This document shows, in pieces, positions 1 to 43,937 of a DNA stretch of 43,937 bases. The DNA is from Planctomycetota bacterium (GTDB lineage: Bacteria; Planctomycetota; PUPC01). The notes under the pieces were generated by a model. That model was not told the origin of the DNA, made no database searches, and was given only the letters and a program-made list of their open reading frames with translations. Location: the NCBI GenBank assembly GCA_003559755.1, contig PWKM01000150.1, positions 1 through 43,937 of the forward strand, in the 5' to 3' direction. The translations under genes were made by a program, and so were the position numbers. How positions within the stretch are numbered: the stretch's first letter is position 1; each line of letters opens with the position of its first letter.

Positions 1-17
1 GTGTGCTCTTCCGATCT
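1..17. other. Untrimmed Illumina TruSeq adapter tail at the contig end (technical artefact)
   Basis: Bases 1-17 read GTGTGCTCTTCCGATCT, identical to the 3' end of the TruSeq Read-2 adapter (GTGACTGGAGTTCAGACGTGTGCTCTTCCGATCT). Biological sequence starts at base 18. Confidence 0.85.
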
Positions 18-19
18 CC

Positions 20-463
20 CACGACGACATCGTGTGGAAACACGGCCCTGTCTTCCATCCCGACTGGTACCGGCGGTACATCTTCCCCCGCTACCGGACA
101 CTGTGGCGGATGCTGAAAGACGCGGGTAAGATCGTGCTGTTCTGTTCGGACGCGAATATGGATGCGTTCGTGGGCGATCTCGCCGATGCCGGGGCCGACG
201 GGTTCATCTGCGAGCCGCAGACCGACATGGCCCGGATTGTCGATCGGTACGGCCGGACGAAGGTGGTCATCGGGAACGTGGACACGCGGGTGTTGACTTT
301 CGGCACGAAGGCCGATATCGCCGCCGAGGTCGAGCGGTGCATCGAGCTGGGCCGCCGCTGTCCCGGCTATTTCATTGCCGTGGGAAACCACATCCCGCCG
401 AACGTCCCGGTCGATAACGCACTGACCTACCTGGATCTCATCCGCGACCGGCACCGGGACTAA
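20..463 (+). CDS. Uroporphyrinogen decarboxylase (URO-D)-family protein, C-terminal part; 5' end lost at contig end/adapter
   Basis: The frame is open from the first post-adapter codon (HDDIVWKHGPVFHPDWYRRYIFPRY...) to TAA at 461-463. The pattern (DAGADGF..., GNVDT..., GNHIPPNVP) fits the C-terminal half of the URO-D/MtaA-like TIM-barrel family. Confidence 0.7.
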   Translation, partial: HDDIVWKHGPVFHPDWYRRYIFPRYRTLWRMLKDAGKIVLFCSDANMDAFVGDLADAGADGFICEPQTDMARIVDRYGRTKVVIGNVDTRVLTFGTKADIAAEVERCIELGRRCPGYFIAVGNHIPPNVPVDNALTYLDLIRDRHRD

Positions 464-481
464 CTGGAGGAGGATGCTGAC

Positions 482-1189
482 TTGTTGAATGCTGTCGTGT
501 CGCTGATCTGTTCGCGGTTCTGTTCTTCGTTCGACATGCCGATATCAGCATTTGACATCCGGGCCGCGCTCGGGCCCGATCTGGCCGAGAAGGCGCCCGG
601 CGTACTGGCGGTGTTGGTCGGCGTGTTCCTGTGTTTCTGGGGGCGTCGGGCGCTGAAGCCCGCCCTCGGGCTGTTCGGGGCGCTCGTCGGCGGGTATGCC
701 GCTGCGGTCGGCGGGGCACACTTGTGGCCGGGCAACCAGGCGGCGGCCCTGTTCTGCGGGCTGCTCGGCGCCGTTCTCGGCGGGGTGCTGATGCTCATCG
801 CTTACATGCTCGGGGTGTTTGTGATCGGGGCCACACTGGGCGGGCTGATCGGGGCGACGGCCGCCATCCACGCGGGCGTCCACCTCCGCCTTGTGGTGGT
901 GGCGCTGCTCGCCGCGCTGGGCGGCATGCTCGCGCTCTTACTCGAGAAATACGTGATCATCACTGCTGCCGCACTGAACGGAGCGGCTCTCGTGGTGGGC
1001 GGGCTGTGGATGCTCGCCGCTCGCCTGACCCCGGCCGAGGCCTACCAACGATATCTTGCGGTCGGAGCAGAAGGGGGGCAGGAACTGAGCGGCCCGGCGG
1101 CCCTGCTCATCGCCGCCTGGATCGGCCTCGGCTGTCTGGGAATATGGATTCAGATATCGCTCGACGACGAACGCCCCACGGAGTCATAA
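482..1189 (+). CDS. Multi-pass Gly/Ala/Leu-rich membrane protein (DUF4203/TMEM198-like pattern)
   Basis: 235-aa ORF with about 6-7 hydrophobic helices. GGAGGAGG lies 9 nt upstream of TTG 482; ATG 536 is an alternative start. GC3-rich codon usage. Confidence 0.7.
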   Translation: MLNAVVSLICSRFCSSFDMPISAFDIRAALGPDLAEKAPGVLAVLVGVFLCFWGRRALKPALGLFGALVGGYAAAVGGAHLWPGNQAAALFCGLLGAVLGGVLMLIAYMLGVFVIGATLGGLIGATAAIHAGVHLRLVVVALLAALGGMLALLLEKYVIITAAALNGAALVVGGLWMLAARLTPAEAYQRYLAVGAEGGQELSGPAALLIAAWIGLGCLGIWIQISLDDERPTES

Positions 1190-1205
1190 CCGCCATCCGG
1201 CACGG

Positions 1206-4097
1206 TTGACACGCCCGCCGCCGCCCGGTCTAATGAATCATATTGGCCTGATCCCATCGAGGAGAACCGAAGTGCACATCGTCAGCCCCAAGGTTGTCAG
1301 CATACATACCGTCGACACCAGCAGCCCCGAGTCGATCATCGCTGCGATCATCGAGCCGGGCATGACCCCGGAAGAGAAGGCGATCGCGATCTGGCGCTTC
1401 TGCTGGGAACACACCTACCACTGGCCCGCGCCCCAGGAGAACGACCGCCGGCTGCACGAGTTCGACGTCGTGTACGACGTGCTCAAACAGTTGAACGTGT
1501 ACGGCTACACCTACTGCTTCGCCATCCGCTCGCTGGCTGAAGCCCTGTGGGAGGCGGCCGGGATGGAGGGCCGGTCGGGCGGCATCGGCGGACACGTGCA
1601 GGCCGAGGTCTATTACCAGGGCCGTTATCACCTGCTCGATCACGACCAACGGGGGTTCTCCCGCATGCCCGACGGGACCATCGCGTCGATGGCGGATTAC
1701 CGCGGCCGGCCCGAACTCGTCCTCGACCCGCCCAGGCCGAGTGAACCGTTCTTCCCCGCCGGCACCGCCCCCAGGGCGCCCTACGAGCAGAAACACATCT
1801 TCGCCGGATTCATGCTCAACCAGGACGTTCACTACCGCCAGTTCGACAAGTACCGGACGACCCACCCCATGCACCTCGGCCTTCGCCCGGGCGAGCGGTT
1901 CATCGGCTCGTGGGGCAACGTCGGCAAGTGGCAATGGTACCCCGCCGTGACAAACGAGTACAAGAAGAACAGCTACGGGGACCCGTGGACCGGCCCGCGC
2001 GACCCTTATGGCGATCTCTTCGACCAGGCAGCAAGTGACGAGGACGGCCGACCGCTCACCTTCGGCAACGGCCTGCTCATCTACCGGCCCGACCTGACCA
2101 GCGGGGCCAGGGACCTCGAAGACGGCGTCTGCCACAGCGAGAACATCGACAACGCCGGCCAGGGGTTCGGACCGGCGGAAACGAAACAGCCGGCCCGGGC
2201 CGACTTCCGCGTTCGGCTGCCCTACATCATCGTCGGCTGGCCGGGAGACATCGCCGCCGAGGAACCAAATATCACCGGGGCCGCCGTCGTCTCGGGCAGA
2301 TGCAGACGGCGAACCAGCGCCGACCGCATCAATCTCCTGCTCTCGACGGACGAGGGCACGACGTGGAAGACGGTGTGGAAGGCATCGGAGACCGGCGAGT
2401 TCGACTTCGCCGTCGATCTCTCCCGACACGTCGCTGGCCTGTACGGATATCGGGTCCGGCTCGAACTCGCCTCGGTCCGACAGCCGGGCGATGCCCGCAT
2501 CCTCGACCTCGGCATGGATACCGCCTGCCAACTCAACCCCAAGACCCTGCCCGCCGTCCGGCCCGGCCGGAACGAGATGACCGTCTCGCTGCAGCCCGGC
2601 CCGGACGTTTACGAGGAGACGATCCAATACACCGGCACGCTGAAACAGGCGCACGATCGGCTCGTCCGGAAGATGCGCGGGCTGCGGCACCAGACCGGCC
2701 GGAGCGCGGCACTGTGCCCCGACCCCGGCAAGAGCGGGCACGTCGTCTATGAGATGGCGGCGCCGGAGGGCGAACAGGTGGCCTGGGCCAAGGTCGGTGG
2801 CGCCTTCCGCTCCTCCCGAAGCCCGATCCCGGAAGAGCAATTCCGCATCTACTACGCCGTTGACAAGCCGACGGACTGGACCCTGCTCGATGATGTTGAC
2901 CCGGCACCGTACCTCGGCCATTGGTGCTTCGAGACGAACCACGACATCCCACTCACCGGACCGGGGCGGCGGGTGTTCGTGAAATTCGAGTTGGCCCGGG
3001 GCCAACAGGACGGCGGGAAGCTCTGTGAAGTCCGGCTCGCGTGGGGCTGCCAGTCCGGACAGAACCGTGCACCGAGAGGCGGGCTGCAAATCACGCACCG
3101 ATGGCGGCAGGGCAGGAAGCAGCTCGACCACACCGGGCTGGTCACACGGAAGAACCAGACGTACCGGTTCGACGTGGCCGATCAAAAGGTCCGAAACCAG
3201 TCGCTCATCCTGGAATGGGCGGCGCGCCCGCCGGTATGCGACGGGCCGCACCCGCTGATGTCCACCCCGCCCGAAGTCCAACAGCGGGAGATTCGAGAGC
3301 TCGAGAAGATCGAGGCGATGTGGGATGGCATCAAGAGACTGGACCGCGACCCGACCATCGAGACGGTCACCGACATCATCTGGAACTCGAAGGGCGACTG
3401 GGTGCGGGACAGCGGCATCGCGGCGATGATCGCGATCGGCGGAGACGCCGCCCGCCGCGAGCTGAAAAAGGCGATGAAGAAAAAACGGAAATGGGCGAGA
3501 GGGCTGTACCTCGAACTGCTCGTCCGCGAGGGCCCGACGGCCGATCTCGTCGCCGAGTTCGAGAAAGCGGCCGGCGACGAGCGAGCGAAAATCGCCGGAC
3601 TGCTCGCCCTGCGGAACGATCCAGCCGCACTGCCCGCTCTACGGAAGGCCATCGAAAGCGAGCGAAACAAGGAAACCCTCGCGGCTGAGCTCGACGCCCT
3701 GGTGCGGATCGGTGGGCCGGACGTCGCCGAGAACGCTGTCGCCCGGCGGAAGGACTGCGACACCGCCGGCCGAATTCGCGTGGACGCCGCCCTGGCAAAG
3801 GCCGGCGTGGCCGAGGGCGTCTCCGGCCTGACCCGGATGATCGACAATCGGAACCGATATGTCCGATATCGAGCCGCTTCCGGCCTGGCAGAATGCGGCC
3901 GGCAGGAAGCCGAGCCCGGACTGATACAGGCCCTGTCCGACGAATCCCGGTGGGTAAGGCAGGCGGCGACGGCCGGGCTGGGCCGCATCGGCTCACGGAA
4001 GGCGCTGCCCGCGCTCCGCCGTGTCCTCAAATCCGACCCGTACGCCTATCTCCGCGCCGAGGCGGACTGGGCAATCGAGCGGATCGGCGAACGTTAA
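1206..4097 (+). CDS. Large protein with a transglutaminase-like Cys-His-Asp core (N-terminal) and C-terminal HEAT/PBS-lyase-type repeats
   Basis: YGYTYCFAIRS ... GGHVQAEVYY ... HLLDHD matches the C/H/D spacing of transglutaminase-like cysteine-protease folds. The C-terminus has repeated HEAT-like units (DESRWVRQAATAGLGRIGSRKALPALRRVLKSD...). The true start may be GTG 1272, preceded by GAGGAG at 1258-1263. Confidence 0.75.
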   Translation: MTRPPPPGLMNHIGLIPSRRTEVHIVSPKVVSIHTVDTSSPESIIAAIIEPGMTPEEKAIAIWRFCWEHTYHWPAPQENDRRLHEFDVVYDVLKQLNVYGYTYCFAIRSLAEALWEAAGMEGRSGGIGGHVQAEVYYQGRYHLLDHDQRGFSRMPDGTIASMADYRGRPELVLDPPRPSEPFFPAGTAPRAPYEQKHIFAGFMLNQDVHYRQFDKYRTTHPMHLGLRPGERFIGSWGNVGKWQWYPAVTNEYKKNSYGDPWTGPRDPYGDLFDQAASDEDGRPLTFGNGLLIYRPDLTSGARDLEDGVCHSENIDNAGQGFGPAETKQPARADFRVRLPYIIVGWPGDIAAEEPNITGAAVVSGRCRRRTSADRINLLLSTDEGTTWKTVWKASETGEFDFAVDLSRHVAGLYGYRVRLELASVRQPGDARILDLGMDTACQLNPKTLPAVRPGRNEMTVSLQPGPDVYEETIQYTGTLKQAHDRLVRKMRGLRHQTGRSAALCPDPGKSGHVVYEMAAPEGEQVAWAKVGGAFRSSRSPIPEEQFRIYYAVDKPTDWTLLDDVDPAPYLGHWCFETNHDIPLTGPGRRVFVKFELARGQQDGGKLCEVRLAWGCQSGQNRAPRGGLQITHRWRQGRKQLDHTGLVTRKNQTYRFDVADQKVRNQSLILEWAARPPVCDGPHPLMSTPPEVQQREIRELEKIEAMWDGIKRLDRDPTIETVTDIIWNSKGDWVRDSGIAAMIAIGGDAARRELKKAMKKKRKWARGLYLELLVREGPTADLVAEFEKAAGDERAKIAGLLALRNDPAALPALRKAIESERNKETLAAELDALVRIGGPDVAENAVARRKDCDTAGRIRVDAALAKAGVAEGVSGLTRMIDNRNRYVRYRAASGLAECGRQEAEPGLIQALSDESRWVRQAATAGLGRIGSRKALPALRRVLKSDPYAYLRAEADWAIERIGER

Positions 4098-4181
4098 ACC
4101 GCTGTCCCGAAACGGCTCCCGAACAGCGAGCACAGGGGGCGTCCGCGAGCAGGCGCCCCGATCTCCAGCCAGCCGCTCATC

Positions 4182-4209
4182 TTGCATTTTTACGGTGCCC
4201 TTCTAGAAT
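4182..4209 (+). promoter_or_regulatory. Candidate sigma-70 promoter for serS (TTGCAT-N16-TAGAAT)
   Basis: TTGCAT at 4182-4187, 16-nt spacer, TAGAAT at 4204-4209, 38 nt upstream of the serS ATG. Confidence 0.4.
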
Positions 4210-4247
4210 ACAGGTAGACAAGGACTTCGTTCGATTGGATAACGCGT

Positions 4248-5528
4248 ATGCTTGATATGAACCTCATCCGCGAGGCGCCCGACAAGGTCGCCCGTGCGGC
4301 GGAAAACAAGGGCGAACCGGTAGAAATCGAGGCCTTCCTCGCTATTGACGAGGAGCGCCGCCGCTTGATCCAGGAGGTGGAAGACCTCCGTCGTCAGCGC
4401 AACGTCAACTCGGACAAGGTCGCCGAGCTCAAGCGGTCCGGCGAAGACGCCGCCGACCTGATCGCGCAGACACGGAGCATCTCGGACAAGATCGGGGGGA
4501 TCGAGGACGTGCTTTCGGACGTGGAAGACCGCGCCCATCGGCTGGCCCTCACCTTTCCCAACATCCCGGCCGACGACGTGCCCGTCGGGCGCACCGAGAA
4601 GGCAAACGCCGAGGTCAAGCGTTTCGGCGACCGGGCCGAGTTCGACTTCGAGCCGAAGCCCCACTGGGATATCGCCCGGGAGCTGGACATCATCGACTTC
4701 GAGTCGGGGACCCGGATCGCCGGGCCGTTCTTCGCCGTCTATAAAGGGGCCGGCGCACGCCTGGAACGCGCCCTGATCCAGTTCATGCTCGACCTTCACG
4801 TCAACGAACACGGATACACCGAGGTCTCCACCCCGTTTCTGGCCAACCGGGCCGCGACCACAGGCACCGGGCAACTGCCGAAGCTCGAGGACGACATGTA
4901 CCGGTGCGATGTCGACGACCTGTTCCTCATCCCGACCGCCGAGGTGCCGGTGACCAACATCCACCGCGAGCAGGTGCTCGATGCCGACGACCTGCCCATC
5001 AAGTACACCGCCTACAGCCCATGCTTCCGCCGCGAGGCGGGCAGCTACGGGCGCGACACCCGCGGGCTGATGCGCATCCACCAGTTCGACAAGGTCGAGA
5101 TGGTGAACTTCGTCCGGCCCGAGGAATCGCGGGACCGGCTGGCGACACTCCTCGGCGAGGCCGAGCAAGTGCTCAAGCGGCTGGGCATCGAGTATCGGGT
5201 GCTGAAACTGTGTACCGGCGAGCTGAGCTTCGCCGCCGCCGAATGCTACGACATCGAAATCTGGGCGCCGGGAATCAAACGGTGGCTCGAGGTCTCATCG
5301 TGCAGCAATTTCACCGACTTCCAGGCACGCCGGGCCGACATACGGTTCCGGGAAAAGGGGGGGAAGCCCCAGTATGTGCATACGCTGAACGGATCGGGCG
5401 TCGCTCTCGCCCGGCTTGTCCTGACCATCATCGAGCAGTACCAGACCGCAGACGGCTGCGTCCGGGTGCCCGAGCCGGTCCGCCCCTACATGGGCGGGCA
5501 CGAACTCATCGGCCCGGCCGGAGAGTAA
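4248..5528 (+). CDS. serS: Seryl-tRNA synthetase
   Basis: 426 aa. N-terminal coiled-coil arm (MLDMNLIREAPDKV...EERRRLIQEVEDLRRQRN) and class-II core motifs (FRREAGSYGRDTRGLMRIHQFDKVE, GSGVALARLVLTIIEQYQ). Confidence 0.95.
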   Translation: MLDMNLIREAPDKVARAAENKGEPVEIEAFLAIDEERRRLIQEVEDLRRQRNVNSDKVAELKRSGEDAADLIAQTRSISDKIGGIEDVLSDVEDRAHRLALTFPNIPADDVPVGRTEKANAEVKRFGDRAEFDFEPKPHWDIARELDIIDFESGTRIAGPFFAVYKGAGARLERALIQFMLDLHVNEHGYTEVSTPFLANRAATTGTGQLPKLEDDMYRCDVDDLFLIPTAEVPVTNIHREQVLDADDLPIKYTAYSPCFRREAGSYGRDTRGLMRIHQFDKVEMVNFVRPEESRDRLATLLGEAEQVLKRLGIEYRVLKLCTGELSFAAAECYDIEIWAPGIKRWLEVSSCSNFTDFQARRADIRFREKGGKPQYVHTLNGSGVALARLVLTIIEQYQTADGCVRVPEPVRPYMGGHELIGPAGE

Positions 5529-5571
5529 CTCCGACCGGACCGGGCATGCTTCCGGCCGAGAGTGACAACCA

Positions 5572-6384
5572 ATGCTTGACATATCAAAGCTTGCACTTAA
5601 GGGCATAAAATACTCGCTGATATTTGCCCTGCCGTTCATGCTCCTCGTATATGTGTACGGCCGCCCCCCGGTGGAATGGCACTACTACACACTCGCCTTC
5701 GAGCGGGATGTGACCGCCGAGGAGCGTGACCAGACACTCGGGCTGCTCCGGGCGCGCCTCGGTGAGCTGACTCATCCCTCGTGGGAGGCATGGATCAAGC
5801 CCAACATCGATGGCACACTGACCCTCGCCTACCAGAAGCGAGGCGGGCCCGGCGAACTCGCCGGGCTGATCATTCCACAGGGAAAAACCGAGTTCCGGTT
5901 CATGTACCACGACCAGAGGGAGGCGCCCGACGCCCAGCAACACGGCCCGCCCGACGGCTACGTCGTGATGGAATACCTCGAAACCTGCTTCCGATACGAC
6001 GAGGAGACCGGCAAGCCGGTCATGAGGTTGATCCCCTGCATCGTCGAAGACCAGCCGATCCTGCAGCCGACCGGCTTCCGCGAGGTGTCGTTCTGGACGG
6101 AAGGATTCATCCGGGAGAGCCACCTGCGGTTCGAATTCCACCCGGAGGATACGGAACGGCTGGTGGAGGCACAGGCGAGAAGGCCGGACGCCCCCGTCGC
6201 TCTCATCGTCGACGGGTACATCCGCGTCGGATACCGCTGCCTGGGCCCGATCGAGACCGGGGGACTGGAGACGATCGGGCTGCTGGACAACGAGCCCATC
6301 GAGCAGATGGCGGTCGCCCTGCGGCACGGCCCGCTGCCCGCGCCGCTGACCATCACCGAATATACGACACTCGGCCCCGAGTAA
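5572..6384 (+). CDS. Membrane-anchored protein with a SecD periplasmic (P1-head)-like domain
   Basis: N-terminal TM (YSLIFALPFMLLVYVY). The C-terminal segment PVALIVDGYIRVGYRCLGPIETGGLETIGLLDNEPIEQMAVALRHGPLPAPLTI resembles the SecD motif (vLDg.v.saP.i...I.gG...I.G.f...eA..LA..L..GaLPapl). It lacks the 6/12-TM translocase body. Confidence 0.6.
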   Translation: MLDISKLALKGIKYSLIFALPFMLLVYVYGRPPVEWHYYTLAFERDVTAEERDQTLGLLRARLGELTHPSWEAWIKPNIDGTLTLAYQKRGGPGELAGLIIPQGKTEFRFMYHDQREAPDAQQHGPPDGYVVMEYLETCFRYDEETGKPVMRLIPCIVEDQPILQPTGFREVSFWTEGFIRESHLRFEFHPEDTERLVEAQARRPDAPVALIVDGYIRVGYRCLGPIETGGLETIGLLDNEPIEQMAVALRHGPLPAPLTITEYTTLGPE

Positions 6385-6465
6385 GCGCCTGCACCGGTCG
6401 GCCGCAGGGTATCGCGGCAAGCATCGTCCATCCATCGCGCCCGGGGTACAATCGCCCGTCGTTCG

Positions 6466-8199
6466 TCACCGCCTGCGACGCCGCTTCACAATCACCAGCC
6501 CGAACGCCAGCAGGGTGAGCGAGCCCGGTTCGGGGATGATGAGATGAACCGGCGGCGGGTCCATAATGCCCGCCTCTCCCCACCAGGCCAGTGCGAAGTC
6601 CGCACTGTCGATCTCGCCGAAGATGTTCTCGGAATAGGCGACGCGGAGCCCGTAGAGGCCGGTTGTCGGGAGGTCGAAGACGAGGTGCTCGACGGGAGTG
6701 TAGGTGTCGATCGACTCGGCATAGAGGGTGCTGAATTCGCTGTCCCAGACCTGGAGATCAAGGTTGGCGAATCCGGCCTCAAGCACAGAGACGGTGTCGT
6801 CATCCTCAATATAGTTCCGTTCGCGGAACCAGGTGAGTGTGGCCCGGAACTCGGAACCGGCGGCGAGCGGGGTGCTGATCACCACGTCGGTGGTATCGCC
6901 CAGATCGACCCGGGCGAAATCCCAGCCGATGACTTCGCTGGTCGTGCCCCCGTCCATCCCCTCGATGTCCGTCTGTCCGGTCAGGTATTGCGTGTAGGTA
7001 CGGCCGAGGTCGAGCGCTCCGGCTCCGTAGGTGAAGTGAAGCGCCTGCTCGGGATCCGCCACGTTGTTTCCGTTGGCATTATCGTAATAATCGTCGGGCT
7101 TCCAGGCGGCGTTGAGCAGGTTCGCCTTGATGACGCGGGCGTCGTGTGCGGCATCGGGGAGGTCCATCTGCCGGGCGGCGTCGTGCATCAGCGCCACGCC
7201 GCCGGCGACGATCGGCGCGGAATAGCTCGTACCGCTGAGCGGGGATGCGTAGAGGTTTGTGGCTCCGGGGTTGTCTACGTCATAGTGGGCAGACACCAGG
7301 TTTGTGCCCGGTGCGACAATATCGACCGCCCCGCGTCGGGCGACTCCGGCAGCTATGGTTCCGTTAACCGGATCCCAGTAGGCCTGTGGGCCGCGGCTGC
7401 TGAACTCGGCGATGGCGTCGTAATTGTTGTCCCCATCGTTCTGGAGAGCCCCGACGGTGATATTATTGTAACCGGAGCCGGGGGACAGGACCGTGTTCGT
7501 GCCGGGGCCGCTGTTCCCGGCTGCCACAACGAAGGTGGTGCCGGGGTTGTCATAAGCGAGAGCGTCGGGTATTTGTGCGGTCCAATGATCTCCGGAGGGG
7601 TGCGTCGCCCCCCAACTGGCGTTGATCACGTCGGCCGTCCCGAATCCGGATTCGGTCGAGCTCAATGCGTAGGCGAGCGTGGCCACCGAGAGGTTGAAGG
7701 TGGTGCCGCCTCCCCACCCACTGGTGGCGATTGCGGCAGACCGCAGGTCGGTTTCGGGAGCGATCCCCTCCTGATGAACCCCGCCGCCCTGGGTCTGTCG
7801 TCCGCCGATCATCATGCCGACCTGTGTGGCATGGCGGTGCGGGTCGGCATAGGCATCGTCGGGATGATTGGTAAAACTGGTCACGTGAGTCAGCGTCTCG
7901 TGCTCGCCCCAGATATGGCCGGCCTCGATGTTCGAACTGACCGTGCCGGACCCATCGAAGCCGCTGTTGTGGAACACATCCGCACCGATGATCTCCGCGA
8001 CGTTCGCTCCTGTGAGCGCCGTCGGGATATTCGTATTAAGATGAAGTTGAGCTCCAGCTTCCTCCGTCGTGCTCCAGGTGTACGTCCACACCCCAGCGTC
8101 CGACGACGGAACCGCCGGTCCCGCGTGTGTTGCGACAGACAGACCCGCACCAACGACCAACAGCGAAACCAGGCCAACAACAAACCCTCGCAATTTCAT
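6466..8199 (-). CDS. Secreted subtilisin-like serine protease (peptidase S8) with a C-terminal PEP-CTERM sorting signal
   Basis: Signal peptide MKLRGFVVGLVSLLVVGAGLSVA. The His block is HATQVGMMIGG and the Ser block is SGTSYSAPIVAGGVALM. The C-terminus IIPEPGSLTLLAFGLVIVKRRRRR is PEP motif plus TM plus Arg cluster. AAGGAG lies 8 nt upstream of the ATG. Confidence 0.9.
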   Translation of the reverse strand: MKLRGFVVGLVSLLVVGAGLSVATHAGPAVPSSDAGVWTYTWSTTEEAGAQLHLNTNIPTALTGANVAEIIGADVFHNSGFDGSGTVSSNIEAGHIWGEHETLTHVTSFTNHPDDAYADPHRHATQVGMMIGGRQTQGGGVHQEGIAPETDLRSAAIATSGWGGGTTFNLSVATLAYALSSTESGFGTADVINASWGATHPSGDHWTAQIPDALAYDNPGTTFVVAAGNSGPGTNTVLSPGSGYNNITVGALQNDGDNNYDAIAEFSSRGPQAYWDPVNGTIAAGVARRGAVDIVAPGTNLVSAHYDVDNPGATNLYASPLSGTSYSAPIVAGGVALMHDAARQMDLPDAAHDARVIKANLLNAAWKPDDYYDNANGNNVADPEQALHFTYGAGALDLGRTYTQYLTGQTDIEGMDGGTTSEVIGWDFARVDLGDTTDVVISTPLAAGSEFRATLTWFRERNYIEDDDTVSVLEAGFANLDLQVWDSEFSTLYAESIDTYTPVEHLVFDLPTTGLYGLRVAYSENIFGEIDSADFALAWWGEAGIMDPPPVHLIIPEPGSLTLLAFGLVIVKRRRRR

Positions 8200-8249
8200 C
8201 CTCGCTTCTCCTTAAATCAAAATACCTGTGTACGTCATGATGGAAAATA

Positions 8250-8267
8250 CTGCGAATAACGTGCCAA
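8250..8267 (-). promoter_or_regulatory. Candidate sigma-54 (-24/-12) promoter upstream of the PEP-CTERM protease gene
   Basis: The minus strand reads TTGGCACGTTATTCGCAG. TGGCACG is a perfect -24 element, the GG-N10-GC spacing is correct, and the -12 element is TCGCA versus consensus TTGCA. It lies about 50 nt upstream of ATG 8199. Confidence 0.35.
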
Positions 8268-8374
8268 AGACTTCGAATGCCCCCTTTTTTTTTGAGAATA
8301 TAACGCTAGTCATTATACTCCAGGAGGTTGCGTTTCCAGAATTCTAACCGGACATCCTGGCCATCGCGATGCCC

Positions 8375-8394
8375 ATGTTGTTTTTTGGCAACAT
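8375..8394. promoter_or_regulatory. Inverted repeat ATGTTG-N8-CAACAT (candidate regulator binding site)
   Basis: The arms are the same hexamers as in the 8461-8487 palindrome but in the opposite arrangement. It lies in the AT-rich intergenic island. Confidence 0.3.
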
Positions 8395-8460
8395 CAATGA
8401 TGTCCGAAACGCCGATATATGCCATAAGACCTTGCCATGAAAAGAGTTATGAATGGTGTA

Positions 8461-8487
8461 TTTTGGCAACATGGCATGTTGCCAAAA
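8461..8487. promoter_or_regulatory. Perfect 13+1+13 palindrome TTTTGGCAACATG-G-CATGTTGCCAAAA (candidate operator / enhancer-binding-protein site)
   Basis: Read directly from the sequence. GGCAACAT occurs three times in the island (8387-8394, 8465-8472, and reverse complement at 8476-8483). The palindrome is about 210 bp upstream of the sigma-54-like promoter. Confidence 0.4.
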
Positions 8488-8543
8488 CTCACCAGATGCA
8501 GGAAAAATTACCTCCCCCGGCCATTTTCCGAACGGCGAGTTCT

Positions 8544-9221
8544 CTAAGAAAGCTCCTTCACCACCAGGTGGCACACCCCGTCGATATTGGCAAAAGGCCG
8601 AACGCCTTCAAATTCAAACGTCTTGTATTCGACACTATGGATGCTTTTGAAACCGCATTTCCTGTGGCATTGGAGCGATGCCGGGCCGGTACATTCCGAT
8701 GCGGCAAGCCGGTAACCGCGCGGTCGGGCCTCCTCGAGCGTCTCCCCCAGCAGCCGCGTTGCAATGCCGAGCCCTTCATAACCTGACGCAACCCCGATTG
8801 CGGATATGTGGAGGCATTCTCCCTTCGCCGGCGAGTATTGTTCCTCCATAGGCCGCCTGAGCTCTTTCAGGAAGCCCTCCAGCGGCGGGACTTTCGTCAG
8901 CTCCTGGGCGGTCAATCCCTCTGGCGGCTCGGCTGGGTCCTGTTCGCGTATATCCGACGCGATAAGAAAACCTACGGGGCCGGTCGCATCCTCCTGGATG
9001 GACGCCTTGAGCCAGAGTTCTCTCTGTTGAGGCCGGTCGCCCGGTCGCAAGTACATAAGTCTTGCGATGGCGATGATCCGTTCTTCGGGAAACCCCAACC
9101 ACCTTGTCAGGGGTTCGCTCTGGCAGAATATCCCGGCGTACAGCCGGAGCACGTCGCCGATGTCCTCCGGCTCCACCGCCGAGATCACGTATCTTGGCGC
9201 ATCGCGTTTTGGCGCGTCCAT
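8544..9221 (-). CDS. GNAT-family N-acetyltransferase
   Basis: 225 aa. Acetyl-CoA-binding-type motif ISAIGVASGYEGLGIATRLLGETLEEAR followed by HRKCGFK. Only 3 nt separate its start from the upstream gene's stop codon. Confidence 0.8.
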   Translation of the reverse strand: MDAPKRDAPRYVISAVEPEDIGDVLRLYAGIFCQSEPLTRWLGFPEERIIAIARLMYLRPGDRPQQRELWLKASIQEDATGPVGFLIASDIREQDPAEPPEGLTAQELTKVPPLEGFLKELRRPMEEQYSPAKGECLHISAIGVASGYEGLGIATRLLGETLEEARPRGYRLAASECTGPASLQCHRKCGFKSIHSVEYKTFEFEGVRPFANIDGVCHLVVKELS

Positions 9222-9224
9222 CGT

Positions 9225-10790
9225 TCAGTCCTCGGAGTTACGTTTGTACTCGCGATACCGCTGCTCGGCCGGCGTGGGCTGCAGCGGTTCGCCCGCGTTC
9301 AGCGTACGCAGATCGATGTCGGCCCCGATGGCCGGCCAGGGCCGTTCGCCCCACCAGTCCGGCCGCCCGGCGAGGTAAAGCGAGGCGGGAAGCTCCCAGT
9401 CGGGCGGCGGGTCGTCGCGAGTGAGTGCGTCGGAACCTGACGGTTCCGCCCCCAGAAACAGGTTCTTCTCGACGTGGGCCCGCCGGCTGCCGCCAGTGAC
9501 CCTGACGCCTCTCCGGACCAGCGTGTTGAGCAGGATGTTCGCATCGTGGGAGTGGTCCAGTACCGAGATCGCCGGGCCGCCCACGTTCAAGCCCGCGTTC
9601 TCGACCCGGTTCCGGAAACTCGTGGTGTAGGGCCCGGTCGGCCCCCACCAGTCGGCATAGACAATCCGCTGAACGGTGTTCCCCTCGAACAGGTTCATGT
9701 ACGAGTAGTGGCCATGCACGGATATGTCGCAGTTGTGTGTGCAGCGGTACGATGCGTTGTAGCCGAACACGTTCCCGTTCGCCCCCTCCTTGGTCATCAT
9801 CGCGTGGCGGAGATGGTCGAAGACATTGTTCTCGATCAGGCAGTCCGTAGCCCAGCGCCCGGCGACCACCCCGTACCCGTGCCCGCCCCCGCCGTACTCG
9901 TGAGCGTGGTGCATCAAGCTGTCGCGGACGACGATGCCCCGGCTCCGGCGTATCCAGACGTGTGCCCGGACGCAATACTCGGTGTGGCAGTTGCGGACCC
10001 AACAATCCGCTCCCCGGTTTATGTGGACGATGTACGACAACTTGTCGTTCGCCCGCCGAATATGCAGGTTTTCGACCCCCGCTCGCTCGATGGCGTCGAA
10101 CACGGTGATGCGCGGGCGTAACTCCTCGCGGTACGACCGCCGCAGGGGGCGGTCCAACTCCAGCGTCGTGCCCCGGACGGCCTTTACGCGGAGCACCTGG
10201 CCGACCACATTCTGTGCCCAGGCGGCGTCCCACTCCCGGCGGGTGTAAAGCAATTCGGGGTCATTATCGCAATAGAGTTCGACATATTGGCCGGGCCGCA
10301 GGTCGGCCGGCTCCTCCAGCACCAGTTCGGTGCTGCCCGCTTCGAACCCCGATTTCAGGGGGAGGTCGCGCAGGGCTTGCCCCGCCCCCCGGCCCTGGAT
10401 GTCGATAACCGGGGTATGTTCGCCCGGAATCTCGGCTCGGAGCCGGGTCTTCTCCGGCCCGGCCCCGCGCAGGACCACGCCGGAGCGCAACCGGAGCGTC
10501 CCCTTGAGCAGGTATGTCCCTTCGTGCAGGAAGACGGCTCCCGGCGGCTCGACGGCGTCGATCGCCGCCTGGATGGCCGGTGCGTCATCGTGCTCGCCGT
10601 CGCCTCTGGCCCCGTGATGCCGGGCATCGACCCGGACCGGGACCTCCGGAATGCCGCCCTCGATGCCGGGCCGCCATCCCGGCAGCCGCTCGACCGGGAT
10701 ATCGAGGTCCCCGAGTTCGAGGCGTTCGGCATAGACGGCCGCCGCCCCTGACAACAGGATTACGCAGACGATAAGCGTTCGGCAATGCAT
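9225..10790 (-). CDS. Secreted right-handed parallel beta-helix protein (pectate-lyase-3 / glycoside hydrolase 28-like fold)
   Basis: Signal peptide MHCRTLIVCVILLSGAAAVYA. The N-terminal motif HHGARGDGEHDDAPAIQAAID...GTYLL is typical of the pectate_lyase_3 family, and His/Asn/Gly-rich beta-helix rungs follow. Confidence 0.75.
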   Translation of the reverse strand: MHCRTLIVCVILLSGAAAVYAERLELGDLDIPVERLPGWRPGIEGGIPEVPVRVDARHHGARGDGEHDDAPAIQAAIDAVEPPGAVFLHEGTYLLKGTLRLRSGVVLRGAGPEKTRLRAEIPGEHTPVIDIQGRGAGQALRDLPLKSGFEAGSTELVLEEPADLRPGQYVELYCDNDPELLYTRREWDAAWAQNVVGQVLRVKAVRGTTLELDRPLRRSYREELRPRITVFDAIERAGVENLHIRRANDKLSYIVHINRGADCWVRNCHTEYCVRAHVWIRRSRGIVVRDSLMHHAHEYGGGGHGYGVVAGRWATDCLIENNVFDHLRHAMMTKEGANGNVFGYNASYRCTHNCDISVHGHYSYMNLFEGNTVQRIVYADWWGPTGPYTTSFRNRVENAGLNVGGPAISVLDHSHDANILLNTLVRRGVRVTGGSRRAHVEKNLFLGAEPSGSDALTRDDPPPDWELPASLYLAGRPDWWGERPWPAIGADIDLRTLNAGEPLQPTPAEQRYREYKRNSED

Positions 10791-10921
10791 CGCGTCACCT
10801 CCGGATAGAACAGCACACCTCCTCAGGAGAGAGCCGTGTCGGACTCGTCATTACAGAGGATACCGTGCATTCCCGGGGAAAACAATGAACGCGGCGAGAA
10901 TGGGCGGAGCGATTCTCCGGC

Positions 10922-10951
10922 TTGACTCGGCCGGTTATAAGCTGATATACT
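10922..10951 (+). promoter_or_regulatory. Candidate sigma-70 promoter for the IPT-exbB operon (TTGACT-N18-TATACT)
   Basis: TTGACT at 10922-10927 and TATACT at 10946-10951, 53 nt upstream of ATG 11005. Confidence 0.3.
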
Positions 10952-11004
10952 TTAGTTAAGCGGAAAGGTCGCTTGAACCGTCCGGCCAACACCTTACGGA
11001 GTCC

Positions 11005-12030
11005 ATGCCCTTGAAGTCCGGATCCCGTGTCATCCCCCTTATTCTGTTCCTGCTTCTCCTGTCTCCGTCGGCGTTCAGTGCGGACGGTGCCGGGGCCGGC
11101 CCGATCATTCGAAGCGTGGAGCCGGTGATTGTCAGTCGGGACGGGGACACCCGTATCACCATCCTCGGTGCGAATTTCGAGACCGGGGCTCCGCCCGACA
11201 TCCGGGTCGAGGTTGGCGGTGAGCCCTGCACCGAGGTCGATGTCAACTGGCAGGGGACGCGGATTCTGGCACTGGTGCCCCCTTCGCGCGCCGGTGGCCC
11301 TGTCCCCGTTCGCGTTATCAATTCCGACGGTCAGTCCGTAACCGTCGAGGACGCGGTTTACTATGAAGACGGGCGGTTCTGGTCGCGGAACTGGTTCCTT
11401 CTGGGAGTCCGCGCCAAGGGGGTCTGGGAGCTGATGCGTCAGGGCGGCCTGATCATGGCGTTCTTGGGTGTGTTGTCGATATTCGCCGTCGCCTGGGCGA
11501 TCCATTGCGCGATTACCATCCGCACCAAGCGCATCATCCCCCGCGAATTCCTCGACCGGTTGAGCGGCCACATCGCCCGGCGCGAGGTCCAGGAGGCAAT
11601 TACCGCCTGCCAGCAGGAAGACGCTGTGTTCAGCCGCGTGGCGCTGGCCGCCCTCCGCAAGGCGGGCGAGCCGCCCCACAAGATTCGCGACGCCAGTCAG
11701 GCGGCCGGCTCCCGCGAGGCCTCACACCTCTTCCAGAAGATCAACTATCTGTCGAACATCGGCGTGATCTCTCCCATGCTGGGCCTGCTGGGCACGGTGA
11801 TGGGGATGCTCATGGCGTTCAGGGCGATGGGCGAGGAAGGCGGCCGGTCGATGGCCCTCGCAGCCGCTATCTACCGGGCGCTGGGGACGACGGCCGTCGG
11901 CCTGACCATCGGGATTCCCGCTATGGCCTGCTTCTACTATTTCCGGGGCAAGCTGCTCCAGGCGACCACCGACATGGAGCAGGTGGCAGAGGAACTGAGC
12001 GATGCCCTTGCCCCGGGTGAGGAGCCGTGA
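11005..12030 (+). CDS. exbB: MotA/TolQ/ExbB proton-channel protein with an N-terminal signal peptide and IPT/TIG domain fusion
   Basis: Signal peptide (LILFLLLLSPSAFSA). IPT/TIG pattern PIIRSVEPVIVSRDGDTRITILGANF...VEVGGEPCTEV...ILALVP...VPVRVINSDGQS. Then the ExbB core (GGLIMAFLGVLSIFAVAWAI; ISPMLGLLGTVMGMLMAF; ALGTTAVGLTIGIPAMACFYYFRGKL). All in one uninterrupted ORF. Confidence 0.85.
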   Translation: MPLKSGSRVIPLILFLLLLSPSAFSADGAGAGPIIRSVEPVIVSRDGDTRITILGANFETGAPPDIRVEVGGEPCTEVDVNWQGTRILALVPPSRAGGPVPVRVINSDGQSVTVEDAVYYEDGRFWSRNWFLLGVRAKGVWELMRQGGLIMAFLGVLSIFAVAWAIHCAITIRTKRIIPREFLDRLSGHIARREVQEAITACQQEDAVFSRVALAALRKAGEPPHKIRDASQAAGSREASHLFQKINYLSNIGVISPMLGLLGTVMGMLMAFRAMGEEGGRSMALAAAIYRALGTTAVGLTIGIPAMACFYYFRGKLLQATTDMEQVAEELSDALAPGEEP

Positions 12031-12458
12031 TGAACTTCAGGCAGGTCTTCGAGGAGCGGCAGGAATCGTTTCAGCTCGCTCCGATGATCGACATCGTGTT
12101 CCTCCTGCTGATCTTTTTCATCCTCAGCGGCGTGCGGGCACAGGAGGCGGAACTGCCGATGGACCTGCCCGGTGCATCCGCCTCGGTCGAACGGCGTCAC
12201 GAGCCGGAGGAAGTGGTGGTCAATGTGGCCCGGGACGGTACGCTGGTCGTCGATAACGCGGTGGTAACTGTTGACGACCTCCAGAAGAAGCTGAACATTT
12301 TGCACCGGTCGGTCACCCGCCCGGTATCTGTTGTGGTACGGGCACACCCGAGGGCCGAGCACCAATCGGTGCTCAACGTCCTGAACGCCTGTGCCGCCGC
12401 CGGCATCACCAAAGTGTCATTTGTGACGAGAGATGAGCGAACCAGGCAGCCCGGTTAA
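12027..12458 (+). CDS. exbD: ExbD/TolR biopolymer transport protein
   Basis: QLAPMIDIVFLLLIFFIL TM carrying the conserved Asp, plus a periplasmic domain (VVVNVARDGTLVVDNAVV...VVVRAHPRAEHQSVLNVLNACAAAGI). The likely ATG at 12030 overlaps the exbB TGA by 1 nt (TGATG). Confidence 0.9.
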   Translation: MMNFRQVFEERQESFQLAPMIDIVFLLLIFFILSGVRAQEAELPMDLPGASASVERRHEPEEVVVNVARDGTLVVDNAVVTVDDLQKKLNILHRSVTRPVSVVVRAHPRAEHQSVLNVLNACAAAGITKVSFVTRDERTRQPG

Positions 12459-12474
12459 CCGAAAACGTGGTCCG

Positions 12475-15036
12475 ATGGCACTCCTGCTCGCAGGCGTTGC
12501 GGCAGCATGCCTGATCTTCACCGCGGCCGCCCCGGCCGACAACGCGGCCGGCGACGCGGACATGCAGTGGGAGTTCGCCAACCGGCTTCTCCAACTCCAG
12601 TCCTATTCGACCGCCGCCCCCCAGTTCCGCAAGTTCCTGGAAGAATATCCCGAAGACCCCCGCCGCGAGGAAGCACGCTATCAACTCGCCATGTGCTACT
12701 ACGTAATGGGGGAAGACGAGCCCGACAACTACGAACGGGCATTGGCCGAGCTGGTGACACTCCGCATGGAGTTCCCGAACGGCAAGCGGTTGAACGACAG
12801 CTTATTCCGGTCAGGGCACATCAGATATCTCACGAGCGACGCAGAGGGGGCGATCGACGACCTGTCGACCCTGCTCGAGCAGGACGGGGTGGCCGCCGAA
12901 CTTGCCGTTCGAGCTCATCACTTCCTCGGTCGGGCACGCTATGATCTGGGCCAGCACAGGGCGGCCATCGAACATTTGAACCGAGTGGCCGAGGCACCGG
13001 AAGAGACCCCGCTTCGCCGGTACGCGTTGATCGTTCTTGCCAATGCCCACACCAGGAAGAGCCAGTTCGAGCAGGCGGCGAATACCATCGATACGCTCCT
13101 TGCCGACCATCCCGACCTTGCCGAGGACGAGGACCTGCTGATCAAGCTGGCCGACGCCCGCCTCGCCGTCGAGCAGTACGATCGGGCCCTGGCCACGTAC
13201 CAGCGGATCGACGACGAGAGCCCGTATCGGTTCCGCGCCGCACTCGGCATCGCCCGATCATACCTGGGGCTGGACAGAAACGCCGAGGCGATGCAGGCCG
13301 CCCGAGCGTTGCTCGATGCGTATGAGCCGACGCCTGAAACCGAAGGGATGAACATCCTCGAGCAGTGCTCGTACATCATCGGCGTCGTGCACTTCAAGCG
13401 GGAAGAATGGGCCGAGGCCGCCGCTGCATTCGAAACAATGCTGGACGCGCTCAAACAGGGCGGGATGGCGGAGGACGCCGCCTACCGGCTGTGCTGGTCC
13501 TACTATCACCTGGGCGAGGAACGGGCCCGGAACCTGGTTGCCGCCAGCGCCGCTTTCCGGCGGATGTTCCCGGCCAGCGACTACATCGACGAGGTCGTCT
13601 TCCTGGCCGGCGAGGGCCACCGGGCACTGGGCGACTTCCAACAGGCGATCTCCTATTACGAACGAATCGAGGAGCACGACCCCAACTACCACGACGCCCT
13701 CTATCGAATCGCCTACTCCTATCACAGGGCGGGCCGGACCGAGCGGGCCGCCAGGGCGTACGATGCGTTTGTCGAGGCACAGAAAGAGCACCGCCGGGCC
13801 CAGGACGCCCTGTACGAGGCCGCCGCACTCTACCAGGGACTCGAACGGTATGAACTCGCGGCCGAACGCTATCATCGGTTCATCGAAAAGGCCCCACGCG
13901 GCCCCGAACAGGCCGAGGCGATGTATCAGCAAGGCGTCTGCTACGCCAGGATGGGACGCTTCGACCGGATGGACGAAGCCCTCACCGGGTATGTCGAGAG
14001 ATACCCCGACGGCGAACACATCGGCTCCGTTCACTATTGGCTGGCTCGACATCACCGGATACAGGCCGACACGCACTCCAACGACGGCGAGATCGACGCC
14101 GCCGTCGCCGCCTACCGACGGGCCGAGCAGAGCTTCCAGCGGGCCCTCGAACACGACCCGCCGGAAGACAAGACCATTCGGCGCTCCATCGCCGAATTGC
14201 GATACCGGCTGGGCGAGACGCTGAATCGCGGGGCAACCGAGGCGGCCGAGGCAGCGGAACAGGCCGACGACGCCGATACAAGGGCGGCTCTGGAGGAAAA
14301 GAGGGACCGGCTGGCCCGGGAAGCCGCCGACACGTTCGGCAAATCCGCTCGCGACTTCCTCGACCTCGCCAGAGAGCATCCCGAACTGATCGGTTCGGAG
14401 GACATCTACTTCTGGGTGGGAAGCTGGTTCCGGCGGCACGAAGAACCCGAGTCCGCCATCGAGGCATTTCTGGCGTTCCGCGAACACCGCCCGGAATCGG
14501 AGAACCTGGACCGGGCGCTCTACCAACTGATCGACCTGCACGGCTCACTCGAACCGGCCAACCACGAGGCGGTGATCCAATACGCCGATGAACTGATCGA
14601 GAAGCGCCCGCAGAGCGAGCTGGTGCTTCGCGGCAGGTTCGACAAGGCCGAGGCCCTGTTCGCCCTGCGGAGATACGATGAGGCCCGGCCGCTATACCGC
14701 GAGGTGTCGCGGGAAGGCGGGGGCGTACTGAGAATCGCATCGGACCTCAAACTCGGCCATATCCACCTCGCCAAAGAGGAATACAGCGAGGCCGTGGGCC
14801 AGTTTGCCCGCGTTGGGCTGCTGTATCAGCACGACACATTTACCCCCGAGGCGCTCTACTTCGCCGGGCGGGCGCGAGCCCGGGCGGGCGGTCCACGCGA
14901 TATCCAGGAAGCGGTCAACTTCTGGCAGCAGTTGGCGAGGAACTATCCCGCTTCGCAATGGACGGCCCGGATGAGAGACGACCTCGAGCCCCTCGGTTAT
15001 CACGTGGCCGAAAATGGAACGATCGAGAAGAAGTGA
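12475..15036 (+). CDS. Secreted tetratricopeptide-repeat (TPR) protein, about 850 aa
   Basis: Signal peptide MALLLAGVAAACLIFTAAAPA, then Ala/Tyr/Leu/Glu-rich 34-residue repeat patterns throughout (e.g. AEAMYQQGVCYARMGRFDRMDEAL). The ORF track starts at 12433 but ATG 12475 avoids overlapping exbD. Confidence 0.8.
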   Translation: MALLLAGVAAACLIFTAAAPADNAAGDADMQWEFANRLLQLQSYSTAAPQFRKFLEEYPEDPRREEARYQLAMCYYVMGEDEPDNYERALAELVTLRMEFPNGKRLNDSLFRSGHIRYLTSDAEGAIDDLSTLLEQDGVAAELAVRAHHFLGRARYDLGQHRAAIEHLNRVAEAPEETPLRRYALIVLANAHTRKSQFEQAANTIDTLLADHPDLAEDEDLLIKLADARLAVEQYDRALATYQRIDDESPYRFRAALGIARSYLGLDRNAEAMQAARALLDAYEPTPETEGMNILEQCSYIIGVVHFKREEWAEAAAAFETMLDALKQGGMAEDAAYRLCWSYYHLGEERARNLVAASAAFRRMFPASDYIDEVVFLAGEGHRALGDFQQAISYYERIEEHDPNYHDALYRIAYSYHRAGRTERAARAYDAFVEAQKEHRRAQDALYEAAALYQGLERYELAAERYHRFIEKAPRGPEQAEAMYQQGVCYARMGRFDRMDEALTGYVERYPDGEHIGSVHYWLARHHRIQADTHSNDGEIDAAVAAYRRAEQSFQRALEHDPPEDKTIRRSIAELRYRLGETLNRGATEAAEAAEQADDADTRAALEEKRDRLAREAADTFGKSARDFLDLAREHPELIGSEDIYFWVGSWFRRHEEPESAIEAFLAFREHRPESENLDRALYQLIDLHGSLEPANHEAVIQYADELIEKRPQSELVLRGRFDKAEALFALRRYDEARPLYREVSREGGGVLRIASDLKLGHIHLAKEEYSEAVGQFARVGLLYQHDTFTPEALYFAGRARARAGGPRDIQEAVNFWQQLARNYPASQWTARMRDDLEPLGYHVAENGTIEKK

Positions 15037-15061
15037 CACGCCGGAGGCCGAATCGAGGGCG

Positions 15062-16807
15062 ATGCTGCTGCAACGCCCGCCGAGCCGCCCGCGTACCCGC
15101 TCGAAATCGTGGCTCGGCCTGCCGCTCATCATATCGATCTTCTTCCACGTCCTGCTCCTGGCGTCCGTCGAAGGACTTCACCTGTTAGAGATTCTGCCAC
15201 CGGCACCCGACGCGGCGGAGGCGCGGACTGTCGAGGTGTCCACCGCCGTAGCAGACCCAAGCAGGCCGGAACCCATCGGCCCGCCCGAGCCCACGGAGAG
15301 CATCTCGCTGCTGCCCGAGACGCCCGAACTCACCCCCGAACTGTTCCCGAGAACTCGGCCACGCGGCCCACAACGGCCCGAACCGGACCGCAAGCCGATC
15401 ACCCGCTACCCCGAAGAGGAACTCCCGGTCATCGCTCTGCCCGAACTTTCGGACCGAACCCGCCTGCTCCTCCGCGACGGCGAACTCGATATCGTGGACC
15501 CCGGCCGGGGGATCGAGGTTTACGAGCCGAGCGAGCGGCGCATTGAGGAGACGCCGCCCGTGCAAATCAAGGCGGAACCCCGGCTCCAGGCCGATACCGA
15601 TGTGCTGGCAGGAGCCATCCGCCCGACCCAGCCCCGCCGGGCCGCGACGAGCCCCGAGCCACCCACCGCGACCACACCCGAGCGCACCCACCGGCTGGAC
15701 CCGCCGCGAATCGAGCCCGCCACCGATCTCAGCCCCGGAATCGAACAGCTCTTCGCCCGCGACTTTGACCCCGTCGAGGCGGAGCCGCTGCCCCTGAACG
15801 TCCAGATCGACGTGTACGCCGAGCCGGAGAACGATGACCGCTTCTTCCGCCTGACCATCACCGAAAGCGACGACCTGCAGTTGCCCGTTCTCCAGAAGAA
15901 CATCCTGTTCGTCGTCGATATCTCGGCGAGCGTCCGGCAACACATGCTCCGGGCCATCCAGTCGGCGGTCCGCGACAAGGCGGCGGAGGGGTTCAACGAG
16001 GGGGATCGATTCAACATGGTACGGTTCAGCGAGCTCACCTTCAAGACGTTCGCCGGCTTCGTACCCGCGACCGCCGAGAACATCCGCCGGGCGGCCCGCG
16101 TCATCCGCAAAGAGTCGGGACAGGTCCGCACCGACGTTTATCAGGCACTGGTATCGGTTGTCGGGGACCTGCCGAGCGAGGGGGAGGACGCCCACCAGCC
16201 CACCCACATCTACCTCATCAGCGACGGCGACGCCACCACCGGCGTCCGCGACCTGCGCCGCATCGTCACCGACCTGGGCGATGTGACCCGGCCCAACCAC
16301 AGCATCTCGGCCCTCATCCCGGGGACCGAGCACGGCGATCGCTACCTGCTGGACCTGCTTACCTACCGGAACCGCGGGATGTTCGCCCACGCACGCAACA
16401 CCGACGACGTGGGCAGGAAGCTCGGCGAGCTCCTCCGCCGATTCCGCTACCCCATCCTCGTGGATATCCGAGCACGATTCGGCAGCTTCCGGGAGGCAAG
16501 AGTCTATCCCGAGCAACTGCCCGACCTCTACCGAGGTGAACCCATCGTCGTCCACGGCCGGTGCCGGCCGGGCGACACCATCGCTCTGGGAATTATCGGT
16601 CGGACTGCCGAGGGGCCTCGCCAGTTCGTCTATTCGCACCGACTGCCCGAGGTGTTGACCAACGACCCGACCATCGCACGCGGCTGGGCACGCGGCAAGA
16701 TTCACCACATCGCCGCTCTGATCGCCATCGGGGACGATCAGCCCGAATATCGGGAAGAGATCGACCGGCTGAGCGAACGCTACGACCTGGAATCGCCGTT
16801 CAAATAA
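15062..16807 (+). CDS. TonB/TolA-type signal-anchor plus Pro-rich rod fused to a von Willebrand factor A (vWA) domain
   Basis: TM LGLPLIISIFFHVLLLASV with an S-x3-H motif. About 200 aa Pro/Glu-rich linker. vWA domain with MIDAS residues (VVDISAS ... RTDVYQAL ... LISDGDATTG) and DRFNMVRF, typical of inter-alpha-trypsin-like vWA. The ORF track starts at 15014; ATG 15062 is the likelier start. Confidence 0.8.
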   Translation: MLLQRPPSRPRTRSKSWLGLPLIISIFFHVLLLASVEGLHLLEILPPAPDAAEARTVEVSTAVADPSRPEPIGPPEPTESISLLPETPELTPELFPRTRPRGPQRPEPDRKPITRYPEEELPVIALPELSDRTRLLLRDGELDIVDPGRGIEVYEPSERRIEETPPVQIKAEPRLQADTDVLAGAIRPTQPRRAATSPEPPTATTPERTHRLDPPRIEPATDLSPGIEQLFARDFDPVEAEPLPLNVQIDVYAEPENDDRFFRLTITESDDLQLPVLQKNILFVVDISASVRQHMLRAIQSAVRDKAAEGFNEGDRFNMVRFSELTFKTFAGFVPATAENIRRAARVIRKESGQVRTDVYQALVSVVGDLPSEGEDAHQPTHIYLISDGDATTGVRDLRRIVTDLGDVTRPNHSISALIPGTEHGDRYLLDLLTYRNRGMFAHARNTDDVGRKLGELLRRFRYPILVDIRARFGSFREARVYPEQLPDLYRGEPIVVHGRCRPGDTIALGIIGRTAEGPRQFVYSHRLPEVLTNDPTIARGWARGKIHHIAALIAIGDDQPEYREEIDRLSERYDLESPFK

Positions 16808-16824
16808 GGGCGGGGAGAACCATC

Positions 16825-17370
16825 ATGAAGCGAAAGTGGTCGGTCCTGTTGCTGACGGTCGTACCCGGTCTCGGCCACATTTACGCCGGCCGCCAGTGGC
16901 GGGGGCTCCTTCTCTTCGGCCTGTTCGCCATCGCGATCAACGGCTATGTCGCCGGCACCGAGATGACACGGTCGGAGAACCGGACTATCCGCGAACGGGG
17001 CCGGCAGGTCCGTGTGGCGTGTACCGTCGTGGCGGTCGGGGTGTGGATATTCGCCCTGGTTGACATCGCACGCCTGTCGAAGCAGTTCGAATCGAAGCCG
17101 CGTCGCGAGCGGAAGGACTACCATTTCAAGCGCGGCCTGCACCACTACCTCGCCGGAACATTCGAGAGCGCCCGGGGCGAGTTCCTCACCGTGCTGAAGC
17201 TGGACTCGATGGACGCCGACGCCCGCTACTACCTGGGGATGACCCACCAGGCGCTGGGCAACAAACGCCGGGCGGCAAGGGCGTTCAAACGATGCCTGTC
17301 CGCGGACACCGAGAAAAAATGGAACTGGGAAGCCAAAGCCCAACTGAAGAAAGCCCGGAAAACCGGATAA
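16825..17370 (+). CDS. Small membrane protein with a C-terminal TPR motif
   Basis: ATG 16825 preceded by GGGGAGAA. Two TM helices (WSVLLLTVVPGLGHIYAG...LLLFGLFAIAINGYVAG; VACTVVAVGVWIFALVDIA), then a TPR-like segment (GLHHYLAGTFESARGEFLTVLKLDSMDADARYYLGMTHQALGNKRRAARAFKRCL). Confidence 0.7.
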   Translation: MKRKWSVLLLTVVPGLGHIYAGRQWRGLLLFGLFAIAINGYVAGTEMTRSENRTIRERGRQVRVACTVVAVGVWIFALVDIARLSKQFESKPRRERKDYHFKRGLHHYLAGTFESARGEFLTVLKLDSMDADARYYLGMTHQALGNKRRAARAFKRCLSADTEKKWNWEAKAQLKKARKTG

Positions 17371-17532
17371 CAAGGACACAGATGGCCGAACCAAGAGTGC
17401 GAACGAACGGCTGCATCGACCGCGATATGCGGGGCGGCGAACCGGCCGGACCTGCTCTGCGCGCCTGCCGACCGGCACGGGACCGCAGCACGATTATCGA
17501 ACGCCCGACGCACTCCAGACCCGAGGGACCCA

Positions 17533-18906
17533 ATGCCTAAAGCCCGTACCATCCTGTGGATTATGACCCTTCTTCTCATCGTCCTGATGTGCACGCAATG
17601 GGGCTGGCACATCGGAGGCGACGTGCGCGAGATCCCGCGCGGCGACCGGGTGGACCTCCACCGCACCGGCGGGGTGCATATCACCCCGGGCTACGTGCTC
17701 CTGGTGGTCACATTCCTGGCGTGGGCGGCGTATGTCGTCGTGACGTTCCGCTTCTTCGAGATACGGTTCCCCGCGCTCCCCGTGTTCGTGCTCCTGGCTG
17801 TAGTGGTCGTCTCGACCATCTACACCCGGCAGTGGGGCGGCGGGGTCGGCGGGATCGCCCAGTTAGGCGGGGTGTTCATCGGCGGATGGTGCATCTTCGC
17901 CAATTGTATCGACACCCGACAGCGGCTCCGGGCCGCCATCGATCTGTTCAGCATCGTGGTCGGGGCGATCGTCGTCTTCGCACTGTGGCAATACCGTGCC
18001 GAATCGGATGCAGGAAATGCGTTCGCCATCGCGGGGACGTTCGGCAACCGGAACGTGCTCGGCGCCTTTTTCGCGTCCGCCCTTCCCTTCCTGTTCGCCC
18101 TCGGGCTGTACGAGGAGCGCATCTGGCAGCGGTTCGCCCTGGTGCTGCTGGTCGCCCTCGGCGCGGCGGTCACACTGTCCGCCGGGGCGCTCATCGCCAT
18201 TGCGGTCGCCTGCCTCTTCGTCGCTGCTCTGAAATCGCGGACCGCCCTCCTGGGCACGGTCGTCGCCATCACCCTGGGGCTGACCCTCGTGCCCGGATTC
18301 CTTTCGCTCCCCCGACACACCGACGTGGTGGTCAGCTCGGCCTCGCCATACCTGTACAACAACTATCTCGACCGGCGGACTCGTACCGGCGAGCCGATAC
18401 CGGGGCACGACGAGTATGACACGGCGGTGCGATACAAGCGATGGTTCGCGGCGGCCAGGAGCGTCCAGGGCACACTGAGCAAGACGCTGTGGGGTGCCGG
18501 CCCCGGGCGATACAACGATACGGTCCGCCCGGAAATCCGGCTGGTACACACCCGCCGGGCCGACACCGACTCGGTGCCCGATTTCAACATCAGCGTCGCC
18601 GAGCCGGACTCGTTCAACATGTACCTGGTCACCTTTGTCGAGTACGGTCCGTTTGCGTTCGTCGCCCTGCTGTGGCTGGGGATGTGGCTGCTCGGGCGGA
18701 ACCTTCGCGGTTTCCGAGAGGTCAAGGACAGCACCGGGCGTGCCCTGGCCGTCGGCTCGGCGGCGGCCGTACTGGGTGCCGGAATCTGTGCCGTCTTCTC
18801 CAGCATCCTCGTTCGCGGGGTGGCCCTGCCCTTTCTTTTCGTGGCCCTTTCTGGTATTCTCTGGCCACGGTTGCCGGATACCGCTCCGAAGGATGGAGCC
18901 CGGTGA
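17533..18906 (+). CDS. O-antigen ligase/polymerase (Wzy_C)-like multi-pass membrane protein
   Basis: 457 aa with about 10-12 TM helices. The central segment GNRNVLGAFFASALPFLFALGLY...LVALGAAVTLSAGALIAIAVA resembles the O-antigen ligase family core. Confidence 0.6.
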   Translation: MPKARTILWIMTLLLIVLMCTQWGWHIGGDVREIPRGDRVDLHRTGGVHITPGYVLLVVTFLAWAAYVVVTFRFFEIRFPALPVFVLLAVVVVSTIYTRQWGGGVGGIAQLGGVFIGGWCIFANCIDTRQRLRAAIDLFSIVVGAIVVFALWQYRAESDAGNAFAIAGTFGNRNVLGAFFASALPFLFALGLYEERIWQRFALVLLVALGAAVTLSAGALIAIAVACLFVAALKSRTALLGTVVAITLGLTLVPGFLSLPRHTDVVVSSASPYLYNNYLDRRTRTGEPIPGHDEYDTAVRYKRWFAAARSVQGTLSKTLWGAGPGRYNDTVRPEIRLVHTRRADTDSVPDFNISVAEPDSFNMYLVTFVEYGPFAFVALLWLGMWLLGRNLRGFREVKDSTGRALAVGSAAAVLGAGICAVFSSILVRGVALPFLFVALSGILWPRLPDTAPKDGAR

Positions 18907-18941
18907 CCGCCGTTTCTCGCCCGAATGCGACGAGGTGATAA

Positions 18942-19973
18942 ATGGTCCGTGTCGCCGTTACCGGGGCCAGCGGCCTTGTCGGGGAGTATCTGCTCCGACT
19001 GCTGGTTGGGCACCCGGAAGTTGAACTCACCTATCTGAGCTCGAACAGCTCGGCCGGCCAGCCCGTTTCCGACGTGCTGCCGCCGCTCCAGGGGCAGCTC
19101 GCGATCGACTTCCTCGCGCCAAAGCCCGACGAGATCGCTCAGGCGGCCGACGTGGCCATCCTCGCCCACAAGTCATCCGAATCGCTCGAACTGGCCCCGC
19201 AGTTGCTCGACGCAGGGCTCAAGATCATCGATATCGGCGGCGAGTTCCGGCTGAAGGACCCGGGCCTGTATCGCCAGTGGTACGGGCAGGAACACACCCA
19301 ACCCGTGCTCCTCGCCGAGGCGGTCTATGGGCTGCCCGAGCTGTACCGCGAGCAGATTCGCTCGGCCCGGATCGTCGCCAACCCCGGCTGCTATCCGACG
19401 TCGGTGCTCATCCCGCTCGTGCCGCTGCTCCTGGGCGGGCTCATCGACCCGGCCGGCATTCGCGTCAGCTCGGCGTCCGGGCTGACCGGTGCGGGCCGGA
19501 CCAGCGGGAAGCTGTTTATCGACGTGAACGAGGACATGCGGGCGTACGCCGTGGCCGGCCACCGCCACCGGCCCGAGATGGAGCAGGAGCTGGCCGCCGC
19601 CACCGGGCAGGATGTCCGCCTTACGTTCGTCCCGCACCTCATACCGGTCAACCGGGGTATCTTGTCGACCGTGTTCGCCCAACCGACGGCGGGGACCGAC
19701 CCCGCCTCGCTGCGCCGAGCGCTGGCCGGGGCGTATGCCGAGGAACACTACGTCCGCGTCCGGCATTCCGGCACCGATGTCCGGCTGGCCCATGTCGTGG
19801 GGACCAACTACTGCGATATCGCGGTCGAGTGCCAGAAGGAGTCCGACGGGGTGCTCGTCTTCTCCGCCCTCGACAACATGCTCAAGGGCGCGTGCAGCCA
19901 GGCCGTTCAGAATATGAACCTGATGTTCGATCTAGATGAGTCCGCCGGAATCGGCGGGCTGGGAGCATGCTGA
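18942..19973 (+). CDS. argC: N-acetyl-gamma-glutamyl-phosphate reductase
   Basis: MVRVAVTGASGLVGEYLLRLLVGHPEVEL Rossmann N-terminus. Catalytic-Cys motif ANPGCYPTSVLIPLVPLL. C-terminal DNMLKGACSQAVQNMNLMF. Confidence 0.93.
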   Translation: MVRVAVTGASGLVGEYLLRLLVGHPEVELTYLSSNSSAGQPVSDVLPPLQGQLAIDFLAPKPDEIAQAADVAILAHKSSESLELAPQLLDAGLKIIDIGGEFRLKDPGLYRQWYGQEHTQPVLLAEAVYGLPELYREQIRSARIVANPGCYPTSVLIPLVPLLLGGLIDPAGIRVSSASGLTGAGRTSGKLFIDVNEDMRAYAVAGHRHRPEMEQELAAATGQDVRLTFVPHLIPVNRGILSTVFAQPTAGTDPASLRRALAGAYAEEHYVRVRHSGTDVRLAHVVGTNYCDIAVECQKESDGVLVFSALDNMLKGACSQAVQNMNLMFDLDESAGIGGLGAC

Positions 19974-21058
19974 TGGGAACCGCCTACAAGGATGCCGGCG
20001 TCGATATCGACGCAAACGAGGAATTTGTCGATGCCATCCGGTCCGCCGTCGAGAGCACACACGGCCCGGACGTTGTCCCCGTTCCCGCCGGGTTTTCCGG
20101 CGAGTTGGCCCTGCTGGCCGGGGGCCAGATGCAGCCCGGCCCTCGCCAGACTCTGTTCTCCCGCGAGTTCAAAGACCCCGTGCTCGTCGGCAGCACCGAC
20201 GGGGTGGGCACCAAGCTGAAGATCGCTTTTGCGACCGGGGTACACCATACCGTCGGCTTCGACCTGGTCGCGATGAGCATCAACGACCTCATCACCAACG
20301 GGGCAGCCCCGCTGTTCTTCCTCGACTACCTCGCGTTTACAGAGGTCCCGAACCAGGTCCAGGTCGACGTGGTGAAGGGGATCGCTCGCGCCTGCCGCGA
20401 AGCGGGCTGCGCCCTGCTGGGCGGCGAGCGGGCCGAACTGCCCGGCTTCTACAAGAAGGGCGAGTACGACCTCGCCGGCTTTGCTGTGGGTATCGTGGAC
20501 CGATCGAGGCGGATCCGCGGCAACAAAGTGAGACCGGGGGACGCCATCGTGGGCATCGCATCGAGCGGCCTCCACTCGAACGGATATTCGCTCGTCCGAA
20601 AGGTGTTGCTCGAGGATGCGAAACTGGGGCTCGACGAGTATATCGACGAACTTGGCTGCACCCTGGGCGAAGAGCTGCTCCGGCCCACCCGAATCTATGC
20701 CCAGCCCCTGCACGCGGTCATCCGACACTACAAGGTCAAGGCGGGCGTACGGGCGATCGCCAACATCACCGGCGGGGGACTGATCGACAACGTGCCCCGC
20801 ACCCTGCCCAAGAAGCTCGGCGCTCGGATTCGCAAGAGCGCCTGGCCCCGCCCCCCGATCTTCGACCTGATCCAGCGGCTGGGCGACATCGACGAGGCCG
20901 AGATGTACCGGGTGTTCAACATGGGGATCGGGATGACGATCGTCGTACCGCCGACCTACGCCCAGGCCATCATTCGACGGCTCGACCGGCAGGGCCAGCC
21001 GGCGTACGTCATCGGCCGAGTCCGGCGAGGCACGCACCGCACCGAACTGGTCGATTGA
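19967..21058 (+). CDS. purM: Phosphoribosylformylglycinamidine cyclo-ligase (AIR synthetase)
   Basis: YKDAGVDIDANEEFVDAIR, TDGVGTKLKIAF, DLVAMSINDLITNGAAPLFFLDYLA, GGERAELPGFY, ANITGGGLIDNVPR. The start overlaps the argC stop by 7 nt. Confidence 0.95.
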   Translation: MLMGTAYKDAGVDIDANEEFVDAIRSAVESTHGPDVVPVPAGFSGELALLAGGQMQPGPRQTLFSREFKDPVLVGSTDGVGTKLKIAFATGVHHTVGFDLVAMSINDLITNGAAPLFFLDYLAFTEVPNQVQVDVVKGIARACREAGCALLGGERAELPGFYKKGEYDLAGFAVGIVDRSRRIRGNKVRPGDAIVGIASSGLHSNGYSLVRKVLLEDAKLGLDEYIDELGCTLGEELLRPTRIYAQPLHAVIRHYKVKAGVRAIANITGGGLIDNVPRTLPKKLGARIRKSAWPRPPIFDLIQRLGDIDEAEMYRVFNMGIGMTIVVPPTYAQAIIRRLDRQGQPAYVIGRVRRGTHRTELVD

Positions 21059-21079
21059 ACGCGGCGGCAGGAGCGCGCG

Positions 21080-21712
21080 ATGAGCGTTCAAGTGAAAATC
21101 TGCGGCGTGCGGCGGATCGAGGACGCCTTGTGTGCGGCGGAGGCGGGAGCCGACATGATCGGCCTGAACTTCTGGCCGGGTACGCCCCGCTGTGTGACGC
21201 TGGAGCAAGCCCGTGAGATTACGGACGCCGTGGCCGGTCGGATCAAGATCGTCGCGGTGTTCGTCGACGCGCCCCGTGGCGAGATTCTGGCAACGGCCGA
21301 CGCCGTCGGGGCGGATTACGTCCAGTTGCACGGTTCCGAGTCGCCCGAGTTCGTTCGCGACCTGGGTCCCCGGCCGATCATCAAGGCGTTCCGTGTCCGG
21401 TCGGAAGAAGACCTCGCCGGCATGTCCGACTTTGCAGCGGCGGTCTATCTGCTGGACGCCCGCGTGCCCGGGATGAAGGGCGGGACCGGCCGGACCATCG
21501 ACTGGGAGCTCGCCCGCCAGGCGGCCGAGTCGCGCCCCGTTCTCCTGGCCGGCGGGCTGACGCCCCGGAACGTGGCGGAGGCCGTGCGGACGGCTCGTCC
21601 CTGGGGCGTCGATACCGCGAGCGGCGTCGAAGTGGAACCGGGGGTGAAAGACCCGGAGAAGATACGATGTTTCGTCCGAAACGCAAAAGCAGAAGAGGAG
21701 GAGCGGCCATGA
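21080..21712 (+). CDS. trpF: Phosphoribosylanthranilate isomerase
   Basis: VKICGVRRIEDALCAAEAGADMIGLNFWPGTPRCV ... YVQLHGSESPE ... LAGGLTPRNVAEAV ... GVDTASGVE. Confidence 0.92.
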   Translation: MSVQVKICGVRRIEDALCAAEAGADMIGLNFWPGTPRCVTLEQAREITDAVAGRIKIVAVFVDAPRGEILATADAVGADYVQLHGSESPEFVRDLGPRPIIKAFRVRSEEDLAGMSDFAAAVYLLDARVPGMKGGTGRTIDWELARQAAESRPVLLAGGLTPRNVAEAVRTARPWGVDTASGVEVEPGVKDPEKIRCFVRNAKAEEEERP

Positions 21713-23004
21713 AGGCGATAGCAACGGTGGCATTGGGAATCGTTCTAACGGCAGCGAGCGTAGTATGGGCCGGCGAACCGGAGTTGCACCTGATGCACAT
21801 GCAGACGGCGCCCGCCACCCGGGATGCCGTTCAGAGGGCCGTCGATCGCTTCACCGAGACCACCGGGGTCGAGGTCCGTGTCGAGGTACACAAGAACGAG
21901 CCGTACAAGCAGAAGCTCGCGACGGTGCTTGGCTCCGCCGAGGCCCCGGATGTCTTTCATACCTGGGGCGGGGGCATCCTCGAGGCCCAGGTCCGTCAGG
22001 GTGGGGCGGCCCCCTTCCCCGAGGATTTCCCGGTCGAGGGCATCAGCACGGCGGTGCTCGAGTTCTGCACAGTGGACGGTCAGCTCTACGCAGTCCCGAC
22101 GGACGTCTCGTTGGTTCTCTTCTACTATCGACCAAGCGTTTTCCGACTGCACGACATCGATGTCCCGGGCACGTTTCAGGAGTTGCTGGACACCTGCCGC
22201 GCCCTTCGTGGCCGGGGTGTGATCCCCATCGCGCTGGGCAACCTCGAACAATGGCCGGGCGCTTTCTACTTCGACTACCTGATGGTCCGACAGGAAGCGG
22301 CCGGCGACTATCTGGCCCAGACCGAAGAGGCCGGCGAGCCGGTCCAGACCCCGGCCGCCCGGACGGCAGCCGAGAAGATCAACGCACTTGTCCGGCACCA
22401 CGCGTTCAACCCCGGTTTCAACGGAATCGGATATGACGACTCCCGTTCCGCCTTCTTCCGAAAGGAGGCCTCGATGACGCTGATGGGCACCTGGCTGCTC
22501 TCGTTCGCGCTGCAGGAACAGGAGGAGGACCGGACCATCGACGTCGACGATATCGGCGTGTTCCCCTTCCCGGCCCTCGGCAATTCTGGGGACGGCGACG
22601 AGGCCCTCCTGGGCGGCACGAATGCCGCCTACGCCGTCTCGGAGACGAGCCGACACAAAGACCTTGCGTTCCAGCTCGTTCAGTATCTGACCGACGAGCA
22701 GGCGGCTTTGGAATGGGCCGAGGCGTGGCGGATTCCCGCCCGCCAGGTCGATCTACCCGGCGGGCCGGACGTCCTCAATGAGGTGGGCCAACTGCTGGAG
22801 CAGGCGTCATACCTGCAGCTTTACTTCGACCAGGCGCTGCCGCCGGATGAGGCGGAGCAGCACAAGGCGTACACCCAATCGCTGTTTGTGGGCGAACCCC
22901 ACGTCGCGATCCGCATCATCGTAATCGTGGTGGCGGTGCTCGCTGTTCTGGTGTTCGCGAGAATCCTTCGGAGCGTGTTCGGGAGCGGCGAGGGGACCGA
23001 GTAA
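21709..23004 (+). CDS. Extracellular solute-binding protein (ABC-type family 1, sugar-type) with an extra C-terminal TM helix
   Basis: GAGGAGGAG RBS, and the ATG at 21709 overlaps the trpF TGA (ATGA). Signal peptide MKAIATVALGIVLTAASVVWA. SBP_bac_1-like motifs (PDVFHTWGGG, YAVPTDVSLVLFYYR, IPIALGNLEQWPGAFYFDY). The C-terminal VAIRIIVIVVAVLAVLVFARIL is hydrophobic. No permease or ATPase genes are adjacent. Confidence 0.8.
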   Translation: MKAIATVALGIVLTAASVVWAGEPELHLMHMQTAPATRDAVQRAVDRFTETTGVEVRVEVHKNEPYKQKLATVLGSAEAPDVFHTWGGGILEAQVRQGGAAPFPEDFPVEGISTAVLEFCTVDGQLYAVPTDVSLVLFYYRPSVFRLHDIDVPGTFQELLDTCRALRGRGVIPIALGNLEQWPGAFYFDYLMVRQEAAGDYLAQTEEAGEPVQTPAARTAAEKINALVRHHAFNPGFNGIGYDDSRSAFFRKEASMTLMGTWLLSFALQEQEEDRTIDVDDIGVFPFPALGNSGDGDEALLGGTNAAYAVSETSRHKDLAFQLVQYLTDEQAALEWAEAWRIPARQVDLPGGPDVLNEVGQLLEQASYLQLYFDQALPPDEAEQHKAYTQSLFVGEPHVAIRIIVIVVAVLAVLVFARILRSVFGSGEGTE

Positions 23005-23134
23005 CCGGATCAGGGCGATGGCCAGAGGGGATGCGTGAAAGGCGGCCCGCCGTACCGCGGGCCATGATGCGATCGTTCGCAATATCAGGGGACCTGTGAG
23101 CAGGCGGCGGACCGCCGCCCGGTGTTCGGCGGAG

Positions 23135-23335
23135 TCAGGCCTTGAGCTGCTTGTCGGGCTCGTCTTCGACGGCCTCGTTCACCTCATCCTCGACCTCTTT
23201 GAGTCCCTTTTTGAACTCCTGGATGCTCTGCCCGACGCTGCGCATGACCTGGGGGAGCCGGGAGCCGAAGATGAGGAGTGCGACAATGAGGATGATGATC
23301 CATTCGCTGCCGCCGGGAAGTCCAAATGCAAGCAT
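23135..23335 (-). CDS. tatA: Twin-arginine translocase subunit TatA/E
   Basis: MLAFGLPGGSEWIIILIVALLIFGSRLPQVMRSVGQSIQEFKKGLKE plus an acidic tail. AGGAG lies upstream of ATG 23335; the longer ORF-track start at 23428 is unlikely. Confidence 0.88.
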   Translation of the reverse strand: MLAFGLPGGSEWIIILIVALLIFGSRLPQVMRSVGQSIQEFKKGLKEVEDEVNEAVEDEPDKQLKA

Positions 23336-23395
23336 TTCTGATACTCCTTTCGGGGTCGGGCAAGGCCGGGCCGGCCACCCGATCATTCTAACATG

Positions 23396-23424
23396 AGTGT
23401 ATAGCGTGTCGCTCGCCGTGTCAA
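23396..23424 (-). promoter_or_regulatory. Candidate sigma-70 promoter for tatA (TTGACA-N17-TACACT)
   Basis: On the minus strand, TTGACA is at 23424-23419 and TACACT at 23401-23396, about 60 nt upstream of the tatA ATG. Confidence 0.35.
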
Positions 23425-23659
23425 CCATGCGGTCGCCGTTGCCCGGAGAGAGCCCGGACTGGCCGTGTTGTTCGCGATCATTCCGGCCGAACTATCGGCG
23501 TAACTGGTCTGCTCCGCCCGGATTACCGTTCAAGTTTTGCCACGAAACCGTCGATACGTAAATTACCGAGACATCATGCCATGTGCTGTGGCAATCGCCG
23601 GCTGAGAGTTCGGGTGCCCGAACTGGGCAAGCGTGTCGTCTGGGAGAGGAGTCAGGAAT

Positions 23660-24013
23660 ATGATTTGCCATCGCGAGGGATGCAAGCGGACGGTTCCTCC
23701 GGGTCGTCGGAAATATTGTTCGGAAGAATGCAGCAAGATCGTGAATCGACGCAGTGCGGCCGAACGTTCGCGCCGCCGGGCCGAGATGTATCGCCGCCGG
23801 CGTCTGGTCAAATACGCGCCGCGAACCTGCCTCGCCTGCGGTGATGAGTTCAGCTCGGAGGGGCCTTGGAACCGCATCTGCTCGTCCTGCAGCGACAGCA
23901 ACAGCGCGGTCTCGTATTCCCGCTCGCGCGGCAACCATATGAGTTCGCCCGATCCCGATGATGAACTGTTGACGGATAGCGAGCCGGACACGGAGGACAC
24001 GCCGGATTACTGA
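23660..24013 (+). CDS. Small hypothetical protein with two Cys4 zinc-ribbon-like clusters, a basic centre and an acidic tail
   Basis: GGAGAGGAG RBS before ATG 23660. C-x4-C-x12-C-x3-C and C-x2-C-x15-C-x2-C patterns. Followed by a clear intrinsic terminator. Confidence 0.55.
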   Translation: MICHREGCKRTVPPGRRKYCSEECSKIVNRRSAAERSRRRAEMYRRRRLVKYAPRTCLACGDEFSSEGPWNRICSSCSDSNSAVSYSRSRGNHMSSPDPDDELLTDSEPDTEDTPDY

Positions 24014-24044
24014 GGGCCGGGGCTCCCCCGAATTTCGATCACCA

Positions 24045-24075
24045 GGGTCTGCCTGCGGGCAGGCCCTTTTCTATT
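24045..24075 (+). terminator. Rho-independent terminator after the zinc-ribbon gene
   Basis: GGGTCTGCC-TGCG-GGCAGGCCC forms a 9-bp stem with one G-U pair, followed by TTTTCTATT. It sits between convergent genes. Confidence 0.6.
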
Positions 24076-25738
24076 CGGTATCCGGTTCCGGCGGCCGCGT
24101 GAGGAGGCGGGCGTCCGACCATCCGAGTTCGTTGCAGAGATCGACGACGCGCACCACCCATCGGTAGAGTGTTGCCGGCTCGGGCTGGATGGTGACCTGG
24201 ACATCGTCGGCGGTTCGTCGCAGGCCCGCGATGTATGTGAGGCGCTCGCGGAGCCAGATCAGGTCCCCGGTCTCGGAGGGATCACTTTCCGACAGGGTGA
24301 CGGTCACGGGCGGGATTTGGGCGGGGTGGCCGTCGCTGACGCCGATGTGGATATGTATCCGTTCGATGCGTGCCGGCCTCTCGACGTCGCGTCTGGCGAG
24401 CGGACCGCGGTTCCAGTCCAGGCGCAGGGCCATGTGATCGCGTGTTCTCACCTCGAGGGGTTCATGCGTCGCTCCCTCGATCACTTTCGTCTCGGCCGGT
24501 TCTGCTTCCTGGATGGCGTGGAACACTTCGGCCAGTTGCAGTGCGGTCGTATCCTCGTCGATGATGACGGAGAATCCCTTGTCCGAATCGCCCTCTTGCC
24601 AGAGGGTTGCCAGTTCTTGTGCGGTGACCCGTGCGCCGTCGATCTGGATACGGTTTTCCTGGAGCTCGGCGGTCAGACCGACCTCGAGGTCTTCCTTGAG
24701 TCGGACGGTTTCGAGCGATTCGACCTGTATGCCGCTCCGGTGGATGGCATCGAACGCCCGGTATATTGCGTCGGGCGGCGCCCCGTGGTCGATTGTGATG
24801 CGGAGCGAGTCTTCGTCCTCTTTGTCCCGAATATCTCGAAGTGTGTCGAGCAGGAACATCGGTTCGCGCTCGTTGAGCAGCACGCGCCCGCCCCGGGTGA
24901 TGTCCATGTGGATGACCTGGCCCCCGAACTCGTTTTTGGGGGGCGGTTCCGGCAGTTCGGCGGGTTTGATGATGAGGGTGACCTCGGTGCCTACCGGCGG
25001 GACGACGTCGGTGTTGACGACGAACGCCCGGTCGTCGGCCCCGATTTCAAGCGGGAGGTCAAGCACGGACATCGGGTCACGGAACACGGTGACCACGGAT
25101 AGCTCGCGGTTCGCCCAGTAGATTTCCCTTCCGGTCTGGGGCTCCTGGACAAATCGGCTGCCCAGGAATACGTAATGGGTTCGGCACATCAGCCGTTGGT
25201 CGATCTGGTTCCAGACCAGGTCTTCCGAGCGGTACGTCTTGGGGCCGTCCTCGGTCTCGAACCGGACGTAGATGTTCACCGGGTCCCCGGAGGGGGCATG
25301 CTCGGGGTCCCCCTGGAATCGCGGCCCGGCGTCGGCCGGTGCGGGCTTCAGCCCGAGGGCAAGCAGGAACATATGGAGGTCGCTCGGCTGGAGGTCGAGC
25401 GCGATGATGCTCTCGTATTCTTTGCCGCCGCGTGCACAGGCGAGCAGTTCGATGGGGCCTTCATCCAGGCAGATTTCCCCGTCGACCTCGATGCGTCTCT
25501 CCTCGGGGTAAAGCCGCGCCCCGCGCCTGCTGATGACCTTCCGGTCGGCGATTTCGGGCAGGGCTTCGGGGTCCTCGATCTCTTCCCGCTCGACGATGTC
25601 ATCCGCTTCGGGCGCCTCGTCGGCGTTCGCGGAGCCGGCCCAGATGGCCGGGGCCAGGGCGGCAAGAATGAGAGCAACGGCAAGGCGGGGTCCCATCCGC
25701 AAGAATGTCAACTTTCGGGCTGAATTTAACGTTCTCAT
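24071..25738 (-). CDS. Secreted protein: YdjY-like N-terminal domain followed by three ExbD-periplasmic-domain-like repeats
   Basis: Signal peptide (LAVALILAALAPAIWAGSANA). YdjY-like segment (EVDGEICLDEGPIELLACARGGKEYESIIALDLQPSDLHMFLLALGL). Three segments fit the ExbD C-domain pattern (e.g. IHMDITRGGRVLLNE...LRITIDHGAPPDAIYRAFDAIHRSGIQ; VQVTIQPEPATLYRWVVRVVDLCNELGW). It is the last gene of the TPR-exbBDD operon. Confidence 0.7.
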   Translation of the reverse strand: MRTLNSARKLTFLRMGPRLAVALILAALAPAIWAGSANADEAPEADDIVEREEIEDPEALPEIADRKVISRRGARLYPEERRIEVDGEICLDEGPIELLACARGGKEYESIIALDLQPSDLHMFLLALGLKPAPADAGPRFQGDPEHAPSGDPVNIYVRFETEDGPKTYRSEDLVWNQIDQRLMCRTHYVFLGSRFVQEPQTGREIYWANRELSVVTVFRDPMSVLDLPLEIGADDRAFVVNTDVVPPVGTEVTLIIKPAELPEPPPKNEFGGQVIHMDITRGGRVLLNEREPMFLLDTLRDIRDKEDEDSLRITIDHGAPPDAIYRAFDAIHRSGIQVESLETVRLKEDLEVGLTAELQENRIQIDGARVTAQELATLWQEGDSDKGFSVIIDEDTTALQLAEVFHAIQEAEPAETKVIEGATHEPLEVRTRDHMALRLDWNRGPLARRDVERPARIERIHIHIGVSDGHPAQIPPVTVTLSESDPSETGDLIWLRERLTYIAGLRRTADDVQVTIQPEPATLYRWVVRVVDLCNELGWSDARLLTRPPEPDTE

Positions 25739-25806
25739 ATGCGTGCCTGTCCGCTTCGGCCGGCCATTCGTGCTAATCAATGCTGCTGTTCGCCGGTTCG
25801 TGTTTC

Positions 25807-26325
25807 TCAGCCGTCTGGCGGGTCACGTGGGAGCGACCTTCTGGAGGCGGCAAAATTGACCTCCTGGAACCCTTCGCCGCGACATATGGCGACGGCCTTG
25901 ATGACCCATCTGTACTTGACGGCGGGTTCGACCTCGAGTATGACCGGTACATTCTCCCGGACCTGCGGGTCCTGGGCGTGCTTGGCGATTTCCTGGTGGA
26001 GCGTTCTGAGTCCACCGAGCACGGTCCGATCGACATCGATTTGGATGCCGTCGTCCGGCGCGCGGGTCACCTCGTATGTCGGCTCCGCCTCGGGGTCCCC
26101 TCCCCGTGTGCGGATCGTCACCCTGATCTCCGGTTCGATCTCGGCCACGGTCAGTTGGTCGGGCGGGCCGGCCTCCTGGGGCAGGTAGGCCTCGAGCTCG
26201 CCCTCGGGGACGCGGAAGCGGGTGACCACGAAGAAGAAGATCAACAACTGGAACACGATGTCGATCATCGGGGTCATCTGGAGCTTTGAGTCTTCGCCCG
26301 CATTCATGCCTCGCAGGAACTTCAT
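25807..26325 (-). CDS. exbD: ExbD/TolR biopolymer transport protein (paralogue 2)
   Basis: LQMTPMIDIVFQLLIFFFVV TM with the conserved Asp, plus a periplasmic domain (VPVILEVEPAVKYRWVIKAVAICRGEGF). Confidence 0.9.
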   Translation of the reverse strand: MKFLRGMNAGEDSKLQMTPMIDIVFQLLIFFFVVTRFRVPEGELEAYLPQEAGPPDQLTVAEIEPEIRVTIRTRGGDPEAEPTYEVTRAPDDGIQIDVDRTVLGGLRTLHQEIAKHAQDPQVRENVPVILEVEPAVKYRWVIKAVAICRGEGFQEVNFAASRRSLPRDPPDG

Positions 26326-26329
26326 ATCT

Positions 26330-26836
26330 TTATCCCTCTGCCAATCGAACGCTGAACGACATTTTATAGAATCGCATCCGGGCCGCCCGTTCCATCACGT
26401 CCTGAACGGTCCGCCATTCGACGTTTCTGTCCGCCTGGACCAGGATGGGCTGTTCGGATGGTTCGTCCCCCAGCCCCCTGTACTGCCGTTCGACGCGGAA
26501 GTACCTGAGGACCTGGTCCCTGGCCTCGGCCCCCGACTCTCTGAGGTCGTACATCTGCTGTACGCGGCCCTGGATATAGACGGTGTCCATCATCCTGACC
26601 TGGCCGTCTGCAGGGTCAACGCGCTCGCGGGGGATGATGCTGATGATAATCCTGTCGGGGATATTCGTCTCTTCCCGTGCCTGGGCGGCGTAGGGGAGTT
26701 CGAGTCCCTCGATGTGGTCATAGGAGATGATTTCCGAGACCACCAGGAAGAAGATGAGGAGCAGGAACACCACGTCGATCATCGGCGTGAGGTTCATCTC
26801 CAGCTCTTCTGGATGAAATCGCTTGGTGACGTGCAT
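26330..26836 (-). CDS. exbD: ExbD/TolR biopolymer transport protein (paralogue 1)
   Basis: MNLTPMIDVVFLLLIFFLVV TM with the conserved Asp. Its stop lies 4 nt from the start of the next exbD. Confidence 0.9.
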   Translation of the reverse strand: MHVTKRFHPEELEMNLTPMIDVVFLLLIFFLVVSEIISYDHIEGLELPYAAQAREETNIPDRIIISIIPRERVDPADGQVRMMDTVYIQGRVQQMYDLRESGAEARDQVLRYFRVERQYRGLGDEPSEQPILVQADRNVEWRTVQDVMERAARMRFYKMSFSVRLAEG

Positions 26837-26842
26837 GGTGTG

Positions 26843-27610
26843 CTACTCCACAGGTCGGAATCGGGCCATCAGTTCGCCGCTGATGGCGCCCACTTCCAGA
26901 ACGATCTTCTGGACGCGGTTTTTGAAGAACTGGTAGATGCACATAACCGGGATGGCGACGATGAGGCCGAGGAACGTGGTGACCAGTGCGAGCTGGATGT
27001 TTTGTGCGAGGTCGGCCGGTTTCGGGGGGACGTCCGGGTTTGCGATGGCTGCGAACGCACGGATCATGCCGAGCACGGTCCCCAGCAGCCCGAGCATGGG
27101 CGAGATGTTGGCGATGAGTGAGAGGTAGCTGATCTTCTGTTGCAGATCGACTGCGGCCTCTTCTCCCGCCTCGCTCATTGCCTCTTCCATCTGCTTATAA
27201 CCGGCGTTCACCCGGGAGAGGCCGGCTGCGATCACGTTACTGAAGAAGGTCGGCTGTTCCTCGCAGACCATGATGGCCTCCTCATACTCCTCCTGCTCGA
27301 AGCATTCTTCGACATCGGCGAGCAGTTCCGGCGGCATGATTACGCCGCGCCGGATGGTCAGCCCGTGCTCGATGGCCAGGGCGATGGATATGAGGAACAG
27401 GAAGATGATGATGTAGCCGATCAGCCCACCGGCCTGGATGACCTCCAACACGCTCATCGTCTCGGTTGGGTCTTCCTCCGGCTCGGCCGCGGGCGCCGGC
27501 TCCTCGGCCGCCTCAGCGACCATCACGACCGGGGCGCAGAGAAGCAGAACGGCTATTATCAGGATGATGGCGAATGGCTTCCAGCTTCCGGCCCTCCAAC
27601 AATCAGGCAT
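26843..27610 (-). CDS. exbB: MotA/TolQ/ExbB proton-channel protein with N-terminal signal peptide and acidic Pro-rich linker
   Basis: AAGGAGAG RBS 8 nt before ATG 27610. Core motifs: GGLIGYIIIFLFLISIALAIEHG, ISPMLGLLGTVLGMIRAF, ALVTTFLGLIVAIPVMCIYQFFKNR. Confidence 0.9.
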   Translation of the reverse strand: MPDCWRAGSWKPFAIILIIAVLLLCAPVVMVAEAAEEPAPAAEPEEDPTETMSVLEVIQAGGLIGYIIIFLFLISIALAIEHGLTIRRGVIMPPELLADVEECFEQEEYEEAIMVCEEQPTFFSNVIAAGLSRVNAGYKQMEEAMSEAGEEAAVDLQQKISYLSLIANISPMLGLLGTVLGMIRAFAAIANPDVPPKPADLAQNIQLALVTTFLGLIVAIPVMCIYQFFKNRVQKIVLEVGAISGELMARFRPVE

Positions 27611-27699
27611 ACCAGATCTCTCCTTAAAACGAGCCACAATTTCGGGGCCGATGGCTTTTTGGCATCGTGCCCCACGAATTCATTATCCGGTCGATCCGC

Positions 27700-28842
27700 T
27701 CAGCCGCCCAGTTCTCTGAGGCCGGTCCTCGCGTCATCGACCACATCGCTGTCCGGAAAATTCTCGATCAATTCTCGATAGAGGCGACGTGCCCGGGTCC
27801 TGGCGGCGGGGCCGCCGATCTCGACCGAGGCCGTTGCCGCGCCGAACATCGCTTTTGGCCTTTCTCTGCGCGCCTCTGGGTATAGTATATAAACTCTCAT
27901 GTAGGAAAGCACGGCCTGGTTCAGATTAACCTTCTTCTCCGTCTCGTCCTCAGCCCGGCGGCCGGCCTCGAAATGGAGATCGCCCAGTGCCATGTACAGG
28001 CGGAGGCGGTTGGCCCTCTCGGTAATTCTGTCCTCGATGCTGTCGATCCACCGGGTGGCATCGTCCGCCCGCCCGAGGTCGACGAGTACCTGGCCCTTCC
28101 CCACCAGCGCCCGCTGGTAGATATTGCGCACCTGGTCGAGATCGTGTTCCAGGTCGCCCGGGTTTCGGAGTGTCTGTCCGATGTCGTTGACCAGACGCTC
28201 ATAGATGCCCATCGCTTCCTCTTGATTTTCGACTATCAGATGGGCCTCTGCCTGGCCTTCCAGGGCCACGAGCTCCCAGAGCGGGCCATGTTCTGCCATC
28301 TTCCGGTAGGTCTCGATCGCCTGTTCGTGCTGACCGAGTTCGCGGTGGGCCCGGGCCTTGGCTTGAATGGCTTCGAGAACGTAGAAGGAATTGGGGTGTT
28401 CGTCCAATACGACATCGAACTTTTCCAGGGACTCCTCGGCTTTGCCCGTCTCGAGCAGGATTCGCCCGAGGATGACCGCCCTGTATGGCTGATACCAGAA
28501 GCTTCGCGGTTCCGGTTCCACCCCACGCTCGATGAGCGCGAGCGCTCGTTCCCATTCTCCGTCTTCCACCTGCCGGATGGCCTGGGCGAACTGGCGGGCA
28601 TCGCCCCAACCGATCTCTACCACTTCGCGGGATGGGACGGTCTGGATCTCGGCTTGCCTTTCCTGGAAAGCGCGGTAGGCGACGTGCTCGGTTGTGGCTT
28701 CGGTGACGGTAATCTGGCGGACTCTGCTTCCATCGCGTCGGGTGATCGTGTCCGGCATCCTTGGGTCTTCCGCTGCGGCTGCATCGGGGATCGTCAGCCC
28801 GACAACAAGGCCCAGCACGGCTATGCTGAGTAGATATCGCAT
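27700..28842 (-). CDS. Secreted TPR-repeat protein (380 aa)
   Basis: AGGAGG RBS (28851-28856) before ATG 28842. Signal peptide MRYLLSIAVLGLVVGLTIPDAAAA. TPR-like repeats (e.g. FYVLEAIQAKARAHRELGQHEQAIETYRKM). The upstream extension of the ORF to 29079 overlaps the preceding gene and is rejected. Confidence 0.8.
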   Translation of the reverse strand: MRYLLSIAVLGLVVGLTIPDAAAAEDPRMPDTITRRDGSRVRQITVTEATTEHVAYRAFQERQAEIQTVPSREVVEIGWGDARQFAQAIRQVEDGEWERALALIERGVEPEPRSFWYQPYRAVILGRILLETGKAEESLEKFDVVLDEHPNSFYVLEAIQAKARAHRELGQHEQAIETYRKMAEHGPLWELVALEGQAEAHLIVENQEEAMGIYERLVNDIGQTLRNPGDLEHDLDQVRNIYQRALVGKGQVLVDLGRADDATRWIDSIEDRITERANRLRLYMALGDLHFEAGRRAEDETEKKVNLNQAVLSYMRVYILYPEARRERPKAMFGAATASVEIGGPAARTRARRLYRELIENFPDSDVVDDARTGLRELGG

Positions 28843-28858
28843 GGTTGTGGCCTCCTGT

Positions 28859-31800
28859 CTATTGCAGTTTGGTCTTGAGTTCTCTGGCGCGTTCCCGGAC
28901 CTGTTCTTCGTCGGCCCGTTCGATGACCGAATCGATGAACCTGATGAACGTCTCCTGGCCTCCGGCCAGTTCGGGGTCCAGCTCGCGGGCTCTCTCGATG
29001 GCATCCAGAGCACTGCCGTAGTTGTGGCTCTCGATTTCGTCGCGGGCATCGGCCGCCCTGATCCTGACCAGCAAGGCACGCGCCCTGTCCTGTTCCTCGC
29101 CCGGTTCGCTGCGGTTGTAGACCTCCCGGACCACGGATGCCAGCCGGCTGCGAATCTCGGGGCCGCCGAGGGATGGTTCGCCGGCCGCTCGCCGCCGAAT
29201 GACCCGGAGGTTATCGCTGTATCGACCGTCCAGGTTCCAGAGTTCCGCGATGGTTGCGACCACGTCCCACCAGTCTTCGGAATAGGGTGTCAGCCGCCTC
29301 AGAAGTTCGGTGCAATGTTCGAGTGCCTCGTTGAGATAAGCATCGGACCCGGGGGCGAGTTGTTGAGCCGCCTTCGCGAGGTGGAGGCGGGTCGTCGCCC
29401 AGTAGGGCGGAGGGGTTGCGTCTTCATCGTGCTGCAGGCGGCGGTTGTATATTTCGTCGAGCCGGTCGTACTGTTCCTTGAGTTCGATGTATGCTTCCTC
29501 ATACTGGCCGGTGTGGTAGTACGCCGTGCCCAGCAGGATGCGGGCCCTTTCGAGCTGCACCTGTTGGGTCCTTGTGAGGAGCGGGTCGCCCTCGAACCGT
29601 TCGAGGAAGAGTTCCAGGAACGGGAGCCCCTCGTTCAGGCGGTCCTGGCGATGGAATTCGCCGACTGCCCAGTACAGCGTCTCGTAGGGCTGTTCGGGAT
29701 TCCTGTTGATCATCGCGGTCACGATGTCGAGGGCCCGGTTGGCCGACTGGGAAGCGATGTCGCGTTTTTCTTGGATTTGCTCCCGGAGCCCTCTCCGTTC
29801 AGCGGGTTCCTCGGCCTGTTCCGCCTGTGCCTCGAGCTCTTGTGCTTCGCTTCGGGATGTCCGGGCGTTTGCAGCGTGAGCACGGAACCGTGCTTCGTCC
29901 GCCGCTCTCAGCAGCCGCTCTCCCTGGGGCTGTCTCTCCTCGTCCATCTCCAGGACGACCCGTTCCAACTGGGCATAGGCGTCTTCCGCATCGTCCAGGA
30001 GTTCCAGTCGTACCAGCGCCTGTACGCGATAGTAGCTGACGGCCGGATGGTAGACAGCGGCATCGGGGAACCGTCCGACGAAGTTCTCGGTCAGTTCGAG
30101 ATAGGCCTCGTAATCCTCGCGGCCCGGCCAGATATAGATTCGGCTGAGCCCATAGACGGCGGCGGGCATGAGCCGAGCGCGCCGTCGGTTGACGGCGGAA
30201 TAGATCGATTCCTGCTCGGCCCGTTCCATGAACCGCAGAAAATCGGCTTTGGCCTGATCGAGCAAAGAGCTGCTCCGCTGGGGGGCTTCGTTTCGCAACT
30301 GCTGGGCCCAGAGCATCCGTGCCTCGGCGGTCTTCACGATCGCCGCCTCGTAGTAGACCGAGTCCTCGGGGATTTCCGCCAAGCTGGCGACGGCCTCCTC
30401 GAATTCGCTGCTGGCGATGTGTCGGAGGGCGTCCTCGTACATCCGGGGCTCGCCTCCAAACGTCTCGAGGAACCAGTTCCTGACCCATTGGTACAGCAGT
30501 TCGTCGGCTTCGTCCCCGGTCGCGTCCCGCTGCTGCCGGAGCATCAGGCGGGCCAGCCGGCCGTAGGTCTCCTCCTGCTCTCCGCCTTTGCCCGAGGAGA
30601 CGATGTGGCGGTAGACGGTGAATGCCTCGTGGAACATGTTTTCCTGGCGGTAGGCCATTGCCAGGAGTTGGAAGGCCGTTGTGCGTTGTTCGGAGGTAAT
30701 CTGGTCGCCGAACTCCAGAAGCTGCGGGATGAGGCGGATCAGGGCTTCGTTGTCGCGCGCCCGATGTGCTTCGGAGATCTGGCGCATGACGGCTCGCGGC
30801 CCCATGCCGTCGAGTCCATACCGCTGGCGGAGCGAGATGGCCTGCCCTTCCCACTGGGGATGCTGCTCGGAGAGGCGCTCCAGCAGGGTGTTGGCCCGTT
30901 CCTGTGCTTCTTCCGCCCGTTCTTCCCGGCCGCCTTCACGCAGGCGACTGGCGAGCATCAGGATGAGTTCTCCCCGGGCAATCAGGGCCTCCGGCATCTC
31001 GATGCCATCGAGGTACCGGATGGCCTCTTCGATTTTTTCGCTGTCCTGGTTGGCCATGGCCAGTGCCCGGACCGCCTTCGTCCGATGCTCCCACAACCTG
31101 AGCTCGTCGGTGAGCTGCGGAACAGATTCCATTGCGTCCTCGATGAGGAGCAGGTTCATTTCTGCGCTTCGTTGGGCCTGTCTGTAATCTTCGGCGGCGA
31201 GGTATGCCCGGGACAGGGTCAACTGTCCGATGATGGTCTCGCCACGCAGCCCGTATTCAGGGCAGAGGATTTCGAGGTGCTCAATGGTCTTTTGCAGCAG
31301 TTCATTTCGCCGTTCGGTCTCTCTGGGGGGGAGTGCCTGATAGTAGGCGAACCTTGTGCGGTTGAGTTCATAGCCGGCGTTGGCGTGCTTGCCCTGCAGC
31401 TCGCCGAGTATTCTCAGCCACTCTTGCAGTTGGGCTCGGTCGTCCGGTCGTTGTTTCTCGTGTTCTTCCAGCGCCTGGGCCGCCACATCAGTAAGCCGTT
31501 CCAGCCCCTCAATCGCGCGTTCGAAGGCCTGGGACATCCTCTGGAGGAGTTGATCCCGCTGGTCACCGCTGGCCACTGCGGCCCGATTGGCATATTGCTC
31601 GGCCTGGGCGCGCAGGCGGAGAAACTCGGCGACAGTCCCCACTCTTGCCGAAGGGTCCAACTCTTCCAGTTCCGCACTGTACCGATCGACGTATTCCTGG
31701 TGACGGGCGCGTTTGGCATCCGCCTCGGCGCTGGACAGGTGCCCGTGGACGGCGCCGGCAAACTCCCGATGGGCGGCGAGAAGGGCGTTCAGGGCCTTGG

Positions 31801-31987
31801 CCCGCTGGCCCTCGTCTTCAATCTCGTCCAGGCGATTCTCGAGCACCTCGATGCCCAGATCGGGGAAACCGCGCTCGACGAGGCCGGCCCCAAAATCGAT
31901 ATCTTCGTCAAGTGGCGCTGCCGCTGCCGACGACGCCATAAGCCCGGCCAGGAGTAGAGCAGAACTCAATGTGATAACCAATCGCAT
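28859..31987 (-). CDS. Secreted giant TPR-repeat protein (1042 aa)
   Basis: AGGAG RBS. Signal peptide MRLVITLSSALLLAGLMASSAAAAP. Helical-repeat composition rich in Ala/Leu/Glu/Arg/Tyr throughout. GC3-rich codons in this frame, whereas the 1087-aa antisense ORF is Gly/Pro/Arg-rich shadow. Confidence 0.85.
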   Translation of the reverse strand: MRLVITLSSALLLAGLMASSAAAAPLDEDIDFGAGLVERGFPDLGIEVLENRLDEIEDEGQRAKALNALLAAHREFAGAVHGHLSSAEADAKRARHQEYVDRYSAELEELDPSARVGTVAEFLRLRAQAEQYANRAAVASGDQRDQLLQRMSQAFERAIEGLERLTDVAAQALEEHEKQRPDDRAQLQEWLRILGELQGKHANAGYELNRTRFAYYQALPPRETERRNELLQKTIEHLEILCPEYGLRGETIIGQLTLSRAYLAAEDYRQAQRSAEMNLLLIEDAMESVPQLTDELRLWEHRTKAVRALAMANQDSEKIEEAIRYLDGIEMPEALIARGELILMLASRLREGGREERAEEAQERANTLLERLSEQHPQWEGQAISLRQRYGLDGMGPRAVMRQISEAHRARDNEALIRLIPQLLEFGDQITSEQRTTAFQLLAMAYRQENMFHEAFTVYRHIVSSGKGGEQEETYGRLARLMLRQQRDATGDEADELLYQWVRNWFLETFGGEPRMYEDALRHIASSEFEEAVASLAEIPEDSVYYEAAIVKTAEARMLWAQQLRNEAPQRSSSLLDQAKADFLRFMERAEQESIYSAVNRRRARLMPAAVYGLSRIYIWPGREDYEAYLELTENFVGRFPDAAVYHPAVSYYRVQALVRLELLDDAEDAYAQLERVVLEMDEERQPQGERLLRAADEARFRAHAANARTSRSEAQELEAQAEQAEEPAERRGLREQIQEKRDIASQSANRALDIVTAMINRNPEQPYETLYWAVGEFHRQDRLNEGLPFLELFLERFEGDPLLTRTQQVQLERARILLGTAYYHTGQYEEAYIELKEQYDRLDEIYNRRLQHDEDATPPPYWATTRLHLAKAAQQLAPGSDAYLNEALEHCTELLRRLTPYSEDWWDVVATIAELWNLDGRYSDNLRVIRRRAAGEPSLGGPEIRSRLASVVREVYNRSEPGEEQDRARALLVRIRAADARDEIESHNYGSALDAIERARELDPELAGGQETFIRFIDSVIERADEEQVRERARELKTKLQ

Positions 31988-32312
31988 CAGCGAAGCTCCT
32001 GGAATGATGGGAACAATTTCCTTTGTTATTCTAATAAACGAAAGGAAGGGCCAAAAAGTTCACGACCACCGGCAAAATTGCCCAATATCAGCCCGGCGGG
32101 CTTGCAGCCCCGCCCGCGAGCTGACGTTGCGACAACACCAGGTCAGATAGTGAAGCAGACTGACACGACCGGATACTCGTCCGGCCCCGGCCGAACAAAC
32201 GTTCTTGAACTTTGCCCCGGCCCAACTCGGGAGACAGGCATTGGCAAAGGCACTGCACCGCCACACAGCAAACGAACGGGTGACAACATCAATTGGTAGT
32301 AGTATCGGCCGG

Positions 32313-32906
32313 CTACTCTTTCTGTTCAATAATATGTGCGGTGACCAGGACGATCAGGTTATTTCGTGAGATGATCCTGCGACGGCTCCTGAAGAGGCCG
32401 CCAATGAGCGGGAGGTCGCCGAGAATGGGAAGTTTGGCATGCCCCTCAGCGTCGACCGCCTCGGCAAGCCCACCGATGAGCAGCGTCCCGCCGTCGGGCA
32501 CCGATACGGTGGTCATCACCTGCCGGGTGCTGATGGTGGGCAGTTGGACGAACCGCTCGAGAGCTACCGCCAGGCGTTCGTCATCATCATCGTCAACATC
32601 AAGCAAATCGAGGTCCTCACGGGTCGCGAAACCAAAGCGATCTATTTGCTCCGCTACATTGACCTGGGGCCTGAGCTCGAGTGTGATGTATCGGCGGTCG
32701 GCGCTGACGAACGGTTGGACCTCGAGGGTGATGCCGCTGTTGACCTGCCCGATCTCGGGCTGCTCGTCGGCGTCATAACTTCTGACGTAGCTCGTTCTCG
32801 TGGCGATGGTGACGAACGCCCGCTGGGTATTGAAGCAGGTGACGCGCGGTGCGGTCAGGATGTTGCCTCTCTTTTCCTTTCGGACGGCGTTGATGATTGC
32901 CCGAAC
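32313..32906 (-). CDS. Secretin (GspD/PilQ family) C-terminal secretin domain; in-frame continuation of the upstream ORF after a TAG codon
   Basis: My own translation from directly after TAG (32909-32907) reads VRAIINAVRKEKRGNILTAPRVTCFNTQRAFVTIAT...VQLPTISTRQVMTTVSVPDGGTLLIGGL...KLPILGDLPLIGGLFRSRRRIISRNNLIVLVTAHII. These are canonical secretin motifs. No convincing independent start or RBS. Confidence 0.8.
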   Translation of the reverse strand, partial: VRAIINAVRKEKRGNILTAPRVTCFNTQRAFVTIATRTSYVRSYDADEQPEIGQVNSGITLEVQPFVSADRRYITLELRPQVNVAEQIDRFGFATREDLDLLDVDDDDDERLAVALERFVQLPTISTRQVMTTVSVPDGGTLLIGGLAEAVDAEGHAKLPILGDLPLIGGLFRSRRRIISRNNLIVLVTAHIIEQKE

Positions 32907-34682
32907 CTACCAGCTATTGAGGAACCCGGTCATCAGCCGCATCCCGGCCTCTTCCCCGACTTGCTGGTGGCCCATTCTGGCGAAGGGGCCGGACTCGAGA
33001 GGCATGTCAATGCCGAGGCCGAATTGGGTCCGAATGCCCGGCCTGTAAAACCCGTATCGGCCGTCCGGGCCCACCCCTGTCCACCGGATACTCAACTCGT
33101 CGAGAAAGTCCTCTTCTACCTCGATAAACCGCGCCATGATGGCGACCTGGACGGCCCGCGCCCGTCGGAAGCTGGCGAGCAGTTCCCGAATTTCTTCCTG
33201 GACCTCGGGCGAGTGGGTGACAACCAGCCGGCCGGTGCGGTATGCAATGCGGTTCTGGCCGACCCCGCCCTCGATGTCCCAAGTGCCGGGTGCGATGGCT
33301 TCGCGGATGAAGGACATCCAGCGGTCCCCCTCGATCTCGTGCTCCATCCTCTTGACGTCATCCTGCCCCGAACTGGAACTGAACCAACTGCGGTCGTCCT
33401 TCCGCCGCTGGAACTCGGGCGTCCCGATGCCGCCGTCGGACATCTCGGTGTTGAAGTCCCTCGGCTGGATGGTCAGGTCGGAGATGTCGTGCCACATGGT
33501 GACCGGCCGCTCGGCCAAGCCTTCCTCGTTGGAGATGAACACGGCGCCATCCCGGATACGCCAGTCGAGGTTCGCGTTTTGCAACCGAACAAGGAAATTG
33601 AGCACGCTCTCCATCGGTGCGTTCCGCATCCGGAGGCTGACCGGCTCGACCGTGGGAAGGATGGTCGGGTCGACGATAATGTTGAGATCGCCGGCCGCTC
33701 GCATGTAGTCGATGGCTTCCTCGAACGGACGCCCGTCGAACTGGACGCTGATCCGGGTGGCCTTGAGTCGGGCCTGGATCTCCTTCTGGGTTCGTTCGTC
33801 GTCGTCTGACACACGCGGCTGCCGAGTGATCAGGCCGGACGTCTCGGGAGCCGGTCGGCGCAGCCGACTGCTGACCGGTTCCGGTCGGATGGTGTCGTAA
33901 CCCATCTCGCTCAGGTCGGTGGACATCATCTCGCCGACCATCCGGTCGGCCCGTGAGATCATCCCTTGAAGCCCCGGCTCCACGTCGATTCGTTCCTCGG
34001 GAACGGGGGGGGACCTGTCGGGCGCGGGGGCAGTGGGGACGGCCGTCTCGAGGGTGGGCTCGTCGCCCGACCGGCTCAGCAGGCCTTCCATCTGGAGCGC
34101 CCTTGCCCGCCTCAGGCCGGCCTCGGCCTGGTTGACAAGCTCCGGGAACCGCTCGTTGATGGGCTGGAGGACGTTAATGGCCTGGTCGAACCTGGCGGTC
34201 GATTCGTTGTAATCGCCGTCCGCGATGCCGGCCTGTCCGGCGTTGATGAGTTCCTCGGCCCTTGTTCTCAGGGCTTCCGGGCTGTTCAAGCCGGCGGTGT
34301 CTGCTCCCGCCTGACTGGTCTCCTGAGCCGGGGGCTGGGGCAGTGAGGACATTTCTGCCTCGCCGGGTGTCTCCGGCTGCAGAACGGGTTCGGATGAGGG
34401 AGCCGCAACCGCCTCATCGCCCGCTCTTTCTGTCGCCTGTTCGAGGCCCTGGCGGGCGGCATCCAGGTCGGGGTCGCAGTTGAGTGCGGCTCGGAAGTGT
34501 TCGACCGCCTGGGCATATTCCCCTGCGGCGAGCAGTTCCTGCCCCCTTTCCATGAACCCGATGGCGACGCTCCTTAACGGGCTGACATCGGCCGCCGCGG
34601 TGCCTGGCACGGACATGGTCGCACAAACAAGTAAGCCAGCGAGCAGGATTTTCGTAATCAAGTCGAGCCCTCTTTCTTCCAT
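32907..34682 (-). CDS. Secretin N-terminal part (signal peptide, TPR-like head, N-domains, start of the secretin domain), ending at an in-frame TAG
   Basis: GGGAGACC RBS before ATG 34682. Signal peptide ITKILLAGLLVCATMSVPGTAAA. TPR-like AAGEYAQAVEHFRAALNCDPDLDAARQGL. N0/STN-like ISVQFDGRPFEEAIDYMRAAGDLNIIVD...VSLRMRNAPMESVLNFLV. Ring-building VQVAIMARFIEVEEDFLDEL. Confidence 0.8.
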   Translation of the reverse strand: MEERGLDLITKILLAGLLVCATMSVPGTAAADVSPLRSVAIGFMERGQELLAAGEYAQAVEHFRAALNCDPDLDAARQGLEQATERAGDEAVAAPSSEPVLQPETPGEAEMSSLPQPPAQETSQAGADTAGLNSPEALRTRAEELINAGQAGIADGDYNESTARFDQAINVLQPINERFPELVNQAEAGLRRARALQMEGLLSRSGDEPTLETAVPTAPAPDRSPPVPEERIDVEPGLQGMISRADRMVGEMMSTDLSEMGYDTIRPEPVSSRLRRPAPETSGLITRQPRVSDDDERTQKEIQARLKATRISVQFDGRPFEEAIDYMRAAGDLNIIVDPTILPTVEPVSLRMRNAPMESVLNFLVRLQNANLDWRIRDGAVFISNEEGLAERPVTMWHDISDLTIQPRDFNTEMSDGGIGTPEFQRRKDDRSWFSSSSGQDDVKRMEHEIEGDRWMSFIREAIAPGTWDIEGGVGQNRIAYRTGRLVVTHSPEVQEEIRELLASFRRARAVQVAIMARFIEVEEDFLDELSIRWTGVGPDGRYGFYRPGIRTQFGLGIDMPLESGPFARMGHQQVGEEAGMRLMTGFLNSW

Positions 34683-34910
34683 AGTGTCGGTCTCCCTACT
34701 ACACTTGCGCCCGCCGGGCGGCGAAACAACATATAAGGGGCCTGCCCGGCCACGATAAAAAACTGATTCCAGGCCGCCTCGAACAGGATGGCGGCCACCA
34801 GATTGGCAGGGGATGGAGGCGCATCGCAACGCGTGACAGGAGGCCGGTACGCGCCCGGCAACCCTTGCGCCTGTTCCCGTTTCTCAAAAATACATCCATG
34901 ATCGGTTCGT

Positions 34911-36299
34911 TTACTCCGGTCGCATCTGGTCCGCCTGGCCGCGAATCTCTTCCATTACATGGGCCGGCCAGAGCACCTTTATACGTCCTCTTTGATCAAT
35001 AAGCAAGGCCTTTGGGTCTCTTCTTTCATATTCGCGTCCCGCTCGAACCCGTACCCACGTCTGCCGGGGCAGAACATCCAGCAGGCGATAGCCGGTGGAG
35101 AAGTCGATCGGCTCATCGAACCGGAGCACCGAGCGACCGGGCCGGCGCTCGACGTGTCGGCTGAGCTGCCAGCCCACCGGCTGGCCCGGTCTGACTGCGA
35201 ATCTCGCCCGTACCTCGACCATCCTCGGCTCGCCGATTTCGTCCTCGCCCTCCTGATCGGGATCGAGATGGGGGACGGTTGTGGTGACGTAGAACGAGGC
35301 GCGGTCGGCGCTGGCCGTGATGAACTCGATCTGGAACGGCTCTTCCACCTGCACGGGCAGAGGCCCGGCCTGTTCACTGGTCACCGTCGGCTCGTCGCCC
35401 GGCCCGAGTTCAACAGCGAACAACACATATTCATAGTCGACGCTCGGGACCAGATCGCGGTCCTGATAGATGAAGGTGCGGTCCTTGAACACGACCGGAT
35501 CGGGCAACGGGGTCTGATCGGCGGCCCGTGTTTCCAGAACGATGCCGTCGGGCGGAACGACCTCGGGGTCGAGGTCGACGTCTTTCACCACCGCCCGAAG
35601 GAGGAGCACGGGGGACTCGTCGCCGGCCCTGCGATACAGCCGATATTCGTGGACCTCGGCGTTTACCGCCTCGGGCTGCCCCCACGAGAGCCGAGCCCGG
35701 GCATCCTGGACCGCGACGGAGAAGCGGGGCGGGCGGGCGATCCTCCGCAGTTCCGGCGGGGCCACAGTGACCGGAACAACCACGATGATCTCGTCGGCCC
35801 TTCGCAACGTGACCTGCGTCCTGCCCGCGGAACGGGGTGTCAGCCGAAGGACCTGCTCGGCCGTGATGATCTGGGCTTCGACGATGTCCGGGTGCTGCAC
35901 ATGGACTGCGGCGTCCCACTCCTGGTCGACCAACTCGACATCTACGGTCTCGTCCGGCTCGTCGAGTGACAGCCGGACTGTTGCGACCTGTCGAGCGTCC
36001 GGGGGTGCGACGGGCCTCTCCGGGGCGGGCAGTTCGACCTGCGACACCTTGATATCGGGCCGGAGTTCGCCGATGGAGGCGGTGAGGTAATCCTTGTCAA
36101 GCGGCGGCATTTCGTAGCTCGACGCTTCCTGTTTCCGGAGCAGGTTCTCGATGCGCGCTTCGACATCCGCCGGCGACACTTCCGGGACGGGTCGAGCCAG
36201 CAGCGCGCGGCCGACAAATACTATGGCAAGCAGTGCCAACAAGGCGACAATCGCCTTGTCGACCACTCGGAAAAGGACGCCTCCTGCTGAACTAGCCAT
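34911..36299 (-). CDS. Bitopic hypothetical protein in the PilP position of the pilus-like cluster (462 aa, FN3-like segment)
   Basis: N-terminal TM (AIVALLALLAIVFVGRALLA). FN3-like ARLSWGQPEAVNAEVHEYRLYRRAGD. Good GC3 coding signal. Located between the PilO-position gene and the secretin. Confidence 0.65.
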   Translation of the reverse strand: MASSAGGVLFRVVDKAIVALLALLAIVFVGRALLARPVPEVSPADVEARIENLLRKQEASSYEMPPLDKDYLTASIGELRPDIKVSQVELPAPERPVAPPDARQVATVRLSLDEPDETVDVELVDQEWDAAVHVQHPDIVEAQIITAEQVLRLTPRSAGRTQVTLRRADEIIVVVPVTVAPPELRRIARPPRFSVAVQDARARLSWGQPEAVNAEVHEYRLYRRAGDESPVLLLRAVVKDVDLDPEVVPPDGIVLETRAADQTPLPDPVVFKDRTFIYQDRDLVPSVDYEYVLFAVELGPGDEPTVTSEQAGPLPVQVEEPFQIEFITASADRASFYVTTTVPHLDPDQEGEDEIGEPRMVEVRARFAVRPGQPVGWQLSRHVERRPGRSVLRFDEPIDFSTGYRLLDVLPRQTWVRVRAGREYERRDPKALLIDQRGRIKVLWPAHVMEEIRGQADQMRPE

Positions 36300-36329
36300 C
36301 TCGTTCTCTTATTCCTGTTTGTCGCTCGA

Positions 36330-38012
36330 CTACCTGCGCAGCCGAACCGTTATAACCAGGTCTCCTGTATCCATCCGTCGCGAGATGGGCACTCGGATCG
36401 TGATGTCACGATCGACCAGAGCGTCCTCCTCGGTGATAATCACTGTGCCCGTCGCCTCCTGGAACCGCTCGGTCTGCAATCCGTCCCGGGCCCGCAAGAG
36501 GGCATATCCGAACTTGAATGCTACGTCGCTCATCGATACCGGGCGGGCCCGGTGTCGAGCGAGGTAATACGTCTGCCAATCGCCCACGGGCTCCGGCAGG
36601 AGGGCCCTCATCTGGCGGACACGTCCTTCGACCGGGACCACTCGGTCCAGGTAGAGGGTGAGGGTGTCATCCACTTCCTCGGCGTCGAGCCGGTCAATGT
36701 CAGCGGTTACGTCCTCGGGCCTCTCAGAATGTCCAAGATACCACCGATCTTCCCATCGCGCAACTATCAGCGGAAATTCGCCGTCGCCGTTCTGGATCAA
36801 GTAGGCCTTTCCGTCCACCAGCGGTACGAGGTAGTCTCTGGTCAGGTCGAAGCGGGCAGACTCTTGGAGCACCTGGCTCACCTCTTCGCGGAACTCCTCG
36901 CGAGCCCGGTCGTGTTCGCCCGTCCACTCCTCTGCGGTCTCGGCGTCTCCGTCGGCCTCATCCCCATCCCCTTCAAGCGATCCGTCGATGTCCTGCAACC
37001 GGCTGCTGAGGGCGGCTTCCATCTCCCATTTCAGGTTGCTGAGGATTCGCTGACGCAGTGGCCGATGGTGTTCGACCGAGAACTGCGTGGCGGTCCGAAG
37101 GTCTCGAATCTGGTTCTCGAGCCAGTCAGAGATCATGGCCCGGGTCTCGAACAGGTTCGTCGGGAAGCTGACCGTGTAGATCGCCGGCAGGAACTCGATG
37201 ATGTCGCAGCCCATGACAACCCGGTATTGGGGAGCTTCTTCCTCGATATCGGACCCGCCGTTGATCCGCTCGATCTCGTAGTTGGTCACCTGCAGGAACT
37301 TGGGGCTGTTGTGTATCTTTTCTATGAGGCGGTTCAGGTCGCGATACGACTGCACGGTGAAGGCCAGGTCGAGCCCGATTGTCTGGACCCAGTCGTGGCT
37401 GACCAGCCCGACGGAGGTGGCCACCAACTGCATGCGTGAGAGTTCCAGGATCAGCGGCGCCCGGTCCGGCTCGGGTCGAGCGACATCAATCATCGCCTCG
37501 ACGGCATACTTGAGCAGCCAGTACTCTCTCTGAAGCATCTGGGCCGCCCGGATGCGCTCCTGGTCCGTCTCGTAGGTATCGCGCATCACTCTGAACTGCA
37601 ACACGGGGCGGTCCGGGGTAGGAAGCATTTGGGCGAGGTGGGCAGCGAGATGCGACATCCTTCGTTCATATTCGACTTCCCACACCCGCCGCTGATCGCG
37701 ATGGAACGGGAGCCGGAACTCGTCAAAAGCTCGATCGAACATCCCCGACCGCGCCGCGAACAGCATCAGCAGTTCGCCGTAATGCCGTTCCCACCGGGTC
37801 CTCTCCTCCGCCGCGCTGCGAACCATTTCCGGGTTGGGGATCTCGGCCCGGGCCTCCCATTTGTCAAGTGTCCCAATCGCCCTCTGGCTCTCACGCTCCA
37901 GGGAGACAATCCTCTCGTCCATCCCTCTGTCAACCATCAGATAGCCGACCGAGAGCGCCACCACGACCAGACCCAGGACGATCCAGAAAAGGTTGTTCTT
38001 GATGAATGCCAT
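36330..38012 (-). CDS. Bitopic hypothetical protein in the PilO position (560 aa; possibly PilO/Amuc_1100-like N-terminal half)
   Basis: N-terminal TM (LFWIVLGLVVVALSVGYLMV) and a coiled-coil. Ferredoxin-like segment LDLAFTVQSYRDLNRLIEKIHNSPKFLQVTNYEIER. Its ATG overlaps the pilMN stop as ATGA (38010-38014). Confidence 0.65.
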   Translation of the reverse strand: MAFIKNNLFWIVLGLVVVALSVGYLMVDRGMDERIVSLERESQRAIGTLDKWEARAEIPNPEMVRSAAEERTRWERHYGELLMLFAARSGMFDRAFDEFRLPFHRDQRRVWEVEYERRMSHLAAHLAQMLPTPDRPVLQFRVMRDTYETDQERIRAAQMLQREYWLLKYAVEAMIDVARPEPDRAPLILELSRMQLVATSVGLVSHDWVQTIGLDLAFTVQSYRDLNRLIEKIHNSPKFLQVTNYEIERINGGSDIEEEAPQYRVVMGCDIIEFLPAIYTVSFPTNLFETRAMISDWLENQIRDLRTATQFSVEHHRPLRQRILSNLKWEMEAALSSRLQDIDGSLEGDGDEADGDAETAEEWTGEHDRAREEFREEVSQVLQESARFDLTRDYLVPLVDGKAYLIQNGDGEFPLIVARWEDRWYLGHSERPEDVTADIDRLDAEEVDDTLTLYLDRVVPVEGRVRQMRALLPEPVGDWQTYYLARHRARPVSMSDVAFKFGYALLRARDGLQTERFQEATGTVIITEEDALVDRDITIRVPISRRMDTGDLVITVRLRR

Positions 38013-39667
38013 CAGATGCCGCCTCCCATCTCCGGACCTTCGACTCGATATGTGCAGGTAACCATAAACTCGATGCCCTCGTCACCCATGCCCGGCGAAT
38101 CATAATCGACCGCTGCCAGGCCCTCTTCGCCCTCGAATGTGCCCGAGACGGCCCGGCGAACGCGAGCGGAATCAACCAGGCCGGTGCCCGGGGCGACGCC
38201 CCGAACACTAAAGCGGATGCTGTACCCATCGCGATCCAGCATGGGTTCGGCATGTATCCTCGTCACCAGAATGTCGATGCCGACCCTCTCCGAATCGCCA
38301 AGACGTTCGATCACCCGGTTGAGCACGTTCTGGGCTTGGGGGACCGCACGGAACCCGTGGCTCAGATCGAGCGGCTGATCGAGCCGACGGCGAGCGTCCT
38401 CGGCCTCCCGCGTCGCCCCGTCGAACTCGTCCGAGATGGACTCGAATTGCTCGTCAATCTGAACGACCTGTTCCTGACTGGCGATCTGCTCCTGCAACTG
38501 CTGCCTCTCCACTTGGCGCGAATAGAGGTTGGCCCCGAAGATCAGGGCGAGGCAGGCGATCCCGGCCGCGGCATAGGGCTTCTTGCTGCTGAGGGTCCGC
38601 CGGCGGATCAGCTCCCGGGGCATCAGGTTGACGCTGACCCGGCCCCGACCGACTCCGTCTAGAGCCAGTCCGATGGCCGGCCCCAGCGACGGCAGCATGT
38701 TCCGCAACTGGGTGCCGTCAACGTCGGGGGCGAGTGTGACCCGCTCGAGTGTGTCGGCGGGAACTTCGCTGCAGTCGAGCTGCTGGATGAAATACTCGCG
38801 TACGCCGGGCAGGCGGAACGTGTTGCCGAGGAGCAGGGCGTCCTCGATCCGCACGTTATGAATCTGCGATTTGAAGAACCCGATCGTGCGCTGTATCTGG
38901 CCCACCAGCTCGTTGAGCGTCGGCTGGGCGAGCTTGAACAGGCGGGCGGCCTGGGCCTTGTCCCGGCATTCGCGCTTGAGGCGCTCGGCCTCCTGGGGGT
39001 CGATCTTCAGCCGTTCGGACAGTGCCCGCGTGATCCCGTTGCCCGACACGGTGATGTTTCGCACGCGGAAGTTCTGGGGGTCACAGATGAGCATGTCGGT
39101 GCTGCCTGCGCCGATGTCGATGATGATGGTGCCACGGGCGACGTCCCGGTCGAACGTCAGATAGTTGTACAGGGCGAGCGGGACGGGGAGTATGGCGGCG
39201 GGCTCGAGCTTGCACAGGCGGAGGTTGGCGAGCAGCGAATAGATGAACTGTGACCGGAGCGAAAAGATCGCCACCTCGGTCTCCTCGCCCGGGGCCGTCT
39301 CCTCACGGACCCGCTGATAATCCCAGACGACTTCATCGATGGGGAACGGGATCTGCTGGCGCGCCTCGTACCGGACCACCTCGGGGATGCGCTTCTCGTC
39401 CACGGGCGGGAGCGGGATAAATCGGCTGAAGGCCGGCTCGGGGATGGAGACGACGAGCGGCGTCTTGCCGAAGTTGTTGCGGGCAGCCAGCGTGGTCACC
39501 GCCTCGCGTAGCTGATAATCCTTATCACCGGTATCGTCAGCCGGGGGCTTCCGCTCGACCACGTCGAACGCGACAATTTCGGCGCCGATGCGTGTACGGC
39601 GCATCTTCACCGCCTTGACCGTGCTCTCCCCGATGTCCAAGCCCCAAGCCACGCGTGCTGTCAACAT
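38012..39667 (-). CDS. PilM (actin-like ATPase fold) :: PilN fusion protein
   Basis: WGLDIGESTVKAVKM and IIIDIGAGSTDMLI are actin-fold phosphate motifs. This is followed by SVNLMPRELIRRRTLSSKKPYAAAGIACLALIFGANLY, the PilN signature plus TM, then a coiled-coil and a periplasmic domain. ATG 39667 is the likely start. Confidence 0.8.
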   Translation of the reverse strand: MLTARVAWGLDIGESTVKAVKMRRTRIGAEIVAFDVVERKPPADDTGDKDYQLREAVTTLAARNNFGKTPLVVSIPEPAFSRFIPLPPVDEKRIPEVVRYEARQQIPFPIDEVVWDYQRVREETAPGEETEVAIFSLRSQFIYSLLANLRLCKLEPAAILPVPLALYNYLTFDRDVARGTIIIDIGAGSTDMLICDPQNFRVRNITVSGNGITRALSERLKIDPQEAERLKRECRDKAQAARLFKLAQPTLNELVGQIQRTIGFFKSQIHNVRIEDALLLGNTFRLPGVREYFIQQLDCSEVPADTLERVTLAPDVDGTQLRNMLPSLGPAIGLALDGVGRGRVSVNLMPRELIRRRTLSSKKPYAAAGIACLALIFGANLYSRQVERQQLQEQIASQEQVVQIDEQFESISDEFDGATREAEDARRRLDQPLDLSHGFRAVPQAQNVLNRVIERLGDSERVGIDILVTRIHAEPMLDRDGYSIRFSVRGVAPGTGLVDSARVRRAVSGTFEGEEGLAAVDYDSPGMGDEGIEFMVTCTYRVEGPEMGGGI

Positions 39668-39775
39668 GCCAACAGACCCACCTAAAAACAGGGAGGAGTT
39701 AGTATTACCGGCAGACAAAGAACCGGAACCCAGAACGAACAAACCAGCTTGCAATTCTTTGTAATAAGCTCCCCC

Positions 39776-39803
39776 ATTATAGACAGGGCGGGATGCCAGT
39801 CAA
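39776..39803 (-). promoter_or_regulatory. Near-consensus sigma-70 promoter for the pilMN-secretin operon (TTGACT-N16-TATAAT)
   Basis: The minus strand reads ccTTGACTggcatcccgccctgtcTATAATggggg, about 109 nt upstream of ATG 39667. Confidence 0.5.
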
Positions 39804-40005
39804 GGAAATTCATCCAAGAGTCCCAAGTGATCTCAAACAATTTATTATGCCGGGAACAGGAACTCCTGACAGGAGCGGGCGGAACGAAAGCAGAAAAACC
39901 GACACGTCGCCCGAACTGGCCAACCGCTCATCGGGCCTACAGCGGTCGATCCGCCGACGATTTTGAACCGAACGCAGGCGGCCCTCGCGGCCGCACGGCA
40001 TTCCC

Positions 40006-40035
40006 TTGCAAGCCCCCGCCACCCGACCGTATAAT
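40006..40035 (+). promoter_or_regulatory. Candidate sigma-70 promoter for the oxidoreductase gene (TTGCAA-N18-TATAAT)
   Basis: TTGCAA at 40006-40011 and TATAAT at 40030-40035, 32 nt upstream of ATG 40068. Confidence 0.4.
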
Positions 40036-40067
40036 CCCATCAACTCGCAACAGAAAGGACCGGAACC

Positions 40068-41093
40068 ATGCGCATCGGAATCTGCGGACTGGGAATGATG
40101 GGGCGATCCCATCTGGCTAACGCACTCAAAATCGACGAACTCGAAGTCGCGGCACTGTGCGACATCGACCCGGCGAAGTTCGACCTGTCCCGCATCGTGC
40201 CGGGCAACCTCCCGCTCGAACAGGTCAAATCCTCGCTGGACAACGTCCCCCGCTACGAACAGTACGAACAGATGCTGGACGAGGCCGAACTCGACGCCAT
40301 GATCGTGACCACCCCCAGCGACCTGCACCCCTCGATGGCCACCGCCGCGCTCGAGGCCGGGCTGCACGTGTTCACCGAAAAGCCGATCGCGGTGACCGTC
40401 GAAGGCGGCGAGCGGGTGTACCGGGCGGTCGAGGCGTCGGGCAAGGTGCTGGTCGTCGGGCACGTGGTCCGGTTCATTCCCGCCTACCAGAAGCTGGGCG
40501 AATGGGTCCGGAACCAGACCTGGGGGCCGGTGGTATCCGCCGAGTTCAGCCGATCGTGCGGGCTGCCCGGCTGGGGCGAGCGCGGCTGGTTCACCGACCC
40601 CGCCAGGAGCGGTGGGATGCCCGTCGACCTCCACATCCACGACGCCGATTTCATCCTCCACACGTTCGGCCCGCCCCCGGCCGTGCGCAGCGTCCGGTCA
40701 TTCAACAGCCCGTCGCAGACGGACATCATCGAAACGCTATACATTTATAACGAAATGCCGGTCCGGTCCTGGGGGGGGTGGGTCCATCGGACTTCCGGGT
40801 TCTCGGCTTGGGCGAACATCACCTTCGAGGAAGCGACCGTATCCTACAACACCCGCCAGGGCGACCACATCGCGGTGTACCATCATGACGAGAGCGAAGC
40901 GGTGGAACTGTCCGACGCCGGCGGCTACGAAACCGAGCTGCGCGAGTTCGTACGGTGCGCCCGGGCCGGACACCCCTCGCCGGTCTGCCCGCCCAAGAGC
41001 GCCGTGGACTCGCTGCGGCTGGTCTACGCCGAGATGGAATCCGCGGAGAAAAACACAGAGGTCACGCCGGACATCACGCCGGACTCGGACTGA
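40068..41093 (+). CDS. Gfo/Idh/MocA-family NAD(P)-dependent oxidoreductase
   Basis: MRIGICGLGMMGRSHL Rossmann N-terminus; DAMIVTTPSDLHPSMATAALEAGLHVFTEKPIAV (EKP motif). Confidence 0.88.
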   Translation: MRIGICGLGMMGRSHLANALKIDELEVAALCDIDPAKFDLSRIVPGNLPLEQVKSSLDNVPRYEQYEQMLDEAELDAMIVTTPSDLHPSMATAALEAGLHVFTEKPIAVTVEGGERVYRAVEASGKVLVVGHVVRFIPAYQKLGEWVRNQTWGPVVSAEFSRSCGLPGWGERGWFTDPARSGGMPVDLHIHDADFILHTFGPPPAVRSVRSFNSPSQTDIIETLYIYNEMPVRSWGGWVHRTSGFSAWANITFEEATVSYNTRQGDHIAVYHHDESEAVELSDAGGYETELREFVRCARAGHPSPVCPPKSAVDSLRLVYAEMESAEKNTEVTPDITPDSD

Positions 41094-41144
41094 CGGGAAA
41101 TGGATCGGTGCGACGGCGAGATCAGGCGGAGGTGTGCCTGATTG

Positions 41145-41222
41145 TGGCGAGGCCGACGGGACTCGAACCCGCAACCCCCAGATCGACAGTCTGGTACTCT
41201 GACCAAGTTGAGCTACGGCCCC
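41145..41222 (-). tRNA. tRNA-Asp (anticodon GTC), CCA encoded
   Basis: The minus strand reads GGGGCCGTAGCTCAACTTGGTCAGAGTACCAGACTGTCGATCTGGGGGTTGCGGGTTCGAGTCCCGTCGGCCTCGCCA. It has a 7-bp acceptor stem (one G-U), a D arm GCTC/GAGT, an anticodon stem CCAGA/TCTGG with loop CTGTCGA, a T arm GCGGG-TTCGAGT-CCCGT, discriminator G and CCA. Confidence 0.93.
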
Positions 41223-41236
41223 TCGCTAGTTCGCGA

Positions 41237-41265
41237 AGTATAGCACGTGCCCGGGGGCAAGTCAA
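41237..41265 (-). promoter_or_regulatory. Sigma-70 promoter for tRNA-Asp (TTGACT-N17-TATACT)
   Basis: The minus strand reads TTGACTtgcccccgggcacgtgcTATACT, ending 14 nt upstream of the mature tRNA 5' end. Confidence 0.5.
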
Positions 41266-41418
41266 TTCAACAATCGCCGAAAATTGCGCCAAATTCGTCC
41301 GATTCCGCGCCGGGCGAGCGCCCGCCTCATATCGGCGGCTCGTGCCGGCTTTCCTGTTCCCGAAAGGGCGGGCGTAAGATGGGGGAAAGGGAGAAGCGGA
41401 GAAGCGGGGGAACAAGCC

Positions 41419-41498
41419 CCCATGCGCCCGTGCGCCCATGCGCCCGTGCGCCCATGCGCCCATGCTCCCTTGCGCCCATGCTCCCTTGCGCCCATGCC
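41419..41498. repeat. Tandem repeat, 10 copies of an 8-bp unit CCC(A/G/T)TGC(G/T/C)
   Basis: CCCATGCG CCCGTGCG CCCATGCG CCCGTGCG CCCATGCG CCCATGCT CCCTTGCG CCCATGCT CCCTTGCG CCCATGCC, read directly. A degenerate echo lies at about 41651-41683. Confidence 0.9.
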
Positions 41499-41508
41499 CA
41501 AACCGTTG

Positions 41509-41640
41509 TTTTCAATCACGGGCACGATGCCCTCCCAACAGCCGGCAGGATGCCGGCGGTACGGGTCCGGATTCGGCCATTTCGTGGCACGGCCATCCCT
41601 GGCCGTGATTCAATGGATCACGGGCTGGAAGCCCGTGTCA
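41509..41640. repeat. Cluster of REP-like palindromic elements (three copies of the TTCAATCACGGGC-N4-GCCCGTG family plus one GCCGGCA-GGA-TGCCGGC hairpin)
   Basis: Copy A at 41509-41535 (degenerate). Hairpin at 41541-41557. Copy B at 41583-41613 in reverse orientation (CGTGGCACGGCCATCCCTGGCCGTGATTCAA). Copy C at 41609-41640 (CACGGGC-TGGAA-GCCCGTG). Confidence 0.8.
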
Positions 41641-41766
41641 CCCAAACGCCCCCGCGCTCCCGTGCGCCCGCGCTCCCATGCCTCAAAAAAAGCCCGCCCG
41701 GCGCCGTTCGACACCGAGCGGGAATGCGTCGTTGTCGGAGCTGTGGTGCTCCGTGTACGGGTACGG

Positions 41767-43212
41767 TCAGCTTCTCCGTTTCCGCTTCAGCCCGAGCAGG
41801 GCCATGCCGAGCAGCGACAGGCCGGCCGGCTCGGGGATGGGGACGACCACGGGCTCGGGGGCCAGGACGCCTCCGCTTTGTAGGGTGTACTCCGCCCCGA
41901 GCAGGTAGGCGTTCGGGAACGAATTACCACCCAGAACCAGGGGCCCTTCATCATAATAGAACGGGTCGTAGTAAATGTGCTGACCCTCCGGGGCGTCGAG
42001 CAACCCGTCATCGGGGTTGTCGATATCAAATCCGAGGAGGGCACCTTCGATGTAAGAAACGCCGCTCCCGCTGTCGAGCCACGCGGATTGGAGCAGGTCG
42101 AGGTCGAGTTCGGCGAGGGTGATCGACCCAGACCCGCCGGCGGTGAGGGACAATATGCCTAAAGTACCGTCTGTACGGTCAGTCCGGAGGTCCAGTTGCC
42201 CCCCAATGTCGATCCCGCCGTCGCTGGTGGTGATGTCCACGTTTCCCGCAGACTGCCGAGTAGCAGTACTGGCCGTGTACGTCAGGATGTCCCCGTGAAT
42301 GGTGACCGCCTGATACCCGGCAATGGTGACATCGCCGCCATCTCGCGCGTGGTCATGGGAGTTGTATGTATGAAGGTTATTGGCGGTGAACGTCCCCGAC
42401 GGAGTTGTGTCCCCGTAGGCATTTCCAATGAACTCGATGTTGCCGCCATATCTTCGATAATTATGTCCCCGCGCGATGACGTCACCGGCCATAAACGAAC
42501 CGGCATGGAGGACGAGCACGTCGCCGCCGTCCCCCCCTAACCCACCCAGAGCCCTGGTATTGATATCGCCCGGGATTATGGTTCCATTATCATCAACGCC
42601 GACAGTGACATGGCCGTCGCTGTGGATGGTGAGTGTACCTCCGTCAACATAGCCTCCACCCCCCCGGTCCTCAGTTTGCAAGTCGAACGAACCGACGCGG
42701 ACGTTCCCGGCGCGGTTTCCTGCCGAGCCGATTGTGATGTCGCCGGCTTCGTCCCCTGTCCAGACATGCGAAGAGGTCACGAAAGCTCCGGTGTCGATAT
42801 TTCCGACGTTCTGGATTTCAATGTCGCCGGGGGCTGACCTACGTCCACCATAGCCCACCGAGAACCGCGTTGTGAGACTTACGGCACCGGTCCCGGTGAG
42901 GTTGCCGTCGCCCAGGTCGAGGCGGATATCATCGCCCATATAACCTTGAGTCCCGTCGGGGGTGGCTTCGAGGTAATATGTTCCCAAGTCCAGCCCACGG
43001 CCATCGGGAATCGTATAGAAACCGGCGTTTGGAACCCCCCACACCACGTTCACTGTGCCGTCATCGGGGTCAACGAGAGCCAGATCCGGATAATCTCTCA
43101 GGTCCTGGCTGTAGGGCAGCTCCCACGGGTTCGGGTCCGCCGCCGTTGCGATGCCCGCCAGGCCGAGCACCAGAGCCAATACCAGTGCGCCAGTCATCAT
43201 TCGCTTCAACAT
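41767..43212 (-). CDS. Secreted beta-helical repeat protein with a C-terminal PEP-CTERM sorting signal
   Basis: AGGAG RBS before ATG 43212. Signal peptide MLKRMMTGALVLALVLGLAGIATA. Gly/Asp/Thr-rich repeats (GDITIGSAGN..., GGDVTIAGYQAVTIHGDI..., GNVDITTSDGGIDIGG). C-terminus VPIPEPAGLSLLGMALLGLKRKRRS. Confidence 0.85.
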   Translation of the reverse strand: MLKRMMTGALVLALVLGLAGIATAADPNPWELPYSQDLRDYPDLALVDPDDGTVNVVWGVPNAGFYTIPDGRGLDLGTYYLEATPDGTQGYMGDDIRLDLGDGNLTGTGAVSLTTRFSVGYGGRRSAPGDIEIQNVGNIDTGAFVTSSHVWTGDEAGDITIGSAGNRAGNVRVGSFDLQTEDRGGGGYVDGGTLTIHSDGHVTVGVDDNGTIIPGDINTRALGGLGGDGGDVLVLHAGSFMAGDVIARGHNYRRYGGNIEFIGNAYGDTTPSGTFTANNLHTYNSHDHARDGGDVTIAGYQAVTIHGDILTYTASTATRQSAGNVDITTSDGGIDIGGQLDLRTDRTDGTLGILSLTAGGSGSITLAELDLDLLQSAWLDSGSGVSYIEGALLGFDIDNPDDGLLDAPEGQHIYYDPFYYDEGPLVLGGNSFPNAYLLGAEYTLQSGGVLAPEPVVVPIPEPAGLSLLGMALLGLKRKRRS

Positions 43213-43467
43213 TTTGCGGCTCCTTTCAATCAAAACTTGTTTTCCAGTACGATGCGTCGGTGCGTCTGCGGCTTCGTTTTCATTCCTGTTTCTGATCTCC
43301 TTTCCGCGCCCGCGGGCGCATTTCTCTATCGAGTCACACGAACGGCAAAGCAACGGACTTGATTCATAGGCGTCCTCCTTCGAACCGGTTCCGATTGCTG
43401 TCCACGGTCCATGACCGCTTCCTCTCTGACTGTGGCCCGGCCGGCCTGGCCGCGCCCTCTTTCCTGC

Positions 43468-43498
43468 TTTCAATCACGGGCAAGGTGCCCGTGCCACG
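43468..43498 (+). repeat. REP-like element copy D (TTTCAATCACGGGCAAGGTGCCCGTGCCACG)
   Basis: 7-bp perfect stem CACGGGC/GCCCGTG with a 4-nt loop. Same family as the copies at 41509-41640 and 43697-43767. Confidence 0.8.
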
Positions 43499-43531
43499 TT
43501 TTCTGTTTCCATACGCGGGCGAACCACCCAA

Positions 43532-43675
43532 CCCCTCTCCCTCCTCGAGGGAGAGGATGGGTGAGGGTGCTCACCTTCCATTCACGGCCGCGGCGGCTGG
43601 TCCGCCCGCTCGACCCTCACCCGCCCGCTTCGCGGTTCGCTCGGCGGGCGACCTCTCCCTGCCAGGGAGAGGGGT
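43532..43675. repeat. Inverted pair of GGGAGAGG/GGGTGAGGG-type palindromic elements
   Basis: 43532-43567 reads CCCCTCTCCCT-CCTCG-AGGGAGAGG-ATGGGTGAGGG. 43614-43675 is its inverted counterpart (CCCTCACCC...CCTCTCCCT-GCC-AGGGAGAGG), with an internal CGCCCGC/GCGGGCG hairpin. Confidence 0.7.
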
Positions 43676-43696
43676 CAGAAGCACCACGGCCCCACG

Positions 43697-43767
43697 TTTT
43701 CAATCACGGGCCGGCAGCCCGTGCGGCCTATTCGGTTTTCAATCACGGGCAAGATGCCCGTGCCACG
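43697..43767 (+). repeat. REP-like element copies E and F in tandem
   Basis: E at 43697-43728 reads TTTTCAATCACGGGCCGGCAGCCCGTGCGGCC. F at 43736-43767 reads TTTTCAATCACGGGCAAGATGCCCGTGCCACG. Confidence 0.8.
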
Positions 43768-43823
43768 TCTTCTCCTGTCTGCCGTCCGGCGAGAGCACTG
43801 CCAGTGCTCCCATACCGCCTTTT

Positions 43824-43937
43824 CTACATCGCGGCGGCCTGGGGCTTCACGCCGATGGTCTCGGCGGCCAGTGTGCTCTTGCAGTCCGGGCACTGCCACA
43901 GTTCGACCGGGGGCAGCGGGCCGAGCCGCTGCACCGA
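43824..43937 (-). CDS. 3' end of an unidentified CDS running off the window (last 37 codons plus TAG)
   Basis: The minus frame is open from the window edge: SVQRLGPLPPVELWQCPDCKSTLAAETIGVKPQAAAM*. GC3-rich, with a CPDC zinc-ribbon-like motif. Too short to identify. Confidence 0.35.
   Translation of the reverse strand, partial: SVQRLGPLPPVELWQCPDCKSTLAAETIGVKPQAAAM

Follow-up and report, generated by a model that had tools for sequence, protein, structure and literature searches.

A five-gene TolQR-like motor operon with a TonB/TolA-type anchored vWA protein, and without Ton or Tol-Pal partners, in a Planctomycetota bacterium

The window analyzed here, the whole 43.9-kb (43,937 nucleotides) contig PWKM01000150.1 of Planctomycetota bacterium GCA_003559755.1, carries in its interior, at positions 11005-17370 on the plus strand, a block of five tightly packed genes (g1 to g5; Table 1). 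Read directly from the sequence, the ATG of g2 overlaps the stop codon of g1 (TGATG at 12028-12032), with an AGGAG 6 nt upstream, and the following spacings are +16 nt for g2/g3 (a 26-nt overlap if the earlier g3 start is used), +25 nt for g3/g4, and +17 nt for g4/g5. The promoter candidate upstream of g1, which matches the consensus at 10 of 12 positions and is the sole such plus-strand site in 10500-19200, lies within a 214-nt divergent intergenic region. The sequence thus bears out the packing described in the original prediction (gaps of 25 nt or less), and the open reading frames and domain searches agree with its assignment of the genes as IPT-ExbB, ExbD, TPR, TonB-anchor::vWA, and TM-TPR. 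The second ExbB and two further ExbD genes that it had placed in the window are also real.

Table 1. Features of the motor operon and related genes in the window.
Feature	Position	Strand	Description
Promoter candidate upstream of g1	10922..10951	+	Sigma-70-like TTGACT-18-TATACT, TG-extended; consensus match only
g1	11005..12030	+	Signal peptide + IPT/TIG + TolQ/ExbB fusion
g2	12030..12458	+	Single TolR/ExbD
g3	12475..15036 (alternative start 12433)	+	Secreted TPR scaffold, 853 aa, six YbgF/CpoB-BamD-type modules
g4	15062..16807 (alternative start 15014)	+	TonB/TolA-type anchor + linker + vWA; force-transducer candidate
g5	16825..17370	+	Small membrane protein, DUF6677 + TPR
g6	17533..18906	+	Wzy_C/O-antigen-ligase-like polytopic membrane protein; conserved downstream neighbor
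Two further ExbD	26330-26836, 25807-26325		Confirmed genes in window
Second ExbB	26843-27637		Confirmed gene in window

The first two genes encode the predicted components of a stator. In g1, a MotA_ExbB domain (Pfam, 7.8e-25) is combined with an IPT/TIG Ig-like domain at about residues 33-120 (TIG, 5.2e-11), and matches to PDB sequences cover both parts (TolQ, 1.1e-9; ExbB, 2.8e-7; plexin IPT, 2e-5). The AF2 model (pLDDT 89.9) places a beta-sandwich at 34-120, fused directly to a helix at 125-171. Conservation at the pore is complete for T264 and G263 and at least 90% for T295/T296. The g2 product is an ExbD protein (Pfam, 5.9e-26) that matches only ExbD among PDB sequences (3.5e-8), and its transmembrane (TM) helix carries Asp21 within the motif APMIDIVFLLL. 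By profile score, the best model is TolQ for g1, slightly ahead of ExbB, and TolR for g2.

The fourth gene encodes the protein that would take the place of TonB or TolA. Its anchor motif SxxxH (S25 and H29, both at least 90% conserved in an alignment of 21 orthologues) aligns in register with S16/H20 of Escherichia coli TonB and S18/H22 of TolA, and it is also found in 15 of 17 more distant orthologues, Verrucomicrobiota and Lentisphaerota among them. In the AF2 model, the TM helix (19-38) is followed by a proline-rich, disordered linker of about 200 residues (~43-223, with pLDDT below 50 over most of its length) and then by a head, with pLDDT above 90 over most of 240-575, which is composed of an ITIH/YfbK-like vWA domain, a beta-sandwich, and a helical C-terminus. 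The vWA domain is matched by Pfam VWA, and its MIDAS is intact, with D286-x-S288-x-S290, T357, and D388 invariant in the same alignment. The linker contains a conserved block, RYPEEELP...LSxR...RDGEL, of which RYPEEELP is acidic. The best structural match to g4 is ITIH1 (Foldseek, 1.8e-19); by sequence, ITIH4 (phmmer, 4e-11) and ITIH1 are matched, and YfbK gives a weak match (E 0.004). The predicted fusion of a TonB-type anchor to a vWA domain is therefore upheld by the conserved SxxxH, the domain searches, the AF2 model, and comparative synteny. Two results count against reading g4 as a force transducer: (i) the L and S positions of the SHLS motif (V36 and H40 in g4) are not conserved, and (ii) the AF2 monomer gives no strand at the putative motor box.

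The remaining genes encode TPR and accessory proteins. The g3 product has a hydrophobic signal at its N-terminus and matches TIGR02795 (tol_pal_ybgF) in six stretches (1.2e-49; 167.8 bits against a cut-off of 90.1) and BamD TIGR03302 at 115 bits. In g5, an N-terminal TM region matching DUF6677 (Pfam, 1.6e-5) precedes a C-terminal TPR_2 match (7e-7), and every family-level locus has a g5 orthologue after g4, as do five class-level loci (L035, L037, L039, L040, and L041). Downstream of g5, g6 had been described as O-antigen-ligase-like; its own Wzy_C match is weak (E 2.2e-4) and falls under the Pfam cut-off; its orthologues have unmarked Wzy_C matches. These orthologues lie downstream of g5 in class-level loci, and no terminator-like site was found in the 162-nt gap between g5 and g6. 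It is possible that g6 is an accessory of the operon.

Like the Tol-Pal system (TolQ-TolR-TolA-TolB-Pal-CpoB), the operon unites genes for a proton-driven stator, for a transducer that is anchored by SxxxH and spans the periplasm, and for a TPR protein of the CpoB/YbgF type, and it resembles the Ton system (ExbB-ExbD-TonB with a TonB-dependent transporter, TBDT) in its stator and its anchored, proline-rich transducer. A conventional system of either kind, with tolB-pal, tonB, or TBDT genes encoded elsewhere or lost at contig breaks, would be in keeping with the TolQ and TolR best models, with the g3 score above the YbgF/CpoB cut-off, and with a genome that is 89.75% complete and in 352 contigs. 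However, the block lies mid-contig without such neighbors, and the absence of TolB, Pal, TonB_C, and TBDT originally noted for the window holds, with searches of the whole genome for TonB_C, TBDT barrel, Plug, and TolB returning no match. (The single TolB_N match in the genome belongs to a CsgG-family lipoprotein, not TolB, and two OmpA-domain proteins are encoded on contigs other than that of the operon.) No TonB_C was found in the family (10 genomes), and among 401 genomes from the phylum a single one gave a TolB_N match, a weak one. Two relatives that are 99-100% complete (G001 and G172) have the core operon without any match to TonB_C, TBDT, or TolB_N, and neither tolB-pal nor TBDT genes flank it. 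The block is thus not a Ton or Tol-Pal system that contig ends have cut apart; this explanation is largely refuted and retains only a minimal probability. The parallel drawn in the original prediction to TolQ-TolR-TolA-CpoB stands as an analogy and not as membership, because the equivalog scores are far under their cut-offs (TolQ, 71.8 against 221 bits; TolR, 53 against 127.3). Further differences from Tol-Pal are the lack of a TolA/TonB C-terminal domain, of TolB, and of a linked Pal gene, the six modules in the 853 aa of g3 instead of one, and a tree in which E. coli TolQ and ExbB pair together, apart from g1. Unlike TonB, which acts by strand addition to the TonB box, g4 would bind through its vWA/MIDAS head by metal coordination. 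Overall, the description of a Ton/Tol-like motor operon without a TBDT or TolB-Pal partner is supported by domains, AF2 models, and synteny.

The core order ExbB-ExbD-TPR-vWA is kept in the family, the class, other Planctomycetota families (f6 and f72), and three or four other phyla, including Verrucomicrobiota, Lentisphaerota, and Hydrogenedentota. This conservation bears on whether the motor and the vWA protein are mere neighbors, with g4 a static, membrane-anchored adhesin or scaffold of the ITIH or Bat kind and g1-g2 energizing another target. Such a target could be, for example, the Wzy-like protein or the TonB-less secretin/YdjY cluster that lies nearby. The nearest non-orthologous relatives of g4 are bacterial VIT-vWA proteins; paralogues of this kind without a motor are abundant in the phylum, one of them on C102. 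G4-like proteins that lack the histidine, or have no motor genes detected within ~9 kb, also occur (L042, L047, L049, L050, L063, L044, and L053), with L044 and L053 showing no motor in that range, and in L011, L013, L014, and L061 the block is directly preceded, on the same strand, by a YdjY motor cluster. Against this, the YdjY cluster, which does not adjoin the block in L012, already contains ExbB and ExbD genes, and the genes of the block are tightly packed, with overlaps or 16-25 nt gaps. The globular part of g4 (~240-575) is like that of VIT-vWA proteins (ITIH, PDB 6fpy and 9c4f; E. coli YfbK), but these are secreted and begin with the VIT domain, which in g4 is precisely replaced by a putative motor-docking SxxxH helix and a long disordered linker, both conserved across phyla along with the motor genes. 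The Bat operon (BatA/BatB with the TPR protein BatC) also encodes a membrane-anchored vWA protein together with a TPR protein, and BatB (3ibs) ranks 49th among the fold matches; however, Bat lacks ExbB/ExbD, the g1-g5 operon lacks a MoxR ATPase or DUF58 gene, and the match to the BatC model reaches 30 bits, under its cut-off of 175. Mere proximity appears unlikely.

A class of "vWA force transducers" was proposed in June 2025 from genomes, by computation only (Williams-Jones et al. 2025, Mol Biol Evol 42:msaf138, PMC12204202). These proteins are encoded beside tolQ/tolR-like motors and a TPR gene, with Tichowtungia aerotolerans as the seed, and the arrangement published for PVC bacteria is TPR, tolQ, two tolR, and vWA. 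As in that class, g4 begins with a TM helix that bears the TonB/TolA S...H motif, continues into a disordered Pro-rich linker, and ends in a vWA fold of the kind likened to YfbK, and it is encoded with a TolQ-like protein, a TolR-like protein, and a large TPR protein, without TonB_C. We examined a locus of the published type in Kiritimatiella glycovorans (CP010904; L068), whose ExbB, ExbD2, and TPR proteins are closest to g1, g2, and g3 among the four motor clusters of the Planctomycetota genome; its 951-aa TPR protein is homologous to g3 (E 3e-15). The Kiritimatiella transducer has no BLASTP similarity to g4, and the block departs from the PVC arrangement in gene order and in its number of TolR genes; both points count against membership in the class. 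When its SMIIH-anchored 437-aa protein was compared with the g4 family profile, the vWA core was aligned, weakly (hhalign E 2e-4, probability 46%). On balance, we consider the block to be a Planctomycetota variant of vWA motor-driven force transducer systems, with a probability of roughly 75%. New relative to the published class are the fusion of TolQ to a secreted IPT/TIG domain, the single TolR (two in L068), the gene order (tolQ-tolR-TPR-vWA-TPR as opposed to TPR-(282 aa)-tolQ-tolR-tolR-vWA), the conserved RYPEEELP linker motif, the conserved DUF6677-TPR and Wzy-like companions, and a head with an intact MIDAS, beta-sandwich, and helical extension, whereas the L068 head is degenerate (ISAHNS) and without a Pfam match. 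The same paper speculates toward adhesion or gliding of the Agl-Glt kind, in which a TolQR-like motor and TPR proteins work with a vWA adhesin (CglB); the ingredients of such a machine, from the motor to the large TPR proteins and the vWA domain, are indeed shared (PMC12204202; PMC9946355). Such a machine is very unlikely here, as the match to the GltC model reaches 21.6 of the 450 bits required, other Glt-like genes are absent from the block, and the vWA domain of g4 is predicted to be anchored in the inner membrane and not carried on an outer membrane lipoprotein.

As a force transducer system, the operon may work as follows. The g1 and g2 products would form a proton-driven stator of the TolQ/ExbB-TolR/ExbD type, presumably 5:2, and the IPT/TIG domains of its five g1 subunits would ring the periplasmic mouth. 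The SxxxH helix of g4 would dock at the stator edge, probably with a second contact through a short strand just past the helix (RTVEVSTAV; compare PISVTMV in TonB and IDAVMVD in TolA). Proton flow would then pull on the ~200-residue proline-rich linker and load the periplasmic vWA head, whose intact MIDAS would bind an acidic residue of a putative outer membrane- or cell wall-associated partner. As scaffolds, the secreted g3 and the DUF6677-TPR protein g5 may bind the acidic RYPEEELP block of the linker. The genome holds four ExbB motor clusters, three of which adjoin vWA proteins, and the retention of four motors in a family without TonB_C would suit a Ton-like import function, with g4 opening a non-TBDT outer membrane channel or pulling in a surface-bound substrate in place of a lost TonB. 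This role is doubtful: the block has no conserved gene for an outer membrane channel, and families f3 and f5, as well as the genome G395, have TonB and TBDT alongside the operon, which is therefore not a simple substitute for Ton. Its occurrence in nearly the whole class, within a housekeeping neighborhood (argC, purM, and trpF), would be a better fit with a role in envelope maintenance.

The genomic organization of the block was borne out: five co-directional, tightly packed ORFs on the plus strand, here g1 to g5, fill the region, and every domain that had been named for them was recovered with Pfam and NCBIfam. The stop codon of g1 overlaps the start codon of g2 in the expected TGATG, which has an AGGAG upstream, and the other junctions measure +16 nt (or a 26-nt overlap) for g2-g3, +25 nt for g3-g4, and +17 nt for g4-g5. 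These values vary with the start codon chosen; the starts used here match the gene calls in orthologous loci. The 214-nt divergent region preceding g1 contains a promoter-like sequence (TTGACT-18-TATACT). The second ExbB gene and two further ExbD genes reported elsewhere in the window are also real, and the coordinates of all features are collected in the table.

Together, these genes encode a complete stator, catalytic residues included, and a protein, g4, whose anchor is of the TonB/TolA type and is joined by a long flexible spacer to a head with a competent metal ion-dependent adhesion site (MIDAS). In the stator, g1 begins with a signal peptide followed by an IPT/TIG beta-sandwich at residues 34-120 (AF2, pLDDT 89.9), and in the AF2 model four residues separate this sandwich from the long helix entering TM1 of the TolQ/ExbB core. 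Because the sandwich is joined directly to the TM1 helix, five Ig-like domains would be predicted to ring the periplasmic mouth of a putative g1 pentamer. Conservation in g1 extends to the pore threonines and to the GLLGT motif, and g2 is a standard TolR/ExbD protein with Asp21 within its helix. The TPR protein g3 has an N-terminal signal and matches the YbgF/CpoB model TIGR02795 at 167.8 bits (cut-off, 90.1) over six stretches and the BamD model over five, and g5 is a DUF6677 membrane protein with TPR at its C terminus (Pfam), in which positive residues flank both sides of the third TM segment.

The AF2 model divides g4 into a TM helix at residues 19-38, a Pro-rich, disordered stretch (about 43-223, with pLDDT below 50 for most of its length), and a globular head modelled with confidence (about 240-575). 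The anchor reads S25-IFF-H29, with both the serine and the histidine at least 90% conserved among 21 orthologues and the S...H pair kept in 15 of 17 distant ones; S25 and H29 are in register with S16/H20 of Escherichia coli TonB and S18/H22 of TolA. The leucine and serine positions of the SHLS motif are not conserved in g4, being V36 and H40. Beyond the anchor, the conserved segment RxxTIExGTV (RTVEVSTAV in the window, residues 54-62) resembles PISVTMV of TonB and IDAVMVD of TolA and is a candidate for the short motor-box strand; it forms no strand in the monomer AF2 model. Within the linker, a block of the form R115-YPEEELP ... L129-S-x-R ... R138-x-G-E is nearly invariant across the 21 orthologues. 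Two orthologues (P0008 and P0010) carry a linker duplication of about 90 residues (columns about 225-320 of the g4 orthologue alignment, A1) that holds a second copy of RYPEEELP...LSxRS...VRDGEL, and this duplication suggests that the block is a functional unit. The MIDAS residues of the head (D286, S288, S290, T357, and D388) are invariant in the 21 orthologues. The head matches VWA, VWA_2, and VWA_3 in Pfam and not TonB_C; its top match, both by fold (ITIH1, 1.8e-19) and by sequence, is to the inter-alpha-inhibitor heavy chains (ITIH), and the BLASTP match to E. coli YfbK is weak (E = 0.004).

Coordinates of the motor-associated features in the window, elsewhere in the same MAG, and in related genomes
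Feature	Contig or locus	Position	Strand	Content
g1-g5 block	window	11005-17370	plus	IPT-ExbB, ExbD, TPR, anchored vWA, DUF6677-TPR
g1/g2 overlap	window	12028-12032	plus	TGATG
Gap at the SNF gene position	window	17371-17532		162 nt
g6	window	17533-18906		Wzy_C/O-antigen-ligase-like gene
YdjY cluster	window	24071-31987	inverted	TonB-less secretin/YdjY motor cluster, 6.7 kb downstream of the block
Second ExbB and two further ExbD	window	25807-27637
Second vWA force-transducer candidate	C298 (L006)	5335-11036		locus with a 305-aa protein (SLLVH anchor, Ser/Pro-rich linker, vWA)
Third motor	C278 (L007)	3-4027		signal peptide-bearing ExbB and a single ExbD
CsgG-family lipoprotein	C177 (L010)	5410-6111		curli-type secretion channel (Pfam, 5.8e-29)
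SNF-family gene	L011	12317-14380		between g5 and the Wzy-like gene
SNF-family gene	L013	12833-15157		between g5 and the Wzy-like gene
SNF-family remnant	L012	12346-12687		113 aa, between g5 and the Wzy-like gene
Upstream YdjY cluster	L011	1-5244	same as block
Upstream YdjY cluster	L013	1-5248	same as block
Upstream YdjY cluster	L014	42-4331	same as block
Upstream YdjY cluster	L061	940-2495	same as block
g4-like copy	G400, C1 (L037)	near 1278522
g4-like copy	G400, C1 (L036)	near 5076635

Such a block could be read as a fragment of a conventional Ton or Tol-Pal system. In Tol-Pal, TolA ends in a TolA/TonB-type C-terminal domain, whereas g4 ends in a vWA domain; g3 does pass the CpoB/YbgF model, but as six tandem modules in 853 aa. 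A Ton system has a TonB C-terminal domain and barrel/plug transporters; searches of the 2.9-Mb MAG (89.75% complete) to which the window belongs as contig C317 turned up nothing for TonB_C, the TBDT barrel, or Plug. As had been noted, the window itself holds no TolB, Pal, TonB_C, or TBDT. Neither tolB-pal nor TBDT genes flank the core operon in G001 (one contig, 99% complete) or G172 (100% complete), two relatives in which TonB_C, TBDT, and TolB_N are absent genome-wide. In G400 and G395, TonB and TBDTs are present, far from the operon. Across 401 sampled Planctomycetota genomes, TonB_C was found in 281 and TolB_N in one; TonB_C was found in none of 10 genomes (81-93% complete) from the window's own family, which seems to have lost canonical TonB. 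By this phylum survey and the gene content of G001 and G172, the block is a system in its own right rather than a piece of Ton or Tol-Pal, and the original reading of a Ton/Tol-like motor lacking a TBDT or TolB-Pal partner is supported.

The affinities of the stator proteins were also assessed. The profile scores of g1 and g2 lean slightly toward TolQ (TIGR02796, 71.8 bits; cut-off, 221) and TolR (TIGR02801, 53; 127.3) over ExbB (TIGR02797, 36.7; 206.2) and ExbD (NF008429, 42.7; 216), far under the equivalog cut-off in every case, and the PDB matches are mixed, with g1 matching TolQ and g2 matching ExbD. An ExbB phylogeny places the E. coli TolQ and ExbB sequences together on a long branch of their own, which makes g1 an orthologue of neither one. 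The ExbBs of operons with the order ExbB-ExbD-TPR-vWA branch apart from the motors of the YdjY clusters (96/97) and from the motor on contig C298, and can form one clade, which is weakly supported (74/18, 76% of bootstrap trees). The references in this tree are from E. coli only, and placement relative to AglR and GldL is outside its scope.

Putative vWA transducers have been reported in Proteobacteria, Planctomycetes, Verrucomicrobia, Bacteroidetes, and Rhodothermaeota (Williams-Jones et al. 2025; PMC12204202). They are characterized by (i) a TM helix with an SHLS motif, (ii) a linker that is disordered and contains a motor box, and (iii) a YfbK-like vWA C-terminal domain, and they are encoded alongside a TPR gene and genes resembling tolQ/tolR (PMC12204202). 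The SHLS-type anchor histidine, the disordered, Pro-rich linker, and the C-terminal vWA are all found in g4, and the tolQ-like, tolR-like, and TPR neighborhood is found in g1-g4; the gene order and the number of TolR genes differ from the published PVC pattern. At the Kiritimatiella glycovorans locus (CP010904), which is of the published PVC type, the order is TPR(951)-282aa-ExbB-ExbD-ExbD-437aa, the 437-aa protein having an SMIIH anchor and a degenerate vWA without a Pfam match. Among the four motor clusters of the window's genome, the best matches of the K. glycovorans ExbB, ExbD2, and TPR proteins are g1, g2, and g3. BLASTP detected no similarity between g4 and the 437-aa protein, and the g4 family profile gave a weak hhalign match over the vWA core (E = 2e-4, probability 46%). 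From these shared traits and differences, the window's operon is thus of the published kind, known since 2025, yet a distinct variant of it.

Other candidates were considered and rejected. For the Bat aerotolerance operon (BatA/B, BatC, MoxR, DUF58), the BatC score was 30.2 bits against 175, with no MoxR or DUF58 in the window between 8.5 and 23 kb; for the Agl-Glt gliding machinery, the GltC score was 21.6 bits against 450, with no other Glt-like matches. None of six proteins had a PADLOC match, so a Zorya-like, motor-based anti-phage role was dropped. Papers on Fibrobacter succinogenes were set aside as precedent, as they concern an ordinary TonB/ExbBD cluster and do not mention vWA.

Comparative synteny shows conserved co-location of the stator and g4 with two TPR proteins: the order of the five genes is kept in contigs of 11-98 kb. 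The relatives carry the label Planctomycetota, and in one case "Candidatus Brocadiia". About 20 full-length orthologous protein clusters of g4 were found (40-64% identity, all metagenomic), with a strong orthologue in 7 of 9 sampled same-family genomes and in 13 of the 14 other sampled genomes from its class. The exact phylum-wide count is blurred by VIT-vWA paralogues scoring 1e-25 to 1e-32, which overlap the weakest syntenic orthologues (G001, 1.2e-29). In the window g1-g2-g3-g4 are contiguous, and their ExbB-ExbD-TPR-vWA order is kept in more than 20 loci. This core occurs without the IPT domain in families f6 and f72; it is also present outside the phylum, in MAGs that bear the labels Verrucomicrobiota, Lentisphaerota, Hydrogenedentota, and Nitrospiraceae. 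Fusion of IPT to ExbB is limited to some 31 protein clusters (at least 39% identity), and only inside the class is g4 followed by g5 and g6. Downstream in relatives lies the Wzy_C-like gene, sometimes after an SNF-family transporter (sodium:neurotransmitter symporter) that is reduced to a remnant in one locus and replaced by a short gap in the window, and then argC, purM, and trpF. In four family-level relatives, a YdjY cluster (1040-aa protein, TPR, ExbB, three ExbD, and YdjY protein) lies directly upstream, separated from the block by an opposite-strand 117-aa gene; in L012, it is not adjacent. The genome G400, assembled as one contig but with a completeness rating of 67%, holds two g4-like genes. 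One of these copies is followed by g5- and g6-like genes, has no detected motor or TPR genes upstream, and lacks the N-terminal anchor in its open frame.

The window's genome contains four ExbB genes. On contig C298, the second vWA candidate adjoins an ExbB, two ExbDs, and a 985-aa helical-repeat protein, flanked by an LRR protein and a Ser/Thr kinase. On C278, the third motor precedes a secreted vWA and PapD-like protein, which is truncated by the contig end and measures at least 935 aa. The only TolB_N match in this genome is instead a CsgG-family lipoprotein with weak TolB_N and LpoB matches, adjoining a 918-aa HEAT-repeat protein. Two OmpA-domain genes are present, both on contigs other than the window's.

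Mechanistically, the stator may pull on g4, whose head would hold an acidic ligand on an outer membrane- or wall-associated partner, and g3 and g5 may scaffold g4, perhaps via its acidic linker motif. We favor envelope maintenance over nutrient import as the putative role, given the near-universality of the operon in the class, its housekeeping neighborhood, and its coexistence with Ton in some families. In view of the single TolB-bearing genome in the survey, a bolder but improbable reading is that the operon is the Planctomycetota stand-in for Tol-Pal, a proton-powered, MIDAS metal-dependent tether by which wall growth and cell division would be coupled to the outer membrane or the surface layer, and which could act with the six-module CpoB-like scaffold and the Wzy-like membrane protein. 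On the same improbable reading, g4 of the window's family, which lacks TonB, might in addition work for the neighboring TonB-less secretin/YdjY motor cluster; that cluster is directly upstream in several relatives.

To our knowledge, for a long time no route other than TonB and TolA had been recognized for passing proton-motive energy of the inner membrane on to the outer envelope. If they are transducers, vWA-headed proteins would be a putative third way of energy transfer beside these two. The intact MIDAS of g4 opens the way to metal and point-mutant tests, and its invariant acidic linker motif is a candidate TPR-binding peptide; further handles are the Ig-like collar predicted on the stator and a bacterial family that is without TonB yet has kept four such motors. 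The operon also bears on how Planctomycetota may maintain their envelope and divide without a detectable Tol-Pal system.

Follow-up and report, generated by a model that had tools for sequence, protein, structure and literature searches.

Proteins predicted to act as ‘vWA force transducers’ were introduced in 2025 (Mol Biol Evol 2025;42:msaf138; PMC12204202), with Tichowtungia aerotolerans (Kiritimatiellota) as the seed, in a study that came upon the family while examining species without a recognisable TonB or TolA. As described there, a transmembrane helix (TMH) bearing the SHLS motif is followed by a disordered linker, in which a motor box lies, and by a C-terminal vWA domain. In PVC bacteria, Planctomycetes included, the genes for these proteins adjoin tolQ-like, tolR-like and TPR genes. 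The paper predicts the same motor coupling as is considered below and presents AF3 complex models; in its account of the class, deletion phenotypes are unreported, and its supplement reports Planctomycetes to lack Pal. The same paper describes TPH-vWA proteins, in which an inner-membrane-tethered vWA domain is likewise encoded beside a TolQ-like gene. As described, these pair with TolQ alone; their trans-pore helix is TolR-like and has a conserved Asp, the SHLS residues are missing, and tolR is not among the neighbours.

Here we analyse the gene at 15062-16807 of a 43,937-nt stretch of Planctomycetota DNA (contig PWKM01000150.1; hereafter the window). The first-pass annotation of this DNA knew of no described system that combined an S-x3-H anchor with a vWA domain; that statement is out of date, since PMC12204202 already describes such a class. 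Judged by the published anatomy and synteny, the product of 15062-16807 joins it: the Ser and His of SHLS, a Pro-rich disordered linker, a strand-like motor box and a vWA domain instead of TolA-III/TonB_C are all present, the gene adjoins tolQ-like, tolR-like and TPR genes, and the family is again found in Planctomycetes and other PVC phyla, with Kiritimatiellia relatives that share the four-gene operon. What differs in the window from the class, as published, is a single tolR/exbD gene, whereas the PVC loci of the paper have a heterologous tolR pair, and an N-terminal IPT/TIG domain fused to the Planctomycetota TolQ-like subunit, of which the passages searched in the paper make no mention; the gene order, motor then TPR then vWA, also distinguishes the locus from those described there. 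Because the idea has been in print since 2025, the window adds a member and detail, not a new concept. Membership of the TPH-vWA group was rejected: the TM segment LGLPLIISIFFHVLLLASV has S-x3-H and contains no Asp, and an exbD/tolR gene stands in the operon. As far as sequence and structure prediction indicate, the product is an inner-membrane protein with a TolA/TonB-type motor-docking anchor and a predicted metal-dependent vWA head, and we think it probable that it is the force-transducing subunit of a PMF-powered Tol/Ton-like trans-envelope machine.

The four-gene module across lineages

The module and the gene that follows it are arranged as follows:

11005..12030, + strand: TolQ/ExbB-like proton-channel subunit, 341 aa; carries a signal peptide, and a periplasmic IPT/TIG domain at its N-terminal end (Pfam, NCBIfam, PDB)
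12027..12458, + strand: TolR/ExbD-like subunit, 143 aa, the sole one in the operon (Pfam ExbD, E 6e-26)
12433..15036, + strand: secreted TPR protein, 867 aa, with CpoB/YbgF-like and BamD-like repeats (NCBIfam, Pfam)
15062..16807, + strand: candidate vWA force transducer, 581 aa, made up of an anchor, a linker and an ITIH-type vWA head
16828..17370, + strand: small membrane protein, 180 aa, DUF6677 plus TPR, directly downstream of the vWA gene (Pfam)

The 581-residue product of the vWA gene has the same sequence as database protein P0001. An SD-like GAGGG is found 4 nt 5’ of its ATG at 15062 and the TPR gene stops at 15036, which confirms the 25-nt gap that had been reported between exbB-exbD-TPR and the vWA gene.

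The 11005-12030 product is matched by Pfam MotA_ExbB (E 8e-25) and TIG (E 5e-11). The NCBIfam TolQ model (E 6.5e-20) beats ExbB (about 1e-9), and the best PDB matches are TolQ chains. Equivalents of the pore threonines T145 and T178 of TolQ are conserved in all orthologous loci, while the position equivalent to TolQ E173/ExbB E176 is unconserved (R, K, Q or M). In the product of 12027-12458, the TM Asp (PMIDIVF) aligns with D25 of E. coli ExbD and is the same in every orthologous locus. The first-pass annotation had named these neighbours exbB and exbD: proton-motor genes are indeed present, but the NCBIfam and PDB matches place the motor nearer, in sequence, to TolQ/TolR than to ExbB/ExbD. 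The TPR protein is matched by many TPR Pfam models, by NCBIfam tol_pal_ybgF over 6 stretches (167.8 bits; cutoff 90.1) and by BamD (E 3e-33), and is about three times as long as CpoB. Most of its orthologues start with a Sec-type signal peptide that ends in AxA or similar and is followed by Q. As for the small membrane protein, it is matched by Pfam DUF6677 (E 6.5e-6) and TPR_2 (E 2e-7); a DUF6677 gene lies directly downstream in L001-L007 and L014 and is absent downstream in L008, L011, L013, L016 and L017, and it may be an accessory gene that only the Planctomycetota clade has.

The vWA family is large: 1,765 clusters (50% identity, E<=1e-30) were recovered from 1.84 billion representative proteins. 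Two Kiritimatiellia members, P0298 and P0324, score about 1e-125 against the family profile and share the four-gene operon; a second broad protein search returned Kiritimatiellia, Verrucomicrobia and Lentisphaerae members and no Tichowtungia-named protein. The full ExbB-ExbD-TPR-vWA order occurs in 13 modules, namely the window and 12 other loci (L001, L002, L003, L005, L007, L008, L009, L011, L013, L014, L016 and L017), which together span six lineages: Planctomycetota, Kiritimatiellia, Verrucomicrobiota, Lentisphaerae, Nitrospiraceae and Hydrogenedentota. In 13/13 complete modules a TPR gene with a product of ~800-870 aa stands between the exbD and vWA genes; there is one tolR-like gene per locus, and module genes often overlap or are tightly spaced. 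Linkage of orthologues to exbBD extends over six lineages, with two exceptions: the orthologue L012 is without adjacent motor genes, and at L010 no ExbB/ExbD gene was found adjoining the TPR gene on its upstream side. Genes outside the four-gene module are housekeeping genes that vary between lineages; in the distant lineages the neighbours are unrelated (tRNA synthetases, IF3, MgtE, a histidine kinase, creatininase), and no conserved outer-membrane or lipoprotein partner gene, nor any ligand candidate, was found beside the module in their loci.

Two other assignments of the operon were considered. An anti-phage defence system (e.g. Zorya, with MotAB-like motors) was rejected because PADLOC gave no match at E<=0.001 among the five operon proteins. 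A Bat operon (BatA/BatB aerotolerance) was rejected because Pfam scans found neither a MoxR ATPase nor a DUF58 gene in the window, where the neighbours are motor genes.

The ITIH-type vWA head

The C-terminal part of the protein comprises:

15782..16804, + strand: ITIH-heavy-chain-like module, aa 241-581, with a beta-hairpin, a vWA/Rossmann domain, a beta-sandwich and C-terminal helices (AF2, Foldseek)
15917-15931, + strand: MIDAS residues D286, S288 and S290 (alignments)
16130-16132, + strand: MIDAS residue T357 (alignments)
16223-16225, + strand: MIDAS residue D388 (alignments)

It had been suggested that a vWA domain takes the place of TonB_C/TolA-III in this protein, and that hmmscan and an AlphaFold model could verify this. 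Both do so. Residues 280-403 are matched by Pfam VWA_2, VWA and VWA_3 (E 7e-7 to 3e-5), and no TonB_C (PF03544), TolA (PF06519) or VIT (PF08487) Pfam match was obtained in the vWA protein at E<=0.01. In the AF2 model, the pLDDT of which is mostly 85-97 over aa 240-575, the structure past the linker is an ITIH-like module alone, with no TonB_C fold by AF2 and Foldseek. Thus, the protein is not a TonB or TolA proper, its C-terminal domain having the vWA fold seen in the vWA force transducers. The top Foldseek PDB match is 6fpy, inter-alpha-inhibitor heavy chain 1 (E 1.5e-20, 347 columns); BatB (PDB 3ibs) is found at rank 44. NCBIfam TIGR03788 matches aa 273-580 with an E-value of 6e-35 and 120.8 bits, far under its cutoff of 551.65 bits. 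The distant homologues P0022-P0086 carry a PF08487 VIT domain, unlike the 15062-16807 product, which for want of a PF08487 match was not placed among the VIT-vWA/ITIH proteins.

Each MIDAS residue (D286-I-S288-A-S290, T357, D388) is invariant in three alignments: one of 21 orthologues, one of 45 sequences with VIT-vWA relatives among them, and a third of the family. At the sequence level, the head therefore has the complete MIDAS (D-x-S-x-S, Thr, Asp) of a metal-binding vWA domain, and the earlier description of an ITIH-like vWA domain with an intact MIDAS is upheld, with ITIH1 as its top structural match.

The vWA fold is a classical adhesion module, and the motor might move or expose it as a surface adhesin in an adhesion or gliding machine, a possibility that is raised in PMC12204202. 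A precedent would be the Agl-Glt system of Myxococcus, where TolQR-like AglRQS, TonB-like Glt proteins and the vWA lipoprotein CglB are reported to cooperate (PMC9946355). However, a ~190-residue linker ties the vWA head here to the inner membrane, the conserved module includes no outer-membrane translocation component and is surrounded by variable housekeeping genes, and it is present in many lineages that are not known to glide. We regard a gliding or adhesion machine as very improbable, and the preferred reading, a force-transducing subunit of a Tol/Ton-like machine, is pursued below with the N-terminal half of the protein.

Membrane anchor, linker and candidate motor box

Four features precede the head:

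15116..15175, + strand: N-in TM helix, aa 19-38, with S25-x3-H29 at nt 15134-15148 (AF2 helix, residue conservation)
15176..15781, + strand: Pro/Glu-rich disordered periplasmic linker, aa 39-240 (composition, pLDDT)
15224..15250, + strand: candidate motor box/D-box, aa 55-63, R-TVEVSTAV, alternating-hydrophobic and strand-like (position after His)
15404..15487, + strand: conserved linear linker motif, aa 115-142, RYPEEELP...LSxRxxxxxRDGEL (Planctomycetota conservation)

The TM helix (residues 19-38, helical in the AF2 model) is preceded by a basic stretch, RPRTRSKSW, and its segment LGLPLIISIFFHVLLLASV contains S25-I-F-F-H29. Across several phyla, an alignment of 24 N-terminal sequences has only two columns conserved at 90% or above, S25 and H29. 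Of 134 diverse full-length relatives, 102 (76%) have the His, 96 (72%) the Ser and 91 both; the 24% without His have Tyr (15%) or a hydrophobic residue (9%) in that column. The product thus has the SHLS-type TMH with a conserved His that characterises the vWA force transducers, while conservation of the Ser-x3-His-x6-Leu-x3-Ser (SHLS) motif is limited to Ser and His, i.e. to half of it, with V36 at the Leu position and H40 at the last Ser position in the 15062-16807 product. The E. coli TolA anchor aligns in register, S18/H22 on S25/H29 (hhalign, E 6.6e-5, probability 64%); the TonB anchor aligns more weakly (E 0.003), also in register, S16/H20 on S25/H29, and there is a weak NCBIfam TonB match over aa 15-112 (E 0.0087). 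The likeness to TonB/TolA in sequence spans a stretch of ~23 residues. When the whole PDB was searched with a profile built from residues 1-90, no TonB/TolA chain was returned, the matches being chance-level light-harvesting and MotB TM helices (E 0.13-3); for this reason, the proposed homology of the anchor is based on pairwise profile alignment and motif register. With the in-register alignments and the retention of both residues in most relatives, the TonB-type S-x3-H spacing noted earlier in the anchor, also present in TolA, is substantiated. Locus L009, a Tyr variant, retains motor genes, and His may therefore not be strictly required.

The linker (aa 39-240) contains 18.3% Pro and 12.9% Glu, compared with 5.6% and 6.7% in the remaining protein, in agreement with the Pro/Glu-rich rod of about 200 aa that had been recognised before. 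It is predicted to be disordered, with pLDDT below 50 over aa 39-117 and 140-228. A strand-like motif is found at H+16 to H+42 in 98 of the 134 relatives, with its mode at H+26 (65 cases), compared with 8 of 134 for a control linker window; it lies at H+28 in the 15062-16807 product, which thus has, like the vWA force transducers, a linker predicted to be disordered and, within it, a strand-like candidate motor box. In TonB, the sequence of which was verified for this comparison, the D-box core S46-M49 is located 26-29 residues past H20 (PMC10907165), and the mode of the motif in the relatives matches this spacing. Because the AF2 monomer model leaves residues 55-63 disordered, we infer, rather than read from the model, that the candidate box binds ExbD.

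Further along the linker, residues R115, Y116, E118-P122, S130, R132, R138, G140 and E141 are conserved at 90% or above in the Planctomycetota clade, and the whole module of aa 115-142 is duplicated in P0003, P0005 and L007. Residues 131-142 are weakly helical in the AF2 model (pLDDT about 55). A partner, for instance the TPR protein, possibly docks on this motif. RYPEEELP was also considered as the ‘YP’ start of a TonB_C domain; this was dropped as a superficial likeness, with no TonB_C profile match or fold.

Could the N-terminal helix be a mere signal anchor? The protein would then resemble BatA/BatB or YfbK: a passively anchored vWA scaffold or adhesin in the periplasm, forming a static complex with the TPR protein, and the motor genes would serve another client or share regulation. 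Pairs of TM-anchored vWA and TPR proteins do exist without motors, BatB 3ibs is among the structural matches, motor genes are missing beside L012 and were not found upstream of the TPR gene at L010, and about a quarter of the relatives have no His. But a plain signal anchor would not fix the spacing of Ser and His across phyla while the helix around them diverges, nor would a passive scaffold retain a strand motif spaced as the D-box is in TonB. The four-gene order, kept in six lineages with genes often overlapping or tightly spaced, and the absence from the window of the MoxR/DUF58 neighbours typical of Bat operons likewise argue against a passive scaffold, which we consider unlikely.

With anchor, box and Pro-rich linker all on the TonB plan, and the family having been found, according to PMC12204202, among species without a recognisable TonB or TolA, one could also think of a TonB-like energiser of import, the vWA head of which would open an outer-membrane channel or plug via its MIDAS, e.g. 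for polymer uptake. In the loci examined, however, the module has no conserved neighbour that encodes a TonB-dependent receptor or another outer-membrane channel, and the motor and TPR protein are Tol-like (TolQ, TolR, CpoB) rather than Ton-like. We find an import function hard to credit, and of the cellular roles open to a force-transducing subunit we favour a Tol-like one, in envelope maintenance or outer-membrane tethering.

Proposed mechanism and relation to known systems

The mechanism that we propose is as follows. The TolQ-like subunit as a pentamer and the TolR-like subunit as a dimer (11005-12458) would form a proton-driven 5:2 motor, on the rim of which the vWA protein would dock via its single TM helix, with S25 and H29, as TolA and TonB do. 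The strand-forming box, ~26-28 residues past the His, would be captured by the periplasmic TolR/ExbD dimer, and the Pro/Glu-rich linker of ~190 residues would span the periplasm. At its distal end, the ITIH-type vWA module would replace the strand-augmenting TolA-III/TonB_C domain; its intact MIDAS would bind, via a divalent cation, an acidic residue of a peptidoglycan or outer-membrane partner, so that rotation of the motor would pull on this metal-mediated contact. The secreted, co-conserved CpoB-like TPR protein would most likely be the periplasmic partner or regulator. CpoB binds TolA domain II and, by analogy, the TPR protein may dock on the conserved linker motif. That PMF-driven work is delivered to a vWA head, as first proposed for this DNA, is backed by anatomy, conserved residues and synteny; the coupling itself we infer.

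If this coupling is real, 5:2 proton motors can work through a wholly different distal head, an integrin-like metal-dependent binding domain, and a wider set of outer-envelope processes can be powered by inner-membrane energy. The size of the vWA family adds to its interest, as does its occurrence in phyla with poorly understood envelopes (Planctomycetota, Kiritimatiellia, Verrucomicrobiota, Lentisphaerae), and the fixed His-to-box spacing, natural His-to-Tyr variants and invariant MIDAS are ready-made mutational handles. A broader and much more tentative idea is that, beside Ton and Tol, the vWA module represents a third class of trans-envelope force transduction driven by protons, and a widespread one, in which the motor pulls on a MIDAS contact, not a beta-strand-augmented one; it might take over the outer-membrane tethering/constriction of Tol-Pal in Planctomycetota and other PVC bacteria, with the giant CpoB-like TPR protein as periplasmic coordinator and, in Planctomycetota, an IPT/TIG ring on the stator.

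With the E. coli Tol system, the module shares a motor that scores best against TolQ/TolR, an anchor in register with S18-x3-H22 of TolA, a strand box after the anchor at similar spacing and a CpoB-like TPR gene in the operon. It differs in being without a TolA-III domain, tolB and pal, in its Pro/Glu-rich rather than helical linker and in the unconserved equivalent of TolQ E173. With TonB-ExbB-ExbD, it has in common the S-x3-H anchor, a Pro-rich linker, a D-box-like strand at H+26 to H+28 and motor genes of the 5:2 type in which the essential Asp and Thr are kept; in contrast, it lacks a TonB_C domain, no linked gene encodes a TonB-dependent transporter, and target binding here would use the MIDAS metal, not beta-strand augmentation. 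Finally, the C-terminal ~340 aa resemble those of ITIH and bacterial VIT-vWA proteins (TIGR03788 marine sortase target) in structure, sequence and MIDAS residues, whereas the VIT domain is absent here and an inner-membrane anchor and linker replace the secreted N-terminus.

Anchor, linker and head of the vWA protein

The vWA gene (15062-16807, + strand) is an intact ORF, the 581-aa product of which is identical to the database protein P0001. Its ATG at 15062 is preceded, 4 nt upstream, by an SD-like GAGGG, and with this start the 25-nt gap to the upstream gene noted in the first-pass annotation is confirmed; the alternative ATG at 15014 would lead to an overlap with that gene. All the sequence features quoted in that annotation were located in the protein. 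The TM segment is present as LGLPLIISIFFHVLLLASV, with S25-I-F-F-H29, and forms a helix at residues 19-38 in the AF2 model. The Pro/Glu-rich stretch occupies residues 39-240 (18.3% Pro and 12.9% Glu, versus 5.6% and 6.7% outside it), while DISAS, TDVY and SDGD are found at 286-290, 357 and 387, respectively. Residues 39-228 are disordered in the model, a weak helix at 131-142 being the one exception. Residues 15-112 give a very weak TonB match (NCBIfam, E 0.0087).

The anchor had been likened to those of TonB and TolA. Profile alignment indeed places its Ser and His in register with both, namely with E. coli TolA S18/H22 (E 6.6e-5, probability 64%) and TonB S16/H20 (E 0.003), the two reference sequences having been confirmed against PDB chains 9k49_H and 9ddo_F. 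Of the full anchor motif, Ser-x3-His-x6-Leu-x3-Ser (PMC12905483), the vWA family keeps the first half only. In the close orthologues, some 20 proteins that all come from metagenome assemblies of Planctomycetota type, S25 and H29 are at least 90% conserved, and in an N-terminal alignment of 24 sequences Ser and His alone reach at least 90% conservation. More distant orthologues carry the following motifs.

Anchor motifs at loci with vWA orthologues in other genomes
L008, Nitrospiraceae: SVLLH
L009, Hydrogenedentota: STLAIY, with Tyr replacing His
L010, Verrucomicrobiota: SLVAH
L011, Verrucomicrobia: SCALH
L012, Lentisphaerae: SCLVH
L013, Lentisphaerae: SLALH

A profile was searched exhaustively against 1.84 billion representative proteins, giving 13,201 relatives at a cutoff of E ≤ 1e-3 and 1,765 at the stricter E ≤ 1e-30. 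The best 150 matches are, with few exceptions, 540-620 aa long, indicating the same architecture as the window protein. Anchors were counted in the 134 full-length proteins with an N-terminal TM helix among these best 150: the His column contains H in 102, Y in 20 and other hydrophobic residues in 12, the Ser column S in 96, A in 27 and T in 9, and both Ser and His are present in 91. Conservation of S-x3-H in orthologues, on which the original proposal depended, thus holds in most, with Tyr or a hydrophobic residue at the His position in 32 of the 134. The Tyr-for-His clade (20 of the 134) includes P0098, P0105, P0109, P0115 and P0117, and at least one such locus, L009:7236-9005 (Hydrogenedentota), retains the ExbB-ExbD-TPR genes. 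No residue other than Asn is known to be tolerated in place of TonB H20; the Tyr variants therefore constitute a natural test of the role of the His.

The C-terminal module (residues ~240-575) was modelled confidently by AF2 from a 45-sequence alignment (pLDDT mostly 85-97) and consists of a β-hairpin, a Rossmann-type vWA domain, a β-sandwich and two long helices. Pfam VWA_2, VWA and VWA_3 match residues 280-403; residues 273-580 match, below threshold, the VIT-vWA "marine sortase target" model (NCBIfam, E 6e-35). No Pfam match to TonB_C, TolA or VIT was found in the protein, which led us to reject TonB/TolA proper and a VIT-vWA protein as its identity, and no TonB_C-like fold is seen in the model. 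The top PDB match in Foldseek is inter-α-inhibitor heavy chain 1 (6fpy, E 1.5e-20, 347 aligned columns), with other vWA proteins ranking below. Since ITIH1 ranks first, the label "inter-alpha-trypsin-like vWA" is correct, and the replacement of TonB_C by such a domain is borne out. As judged from the model, the whole 340-aa head, and not only its vWA domain, is ITIH-like. The MIDAS residues are intact as proposed: none of D286, S288, S290, T357 and D388 varies in any of three alignments (21 orthologues; 45 sequences including VIT-vWA relatives; a 22-sequence cross-phylum set).

Motor genes and conservation of the operon

As first annotated, the vWA gene follows exbB, exbD and a TPR gene, with Pfam and NCBIfam assigning 11005-15036 (+) accordingly:

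11005-12030, +, MotA/TolQ/ExbB-family protein with signal peptide and N-terminal IPT/TIG domain
12027-12458, +, ExbD/TolR
12433-15036, +, TPR protein, 867 aa

By score, the motor is closer to TolQ/TolR than to ExbB/ExbD (NCBIfam and PDB). In ExbD, the TM Asp lines up with D25 of the E. coli protein; this Asp and the two pore Thr (equivalents of TolQ T145 and T178) do not vary in any orthologous locus, and, from the roles of these residues (PMC12905483), the motor has its essential residues. The Glu conserved in the E. coli proteins (TolQ E173/ExbB E176) is lost in this motor family, being R, K, Q or M in the window motor and the orthologous ExbB genes of L001-L014. Most of the TPR proteins have ordinary Sec signal peptides. 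The repeats of the 867-aa protein in the window match BamD and, in six stretches, the CpoB/YbgF model (167.8 bits against a cutoff of 90.1).

Synteny was analysed by tblastn of the window proteins on the recovered loci and on Pfam-annotated contigs.

Gene order at loci with vWA orthologues
Full ExbB-ExbD-TPR-vWA module, Planctomycetota/Brocadiia: L001, L002, L003, L005, L007, L014
Full module, other lineages: L008 (Nitrospiraceae), L009 (Hydrogenedentota), L011 (Verrucomicrobia), L013 (Lentisphaerae), L016 and L017 (Kiritimatiellia)
Locus ending inside the TPR gene: L004, L006
TPR gene present, ExbB/ExbD gene not detected next to it: L010
vWA gene alone between unrelated genes: L012

Linkage to exbBD, expected of orthologues, was therefore found at the 12 loci with the full module and not at L012 or L010. 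The L012 gene (L012:7227-8963, Lentisphaerae) encodes a normal S-x3-H anchor and lies between genes for a DUF1015 protein and Mfd, with no motor or TPR gene adjacent; its product may rely on a motor whose genes lie at another genomic site. Genes flanking the four vary with lineage, which indicates that the four form a functional unit. Two features are confined to the Planctomycetota clade: a small DUF6677-TPR gene directly downstream of the vWA gene, and the TIG domain on ExbB. The latter (11005-11400 in the window) also occurs in L003, L005, L007 and L014 (L014:4941-5975), is absent from the Nitrospiraceae, Hydrogenedentota, Verrucomicrobia and Lentisphaerae loci, and has no match listed for the Kiritimatiellia loci. 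Given a TIG domain on the periplasmic N-terminus of each subunit, a pentamer would display five Ig-like domains towards the periplasm, close to where TolA/TonB helices dock.

The window contains a second, separate motor cluster, with no TonB/TolA-like gene beside it, and another cluster with a PilM-like gene:

24071-27637, -, second motor cluster
26843-27637, -, MotA_ExbB
26330-26836 and 25807-26325, -, two ExbD genes
24071-25780, -, secreted 569-aa protein, its ExbD profile match confined to the last ~45 residues
28859-39754, -, cluster including the PilM-like gene (38012-39754)

Upstream of its vWA operon, L014 has a comparable cluster (ExbB, three ExbD and YdjY) and L007 a related one (ExbB and two ExbD). 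After the PilM-like gene come four to five large ORFs (460-1042 aa) almost without Pfam matches, one weak TPR match excepted; the group may represent a divergent cluster related to pili or secretion.

A candidate motor box and a proposed Tol-like scheme

The ExbD dimer captures the TonB D-box (residues 43-54, core S46-M49) as a strand (PMC10907165; PMC12905483). The D-box core starts 26 residues past H20. Among the 134 representatives from the best 150 matches, 98 have an alternating-hydrophobic, strand-like motif, typically [RK]-F-x-V-x-L, between 16 and 42 residues past the anchor His (H+16 to H+42), with a sharp peak at H+26 (65 cases); only 8 of 134 show such a motif in a control window taken from a later part of the linker. 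In the window protein the box is TVEVSTAV (residues 56-63, starting at H+28), and the consensus of its clade, TIETGTVSPEDLE, resembles TonB ISVTMVTPADLE. The segment is disordered in the AF2 model, as expected of a motif that folds upon binding. We infer that this candidate box would bind ExbD/TolR.

A second linker motif, RYPEEELP...LSxRxxxxxRDGEL (residues 115-142; window 15404-15487), is specific to the Planctomycetota clade and is duplicated whole, in tandem, in P0003, P0005 and L007 (L007:8001-9977). Distant relatives carry a different conserved stretch in the corresponding part of the linker, D-A-x-I-L-E-I...A-R-R-x-V-x-P-S-P. A probable partner in the periplasm is the CpoB-like TPR protein. 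By analogy with E. coli, where CpoB binds domain II of TolA, RYPEEELP...RDGEL is a candidate site for its docking.

In the simplest reading, a TolQ5-TolR2-type motor would hold the vWA protein at its rim via the TM-helix face that bears Ser and His, the strand box would be captured by the periplasmic TolR/ExbD dimer, the Pro/Glu-rich linker would span the periplasm and the ITIH-type head would grip a partner via the MIDAS metal, so that motor rotation would put tension on the MIDAS-partner contact. The earlier interpretation, that motor-driven work would be delivered to a metal-dependent binding domain, is well supported at the level of conservation and synteny. A Tol-like envelope role is favoured, because motor and TPR protein both resemble those of Tol and because Pal is noted as absent from Planctomycetes (Witwinowski et al., as cited in the supplement of PMC12204202).

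Comparison with known systems

The first-pass statement that no such system had been described no longer stands after June 2025: the architecture is already in print as a prediction, in PMC12204202 (Mol Biol Evol 2025;42:msaf138), the one paper with it found by full-text search. The class is described there by a TMH with an SHLS motif, a disordered linker with a motor box, a domain II of ~100 residues and a C-terminal vWA domain, with members in Proteobacteria, Planctomycetes, Verrucomicrobia, Bacteroidetes and Rhodothermaeota, and in AF3 models the conserved His sits on the motor. We found Kiritimatiellia members with the same operon. Judged by the features described there, the window gene has every defining feature tested and is, on sequence grounds, a new member of this recently predicted class; its operon differs in a single tolR and a TIG-fused TolQ, an IPT/TIG-fused TolQ-like subunit not being mentioned in the passages of the paper that were searched. 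The paper's second family, TPH-vWA, was rejected, since its members are described with an Asp in the TM helix and with no tolR gene nearby. A Bat protein was likewise rejected as the identity of the vWA protein, and a known defence system as that of the operon.

Added here are counts of Ser/His conservation for a family of very large size, the finding that the strand box is spaced much as in TonB, a natural clade with Tyr in place of His and its motor genes retained, the ITIH-like character of the full 340-aa head and, specific to this clade, a TIG-fused stator, a single TolR and a duplicated linker motif. Although the idea has been published already, the biology of these predicted vWA transducers is potentially important.

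Follow-up and report, generated by a model that had tools for sequence, protein, structure and literature searches.

Ten consecutive genes in the window (the whole stretch of 43,937 nucleotides analysed here) form a real, conserved and so far undescribed architecture, in which a PilM-secretin half (g1 to g4) is followed by a half made of secreted helical or TPR proteins, an ExbB-ExbD-ExbD motor and a YdjY protein (g5 to g10). We think it moderately probable that they encode a secretin complex of the 'Amuc_1098/1101' type of the PVC (Planctomycetes-Verrucomicrobia-Chlamydiae) group, which spans the envelope and is joined to a proton motor lacking TonB. The arrangement suggests an undescribed way to power a secretin by membrane potential, in uncultured Planctomycetota.

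The ten genes and their products

Inspection of the open reading frames agreed with a previous sequence-only reading of this DNA, according to which ten co-oriented minus-strand genes run in a row from 39667 down to 24071 (Table 1). That reading had the order right but overlooked an in-frame TAG in the secretin gene and a second motor cluster. Spacing between genes was short within each half, and g1 and g2 were coupled by TGATG, a 1-nt overlap, rather than by the ATGA overlap reported before. The upstream neighbour was, as described, a divergent oxidoreductase, of the GFO/IDH/MocA family. Transcription of the unit probably ends at a hairpin behind g10. In the gap between the halves, neither a consensus promoter nor a terminator was found on the minus strand, RNA structure was not significant (z = -1.0) and there was no Rfam match. 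Counterpart gaps in relatives, between called genes, measured 28-171 nt, that of the window being the largest; it could hold an internal promoter. Together the ten genes make up a single conserved cluster, probably transcribed as one or two units. Relative to a sister strain the cluster genes are, judged by their substitutions, under purifying selection (49 synonymous and 19 non-synonymous differences, g7 left out).

Table 1. Positions of the cluster genes, associated signals and the second motor cluster
Feature	Position	Strand	Remarks
g1, PilM::PilN-like fusion, 551 aa	38012..39667	-	Actin-like PilM, 'VNLMPRE', TM helix, coiled coil, C-terminal domain
g2, bitopic protein, 560 aa	36330..38012	-	PilO position; TM helix residues 9-27; TGATG overlap with g1
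g3, bitopic protein, 462 aa	34911..36299	-	PilP position; TM helix residues 16-34; cytoplasmic F-R-x-x-D/E-K motif
g4, TPR-STN/N0-secretin, 789 codons	32313..34682	-	Frame interrupted by in-frame TAG in this assembly
In-frame TAG	32907..32909	-	CAG (Gln592) in sister contig
Gap between halves, 325 nt	31988..32312	-	Separates g4 from g5
g5, secreted helical-repeat (TPR-like) protein, 1042 aa	28859..31987	-	Signal peptide
g6, secreted TPR protein, 380 aa	27700..28842	-	Pfam TPR_6, TPR_14, TPR_16; weakly CpoB/YbgF- and BamD-like
g7, ExbB/TolQ-type proton channel	26843..27613	-	MotA_ExbB 6.3e-30; N-terminal signal/TM helix, acidic linker
g8, ExbD/TolR paralogue 1	26330..26836	-	ExbD 2e-17; TM helix 'PMIDVVF'
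g9, ExbD/TolR paralogue 2	25807..26325	-	ExbD 2.9e-16; 'PMIDIVF'
g10, secreted YdjY-domain protein, 541 aa	24071..25696	-	Three ExbD-like domains; alternative start 25738
Sigma-70-like promoter match	39776..39803	-	TTGACT-16-TATAAT, 11/12, upstream of g1; consensus match only
GC-rich hairpin, 10-bp stem	24044..24067		Between convergent stops of g10 and a small Zn-ribbon gene
Second motor cluster	11005..16807	+	ExbBD-TPR-vWA
TIG::ExbB	11005-12030	+	Second motor cluster
ExbD	12027-12458	+	Second motor cluster
TPR protein, 867 aa	12433-15036	+	Second motor cluster
vWA protein, 597 aa	15014-16807	+	Second motor cluster; TonB-like S-x3-H TM helix

The g1 product matched Pfam PilM_2 (8.4e-28), and its C-terminal extension is PilN-like because it carries the 'VNLMPRE' motif, a TM helix and a coiled coil, as expected of the PilM::PilN fusion proposed earlier. 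Its best NCBIfam match was Amuc_1101_fam (208 bits, cutoff 650), and TIGR01175 scored 121.6 bits (cutoff 133). Among 145 homologues, every one with a named source came from Planctomycetota. The bitopic nature of g2 and g3, each with one N-terminal TM helix, was also as claimed. Both are two to three times the length of PilO and PilP, and the family searches called for gave neither a family nor detectable PilO or PilP homology. For g2 there was no match in Pfam or NCBIfam, and the top match of its profile to PDB sequences, M. xanthus PilO (3jc8), was not significant (E=0.23). For g3 only isolated weak matches were obtained, to fn3, T2SS-T3SS_pil_N and Secretin_N; its F-R-x-x-D/E-K motif precedes the TM helix, with K15 invariant and F10 nearly invariant across the groups of relatives described below.

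The secretin g4 had been described as TPR-headed, and the domain order TPR, STN/N0, Secretin was indeed observed; the gene itself, however, is not intact, the TAG standing in front of the pore domain, eight codons ahead of where Pfam places Secretin, so that the product as written has 591 aa. In the read-through product the Secretin domain occupied residues 600-786 (5.4e-31), and the best NCBIfam match was Amuc_1098_fam (135 bits, cutoff 750). Orthologues carried the Secretin domain in 11/11 cases, TPR in 9/11 and STN in 5/11.

Two secreted TPR proteins had been announced. This holds for g6, whereas g5 had no Pfam match of its own, TPR included, and only 5/12 of its orthologues matched TPR families (best 4.9e-10); these orthologues keep a length of 1020-1180 aa and a fixed place directly after the secretin. 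The ExbB and two ExbD paralogues were recovered by MotA_ExbB and ExbD matches in g7, g8 and g9. TM helices and the motifs LGLLGTV and TTFLGL were present in g7, and the TM aspartate is retained in g8 and g9.

The g10 product consists of a signal peptide, a YdjY domain (NF040466 ydjY_domain, 113.7 bits, cutoff 50) and three ExbD-like alpha/beta domains, with no TM helix, in agreement with the composition first assigned to it. In an AF2 model of its 555-aa form, YdjY spanned residues ~66-262 and the alpha/beta domains 274-345, 353-412 and 478-545. The structure search suggested for this protein succeeded in part: Foldseek matched the model to the ExbD/TolR periplasmic domain (probability 0.96-0.99; 0.99 for the ExbD dimer structure 8pek), but the YdjY domain modelled alone (pLDDT 83.6) had no fold match in the PDB. 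By sequence similarity (26% identity, E=8e-7, to the periplasmic domain of g9), the last ExbD-like domain is a paralogue of the neighbouring ExbD. The fusion of YdjY with ExbD-like domains occurred in only about a dozen of the best 150 of 2401 YdjY-family representatives.

Conservation of the order in related loci

Synteny was scored in 18 related loci, dereplicated at 90%, with at least 7.3 kb present downstream of the secretin. Adjacency of the two halves had been set as a test, and it was kept. The secretin was followed by a ~1050-aa helical protein, a ~390-aa TPR protein and YdjY in 18/18 loci (TPR was not scored in one), and ExbB-ExbD-ExbD lay between the TPR gene and YdjY in 17/18. The recurring order was PilM::N, two further genes, secretin(s), ~1050-aa helical protein, ~390-aa TPR protein, ExbB, ExbD, ExbD, YdjY. 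Its carriers, Planctomycetota MAGs and metagenome contigs, fell into two deeply diverged groups, A and B, and the halves are therefore not chance neighbours. Positional homologues of g2 exist in both groups. Identity of group B to the window was 13-21% for g2, g3 and g5 and 27-36% for the secretin; YdjY proteins of this group have no ExbD-like domains, and its flanks are housekeeping genes (rubrerythrin upstream, a 2-hydroxyacid dehydrogenase and an HMGL-like gene downstream).

A YdjY gene, with motor genes absent, also lay directly downstream of more distant secretins, among them giants of 1500-2200 aa. One locus (L007) reads PilM-x-x-secretin-YdjY, again with motor genes absent; in three others (L060-L062, secretins of ~940-1570 aa) YdjY likewise follows the secretin directly, with no motor genes; and in a further one (L022) YdjY follows g5-g6 with no ExbBD between.

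The second motor cluster of the window fits, down to the S-x3-H helix of its vWA protein, the class of vWA force-transducer motors proposed in 2025 (PMC12204202); in most group-A relatives (L005, L006, L011-L014) such a cluster comes immediately after the YdjY gene. In agreement with the earlier inventory, the window gave no prepilin motif and no T2SSE, TonB_C or TBDT match; the TonB-like S-x3-H helix of the vWA protein bears on the claim that TonB is missing. Within the ten-gene cluster, no TonB-type helix (SHLS), TonB domain or TBDT was found.

Proposed working and alternative readings

By gene content, the PilM::PilN fusion and the two lineage-specific bitopic proteins make up an inner-membrane and cytoplasmic platform, and the TPR-STN/N0-secretin the outer-membrane channel. 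In the working that we propose, proton flow through an ExbB pentamer with an ExbD heterodimer would move the ExbD periplasmic domains, which may pair with their homologues, the ExbD-like domains of g10, as ExbD domains dimerise. The YdjY domain would touch the secretin complex, a contact that we infer because ydjY stays beside secretin genes even without motor genes. The YdjY protein would replace TonB or TolA, passing work drawn from the PMF on to the secretin, to gate it, anchor it through the peptidoglycan or assemble it, and the TPR proteins would be periplasmic scaffolds. Cargo could be a type-IV-like fibre, its ATPase and pilins encoded elsewhere, or a macromolecule. This adaptor role is deduced only from the gene neighbours and the domain fusion, since no fold in the PDB resembles that of YdjY and the E. 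coli protein is uncharacterised. Weighing against the proposed working are the absence of motor genes from L022, the lack of ExbD-like domains in group B YdjY proteins, the width of the 325-nt gap, the interrupted secretin and the failure to assign g2 and g3 to PilO or PilP; a kept gene order may also stem from shared regulation of envelope functions and not from physical coupling.

It is possible, though rather unlikely, that the ten genes encode instead an ordinary type IVa-like alignment complex equivalent to PilMNOPQ, whose machine makes a pilus and whose proton motor only assists; the genes for its ATPases, platform protein, prepilin peptidase and pilins would lie elsewhere. The TPR, ExbBD and YdjY proteins would then play accessory parts like those of pilotins, FimV/TsaP, ExeAB/GspAB or P. 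aeruginosa TonB3, serving secretin biogenesis, pilus dynamics or anchoring to peptidoglycan. The PilM and secretin family matches agree with this, and to our knowledge classical pilMNOPQ operons likewise lack pilB, pilC and pilin genes. The label 'pilus-less' refers to absence from the 44-kb contig only, and in cultured Planctomycetes the pilB/C/D/T, pilM/N/O/Q and pilin genes are dispersed over the genome (PMC7397252). TPR proteins are typical secretin pilotins (PMC4960237). A TonB-type protein also influences pilus-dependent functions in P. aeruginosa (TonB3) and in A. baumannii (TonB2; PMC8811193), a precedent equally for the working proposed above. However, a prepilin motif was found at 0/66 loci (~940 kb in total), a pilin or PilB/T gene within 10 kb was absent at 65/66 and a T2SSE ATPase in 65/66, distant genes still being possible; in support of a pilus, one locus (L065) has a PilT-like ATPase 5 kb from its related PilM-secretin cluster. 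The size of g2 and g3, with no detectable PilO or PilP homology, and secretin and PilM scores far under the T4aP family cutoffs also speak against an ordinary type IVa complex.

We regard as improbable that a secretin/pilus operon merely neighbours an independent operon of the Tol-Pal kind for envelope maintenance (TolQ-TolR-TolR plus a CpoB-like TPR protein), kept adjacent through co-regulation or genomic inertia. The best NCBIfam matches of g7 (TolQ) and of g8 and g9 (TolR) point this way, as does the faint YbgF/CpoB likeness of g6 (TIGR02795 ybgF, 38.9 bits, cutoff 90.1), yet every Tol-family score was under its cutoff, and TolA, TolB and Pal are not present. The 325-nt gap, AT-rich in part and carrying a ribosome-binding site ahead of g5, would suit two operons, and TPR-TolQ-TolR-TolR units with other partners occur elsewhere in PVC bacteria (PMC12204202), a second such unit lying in this very window. 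Against this, the order was held in 17/18 loci at 13-35% protein identity and between unrelated flanks, and the loci without a motor retain YdjY after the secretin or after g5-g6.

The nonsense codon in the secretin gene may mean that this strain has an inactive system, or it may stem from a faulty base call. That the locus is decaying and encodes nothing functional, as the TAG and the split NCBI call (591 aa plus a separate 97-aa fragment) might indicate, seems very improbable, since a 99.45% identical sister contig (L001) has an intact 789-aa secretin (P0010) with CAG at this site, the secretins differ by nine synonymous and two non-synonymous changes (the TAG being one of the two), the other nine genes are intact, and strain polymorphism or consensus error explains a single C-to-T change equally well.

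Comparison with known systems

The likeness to Akkermansia muciniphila Amuc_1098-Amuc_1102 noted in the sequence-only reading holds at family level: this cluster supplied the best-scoring curated families for both secretin and PilM, with scores far below equivalog cutoffs. Its secretin has the same unusual TPR-headed architecture as g4 (PMC4960237), and both organisms belong to the PVC superphylum. In contrast, g2 and g3 match no Amuc family, and no ExbBD or YdjY partner is described in the literature consulted on that cluster.

Type IVa PilMNOPQ runs in the same order: actin-like PilM, then the PilN-type motif with its TM helix and coiled coil, a further pair of bitopic proteins and last the secretin. 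Here, however, PilM and PilN are fused, the 560- and 462-aa proteins in the PilO and PilP positions have no detectable homology, g3 is TM-anchored and not a lipoprotein, TPR replaces the AMIN domains of the secretin, and no pilin, ATPase or platform gene is nearby.

The vWA motors of PVC bacteria (Mol Biol Evol 2025, PMC12204202) also combine TPR, TolQ-like and TolR-like proteins with a proposed non-TonB force transducer; secretins are not mentioned in that paper, and the ten-gene cluster differs in ending with a secreted YdjY protein without TM helix and in being joined to a PilM-secretin module. The Ton system shares the ExbB/ExbD 5:2-type proton motor with its conserved aspartate, and an outer-membrane channel as expected target; the STN/N0 fold of the secretin is common to TBDT signalling domains. 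Unlike the Ton system, the cluster has two different ExbD subunits and no TonB (SHLS helix, TonB_C) or TBDT; coupling would fall to a soluble YdjY/ExbD-like protein, with the secretin as its target.

In type IX secretion (PorLM/GldLM motor, SprA/Sov translocon) and in Agl-Glt, a PMF-driven 5:2 inner-membrane motor energises an outer-membrane or periplasm-spanning assembly on TPR or periplasmic scaffolds. The likeness of type IX secretion and of Myxococcus Agl-Glt to the present cluster would be one of logic only, the family in common being MotA/ExbB, and in the present cluster a secretin takes the outer-membrane place. Secretin assembly or pilus-dependent functions also require inner-membrane accessories that are TonB-like or bind peptidoglycan, namely ExeAB/GspAB and, in P. 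aeruginosa and A. baumannii, TonB3 and TonB2 (PMC8811193). These accessories are single proteins, whereas here a full ExbB-ExbD-ExbD motor lies inside the secretin cluster.

The ten genes and the nonsense codon in the secretin

Inspection of the ORF listing of the window, which is a complete contig of 43,937 bp with a G+C content of 60–67%, showed that the ten minus-strand genes described by the sequence-only reading (called hereafter g1 to g10, starting from the PilM end) are all present. A detail of that reading needed correction: g1 and g2 overlap not by ATGA but by TGATG, with a single base shared. A near-consensus promoter match was found upstream of g1, and a GC-rich hairpin directly past g10, before a convergent small gene. 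The gap of 325 nt that separates g4 from g5 contained no Rfam match, consensus terminator or promoter, and its folding energy was not unusual. Secretion signals were predicted on g5, on g6, which is a TPR protein of 380 aa, and on g10. The 1042-aa g5 product had been called a TPR protein; its own sequence gave no TPR match, but 5 of 12 orthologues matched (best 4.9e-10). A plus-strand ORF of 1087 aa facing g5 was rejected as no gene but a shadow frame that arises antisense to g5 from the GC-rich sequence. Outside the cluster, a TatA/B/E-family gene lies immediately downstream, with a promoter-like site just upstream of it, and a tRNA gene is found beyond the oxidoreductase gene.

Features of the window, with strand where assigned
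Feature	Position	Strand	Remark
Second motor cluster	11005–16807	+	N-terminal IPT/TIG::ExbB, ExbD, 867-aa TPR protein, 597-aa vWA protein
TatA/B/E-family gene	23136–23336	-	66 aa
Promoter-like site	23424–23396		
Cys-rich gene	23660–24013	+	117 aa, convergent with g10
Gene cluster g1–g10	39667–24071	-	
g7, ExbB	26843–27613	-	
Rejected ORF	28694–31957	+	antisense to g5
g4–g5 gap	31988–32312		
g4 frame, secretin	32313–34682	-	
In-frame TAG of g4	32907–32909	-	
g3, PilP position	34911–36299	-	462 aa
g1, PilM with putative PilN-like part	38012–39667	-	
tRNA gene	41148–41222	-	Rfam RF00005, 64.9 bits

The g4 product consists of a TPR head, an STN/N0 region and the pore domain (Secretin, 5.4e-31; STN was found in 5 of 11 orthologues). 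It agrees with the PilQ of type IVa pili (T4aP), a secretin with N0/N1 domains, in its N0 region and pore; it differs in having TPR in place of AMIN, and it scored 116 bits against TIGR02515, whose cutoff is 284. Its frame is interrupted by an in-frame TAG eight codons before the Secretin domain, because of which the database calls on this contig are two fragments of 591 and 97 aa. In an ENA metagenome, a sister contig was found that shares 99.45% identity with the window over 20.9 kb (107 mismatches); it has CAG (Gln) at this codon and encodes a whole secretin of 789 aa. Between the two strains, 49 synonymous and 19 non-synonymous changes were counted in nine genes (g7 excluded), 9 and 2 of them, respectively, in the secretin; this synonymous excess shows that the locus is under purifying selection. 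The TAG is an important caveat to an observation of the cluster that is itself real; it is either a nonsense variant of the strain or an error of base calling or consensus. In g7, the sister strain has a 3-nt in-frame indel; it falls in the acidic stretch, rich in Pro and Glu, that links the N-terminal helix to the ExbB core.

Conservation of the two halves in related loci

Homologues of the PilM::PilN protein were numerous, and all belonged to Planctomycetota wherever the source was named. Related loci were gathered by neighbourhood look-ups, by an alignment scan of GTDB species genomes with YdjY and by an alignment scan of metagenomes with the secretin, and profile HMMs built from the cluster proteins were run over all ORFs of 64 loci. 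The g5 protein was not used for scanning, an alignment anchored on it having only 20–29% identity. The YdjY scan of genomes, whose patterns were narrow, gave only 10 loci.

Two groups were distinguished. In group A, a single secretin gene encodes a protein 40–53% identical to that of the window, and the order is PilM::PilN-g2-g3-secretin-g5-g6-ExbB-ExbD-ExbD-YdjY. In group B, the secretins are 32–36% identical to that of the window (tblastn), g2, g3 and g5 only 13–21%; gene order is otherwise as in group A, except that two to three secretin genes stand in tandem, and the YdjY proteins, shorter at 226–300 aa, are without ExbD-like domains. The group B clusters are flanked by unrelated housekeeping genes, and the cluster ends are therefore PilM and YdjY. 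The tandem secretins (duplicated in L003, L020–L031, L033–L037 and L042–L044, triplicated in L022) suggest hetero-oligomeric or alternative secretins. In group A loci, a Cys-rich gene (Zn-ribbon-like, with two CxxC-type pairs) is kept downstream of YdjY, as in the window. In the window, the plus strand is the coding one for this gene, as 19 of 26 substitutions fall at its third codon positions, and an overlapping minus-strand ORF of 148 aa downstream of g10 was dismissed as spurious.

After dereplication at 90% secretin identity, 18 loci extended at least 7.3 kb past the last secretin gene. A YdjY gene was found downstream of the secretin in all 18; in 17 of them, ExbB-ExbD-ExbD separates the TPR gene from YdjY (in one of these, L006, ExbB was confirmed by tblastn). 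The one exception, L022, keeps g5-g6-YdjY and has no motor genes. Between secretin and g5, the gaps of relatives measured 28–171 nt (called genes), that of the window being the largest. More distantly related secretins are accompanied by YdjY alone: one locus (L007) reads PilM, 489 aa, 635 aa, secretin (963 aa) and YdjY, without motor genes, and on three metagenome contigs (L060–L062) large secretins of 1567, 1544 and 941 aa (the last truncated) are directly followed by the gene of a YdjY protein of 234–266 aa. Taken with the order in groups A and B, these loci show that the adjacency is conserved and that the YdjY-secretin link is its deepest part. The sequence-only reading had staked its proposal on the two halves staying together in relatives, and in 17 of the 18 loci they do.

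Other contexts were also seen. Giant secretins of 1500–2200 aa occur in metagenome contigs L055–L063 (e.g. L059:6464-12073, L063:3-6614), and in L060–L062, where YdjY is directly downstream, neither PilM nor ExbBD was within reach. Pirellulaceae-type loci have PilM followed by two unassigned proteins, and no secretin. The YdjY genes of a Verrucomicrobiota locus (L016) and of a Planctomycetaceae locus (L017) stand alone in unrelated contexts.

The T4aP alignment complex works with PilB/PilT ATPases, a PilC platform and pilins. Of these parts, the window and 65 of the 66 loci (within 10 kb) showed none. A prepilin motif was found neither in the window nor in any of the 66 loci (about 940 kb), and a PilB/PilT-type ATPase neither in the window nor in 65 of the 66 loci (within 10 kb, about 940 kb in total). 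Pilus genes are thus outside the conserved cluster, which does not mean that the genomes lack them; in cultured Planctomycetes, they are dispersed in the genome (PMC7397252). The sole such ATPase in these 940 kb, a PilT-like T2SSE protein followed by a TPR protein, is encoded on a groundwater contig (L065:4011-5159), upstream, by 5 kb, of the related array PilM-x-x-x-secretin, whose secretin has 1239 aa.

Proteins of the PilM side and of the motor side

PilM of T4aP is a cytoplasmic protein with an actin-like ATPase fold, and PilN is a bitopic protein whose INLLP-type N-terminal peptide binds PilM. The g1 product matched Pfam PilM_2 (8.4e-28) over 338 of 340 profile positions, and fell slightly short of the cutoff of TIGR01175 (121.6 bits for 133). 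Its C-terminal extension of about 190 aa, kept in homologues, starts with ‘VNLMPRE’, after which a TM helix, a coiled-coil segment and one small domain follow; it gave no Pfam PilN match. Judged by sequence, g1 is a PilM with a putative PilN-like fusion.

Both g2 (560 aa) and g3 have a single N-terminal TM helix and no Pfam or NCBIfam match. Scanning their orthologues singly against Pfam, and their profiles against PDB sequences, gave nothing significant, the best PDB match of the g2 profile being PilO (3jc8, E=0.23). PilO is a paralogue of PilN with a ferredoxin-like core. By hhalign, only the TM helices of the g1 C-terminus and g2 could be aligned, not significantly, and neither g2 nor g3 gave a significant result against the PilN-like part of g1. 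No PilP match was found for g3 in Pfam or PDB. T4aP PilP is a lipoprotein whose beta-sandwich domain binds the secretin N0, whereas g3 has no lipobox and its TM anchor is uncleaved. The N-terminus of g3 carries a cytoplasmic juxtamembrane motif, F-R-x-x-D/E-K, in which F10 is nearly invariant and K15 invariant. It is common to groups A and B, the remaining g3 sequence being only 13–32% identical, and could serve as a peptide for docking to PilM or the motor.

On the motor side, g7 is ExbB, and g8 and g9 are distinct ExbD proteins that each keep the TM aspartate; the proton-pathway residues of the motor are intact. TolQ, TolR and YbgF were the best families yet stayed under their cutoffs (67/221, 47/127 and 39/90 bits). 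ExbBD and TolQR motors act through TonB or TolA. The Ton system uses a TonB with an SHLS TM helix, a proline-rich linker and a TonB_C domain, together with an outer-membrane TonB-dependent transporter, and the Tol-Pal parts are TolQ, TolR, TolA, TolB, Pal and CpoB. That the cluster has no TonB was borne out, since its ten proteins contain no TonB_C domain and its TM helices no histidine. Among the cluster proteins, no TolA, TolB or Pal was found, and among the large ORFs of the window, no domain of a TonB-dependent transporter.

In the g10 product, a signal peptide precedes a YdjY domain (113.7 bits against NF040466, above the curated cutoff of 50; PF27149 is a precomputed annotation on its homologues) and three ExbD-like alpha/beta domains. 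An AlphaFold2 model (mean pLDDT 70) shows the latter, and Foldseek matched them to ExbD/TolR periplasmic domains with a probability of 0.96–0.99; with the full model, it recovered these domains and nothing for the remainder. Modelled alone, the YdjY domain gave a confident structure, mostly beta (pLDDT 83.6, pTM 0.84), and has no neighbour among PDB structures (best E 0.28, probability 0.03). The last domain of g10 is a paralogue of the g9 periplasmic domain (26% identity, E=8e-7); no similarity of this kind was found between g8 and that domain. Among 1.84 billion proteins, the YdjY family had 2401 representatives at E<=1e-3. Among the best matches listed, nearly all were stand-alone proteins of 220–330 aa, and about a dozen representatives had the ExbD-like extension. 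The match of E. coli YdjY to that of g10 was marginal (hhalign probability 12%).

A proposed proton-motive secretin cluster compared with known systems

Strong comparative evidence and a telling domain fusion support what was proposed from the sequence, namely that the secretin module is functionally linked to a TonB-less proton motor, and the two halves probably form one functional system. In the mechanism that we propose, ExbB with a g8/g9 heterodimer would be the stator, the ExbD-like domains of g10 would dock on the ExbD periplasmic domains, and the YdjY domain would bind the secretin complex, the TPR proteins serving as putative scaffolds of the periplasmic part. Work done by the proton-motive force (PMF) would thereby reach the gating, anchoring or assembly of the secretin. 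The role of YdjY as coupler is plausible, at somewhat less than even chances. Taken to its full extent, the proposal is a pilus-independent secretin conduit with a PMF-worked gate, pulled by ExbB-ExbD-ExbD through a soluble YdjY/ExbD-like adaptor that replaces TonB, and in this complete form we consider it rather unlikely. If true, the PMF-gated conduit would be an energised route by which Planctomycetota move large molecules through the outer membrane, as in the polysaccharide uptake ascribed to their crateriform structures, and it would define both a new secretin-system class and a new class of periplasmic force transducers. The cluster would also point to specific candidate genes for two unexplained traits of Planctomycetes, macromolecule uptake and fibre structures, and the uncharacterised YdjY family (about 2400 representative clusters) gains a testable role.

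The sequence-only reading had overlooked a second motor cluster of the window. In most group A relatives, this cluster is the direct downstream neighbour of YdjY; in the window and in one locus 83% identical to it (L008), it is inverted or moved. The TM helix of its vWA protein, ISIFFHVLLLAS, has a TonB-like S-x3-H. A paper of 2025 proposed force transduction, in place of TonB/TolA, for TM-anchored vWA proteins of PVC bacteria whose genes follow TPR, tolQ-like and tolR-like genes (PMC12204202). The second motor cluster fits this class, made up of TPR, TolQ-like and TolR-like proteins and then a vWA protein that is TM-anchored and has the SHLS histidine; it differs by its order (ExbB-ExbD-TPR-vWA) and by a single ExbD instead of a pair. 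That report stresses that further 5:2-motor systems are still to be discovered, and does not mention secretins.

Of the curated families, Amuc_1098 and Amuc_1101 of the Akkermansia pilus-like cluster matched the g4 secretin and the PilM part of g1 best, at 135/750 and 208/650 bits, far short of the equivalog cutoffs. The Akkermansia secretin has a TPR head as in g4 and is the most abundant outer-membrane protein of the organism (PMC4960237). In P. limnophila, three pilQ-like genes are non-essential (PMC11958385). That TonB-type proteins can take part in functions that depend on pili has genetic precedents in TonB3 of P. aeruginosa and TonB2 of A. baumannii (PMC8811193).

The literature search returned no paper on a secretin-ExbBD cluster or on the function of YdjY. 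Built from known families, the architecture is new and has no description in the literature searched. Type II and III secretion, type IV pili and filamentous phage export, the secretin systems that have been studied well, are all regarded as powered by ATPases on the cytoplasmic side. With a conserved cluster in which a complete TonB-less motor and an adaptor of novel fold sit within the secretin operon, there would be a first genomic case for a secretin energised directly by proton-motive force. YdjY would then join TonB/TolA and the proposed vWA proteins as a third type of force transducer in the periplasm.

Follow-up and report, generated by a model that had tools for sequence, protein, structure and literature searches.

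A gene of a Planctomycetota bacterium encodes a fusion of a YdjY domain with three periplasmic domains of the ExbD/TolR type, and it follows an exbB-exbD-exbD motor operon that is itself preceded by a secretin gene cluster. This YdjY-ExbD fusion may be a soluble periplasmic subunit tying an ExbB-ExbD1-ExbD2 motor that lacks TonB to a secretin machine, a reading which is favored here only tentatively. The open question it addresses is how proton motors of the 5:2 ExbBD/TolQR type deliver work without TonB or TolA. To our knowledge, all known or proposed outputs of these motors (TonB, TolA, GltG/J, and the vWA transducers) are membrane-anchored. Because motor-derived periplasmic domains here occur without an anchor and are conserved beside both a motor and a secretin, the fusion offers a clonable handle on the communication between motors and secretins, on the role of the widespread YdjY domain, and on the use of ExbD domains as free docking modules.

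Gene, Export Signal, and Domain Organization

The window, as the 43,937-nucleotide stretch of DNA analyzed is called below, contains the following features of the target gene.

24071-25738, minus strand: target open reading frame, a stop-free translation of 555 aa
25622..25738, minus strand: signal peptide (residues 1-39), h-region LAVALILAALAPAIWA, with cleavage predicted between ANA and DE
25538..25621, minus strand: acidic linker (residues 40-67), from the family alignment, pLDDT <50
24959..25504, minus strand: YdjY domain (residues 79-260), NCBIfam NF040466, found over an identical span in the genome search
24692..24928, minus strand: module M1 (residues 271-349), an ExbD/TolR-type periplasmic domain without TM helix
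24479..24691, minus strand: module M2 (residues 350-420), a second ExbD-type domain, tandem duplicate of M1
24368..24478, minus strand: low-confidence linker (residues 421-457), pLDDT 29-50
24092..24367, minus strand: module M3 (residues 458-549), copied from an ExbD2-type periplasmic domain, motif L-Y-R-W-V-V

Candidates for the start codon are position 25738, a TTG at 25780, and an ATG at 25696. The sole hydrophobic stretch of the 555-aa protein comprises residues 10-40 and is followed by A-N-A and then D; outside the signal peptide the 19-residue Kyte-Doolittle mean reaches a maximum of 1.29, leaving no TM helix there. All orthologues likewise possess a short N-terminal h-region and an AxA-like site, without a lipobox Cys. 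As far as its sequence tells, the fusion is exported and devoid of a membrane anchor, and the original prediction of a secreted product thus stands. The acidic linker is restricted in the family alignment to the lineage of the window and locus L009. Pfam and NCBIfam searches of the target gave no match beyond ExbD and YdjY, and the domain order first proposed, YdjY followed by three ExbD periplasmic domains without TM helix, was recovered in agreement by NF040466, Pfam ExbD, and hhalign.

The YdjY Domain

NF040466 matched the target with an E-value of 8.1e-33 and 113.6 bits (cut-off 50) over profile positions 6-181 of 181, and the Pfam YdjY model PF27149 is precomputed on homologues of the target. 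The signature of the domain reads G-P-I-E-L-L-x-C-x-x-G-G-K-E-Y-E-S. An AF2 model of the domain alone had a pLDDT of 95.6 and a pTM of 0.91, and fold searches with it returned no relatives from the PDB or BFVD. A Cys-His catalytic reading was discarded, as C101 and H122 are invariant in close orthologues only and not in the 37-sequence domain alignment.

The E. coli YdjY protein (b1751; NF040466, PF27149) resembles the target in possessing a beta-rich GGKEYES domain of about 180 aa behind a signal peptide but, like most relatives, it is a single-domain protein of uncharacterized function; no functional study of YdjY turned up in the literature searched. The domain is present in 160 of the 201 sampled genomes of the phylum, and YdjY-only proteins make up 78 of 163 representatives. 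In the loci examined, including those of Poribacteria and E. coli, YdjY-only proteins show no linkage to exbBD or to secretins: an exbBD block is found near only one of them (L026), and none adjoins a secretin gene.

The ExbD-Like Modules

Module alignments were compared by hhalign with 28 bona fide ExbDs, M3 being taken as residues 436-555; the module HMMs were position-restricted (“pure”) and the ExbD HMM was built from proteins of <200 aa only. All three modules matched the ExbDs (M1 97.1%, E 5e-11; M2 91.7%, E 7.6e-7; M3 98.1%, E 8e-14), with controls (YdjY, ExbB, and reversed ExbD) at or below 0.7%. On the whole target, Pfam ExbD matched residues 508-549 (E 4e-6, 27.3 bits; GA 25.4), and on the isolated modules of the window its matches were weak (M1 E 0.13, M2 none, M3 0.022). 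Every module position nevertheless reaches the Pfam cut-off in some family member: the M2 position attains or exceeds GA in P0009, P0012, P0015, and P0005, and the M1 position is matched in P0082 (2e-17) and P0112. All of the matches fall between about positions 43 and 128 of the ExbD profile, within its periplasmic portion and outside the portion with the TM helix and Asp, and no TM helix occurs in the modules, as was claimed earlier for both the helix and the protonatable Asp.

In the AF2 model each module adopts the order beta-beta-alpha-beta-alpha-beta, with a pLDDT of about 80-89 in M1 and low values in the M3 region. Foldseek searches with the full model, one of the checks proposed originally, gave the ExbD and TolR periplasmic domains as the sole high-probability PDB matches, the query being long, the E-values poor, and the matched module not resolved. 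ExbD was also among the top matches of profiles against PDB sequences, at non-significant values (whole family 0.09-1, M2 0.7-1.2, M3 0.14-1.2); the M1 profile returned no ExbD there. Profiles and structure together point to ExbD, and not to an unrelated fold, for the repeats.

To judge from their sequences, the tandem pair formed by M1 and M2 is an old one. They match each other in hhalign (96%), an HMM from M1 alone picks up M2 segments at E 2.6e-8, and homologues of the form Y-(M1-M2)x2 show that M1 and M2 are duplicated together, as a unit. The tail of about 80 aa in a Y-M1-tail subfamily was considered as a diverged M2 and rejected (hhalign <=3%). M3 was copied later, from the periplasmic domain of the ExbD2-type gene just upstream: it matches the ExbD2-class HMM at E 1.5e-13, scores 99.4% in hhalign with that class versus 2.7% with the ExbD1 class, and shares 28% identity over 98 aa, the entire periplasmic domain, with the window's own ExbD2 (BLASTP, E 6e-8), with no match to the window's ExbD1. 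M1 and M2 of the target are strongly diverged from ExbD, and given this divergence and their weak Pfam and PDB profile scores, the ExbD dimer interface may have been lost in them.

All three modules are thus homologous to the periplasmic beta-beta-alpha-beta-alpha-beta domain of ExbD/TolR (PF02472; 2PFU, 8PEK, 8P9R, 5BY4). The target differs from those proteins in lacking the N-terminal TM helix destined for the ExbB/TolQ pentamer and the protonatable Asp, and in carrying three copies in one soluble chain with a signal peptide and a fused YdjY domain. The fusion can take no part in proton conduction.

Genomic Context

The gene is the last of a same-strand block, the features of which are given here from the fusion outward, together with a separate VWA gene.

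25807..26325, minus strand: ExbD2, 172 aa, Pfam ExbD 2.9e-16, with TM helix and conserved Asp (TPMIDIVF)
26330..26836, minus strand: ExbD1, 168 aa, Pfam ExbD 2e-17, with TM helix and conserved Asp (TPMIDVVF)
26843..27637, minus strand: ExbB/TolQ-type proton channel, 264 aa, Pfam MotA_ExbB 6e-30
27700..29079, minus strand: secreted TPR protein, Pfam TPR families, kept in all orthologous loci
28859..31987, minus strand: large secreted helical-repeat (TPR-like) protein, 1042 aa, faint Pfam TPR matches only
32313..34829, minus strand: TPR-headed secretin, Pfam Secretin (1.2e-32) over 32313-32906 and TPR_2 in the 640-aa part
34911..39754, minus strand: three genes at the head of the block, for a PilM(-N)-like protein (580 aa) and for products of 560 aa and 462 aa
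15014-16807: VWA protein, a separate gene (Pfam)

The genes for ExbB and the two ExbDs lie directly upstream of the fusion on the same strand, with gaps of 4-6 nt, and both ExbDs possess the TM Asp, which agrees with the original description of the target as the terminal gene of an exbB-exbD-exbD operon. The smaller TPR protein has a longest open reading frame of 459 aa and a likely product of about 380 aa starting at MRYLL; the 1042-aa protein is kept upstream in seven orthologous loci (L009-L011, L013-L016). The secretin of the window is broken by an in-frame TAG at 32907-32909 and forms one continuous open reading frame in L011, L013, L015, L016, and L049. The PilM(-N)-like protein was matched by Pfam PilM_2 (8e-28), and its 560-aa and 462-aa neighbors by no Pfam model.

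The order exbB-exbD-exbD-fusion on one strand is found in 11 of 11 window-type loci (the window, L009-L016, L049/L050), with the two TPR genes and the secretin upstream wherever the contig reaches. A larger sister subfamily, consisting of YdjY and a single module, is encoded directly after PilM-X-X-secretin, an order shared with the window block, and has no exbBD in cis. Modules number two to four in the lineage with exbBD in cis and one in the subfamily that directly follows the secretin. In total, 18 of 18 loci of module-bearing relatives (15 distinct proteins, 16 with the window) adjoin a secretin gene or an exbB-exbD-exbD block. The linkage to exbBD expected from the first reading is therefore kept in all window-type loci examined, but the deeper conserved partner is the PilM...secretin cluster. 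Since the sister subfamily is the larger one and follows the secretin without exbBD, the oldest linkage of the fusion would be with the secretin, and the secretin module, rather than the motor, may have been its original partner. A vWA transducer operon lies 7 kb away in the window and next to the fusion in several relatives; the fusion of L012-L015 and L049 sits between two motor operons (exbB-exbD-exbD-fusion ... TIG-exbB-exbD-TPR-vWA).

TonB_C, Plug, and TonB-dependent receptor barrel domains were not found in the genome of the window or in 10 genomes of its taxonomic family, consistent with the earlier remark that TonB is missing, and the operon of the window encodes no TonB-like anchored protein. 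Several further ExbBD sets are present in these genomes, and seven matches to T2SSE-type (type IV pilus-type) ATPases occur elsewhere in the genome of the window, and speak against a “pilus-less” reading of the secretin block. As other ExbBD sets and type IV pilus-type ATPases are present, the secretin need not be driven by this motor.

Comparison With Known and Proposed Output Proteins

Like TonB and TolA, the target is encoded with an ExbB/ExbD-type motor, and the ExbD periplasmic domains are the known docking site of TonB. The target differs in having no anchor helix, no Pro-rich rod (a short PEPPP only), and no C-terminal domain of the TonB_C or TolA type. Its N-terminus, LAVALILAALAPAIWAGSANA, contains no His, is unconserved among orthologues, and resembles a cleaved signal peptide. 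The TonB/TolA route needs a TM helix on the rim of ExbB, so a soluble fusion cannot use it. The proposal that the protein substitutes for TonB was consequently too narrow, as it has neither a membrane anchor nor an SHLS-type helix.

In PVC clusters of the type TPR-tolQ-tolR-tolR-X, the last slot belongs to a vWA protein put forward as a force transducer (Mol Biol Evol 2025, PMC12204202). The target fills the same slot, after TPR, tolQ/exbB-like, and two heterologous tolR/exbD-like genes in a PVC bacterium without TonB, but it lacks the TM anchor, the SHLS/His motif, the long disordered domain II, and the vWA head of those transducers (PMC12204202), and Pfam gave no VWA match in it. In following the secretin gene of a PilM...secretin cluster and in having a periplasmic product, the target recalls the PilP, TsaP, and FimV-type proteins of type IV pilus and T2SS systems; no sequence or fold relation to these was found, and we know of no YdjY or ExbD-like domains among them.

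Proposed Function and Alternatives

The envelope machine would be composed of the PilM...secretin module, the two secreted TPR scaffolds, and the ExbB-ExbD1-ExbD2 proton motor. The ExbD periplasmic domain works as a strand-swapped dimer, which opens, accepts a strand from a partner, and contacts peptidoglycan (PMC10771500, PMC10907165). Modules without an anchor could therefore use this homotypic interface to dock onto the corresponding domains of ExbD1/ExbD2, M3 mimicking ExbD2. M1-M2 could also pair into an ExbD-like pseudo-dimer and capture the strand of a partner. Candidates for what the YdjY head would hold are the secretin, a TPR scaffold, and the cell wall, and the fusion would tie the periplasmic end of the motor to the secretin complex, with force transmission or with positioning or gating only. 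Docking onto the ExbD periplasmic domains, as output element or as regulator, is plausible, we infer, and the origin of M3 as a specific copy of the neighboring ExbD2 domain adds weight to a pairing with the membrane ExbDs. The fully mechanical version, a soluble “ExbD extension” in which the modules join the ExbD1/ExbD2 dimer, YdjY grips the secretin or TPR proteins, and the motor acts mechanically on the secretin, is decidedly doubtful.

The strongest rival, still somewhat unlikely, casts the fusion as a spacer of the secretin or its tether to the cell wall, with modules that bind peptidoglycan and a YdjY head that binds the secretin or alignment proteins, without motor contact, a role like that of AMIN, LysM, or TsaP-type elements at other secretins. 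It would suit the PilM-X-X-secretin-fusion order without exbBD, the oldest and widest synteny, as well as a TPR-headed secretin in whose scanned parts Pfam found no peptidoglycan-binding domain, and the ExbD and TolR periplasmic domains do interact with peptidoglycan (PMC10771500). However, M3 is a recent and specific copy of the neighboring ExbD2 domain and modules are more numerous where exbBD is in cis, both of which fit motor contact better than a wall tether. Even a mere tether would give the first context-based clue to YdjY function.

It is improbable that the fusion is a regulator or decoy, the modules of which compete with the ExbD1-ExbD2 dimer or capture the “motor box” strand of the vWA transducer of the second operon, so that the motor is held closed or its output switched. 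The mimicry of ExbD2 by M3, the position between two motor operons in the five loci named above, and the capture of a transducer strand by ExbD dimers (PMC10907165) would all agree with it, but a decoy needs neither a conserved YdjY head of 190 aa nor a secretin linkage, and the one-module subfamily occurs without exbBD in cis. A periplasmic binding protein or enzyme acting through YdjY, with the ExbD-like domains as a generic alpha/beta scaffold in a functionally meaningless neighborhood, is most improbable. In its favor, YdjY-only proteins are common and unlinked and the domain is widespread in the phylum; against it, the module-bearing loci without exception adjoin a secretin or exbB-exbD-exbD genes.

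Export signal and YdjY domain

The fusion gene, a minus-strand ORF at 24071-25738, encodes a protein of 555 aa (P0001) in which residues 10-40, ending A-N-A|D-E, form the sole hydrophobic segment. No further TM-like window was found, the 19-residue hydrophobicity mean peaking at 1.29 outside this segment, and both the secretion and the repeats without a TM helix claimed in the original prediction were thus upheld. Every orthologue opens with a short, variable h-region and then a small-x-small site, a lipobox Cys being absent throughout; the N-terminus is read as a cleavable Sec signal, suggesting that the product is soluble and periplasmic. A clear Shine-Dalgarno sequence accompanies none of the start-codon candidates (ATG 25738, TTG 25780, ATG 25696).

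The predicted YdjY domain was recovered by the NCBIfam model NF040466 at residues 79-260 (E 8e-33; score 113.6 bits, cut-off 50), and the newer Pfam model PF27149 'YdjY' is a precomputed annotation on P0001 homologues.

24959-25504, minus strand, YdjY domain (NF040466; AF2 pLDDT 95.6)

An AF2 model of the domain, obtained from a 37-sequence alignment (pLDDT 95.6, pTM 0.91), had no relative by Foldseek in either PDB (lowest E 0.27, no probability above 0.12) or BFVD. Family-wide conservation in this alignment comprises a G-G-K-E-Y-E-S block and scattered Gly, Trp, and Asp residues; a catalytic-looking Cys and His were discarded, being confined to close orthologues and not kept in the wider family. 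YdjY is a widespread periplasmic domain, matched in 160 of the 201 genomes sampled from the phylum, with one copy in the window's genome. A literature search found no functional study of E. coli YdjY.

Three ExbD-type modules

Pfam ExbD exceeded its gathering score on P0001 only at residues 508-549, and isolated M1 and M2 pieces were weak or silent, so position-restricted alignments were built from family members for the modules M1 (271-349), M2 (350-420), and M3 (436-555). Compared by hhalign with a cleaned reference alignment of 28 true ExbDs drawn from the fetched loci, these gave 97.1% (E 5e-11), 91.7% (E 7.6e-7), and 98.1% (E 8e-14), respectively, all mapping onto the ExbD periplasmic part; controls of the module profiles against YdjY, ExbB, and a reversed ExbD alignment stayed at <=0.7%. 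Relatives were also scanned independently with the curated Pfam ExbD model, which matched every module position: M1 in P0112 and, over two stretches, in P0082 (2e-17); M2, with scores that reach or pass the threshold, in P0009, P0012, P0015, and P0005; and M3 in P0019. When proteobacterial ExbD sequences in PDB were searched with profiles, nothing significant was obtained, which limits this evidence.

The AF2 model of P0001 has a mean pLDDT of 73, with 80-95 across YdjY-M1-M2 and lower values in M3. Each module is modelled as beta-beta-alpha-beta-alpha-beta, the predicted topology being that of the ExbD periplasmic fold of four strands and two helices (PMC10771500). With the full model, the only high-probability Foldseek matches were the periplasmic domains of ExbD (8PEK, 0.98; 8P9R, 0.95) and TolR (5BY4, 0.91), and no unrelated fold was assigned; the three repeats, originally read from patterns, were in this way substantiated.

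Origin and architectures of the modules

M1 and M2 are mutually homologous: an M1-only HMM reaches M2 segments with E as low as 2.6e-8, and hhalign gives 96% between the two. The order M1-M2-M1-M2 in four representatives of 560-580 aa and in locus L014 indicates that the M1-M2 pair is the unit of duplication. M3 has a different affinity, to the ExbD2 class, the second exbD of these operons (~172 aa; E 1.5e-13, hhalign 99.4%, against only 2.7% for the ExbD1 class), and phmmer with M3 retrieved ExbD2-type genes only. BLASTP aligned it with the window's own ExbD2 across the entire periplasmic domain (28% identity, E 6e-8) and gave no match to ExbD1. M3 is thus a copy of the periplasmic domain of its neighbour ExbD2.

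Among the best 163 family representatives at 50% identity, 78 are YdjY-only, 37 are YdjY-M1 with a tail of ~80 aa that is not ExbD-like, 13 are YdjY-M1-M2, five carry M3, and four have the doubled M1-M2 pair. ExbD1 has two periplasmic insertions of ~13 and ~11 aa in the three lineages with M3 (window, 26330-26836, minus strand; L009; L010), which M3-less lineages do not have. Both features probably reflect one evolutionary event, and their overlap is thus weak evidence for co-adaptation.

Gene neighbourhood and conserved linkage

The window order is ExbB, ExbD1, ExbD2, and the fusion gene, with gaps of 4-6 nt between motor genes and 26-110 nt ahead of the fusion gene, and the TM Asp is retained in both ExbDs. 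No minus-strand terminator-like site lies inside the block, and a strong hairpin (24044-24067) separates the fusion gene from a convergent gene. Upstream of the motor genes come genes for two secreted TPR proteins, then one for a secretin with a TPR head, then a trio led by PilM. The secretin is split by an in-frame TAG (32907-32909, minus strand), its Secretin domain (Pfam 1.2e-32) lying in the 197 codons beyond it; it is a single uninterrupted ORF in L011, L013, L015, L016, and L049.

The linkage to exbBD is conserved: exbB-exbD-exbD-fusion occurs on a single strand in 11/11 window-type loci (the window, L009-L016, L049/L050), with two TPR genes wherever the locus extends far enough and a secretin in L011, L013-L016, and L049. 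Genes of the sister subfamily (YdjY-M1-tail) lie directly behind PilM-X-X-secretin (L023, P0016, P0030, P0029, P0044), with no exbBD within 10 kb; P0040 probably has the same arrangement, also without exbBD. Tandem exbD pairs occur elsewhere in one genome of this secretin-adjacent type. For P0082, the nearby block is a divergent TPR-TPR-exbB-exbD-exbD set at a distance of 4 kb. YdjY-only proteins show no exbBD or secretin linkage except in L026 (4059-8660), where a protein of 382 aa from a Phycisphaerae MAG, the sole module-less one seen near a motor, is divergent from and ~1.6 kb from an exbB-exbD-exbD-TPR block.

In the secretin-adjacent subfamily, a gene for a 236-262-aa protein follows the fusion gene:

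L047, 11386-12096
L052, 11260-11982
L053, 3001-3759
L054, 4375-5163

Translation of the copies in L047, L052, and L053 gave polytopic membrane proteins that match nothing in the window; the called genes of L047, L052, and L054 have no recorded Pfam family.

Possible role

Searches of the window's 90%-complete genome for TonB_C and Plug were negative, and a match to TonB_C or the TBDT barrel was obtained in 0/10 genomes of the same taxonomic family, with positive controls run alongside, bearing out the claim that TonB is missing. Seven matches each to ExbD and to T2SSE-type ATPases occur in the genome; given the latter, the PilM...secretin cluster may be an ordinary pilus-type machine with ATPases encoded elsewhere. 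PVC clusters of the type TPR-tolQ-tolR-tolR-vWA (PMC12204202) share their left part with the fusion operon, but end in an anchored vWA protein with a TonB/TolA motor-binding helix, whereas the last product here is soluble and made of ExbD-type domains. Both domain labels are already in databases, and no paper describing the YdjY-ExbD-domain architecture was found.

The ExbD periplasmic domain works as a strand-swapped dimer that opens and clamps a TonB strand between protomers (PMC10771500; PMC10907165). Most economically, the anchor-less modules would use the homotypic or strand-capture interfaces of ExbD. Direct dealings with the periplasmic end of the motor are predicted from the M3 copy of ExbD2, the higher module number where exbBD is in cis, and the lack of an anchored transducer in the fusion operon, and secretin-first synteny suggests that the YdjY head or M1 would serve the secretin module. 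Together these favour, tentatively, a soluble adaptor joining motor and secretin complex through predicted contacts. The ExbD dimer also binds peptidoglycan transiently (PMC10771500; PMC10907165), and a wall tether is an unlikely second reading. A decoy or regulator is more doubtful still, and an unrelated periplasmic function is improbable. The original observation is confirmed, and its interpretation partly supported.

Flanking genes

23633-24013, plus strand, small Cys-rich, double zinc-ribbon-like ORF, convergent to the fusion gene, no Pfam match
23135-23428, minus strand, TatA/E gene (Pfam 2e-14)
11005-17370, plus strand, second motor operon: IPT/TIG-ExbB, ExbD, TPR, VWA protein, small TPR

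The Cys-rich ORF is conserved in place in L009 and L012-L016, at 60-94% identity, and L049 has a similar-sized ORF there. Past it, the TatA/E gene lies ~640 bp downstream of the fusion gene on the same strand. The window's vWA transducer is encoded in the second motor operon, not in the fusion operon. This second operon is 7 kb from the fusion gene in the window and immediately downstream of it in L012-L015 and L049, where both motor operons thus make up a single supercluster.

Follow-up and report, generated by a model that had tools for sequence, protein, structure and literature searches.

A single in-frame TAG splits a secretin gene in the DNA considered here, a contig of 43,937 nucleotides (PWKM01000150.1; 'the window') from a planctomycetotal metagenome-assembled genome (MAG). 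Is this gene a pseudogene, a pair of separately expressed genes, a gene whose stop codon is decoded, or an intact gene in which one base has been misread? The MAG amounts to 2.9 Mb in 352 contigs, with 65% GC and an estimated completeness of 89.75%. In what follows, we describe the interrupted gene and its neighbors, compare it with its relatives near and distant, and weigh each of these possibilities against that evidence.

The interrupted gene

The secretin gene occupies positions 34682–32313 of the minus strand and comprises 789 codons, with the in-frame TAG at 32909–32907. Around the stop, the coding strand reads ...TTC CTC AAT AGC TGG TAG GTT CGG GCA ATC ATC.... Translated in one frame, 34829–32313 yields 640 residues up to this TAG and 197 more between it and the natural stop, a TAG at 32315–32313. 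The original prediction that the frame stays open past the first TAG is correct; its count of 198 further codons includes the final stop, there being 197 sense codons. The open frame 5' of the TAG spans 640 codons, beginning with a TTG at 34829, and the true start is likely the ATG at 34682, which leaves 591 codons before the stop. This ATG is the start in the public 591-aa gene call on the contig, and also in an intact 789-aa homologue from the European Nucleotide Archive (ENA). The N-terminus that follows from it, MEERGLDLITKILLAGLLVCATMSVPGTAAA, resembles a signal peptide. The features of the locus are these:

32910–34682, minus strand: 5' part of the secretin gene, 591 codons; signal-peptide-like N-terminus, one TPR, Pro/Glu-rich linker and periplasmic N-domains; ends ...MTGFLNSW
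32907–32909, minus strand: in-frame TAG, codon 592; CAG (Gln) in a 99.45%-identical strain, and Q, E or D in orthologues
32313–32906, minus strand: 3' part of the gene, 197 sense codons and the natural TAG; entire secretin core, without further lesion; match to Pfam PF00263; 61–69% identity to family orthologues
32313–32606, minus strand: sole canonical-start ORF 3' of the stop (TTG, 97 aa); begins in mid-domain, MLDVDDDDDERL...; gene-caller fragment
24071–39754, minus strand: 10-gene cluster around the secretin gene, its order shared by eight genera of the family

The downstream 197 residues had been taken for the secretin domain, and they match Pfam Secretin (PF00263) over profile positions 2–169, with a score of 113.3 bits (E 1.2e-32) against a gathering cut-off of 27.5 bits. 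When the stop is read through, the joined sequence scores 107.9 bits. Upstream lies a single TPR (TPR_2), at residues 92–121 of the 640-aa frame. Comparison with solved structures places the stop at the entry to the core: alignments to the GspD secretin cores 5wq8, 5wq9, 9k8v and 5w68 start at fragment residue 297, the stop being residue 298, and the alignment to Vibrio cholerae PilQ (6w6m) covers the N-domain region and passes continuously across the stop. Judging from what is known of the family, truncation would leave a product with signal peptide, TPR, linker and N-domains but without any of the pore-forming core.

The site in related genomes

We searched 41 related genomes for the downstream half of the gene. 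Orthologues at 61–69% identity occur in seven other genera of the family, and a split match occurs in an eighth. The orthologue frames are open, 688–860 aa in length, and contain no internal stop. At the position of the TAG, the eight syntenic orthologues have Gln (four), Glu (three) or Asp (one); among 120 aligned homologues, the commonest entries in this column are Gln (44), Glu (29) and Ser (15). Neither the orthologues of the eight genera nor the 120 homologues are split at the site. Matches to the N-terminal and C-terminal halves abut in one frame, exactly one codon apart, at four of the eight loci, these being the four at which the N-terminal match reaches its last residue and abutment can be judged. 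Orthology of the compared secretins is secure from gene order, because the ten genes of the cluster keep their arrangement in the eight genera as far as contigs reach. In the same-genus genome, no contig covers window positions 29411–33003 and the site is hence unobserved there; the cluster is otherwise present, at 85–91% DNA identity.

The stop was originally placed inside a conserved motif of one continuous gene. It does lie in a motif conserved across the family, FL-x-x-W-[Q/E]-V-x-A-I-I-x-A-V-R-K-x-x-x-G-N-I-L-T-A-P-R-V-T-C-F-N-T-Q-R-A; a small correction is that it falls eight residues ahead of the first matched position of PF00263. The principal claim, that one TAG interrupts one continuous secretin gene, is upheld by the translation, by the intact and near-identical 789-aa homologue, and by these uninterrupted orthologues with their Gln, Glu or Asp.

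Gene cluster and relation to known secretins

The cluster encodes, in order, a PilM-like protein (580 aa), proteins of 560 aa and 462 aa, the secretin, a protein of 1042 aa, a TPR protein, an ExbB/TolQ-like protein, two ExbD proteins and a YdjY-domain protein. Conservation is highest in the PilM-like and ExbB-like proteins, at 57–82% identity across the eight genera. The PilM-like protein (PilM_2 domain, E 8e-28) is encoded three genes upstream of the secretin. The two proteins encoded between them, like the 1042-aa protein, match no family in Pfam or NCBIfam, and the cluster showed no genes for a pilin, an ATPase or a platform protein. This arrangement may correspond to pilMNOPQ, in which pilQ likewise comes after pilM with two genes for bitopic proteins in between.

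The best NCBIfam match of the secretin is to the Amuc_1098 family of type IV pilus outer membrane proteins (NF042912; 134.8 bits, cut-off 750), and that of the PilM-like protein is to the Amuc_1101 family (207.6 bits, cut-off 650). Scores of the secretin against TIGR02515 (PilQ; 116.4 bits, cut-off 284.35) and TIGR02517 (GspD; 115.5 bits, cut-off 351.35) are also below threshold, as is that against the MshL model. Amuc_1098, the PilQ of Akkermansia muciniphila, is a TPR-headed secretin of 907 aa, with TPRs at 71–239 and the secretin domain at 650–876; it is abundant in the outer membrane and, with its PilM-like neighbor Amuc_1101, belongs to a type IV pilus-like cluster of the PVC superphylum (PMC4960237). 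The window gene has the same layout, a TPR region at the N-terminus and a secretin domain at the C-terminus, but with scores so far below the family cut-offs the window proteins are only distant relatives of the Amuc_1098/Amuc_1101 system. The window cluster differs, too, in adding the 1042-aa protein and the ExbB–ExbD–ExbD–YdjY module, and in the stop that interrupts its secretin. With PilQ and GspD (V. cholerae PilQ 6w6m; GspD 6i1x and 5wq8) the window gene aligns over the last N-domain and the secretin core; its head, in contrast, is a TPR rather than AMIN or N0. From these profile matches, the window gene is a distant, PVC-type, PilQ-like TPR-secretin that falls outside any curated equivalog.

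Elsewhere in the class, other families (relatives G012, G014 and G018–G024) carry two secretin paralogues of ∼800–930 aa in tandem, ∼2.5 kb apart. The window's family has, instead, a single secretin gene followed by that for the 1042-aa protein.

The genome contains five other secretin-domain genes, one of which (contig C110) adjoins a PilM-like paralogue, and any loss therefore concerns this cluster only. The original prediction went on to state that the stop, if real, inactivates the outer-membrane conduit of the cluster. We infer the same, and consider it reasonable, softened by the presence of these other secretins.

A near-identical strain

The 90%-identity protein cluster that contains the 591-aa product includes a 789-aa member from an ENA metagenome assembly, and 789 is exactly 591 + 1 + 197. 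(A 41-aa member of the same cluster proved unrelated to the secretin gene and was set aside.) The intact protein runs across the site as ...MTGFLNSWQVRAIINAV..., with ...NSWQVRAIIN... at the site itself. Its contig (k141_1416717 of ERZ27301263; 25.8 kb) is 99.449% identical to window positions 22315–43196, over 20.9 kb. The site codon is CAG (Gln) in the ENA strain and TAG in the window: C to T on the coding strand, or G to A at plus-strand position 32909. This is precisely the substitution that had been put forward from the window alone. In this strain, as in all eight syntenic orthologues, signal peptide, N-domains and secretin core form one continuous polypeptide; in the window copy that continuity is broken at codon 592.

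Between the two strains the secretin gene differs at 11 bases: nine changes are synonymous, one is missense (T/S) and one is the nonsense change. Comparison of 14 genes gives 63 synonymous and 23 non-synonymous codon differences, together with a single stop and no frameshift. The secretin TAG is the only internal stop, and the only disruptive difference, among these genes, and the comparison bears out the earlier statement that neither half of the gene has any other lesion. Indels between the strains are intergenic save for one of 3 bp, in frame, in the ExbB-like gene (26843–27637, minus strand), where the ENA strain has an extra GCA codon at window position 27491; it is the only coding indel over the 20.9 kb.

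With the same-genus genome as outgroup, 27 derived changes fall to the window lineage and 38 to the ENA strain, C to T on the coding strand being the commonest class in both. Since the window lineage has the fewer derived changes, its contig shows no excess that would point to an error-rich consensus, and the nonsense change is of the commonest natural kind.

No second assembly with the TAG allele was found in the 90%-identity cluster, the JGI metagenome contigs, the GTDB genomes or the protein search. A 33-mer spanning the site, its variable base left as N, matched no JGI metagenome contig or GTDB genome contig, and a search for partial gene calls with a 240-aa segment centered on the site returned only proteins of 53–61% identity; these searches thus added no copy of the CAG allele either.

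Recoding and readthrough

Could the TAG be decoded—by a suppressor tRNA, as pyrrolysine, or through context-dependent readthrough—so that the cell still makes a full-length secretin? Before and after the stop alike the frame is open and conserved, and in a genome that is ∼90% complete a suppressor tRNA could be among the parts left unassembled. Against this, ARAGORN found 42 tRNAs and one tmRNA in the genome, and no CUA anticodon among them. TAG terminates 348 of 1743 coding-like long ORFs genome-wide, about 20%, and in the window it ends the secretin gene itself and at least five others, among them all four terminators (8544, 24071, 28859 and 36330) cited in the original case against genome-wide reassignment. 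That case is strengthened: TAG is a regular stop here. The sister strain, moreover, has CAG at the site, and the orthologues have ordinary Gln or Glu.

We also scanned the genome for in-frame stops that are flanked on either side by coding-like sequence and have no restart close by. The GC3-based scan yielded mostly antisense or intergenic noise, and the secretin gene alone combines a splitting TAG with protein-like sequence both before and after it; a second, confirmed case (contig C135) and a candidate (contig C298) are both split by TAA. With no CUA anticodon among the tRNAs found, TAG in normal use as a terminator and no recurrent in-frame TAG in conserved genes, we rejected reassignment, suppression and pyrrolysine, and consider decoding of the stop in any form very improbable.

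Separate expression of the two halves

A functional split—a protein of TPR and N-domains, and a secretin core, made separately and then assembled—is the other way in which the gene might still work. A purine-rich stretch, AGGAAAAGAGAGG, precedes a CTG 17 codons past the stop, but the same stretch codes for a conserved RKEKRG motif. The first in-frame ATG, GTG or TTG comes 100 codons past the stop, in mid-domain, and the downstream fragment, which begins VRAIINAVRKEKRGNILTAPRV..., has no signal peptide. Lacking one, it could not reach the outer membrane even if begun at a rare codon. The absence of such a split from the eight orthologue genera and the 120 homologues argues against it as well. 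Separate initiation of the C-terminal half, which the original prediction had named as an observation that would count against it, is unlikely on these grounds, and we rejected it; the 97-aa ORF at 32313–32606 is a gene-caller fragment and not plausible as a functional unit. That the halves function as two proteins strikes us as extremely improbable.

Other interrupted genes

The confirmed second case, on contig C135 (about 6057–7580, plus strand), is a cardiolipin-synthase-like gene (PLDc_N and two PLD domains) with an in-frame TAA at codon 165. The TAA lies at 0-based offset 6548; the same-genus genome has GAA (Glu) there, a G to T change, and the gene is intact in 9 of 9 relatives searched. 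The candidate, on the minus strand of contig C298, is an 854-codon frame with a PBP_like_2 N-terminus, a helical middle and an LRR C-terminus. It contains one in-frame TAA, with the next start 76 codons on, and it has no orthologue in the nine family relatives searched; it may represent either one broken gene or two separate ones. The MAG, then, has at least two conserved genes cut by single stops, of different types, consistent with an ordinary load of pseudogenes.

The same-genus MAG (G001) has two versions of the PilM-like gene, at C143:18221–18859 and C316:284–2020. Of these, one shares 91% identity with the window protein and, according to the search, contains '2 TAA'; the other, a fragment at the end of a contig, is 99% identical. 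The two versions suggest that two strains have been binned together in that MAG.

Nature of the TAG allele

If TAG means stop and the gene is one gene, either the organism carries the nonsense codon or the assembly is in error. In its closest relative, the sense codon is one step away (CAG), and there is no other lesion in the gene; there is no trace of decay in the 197 codons downstream, which fits a very recent event as well as it fits an artefact. Were the TAG to stem from sequencing, assembly or binning, it could be either a miscalled consensus base or a minority allele from a mixed population, and the organism's gene would be intact. The wholly undamaged downstream half, at 61–69% identity to its orthologues, is in keeping with this, as is the CAG in the only other assembly of this species-level population. 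The MAG, too, is fragmented (352 contigs, 89.75% completeness, 4% contamination), and the same-genus MAG, which seems to combine two strains, is broken near this region. The contig itself, on the other hand, is clean: its 14 compared genes show no frameshift and a normal ratio of synonymous to non-synonymous changes, and derived changes are fewer in its lineage than in the ENA strain. The two strains differ by a real 0.55%, and short-read assemblies contain single-base consensus errors at a far lower rate than that. We regard an artefact as rather unlikely, and think it probable that the TAG is a recent nonsense pseudogene or population allele, real and not a consensus error.

On that preferred reading, a single and very recent nonsense substitution, CAG (Gln) to TAG, would have struck a PVC-type, TPR-headed, PilQ-like secretin gene in the strain or population behind this MAG. 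Translation would end at codon 592, just as the secretin core begins; the truncated product would be without the whole outer-membrane β-barrel, and would form no pore. The gene would be a fresh pseudogene, and in this strain the PilM-like/secretin/ExbBD cluster would be left without an outer-membrane channel of its own. The stop, the intact allele of the near-identical strain, the intact syntenic orthologues, the normal use of TAG and the lack of a canonical restart are all observed; the reality of the allele and the failure of the truncated product we infer.

A further step would be that the TAG is a loss-of-function allele maintained at appreciable frequency in the natural population, because cells without this surface-exposed secretin or pilus-like machine gain an advantage, such as escape from phages or predators that exploit it. 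Among strains 99.45% identical, alleles with an intact CAG and null alleles with TAG would then co-circulate. We consider this distinctly unlikely.

Implications for annotation and for the family

Whether nonsense pseudogene or consensus error, the finding is ordinary, of a kind already known. Nonsense pseudogenes in bacteria and MAGs in general arise in the same way—one transition introduces a premature stop into an otherwise undamaged gene, whose intact allele is present in a conspecific strain—and the window gene does not differ from them in kind. Its importance beyond annotation is small. The locus should be annotated as one pseudogene, or as one gene with a suspect base, and not as a 591-aa TPR protein and a 97-aa fragment. 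In metabolic and secretion inventories of the MAG, this secretin should not be counted as functional without a check of the reads. An intact form exists, however, and because eight genera of the family share the gene order of the 10-gene PilM-like/secretin/ExbBD cluster, studies of the cluster should use the intact alleles.
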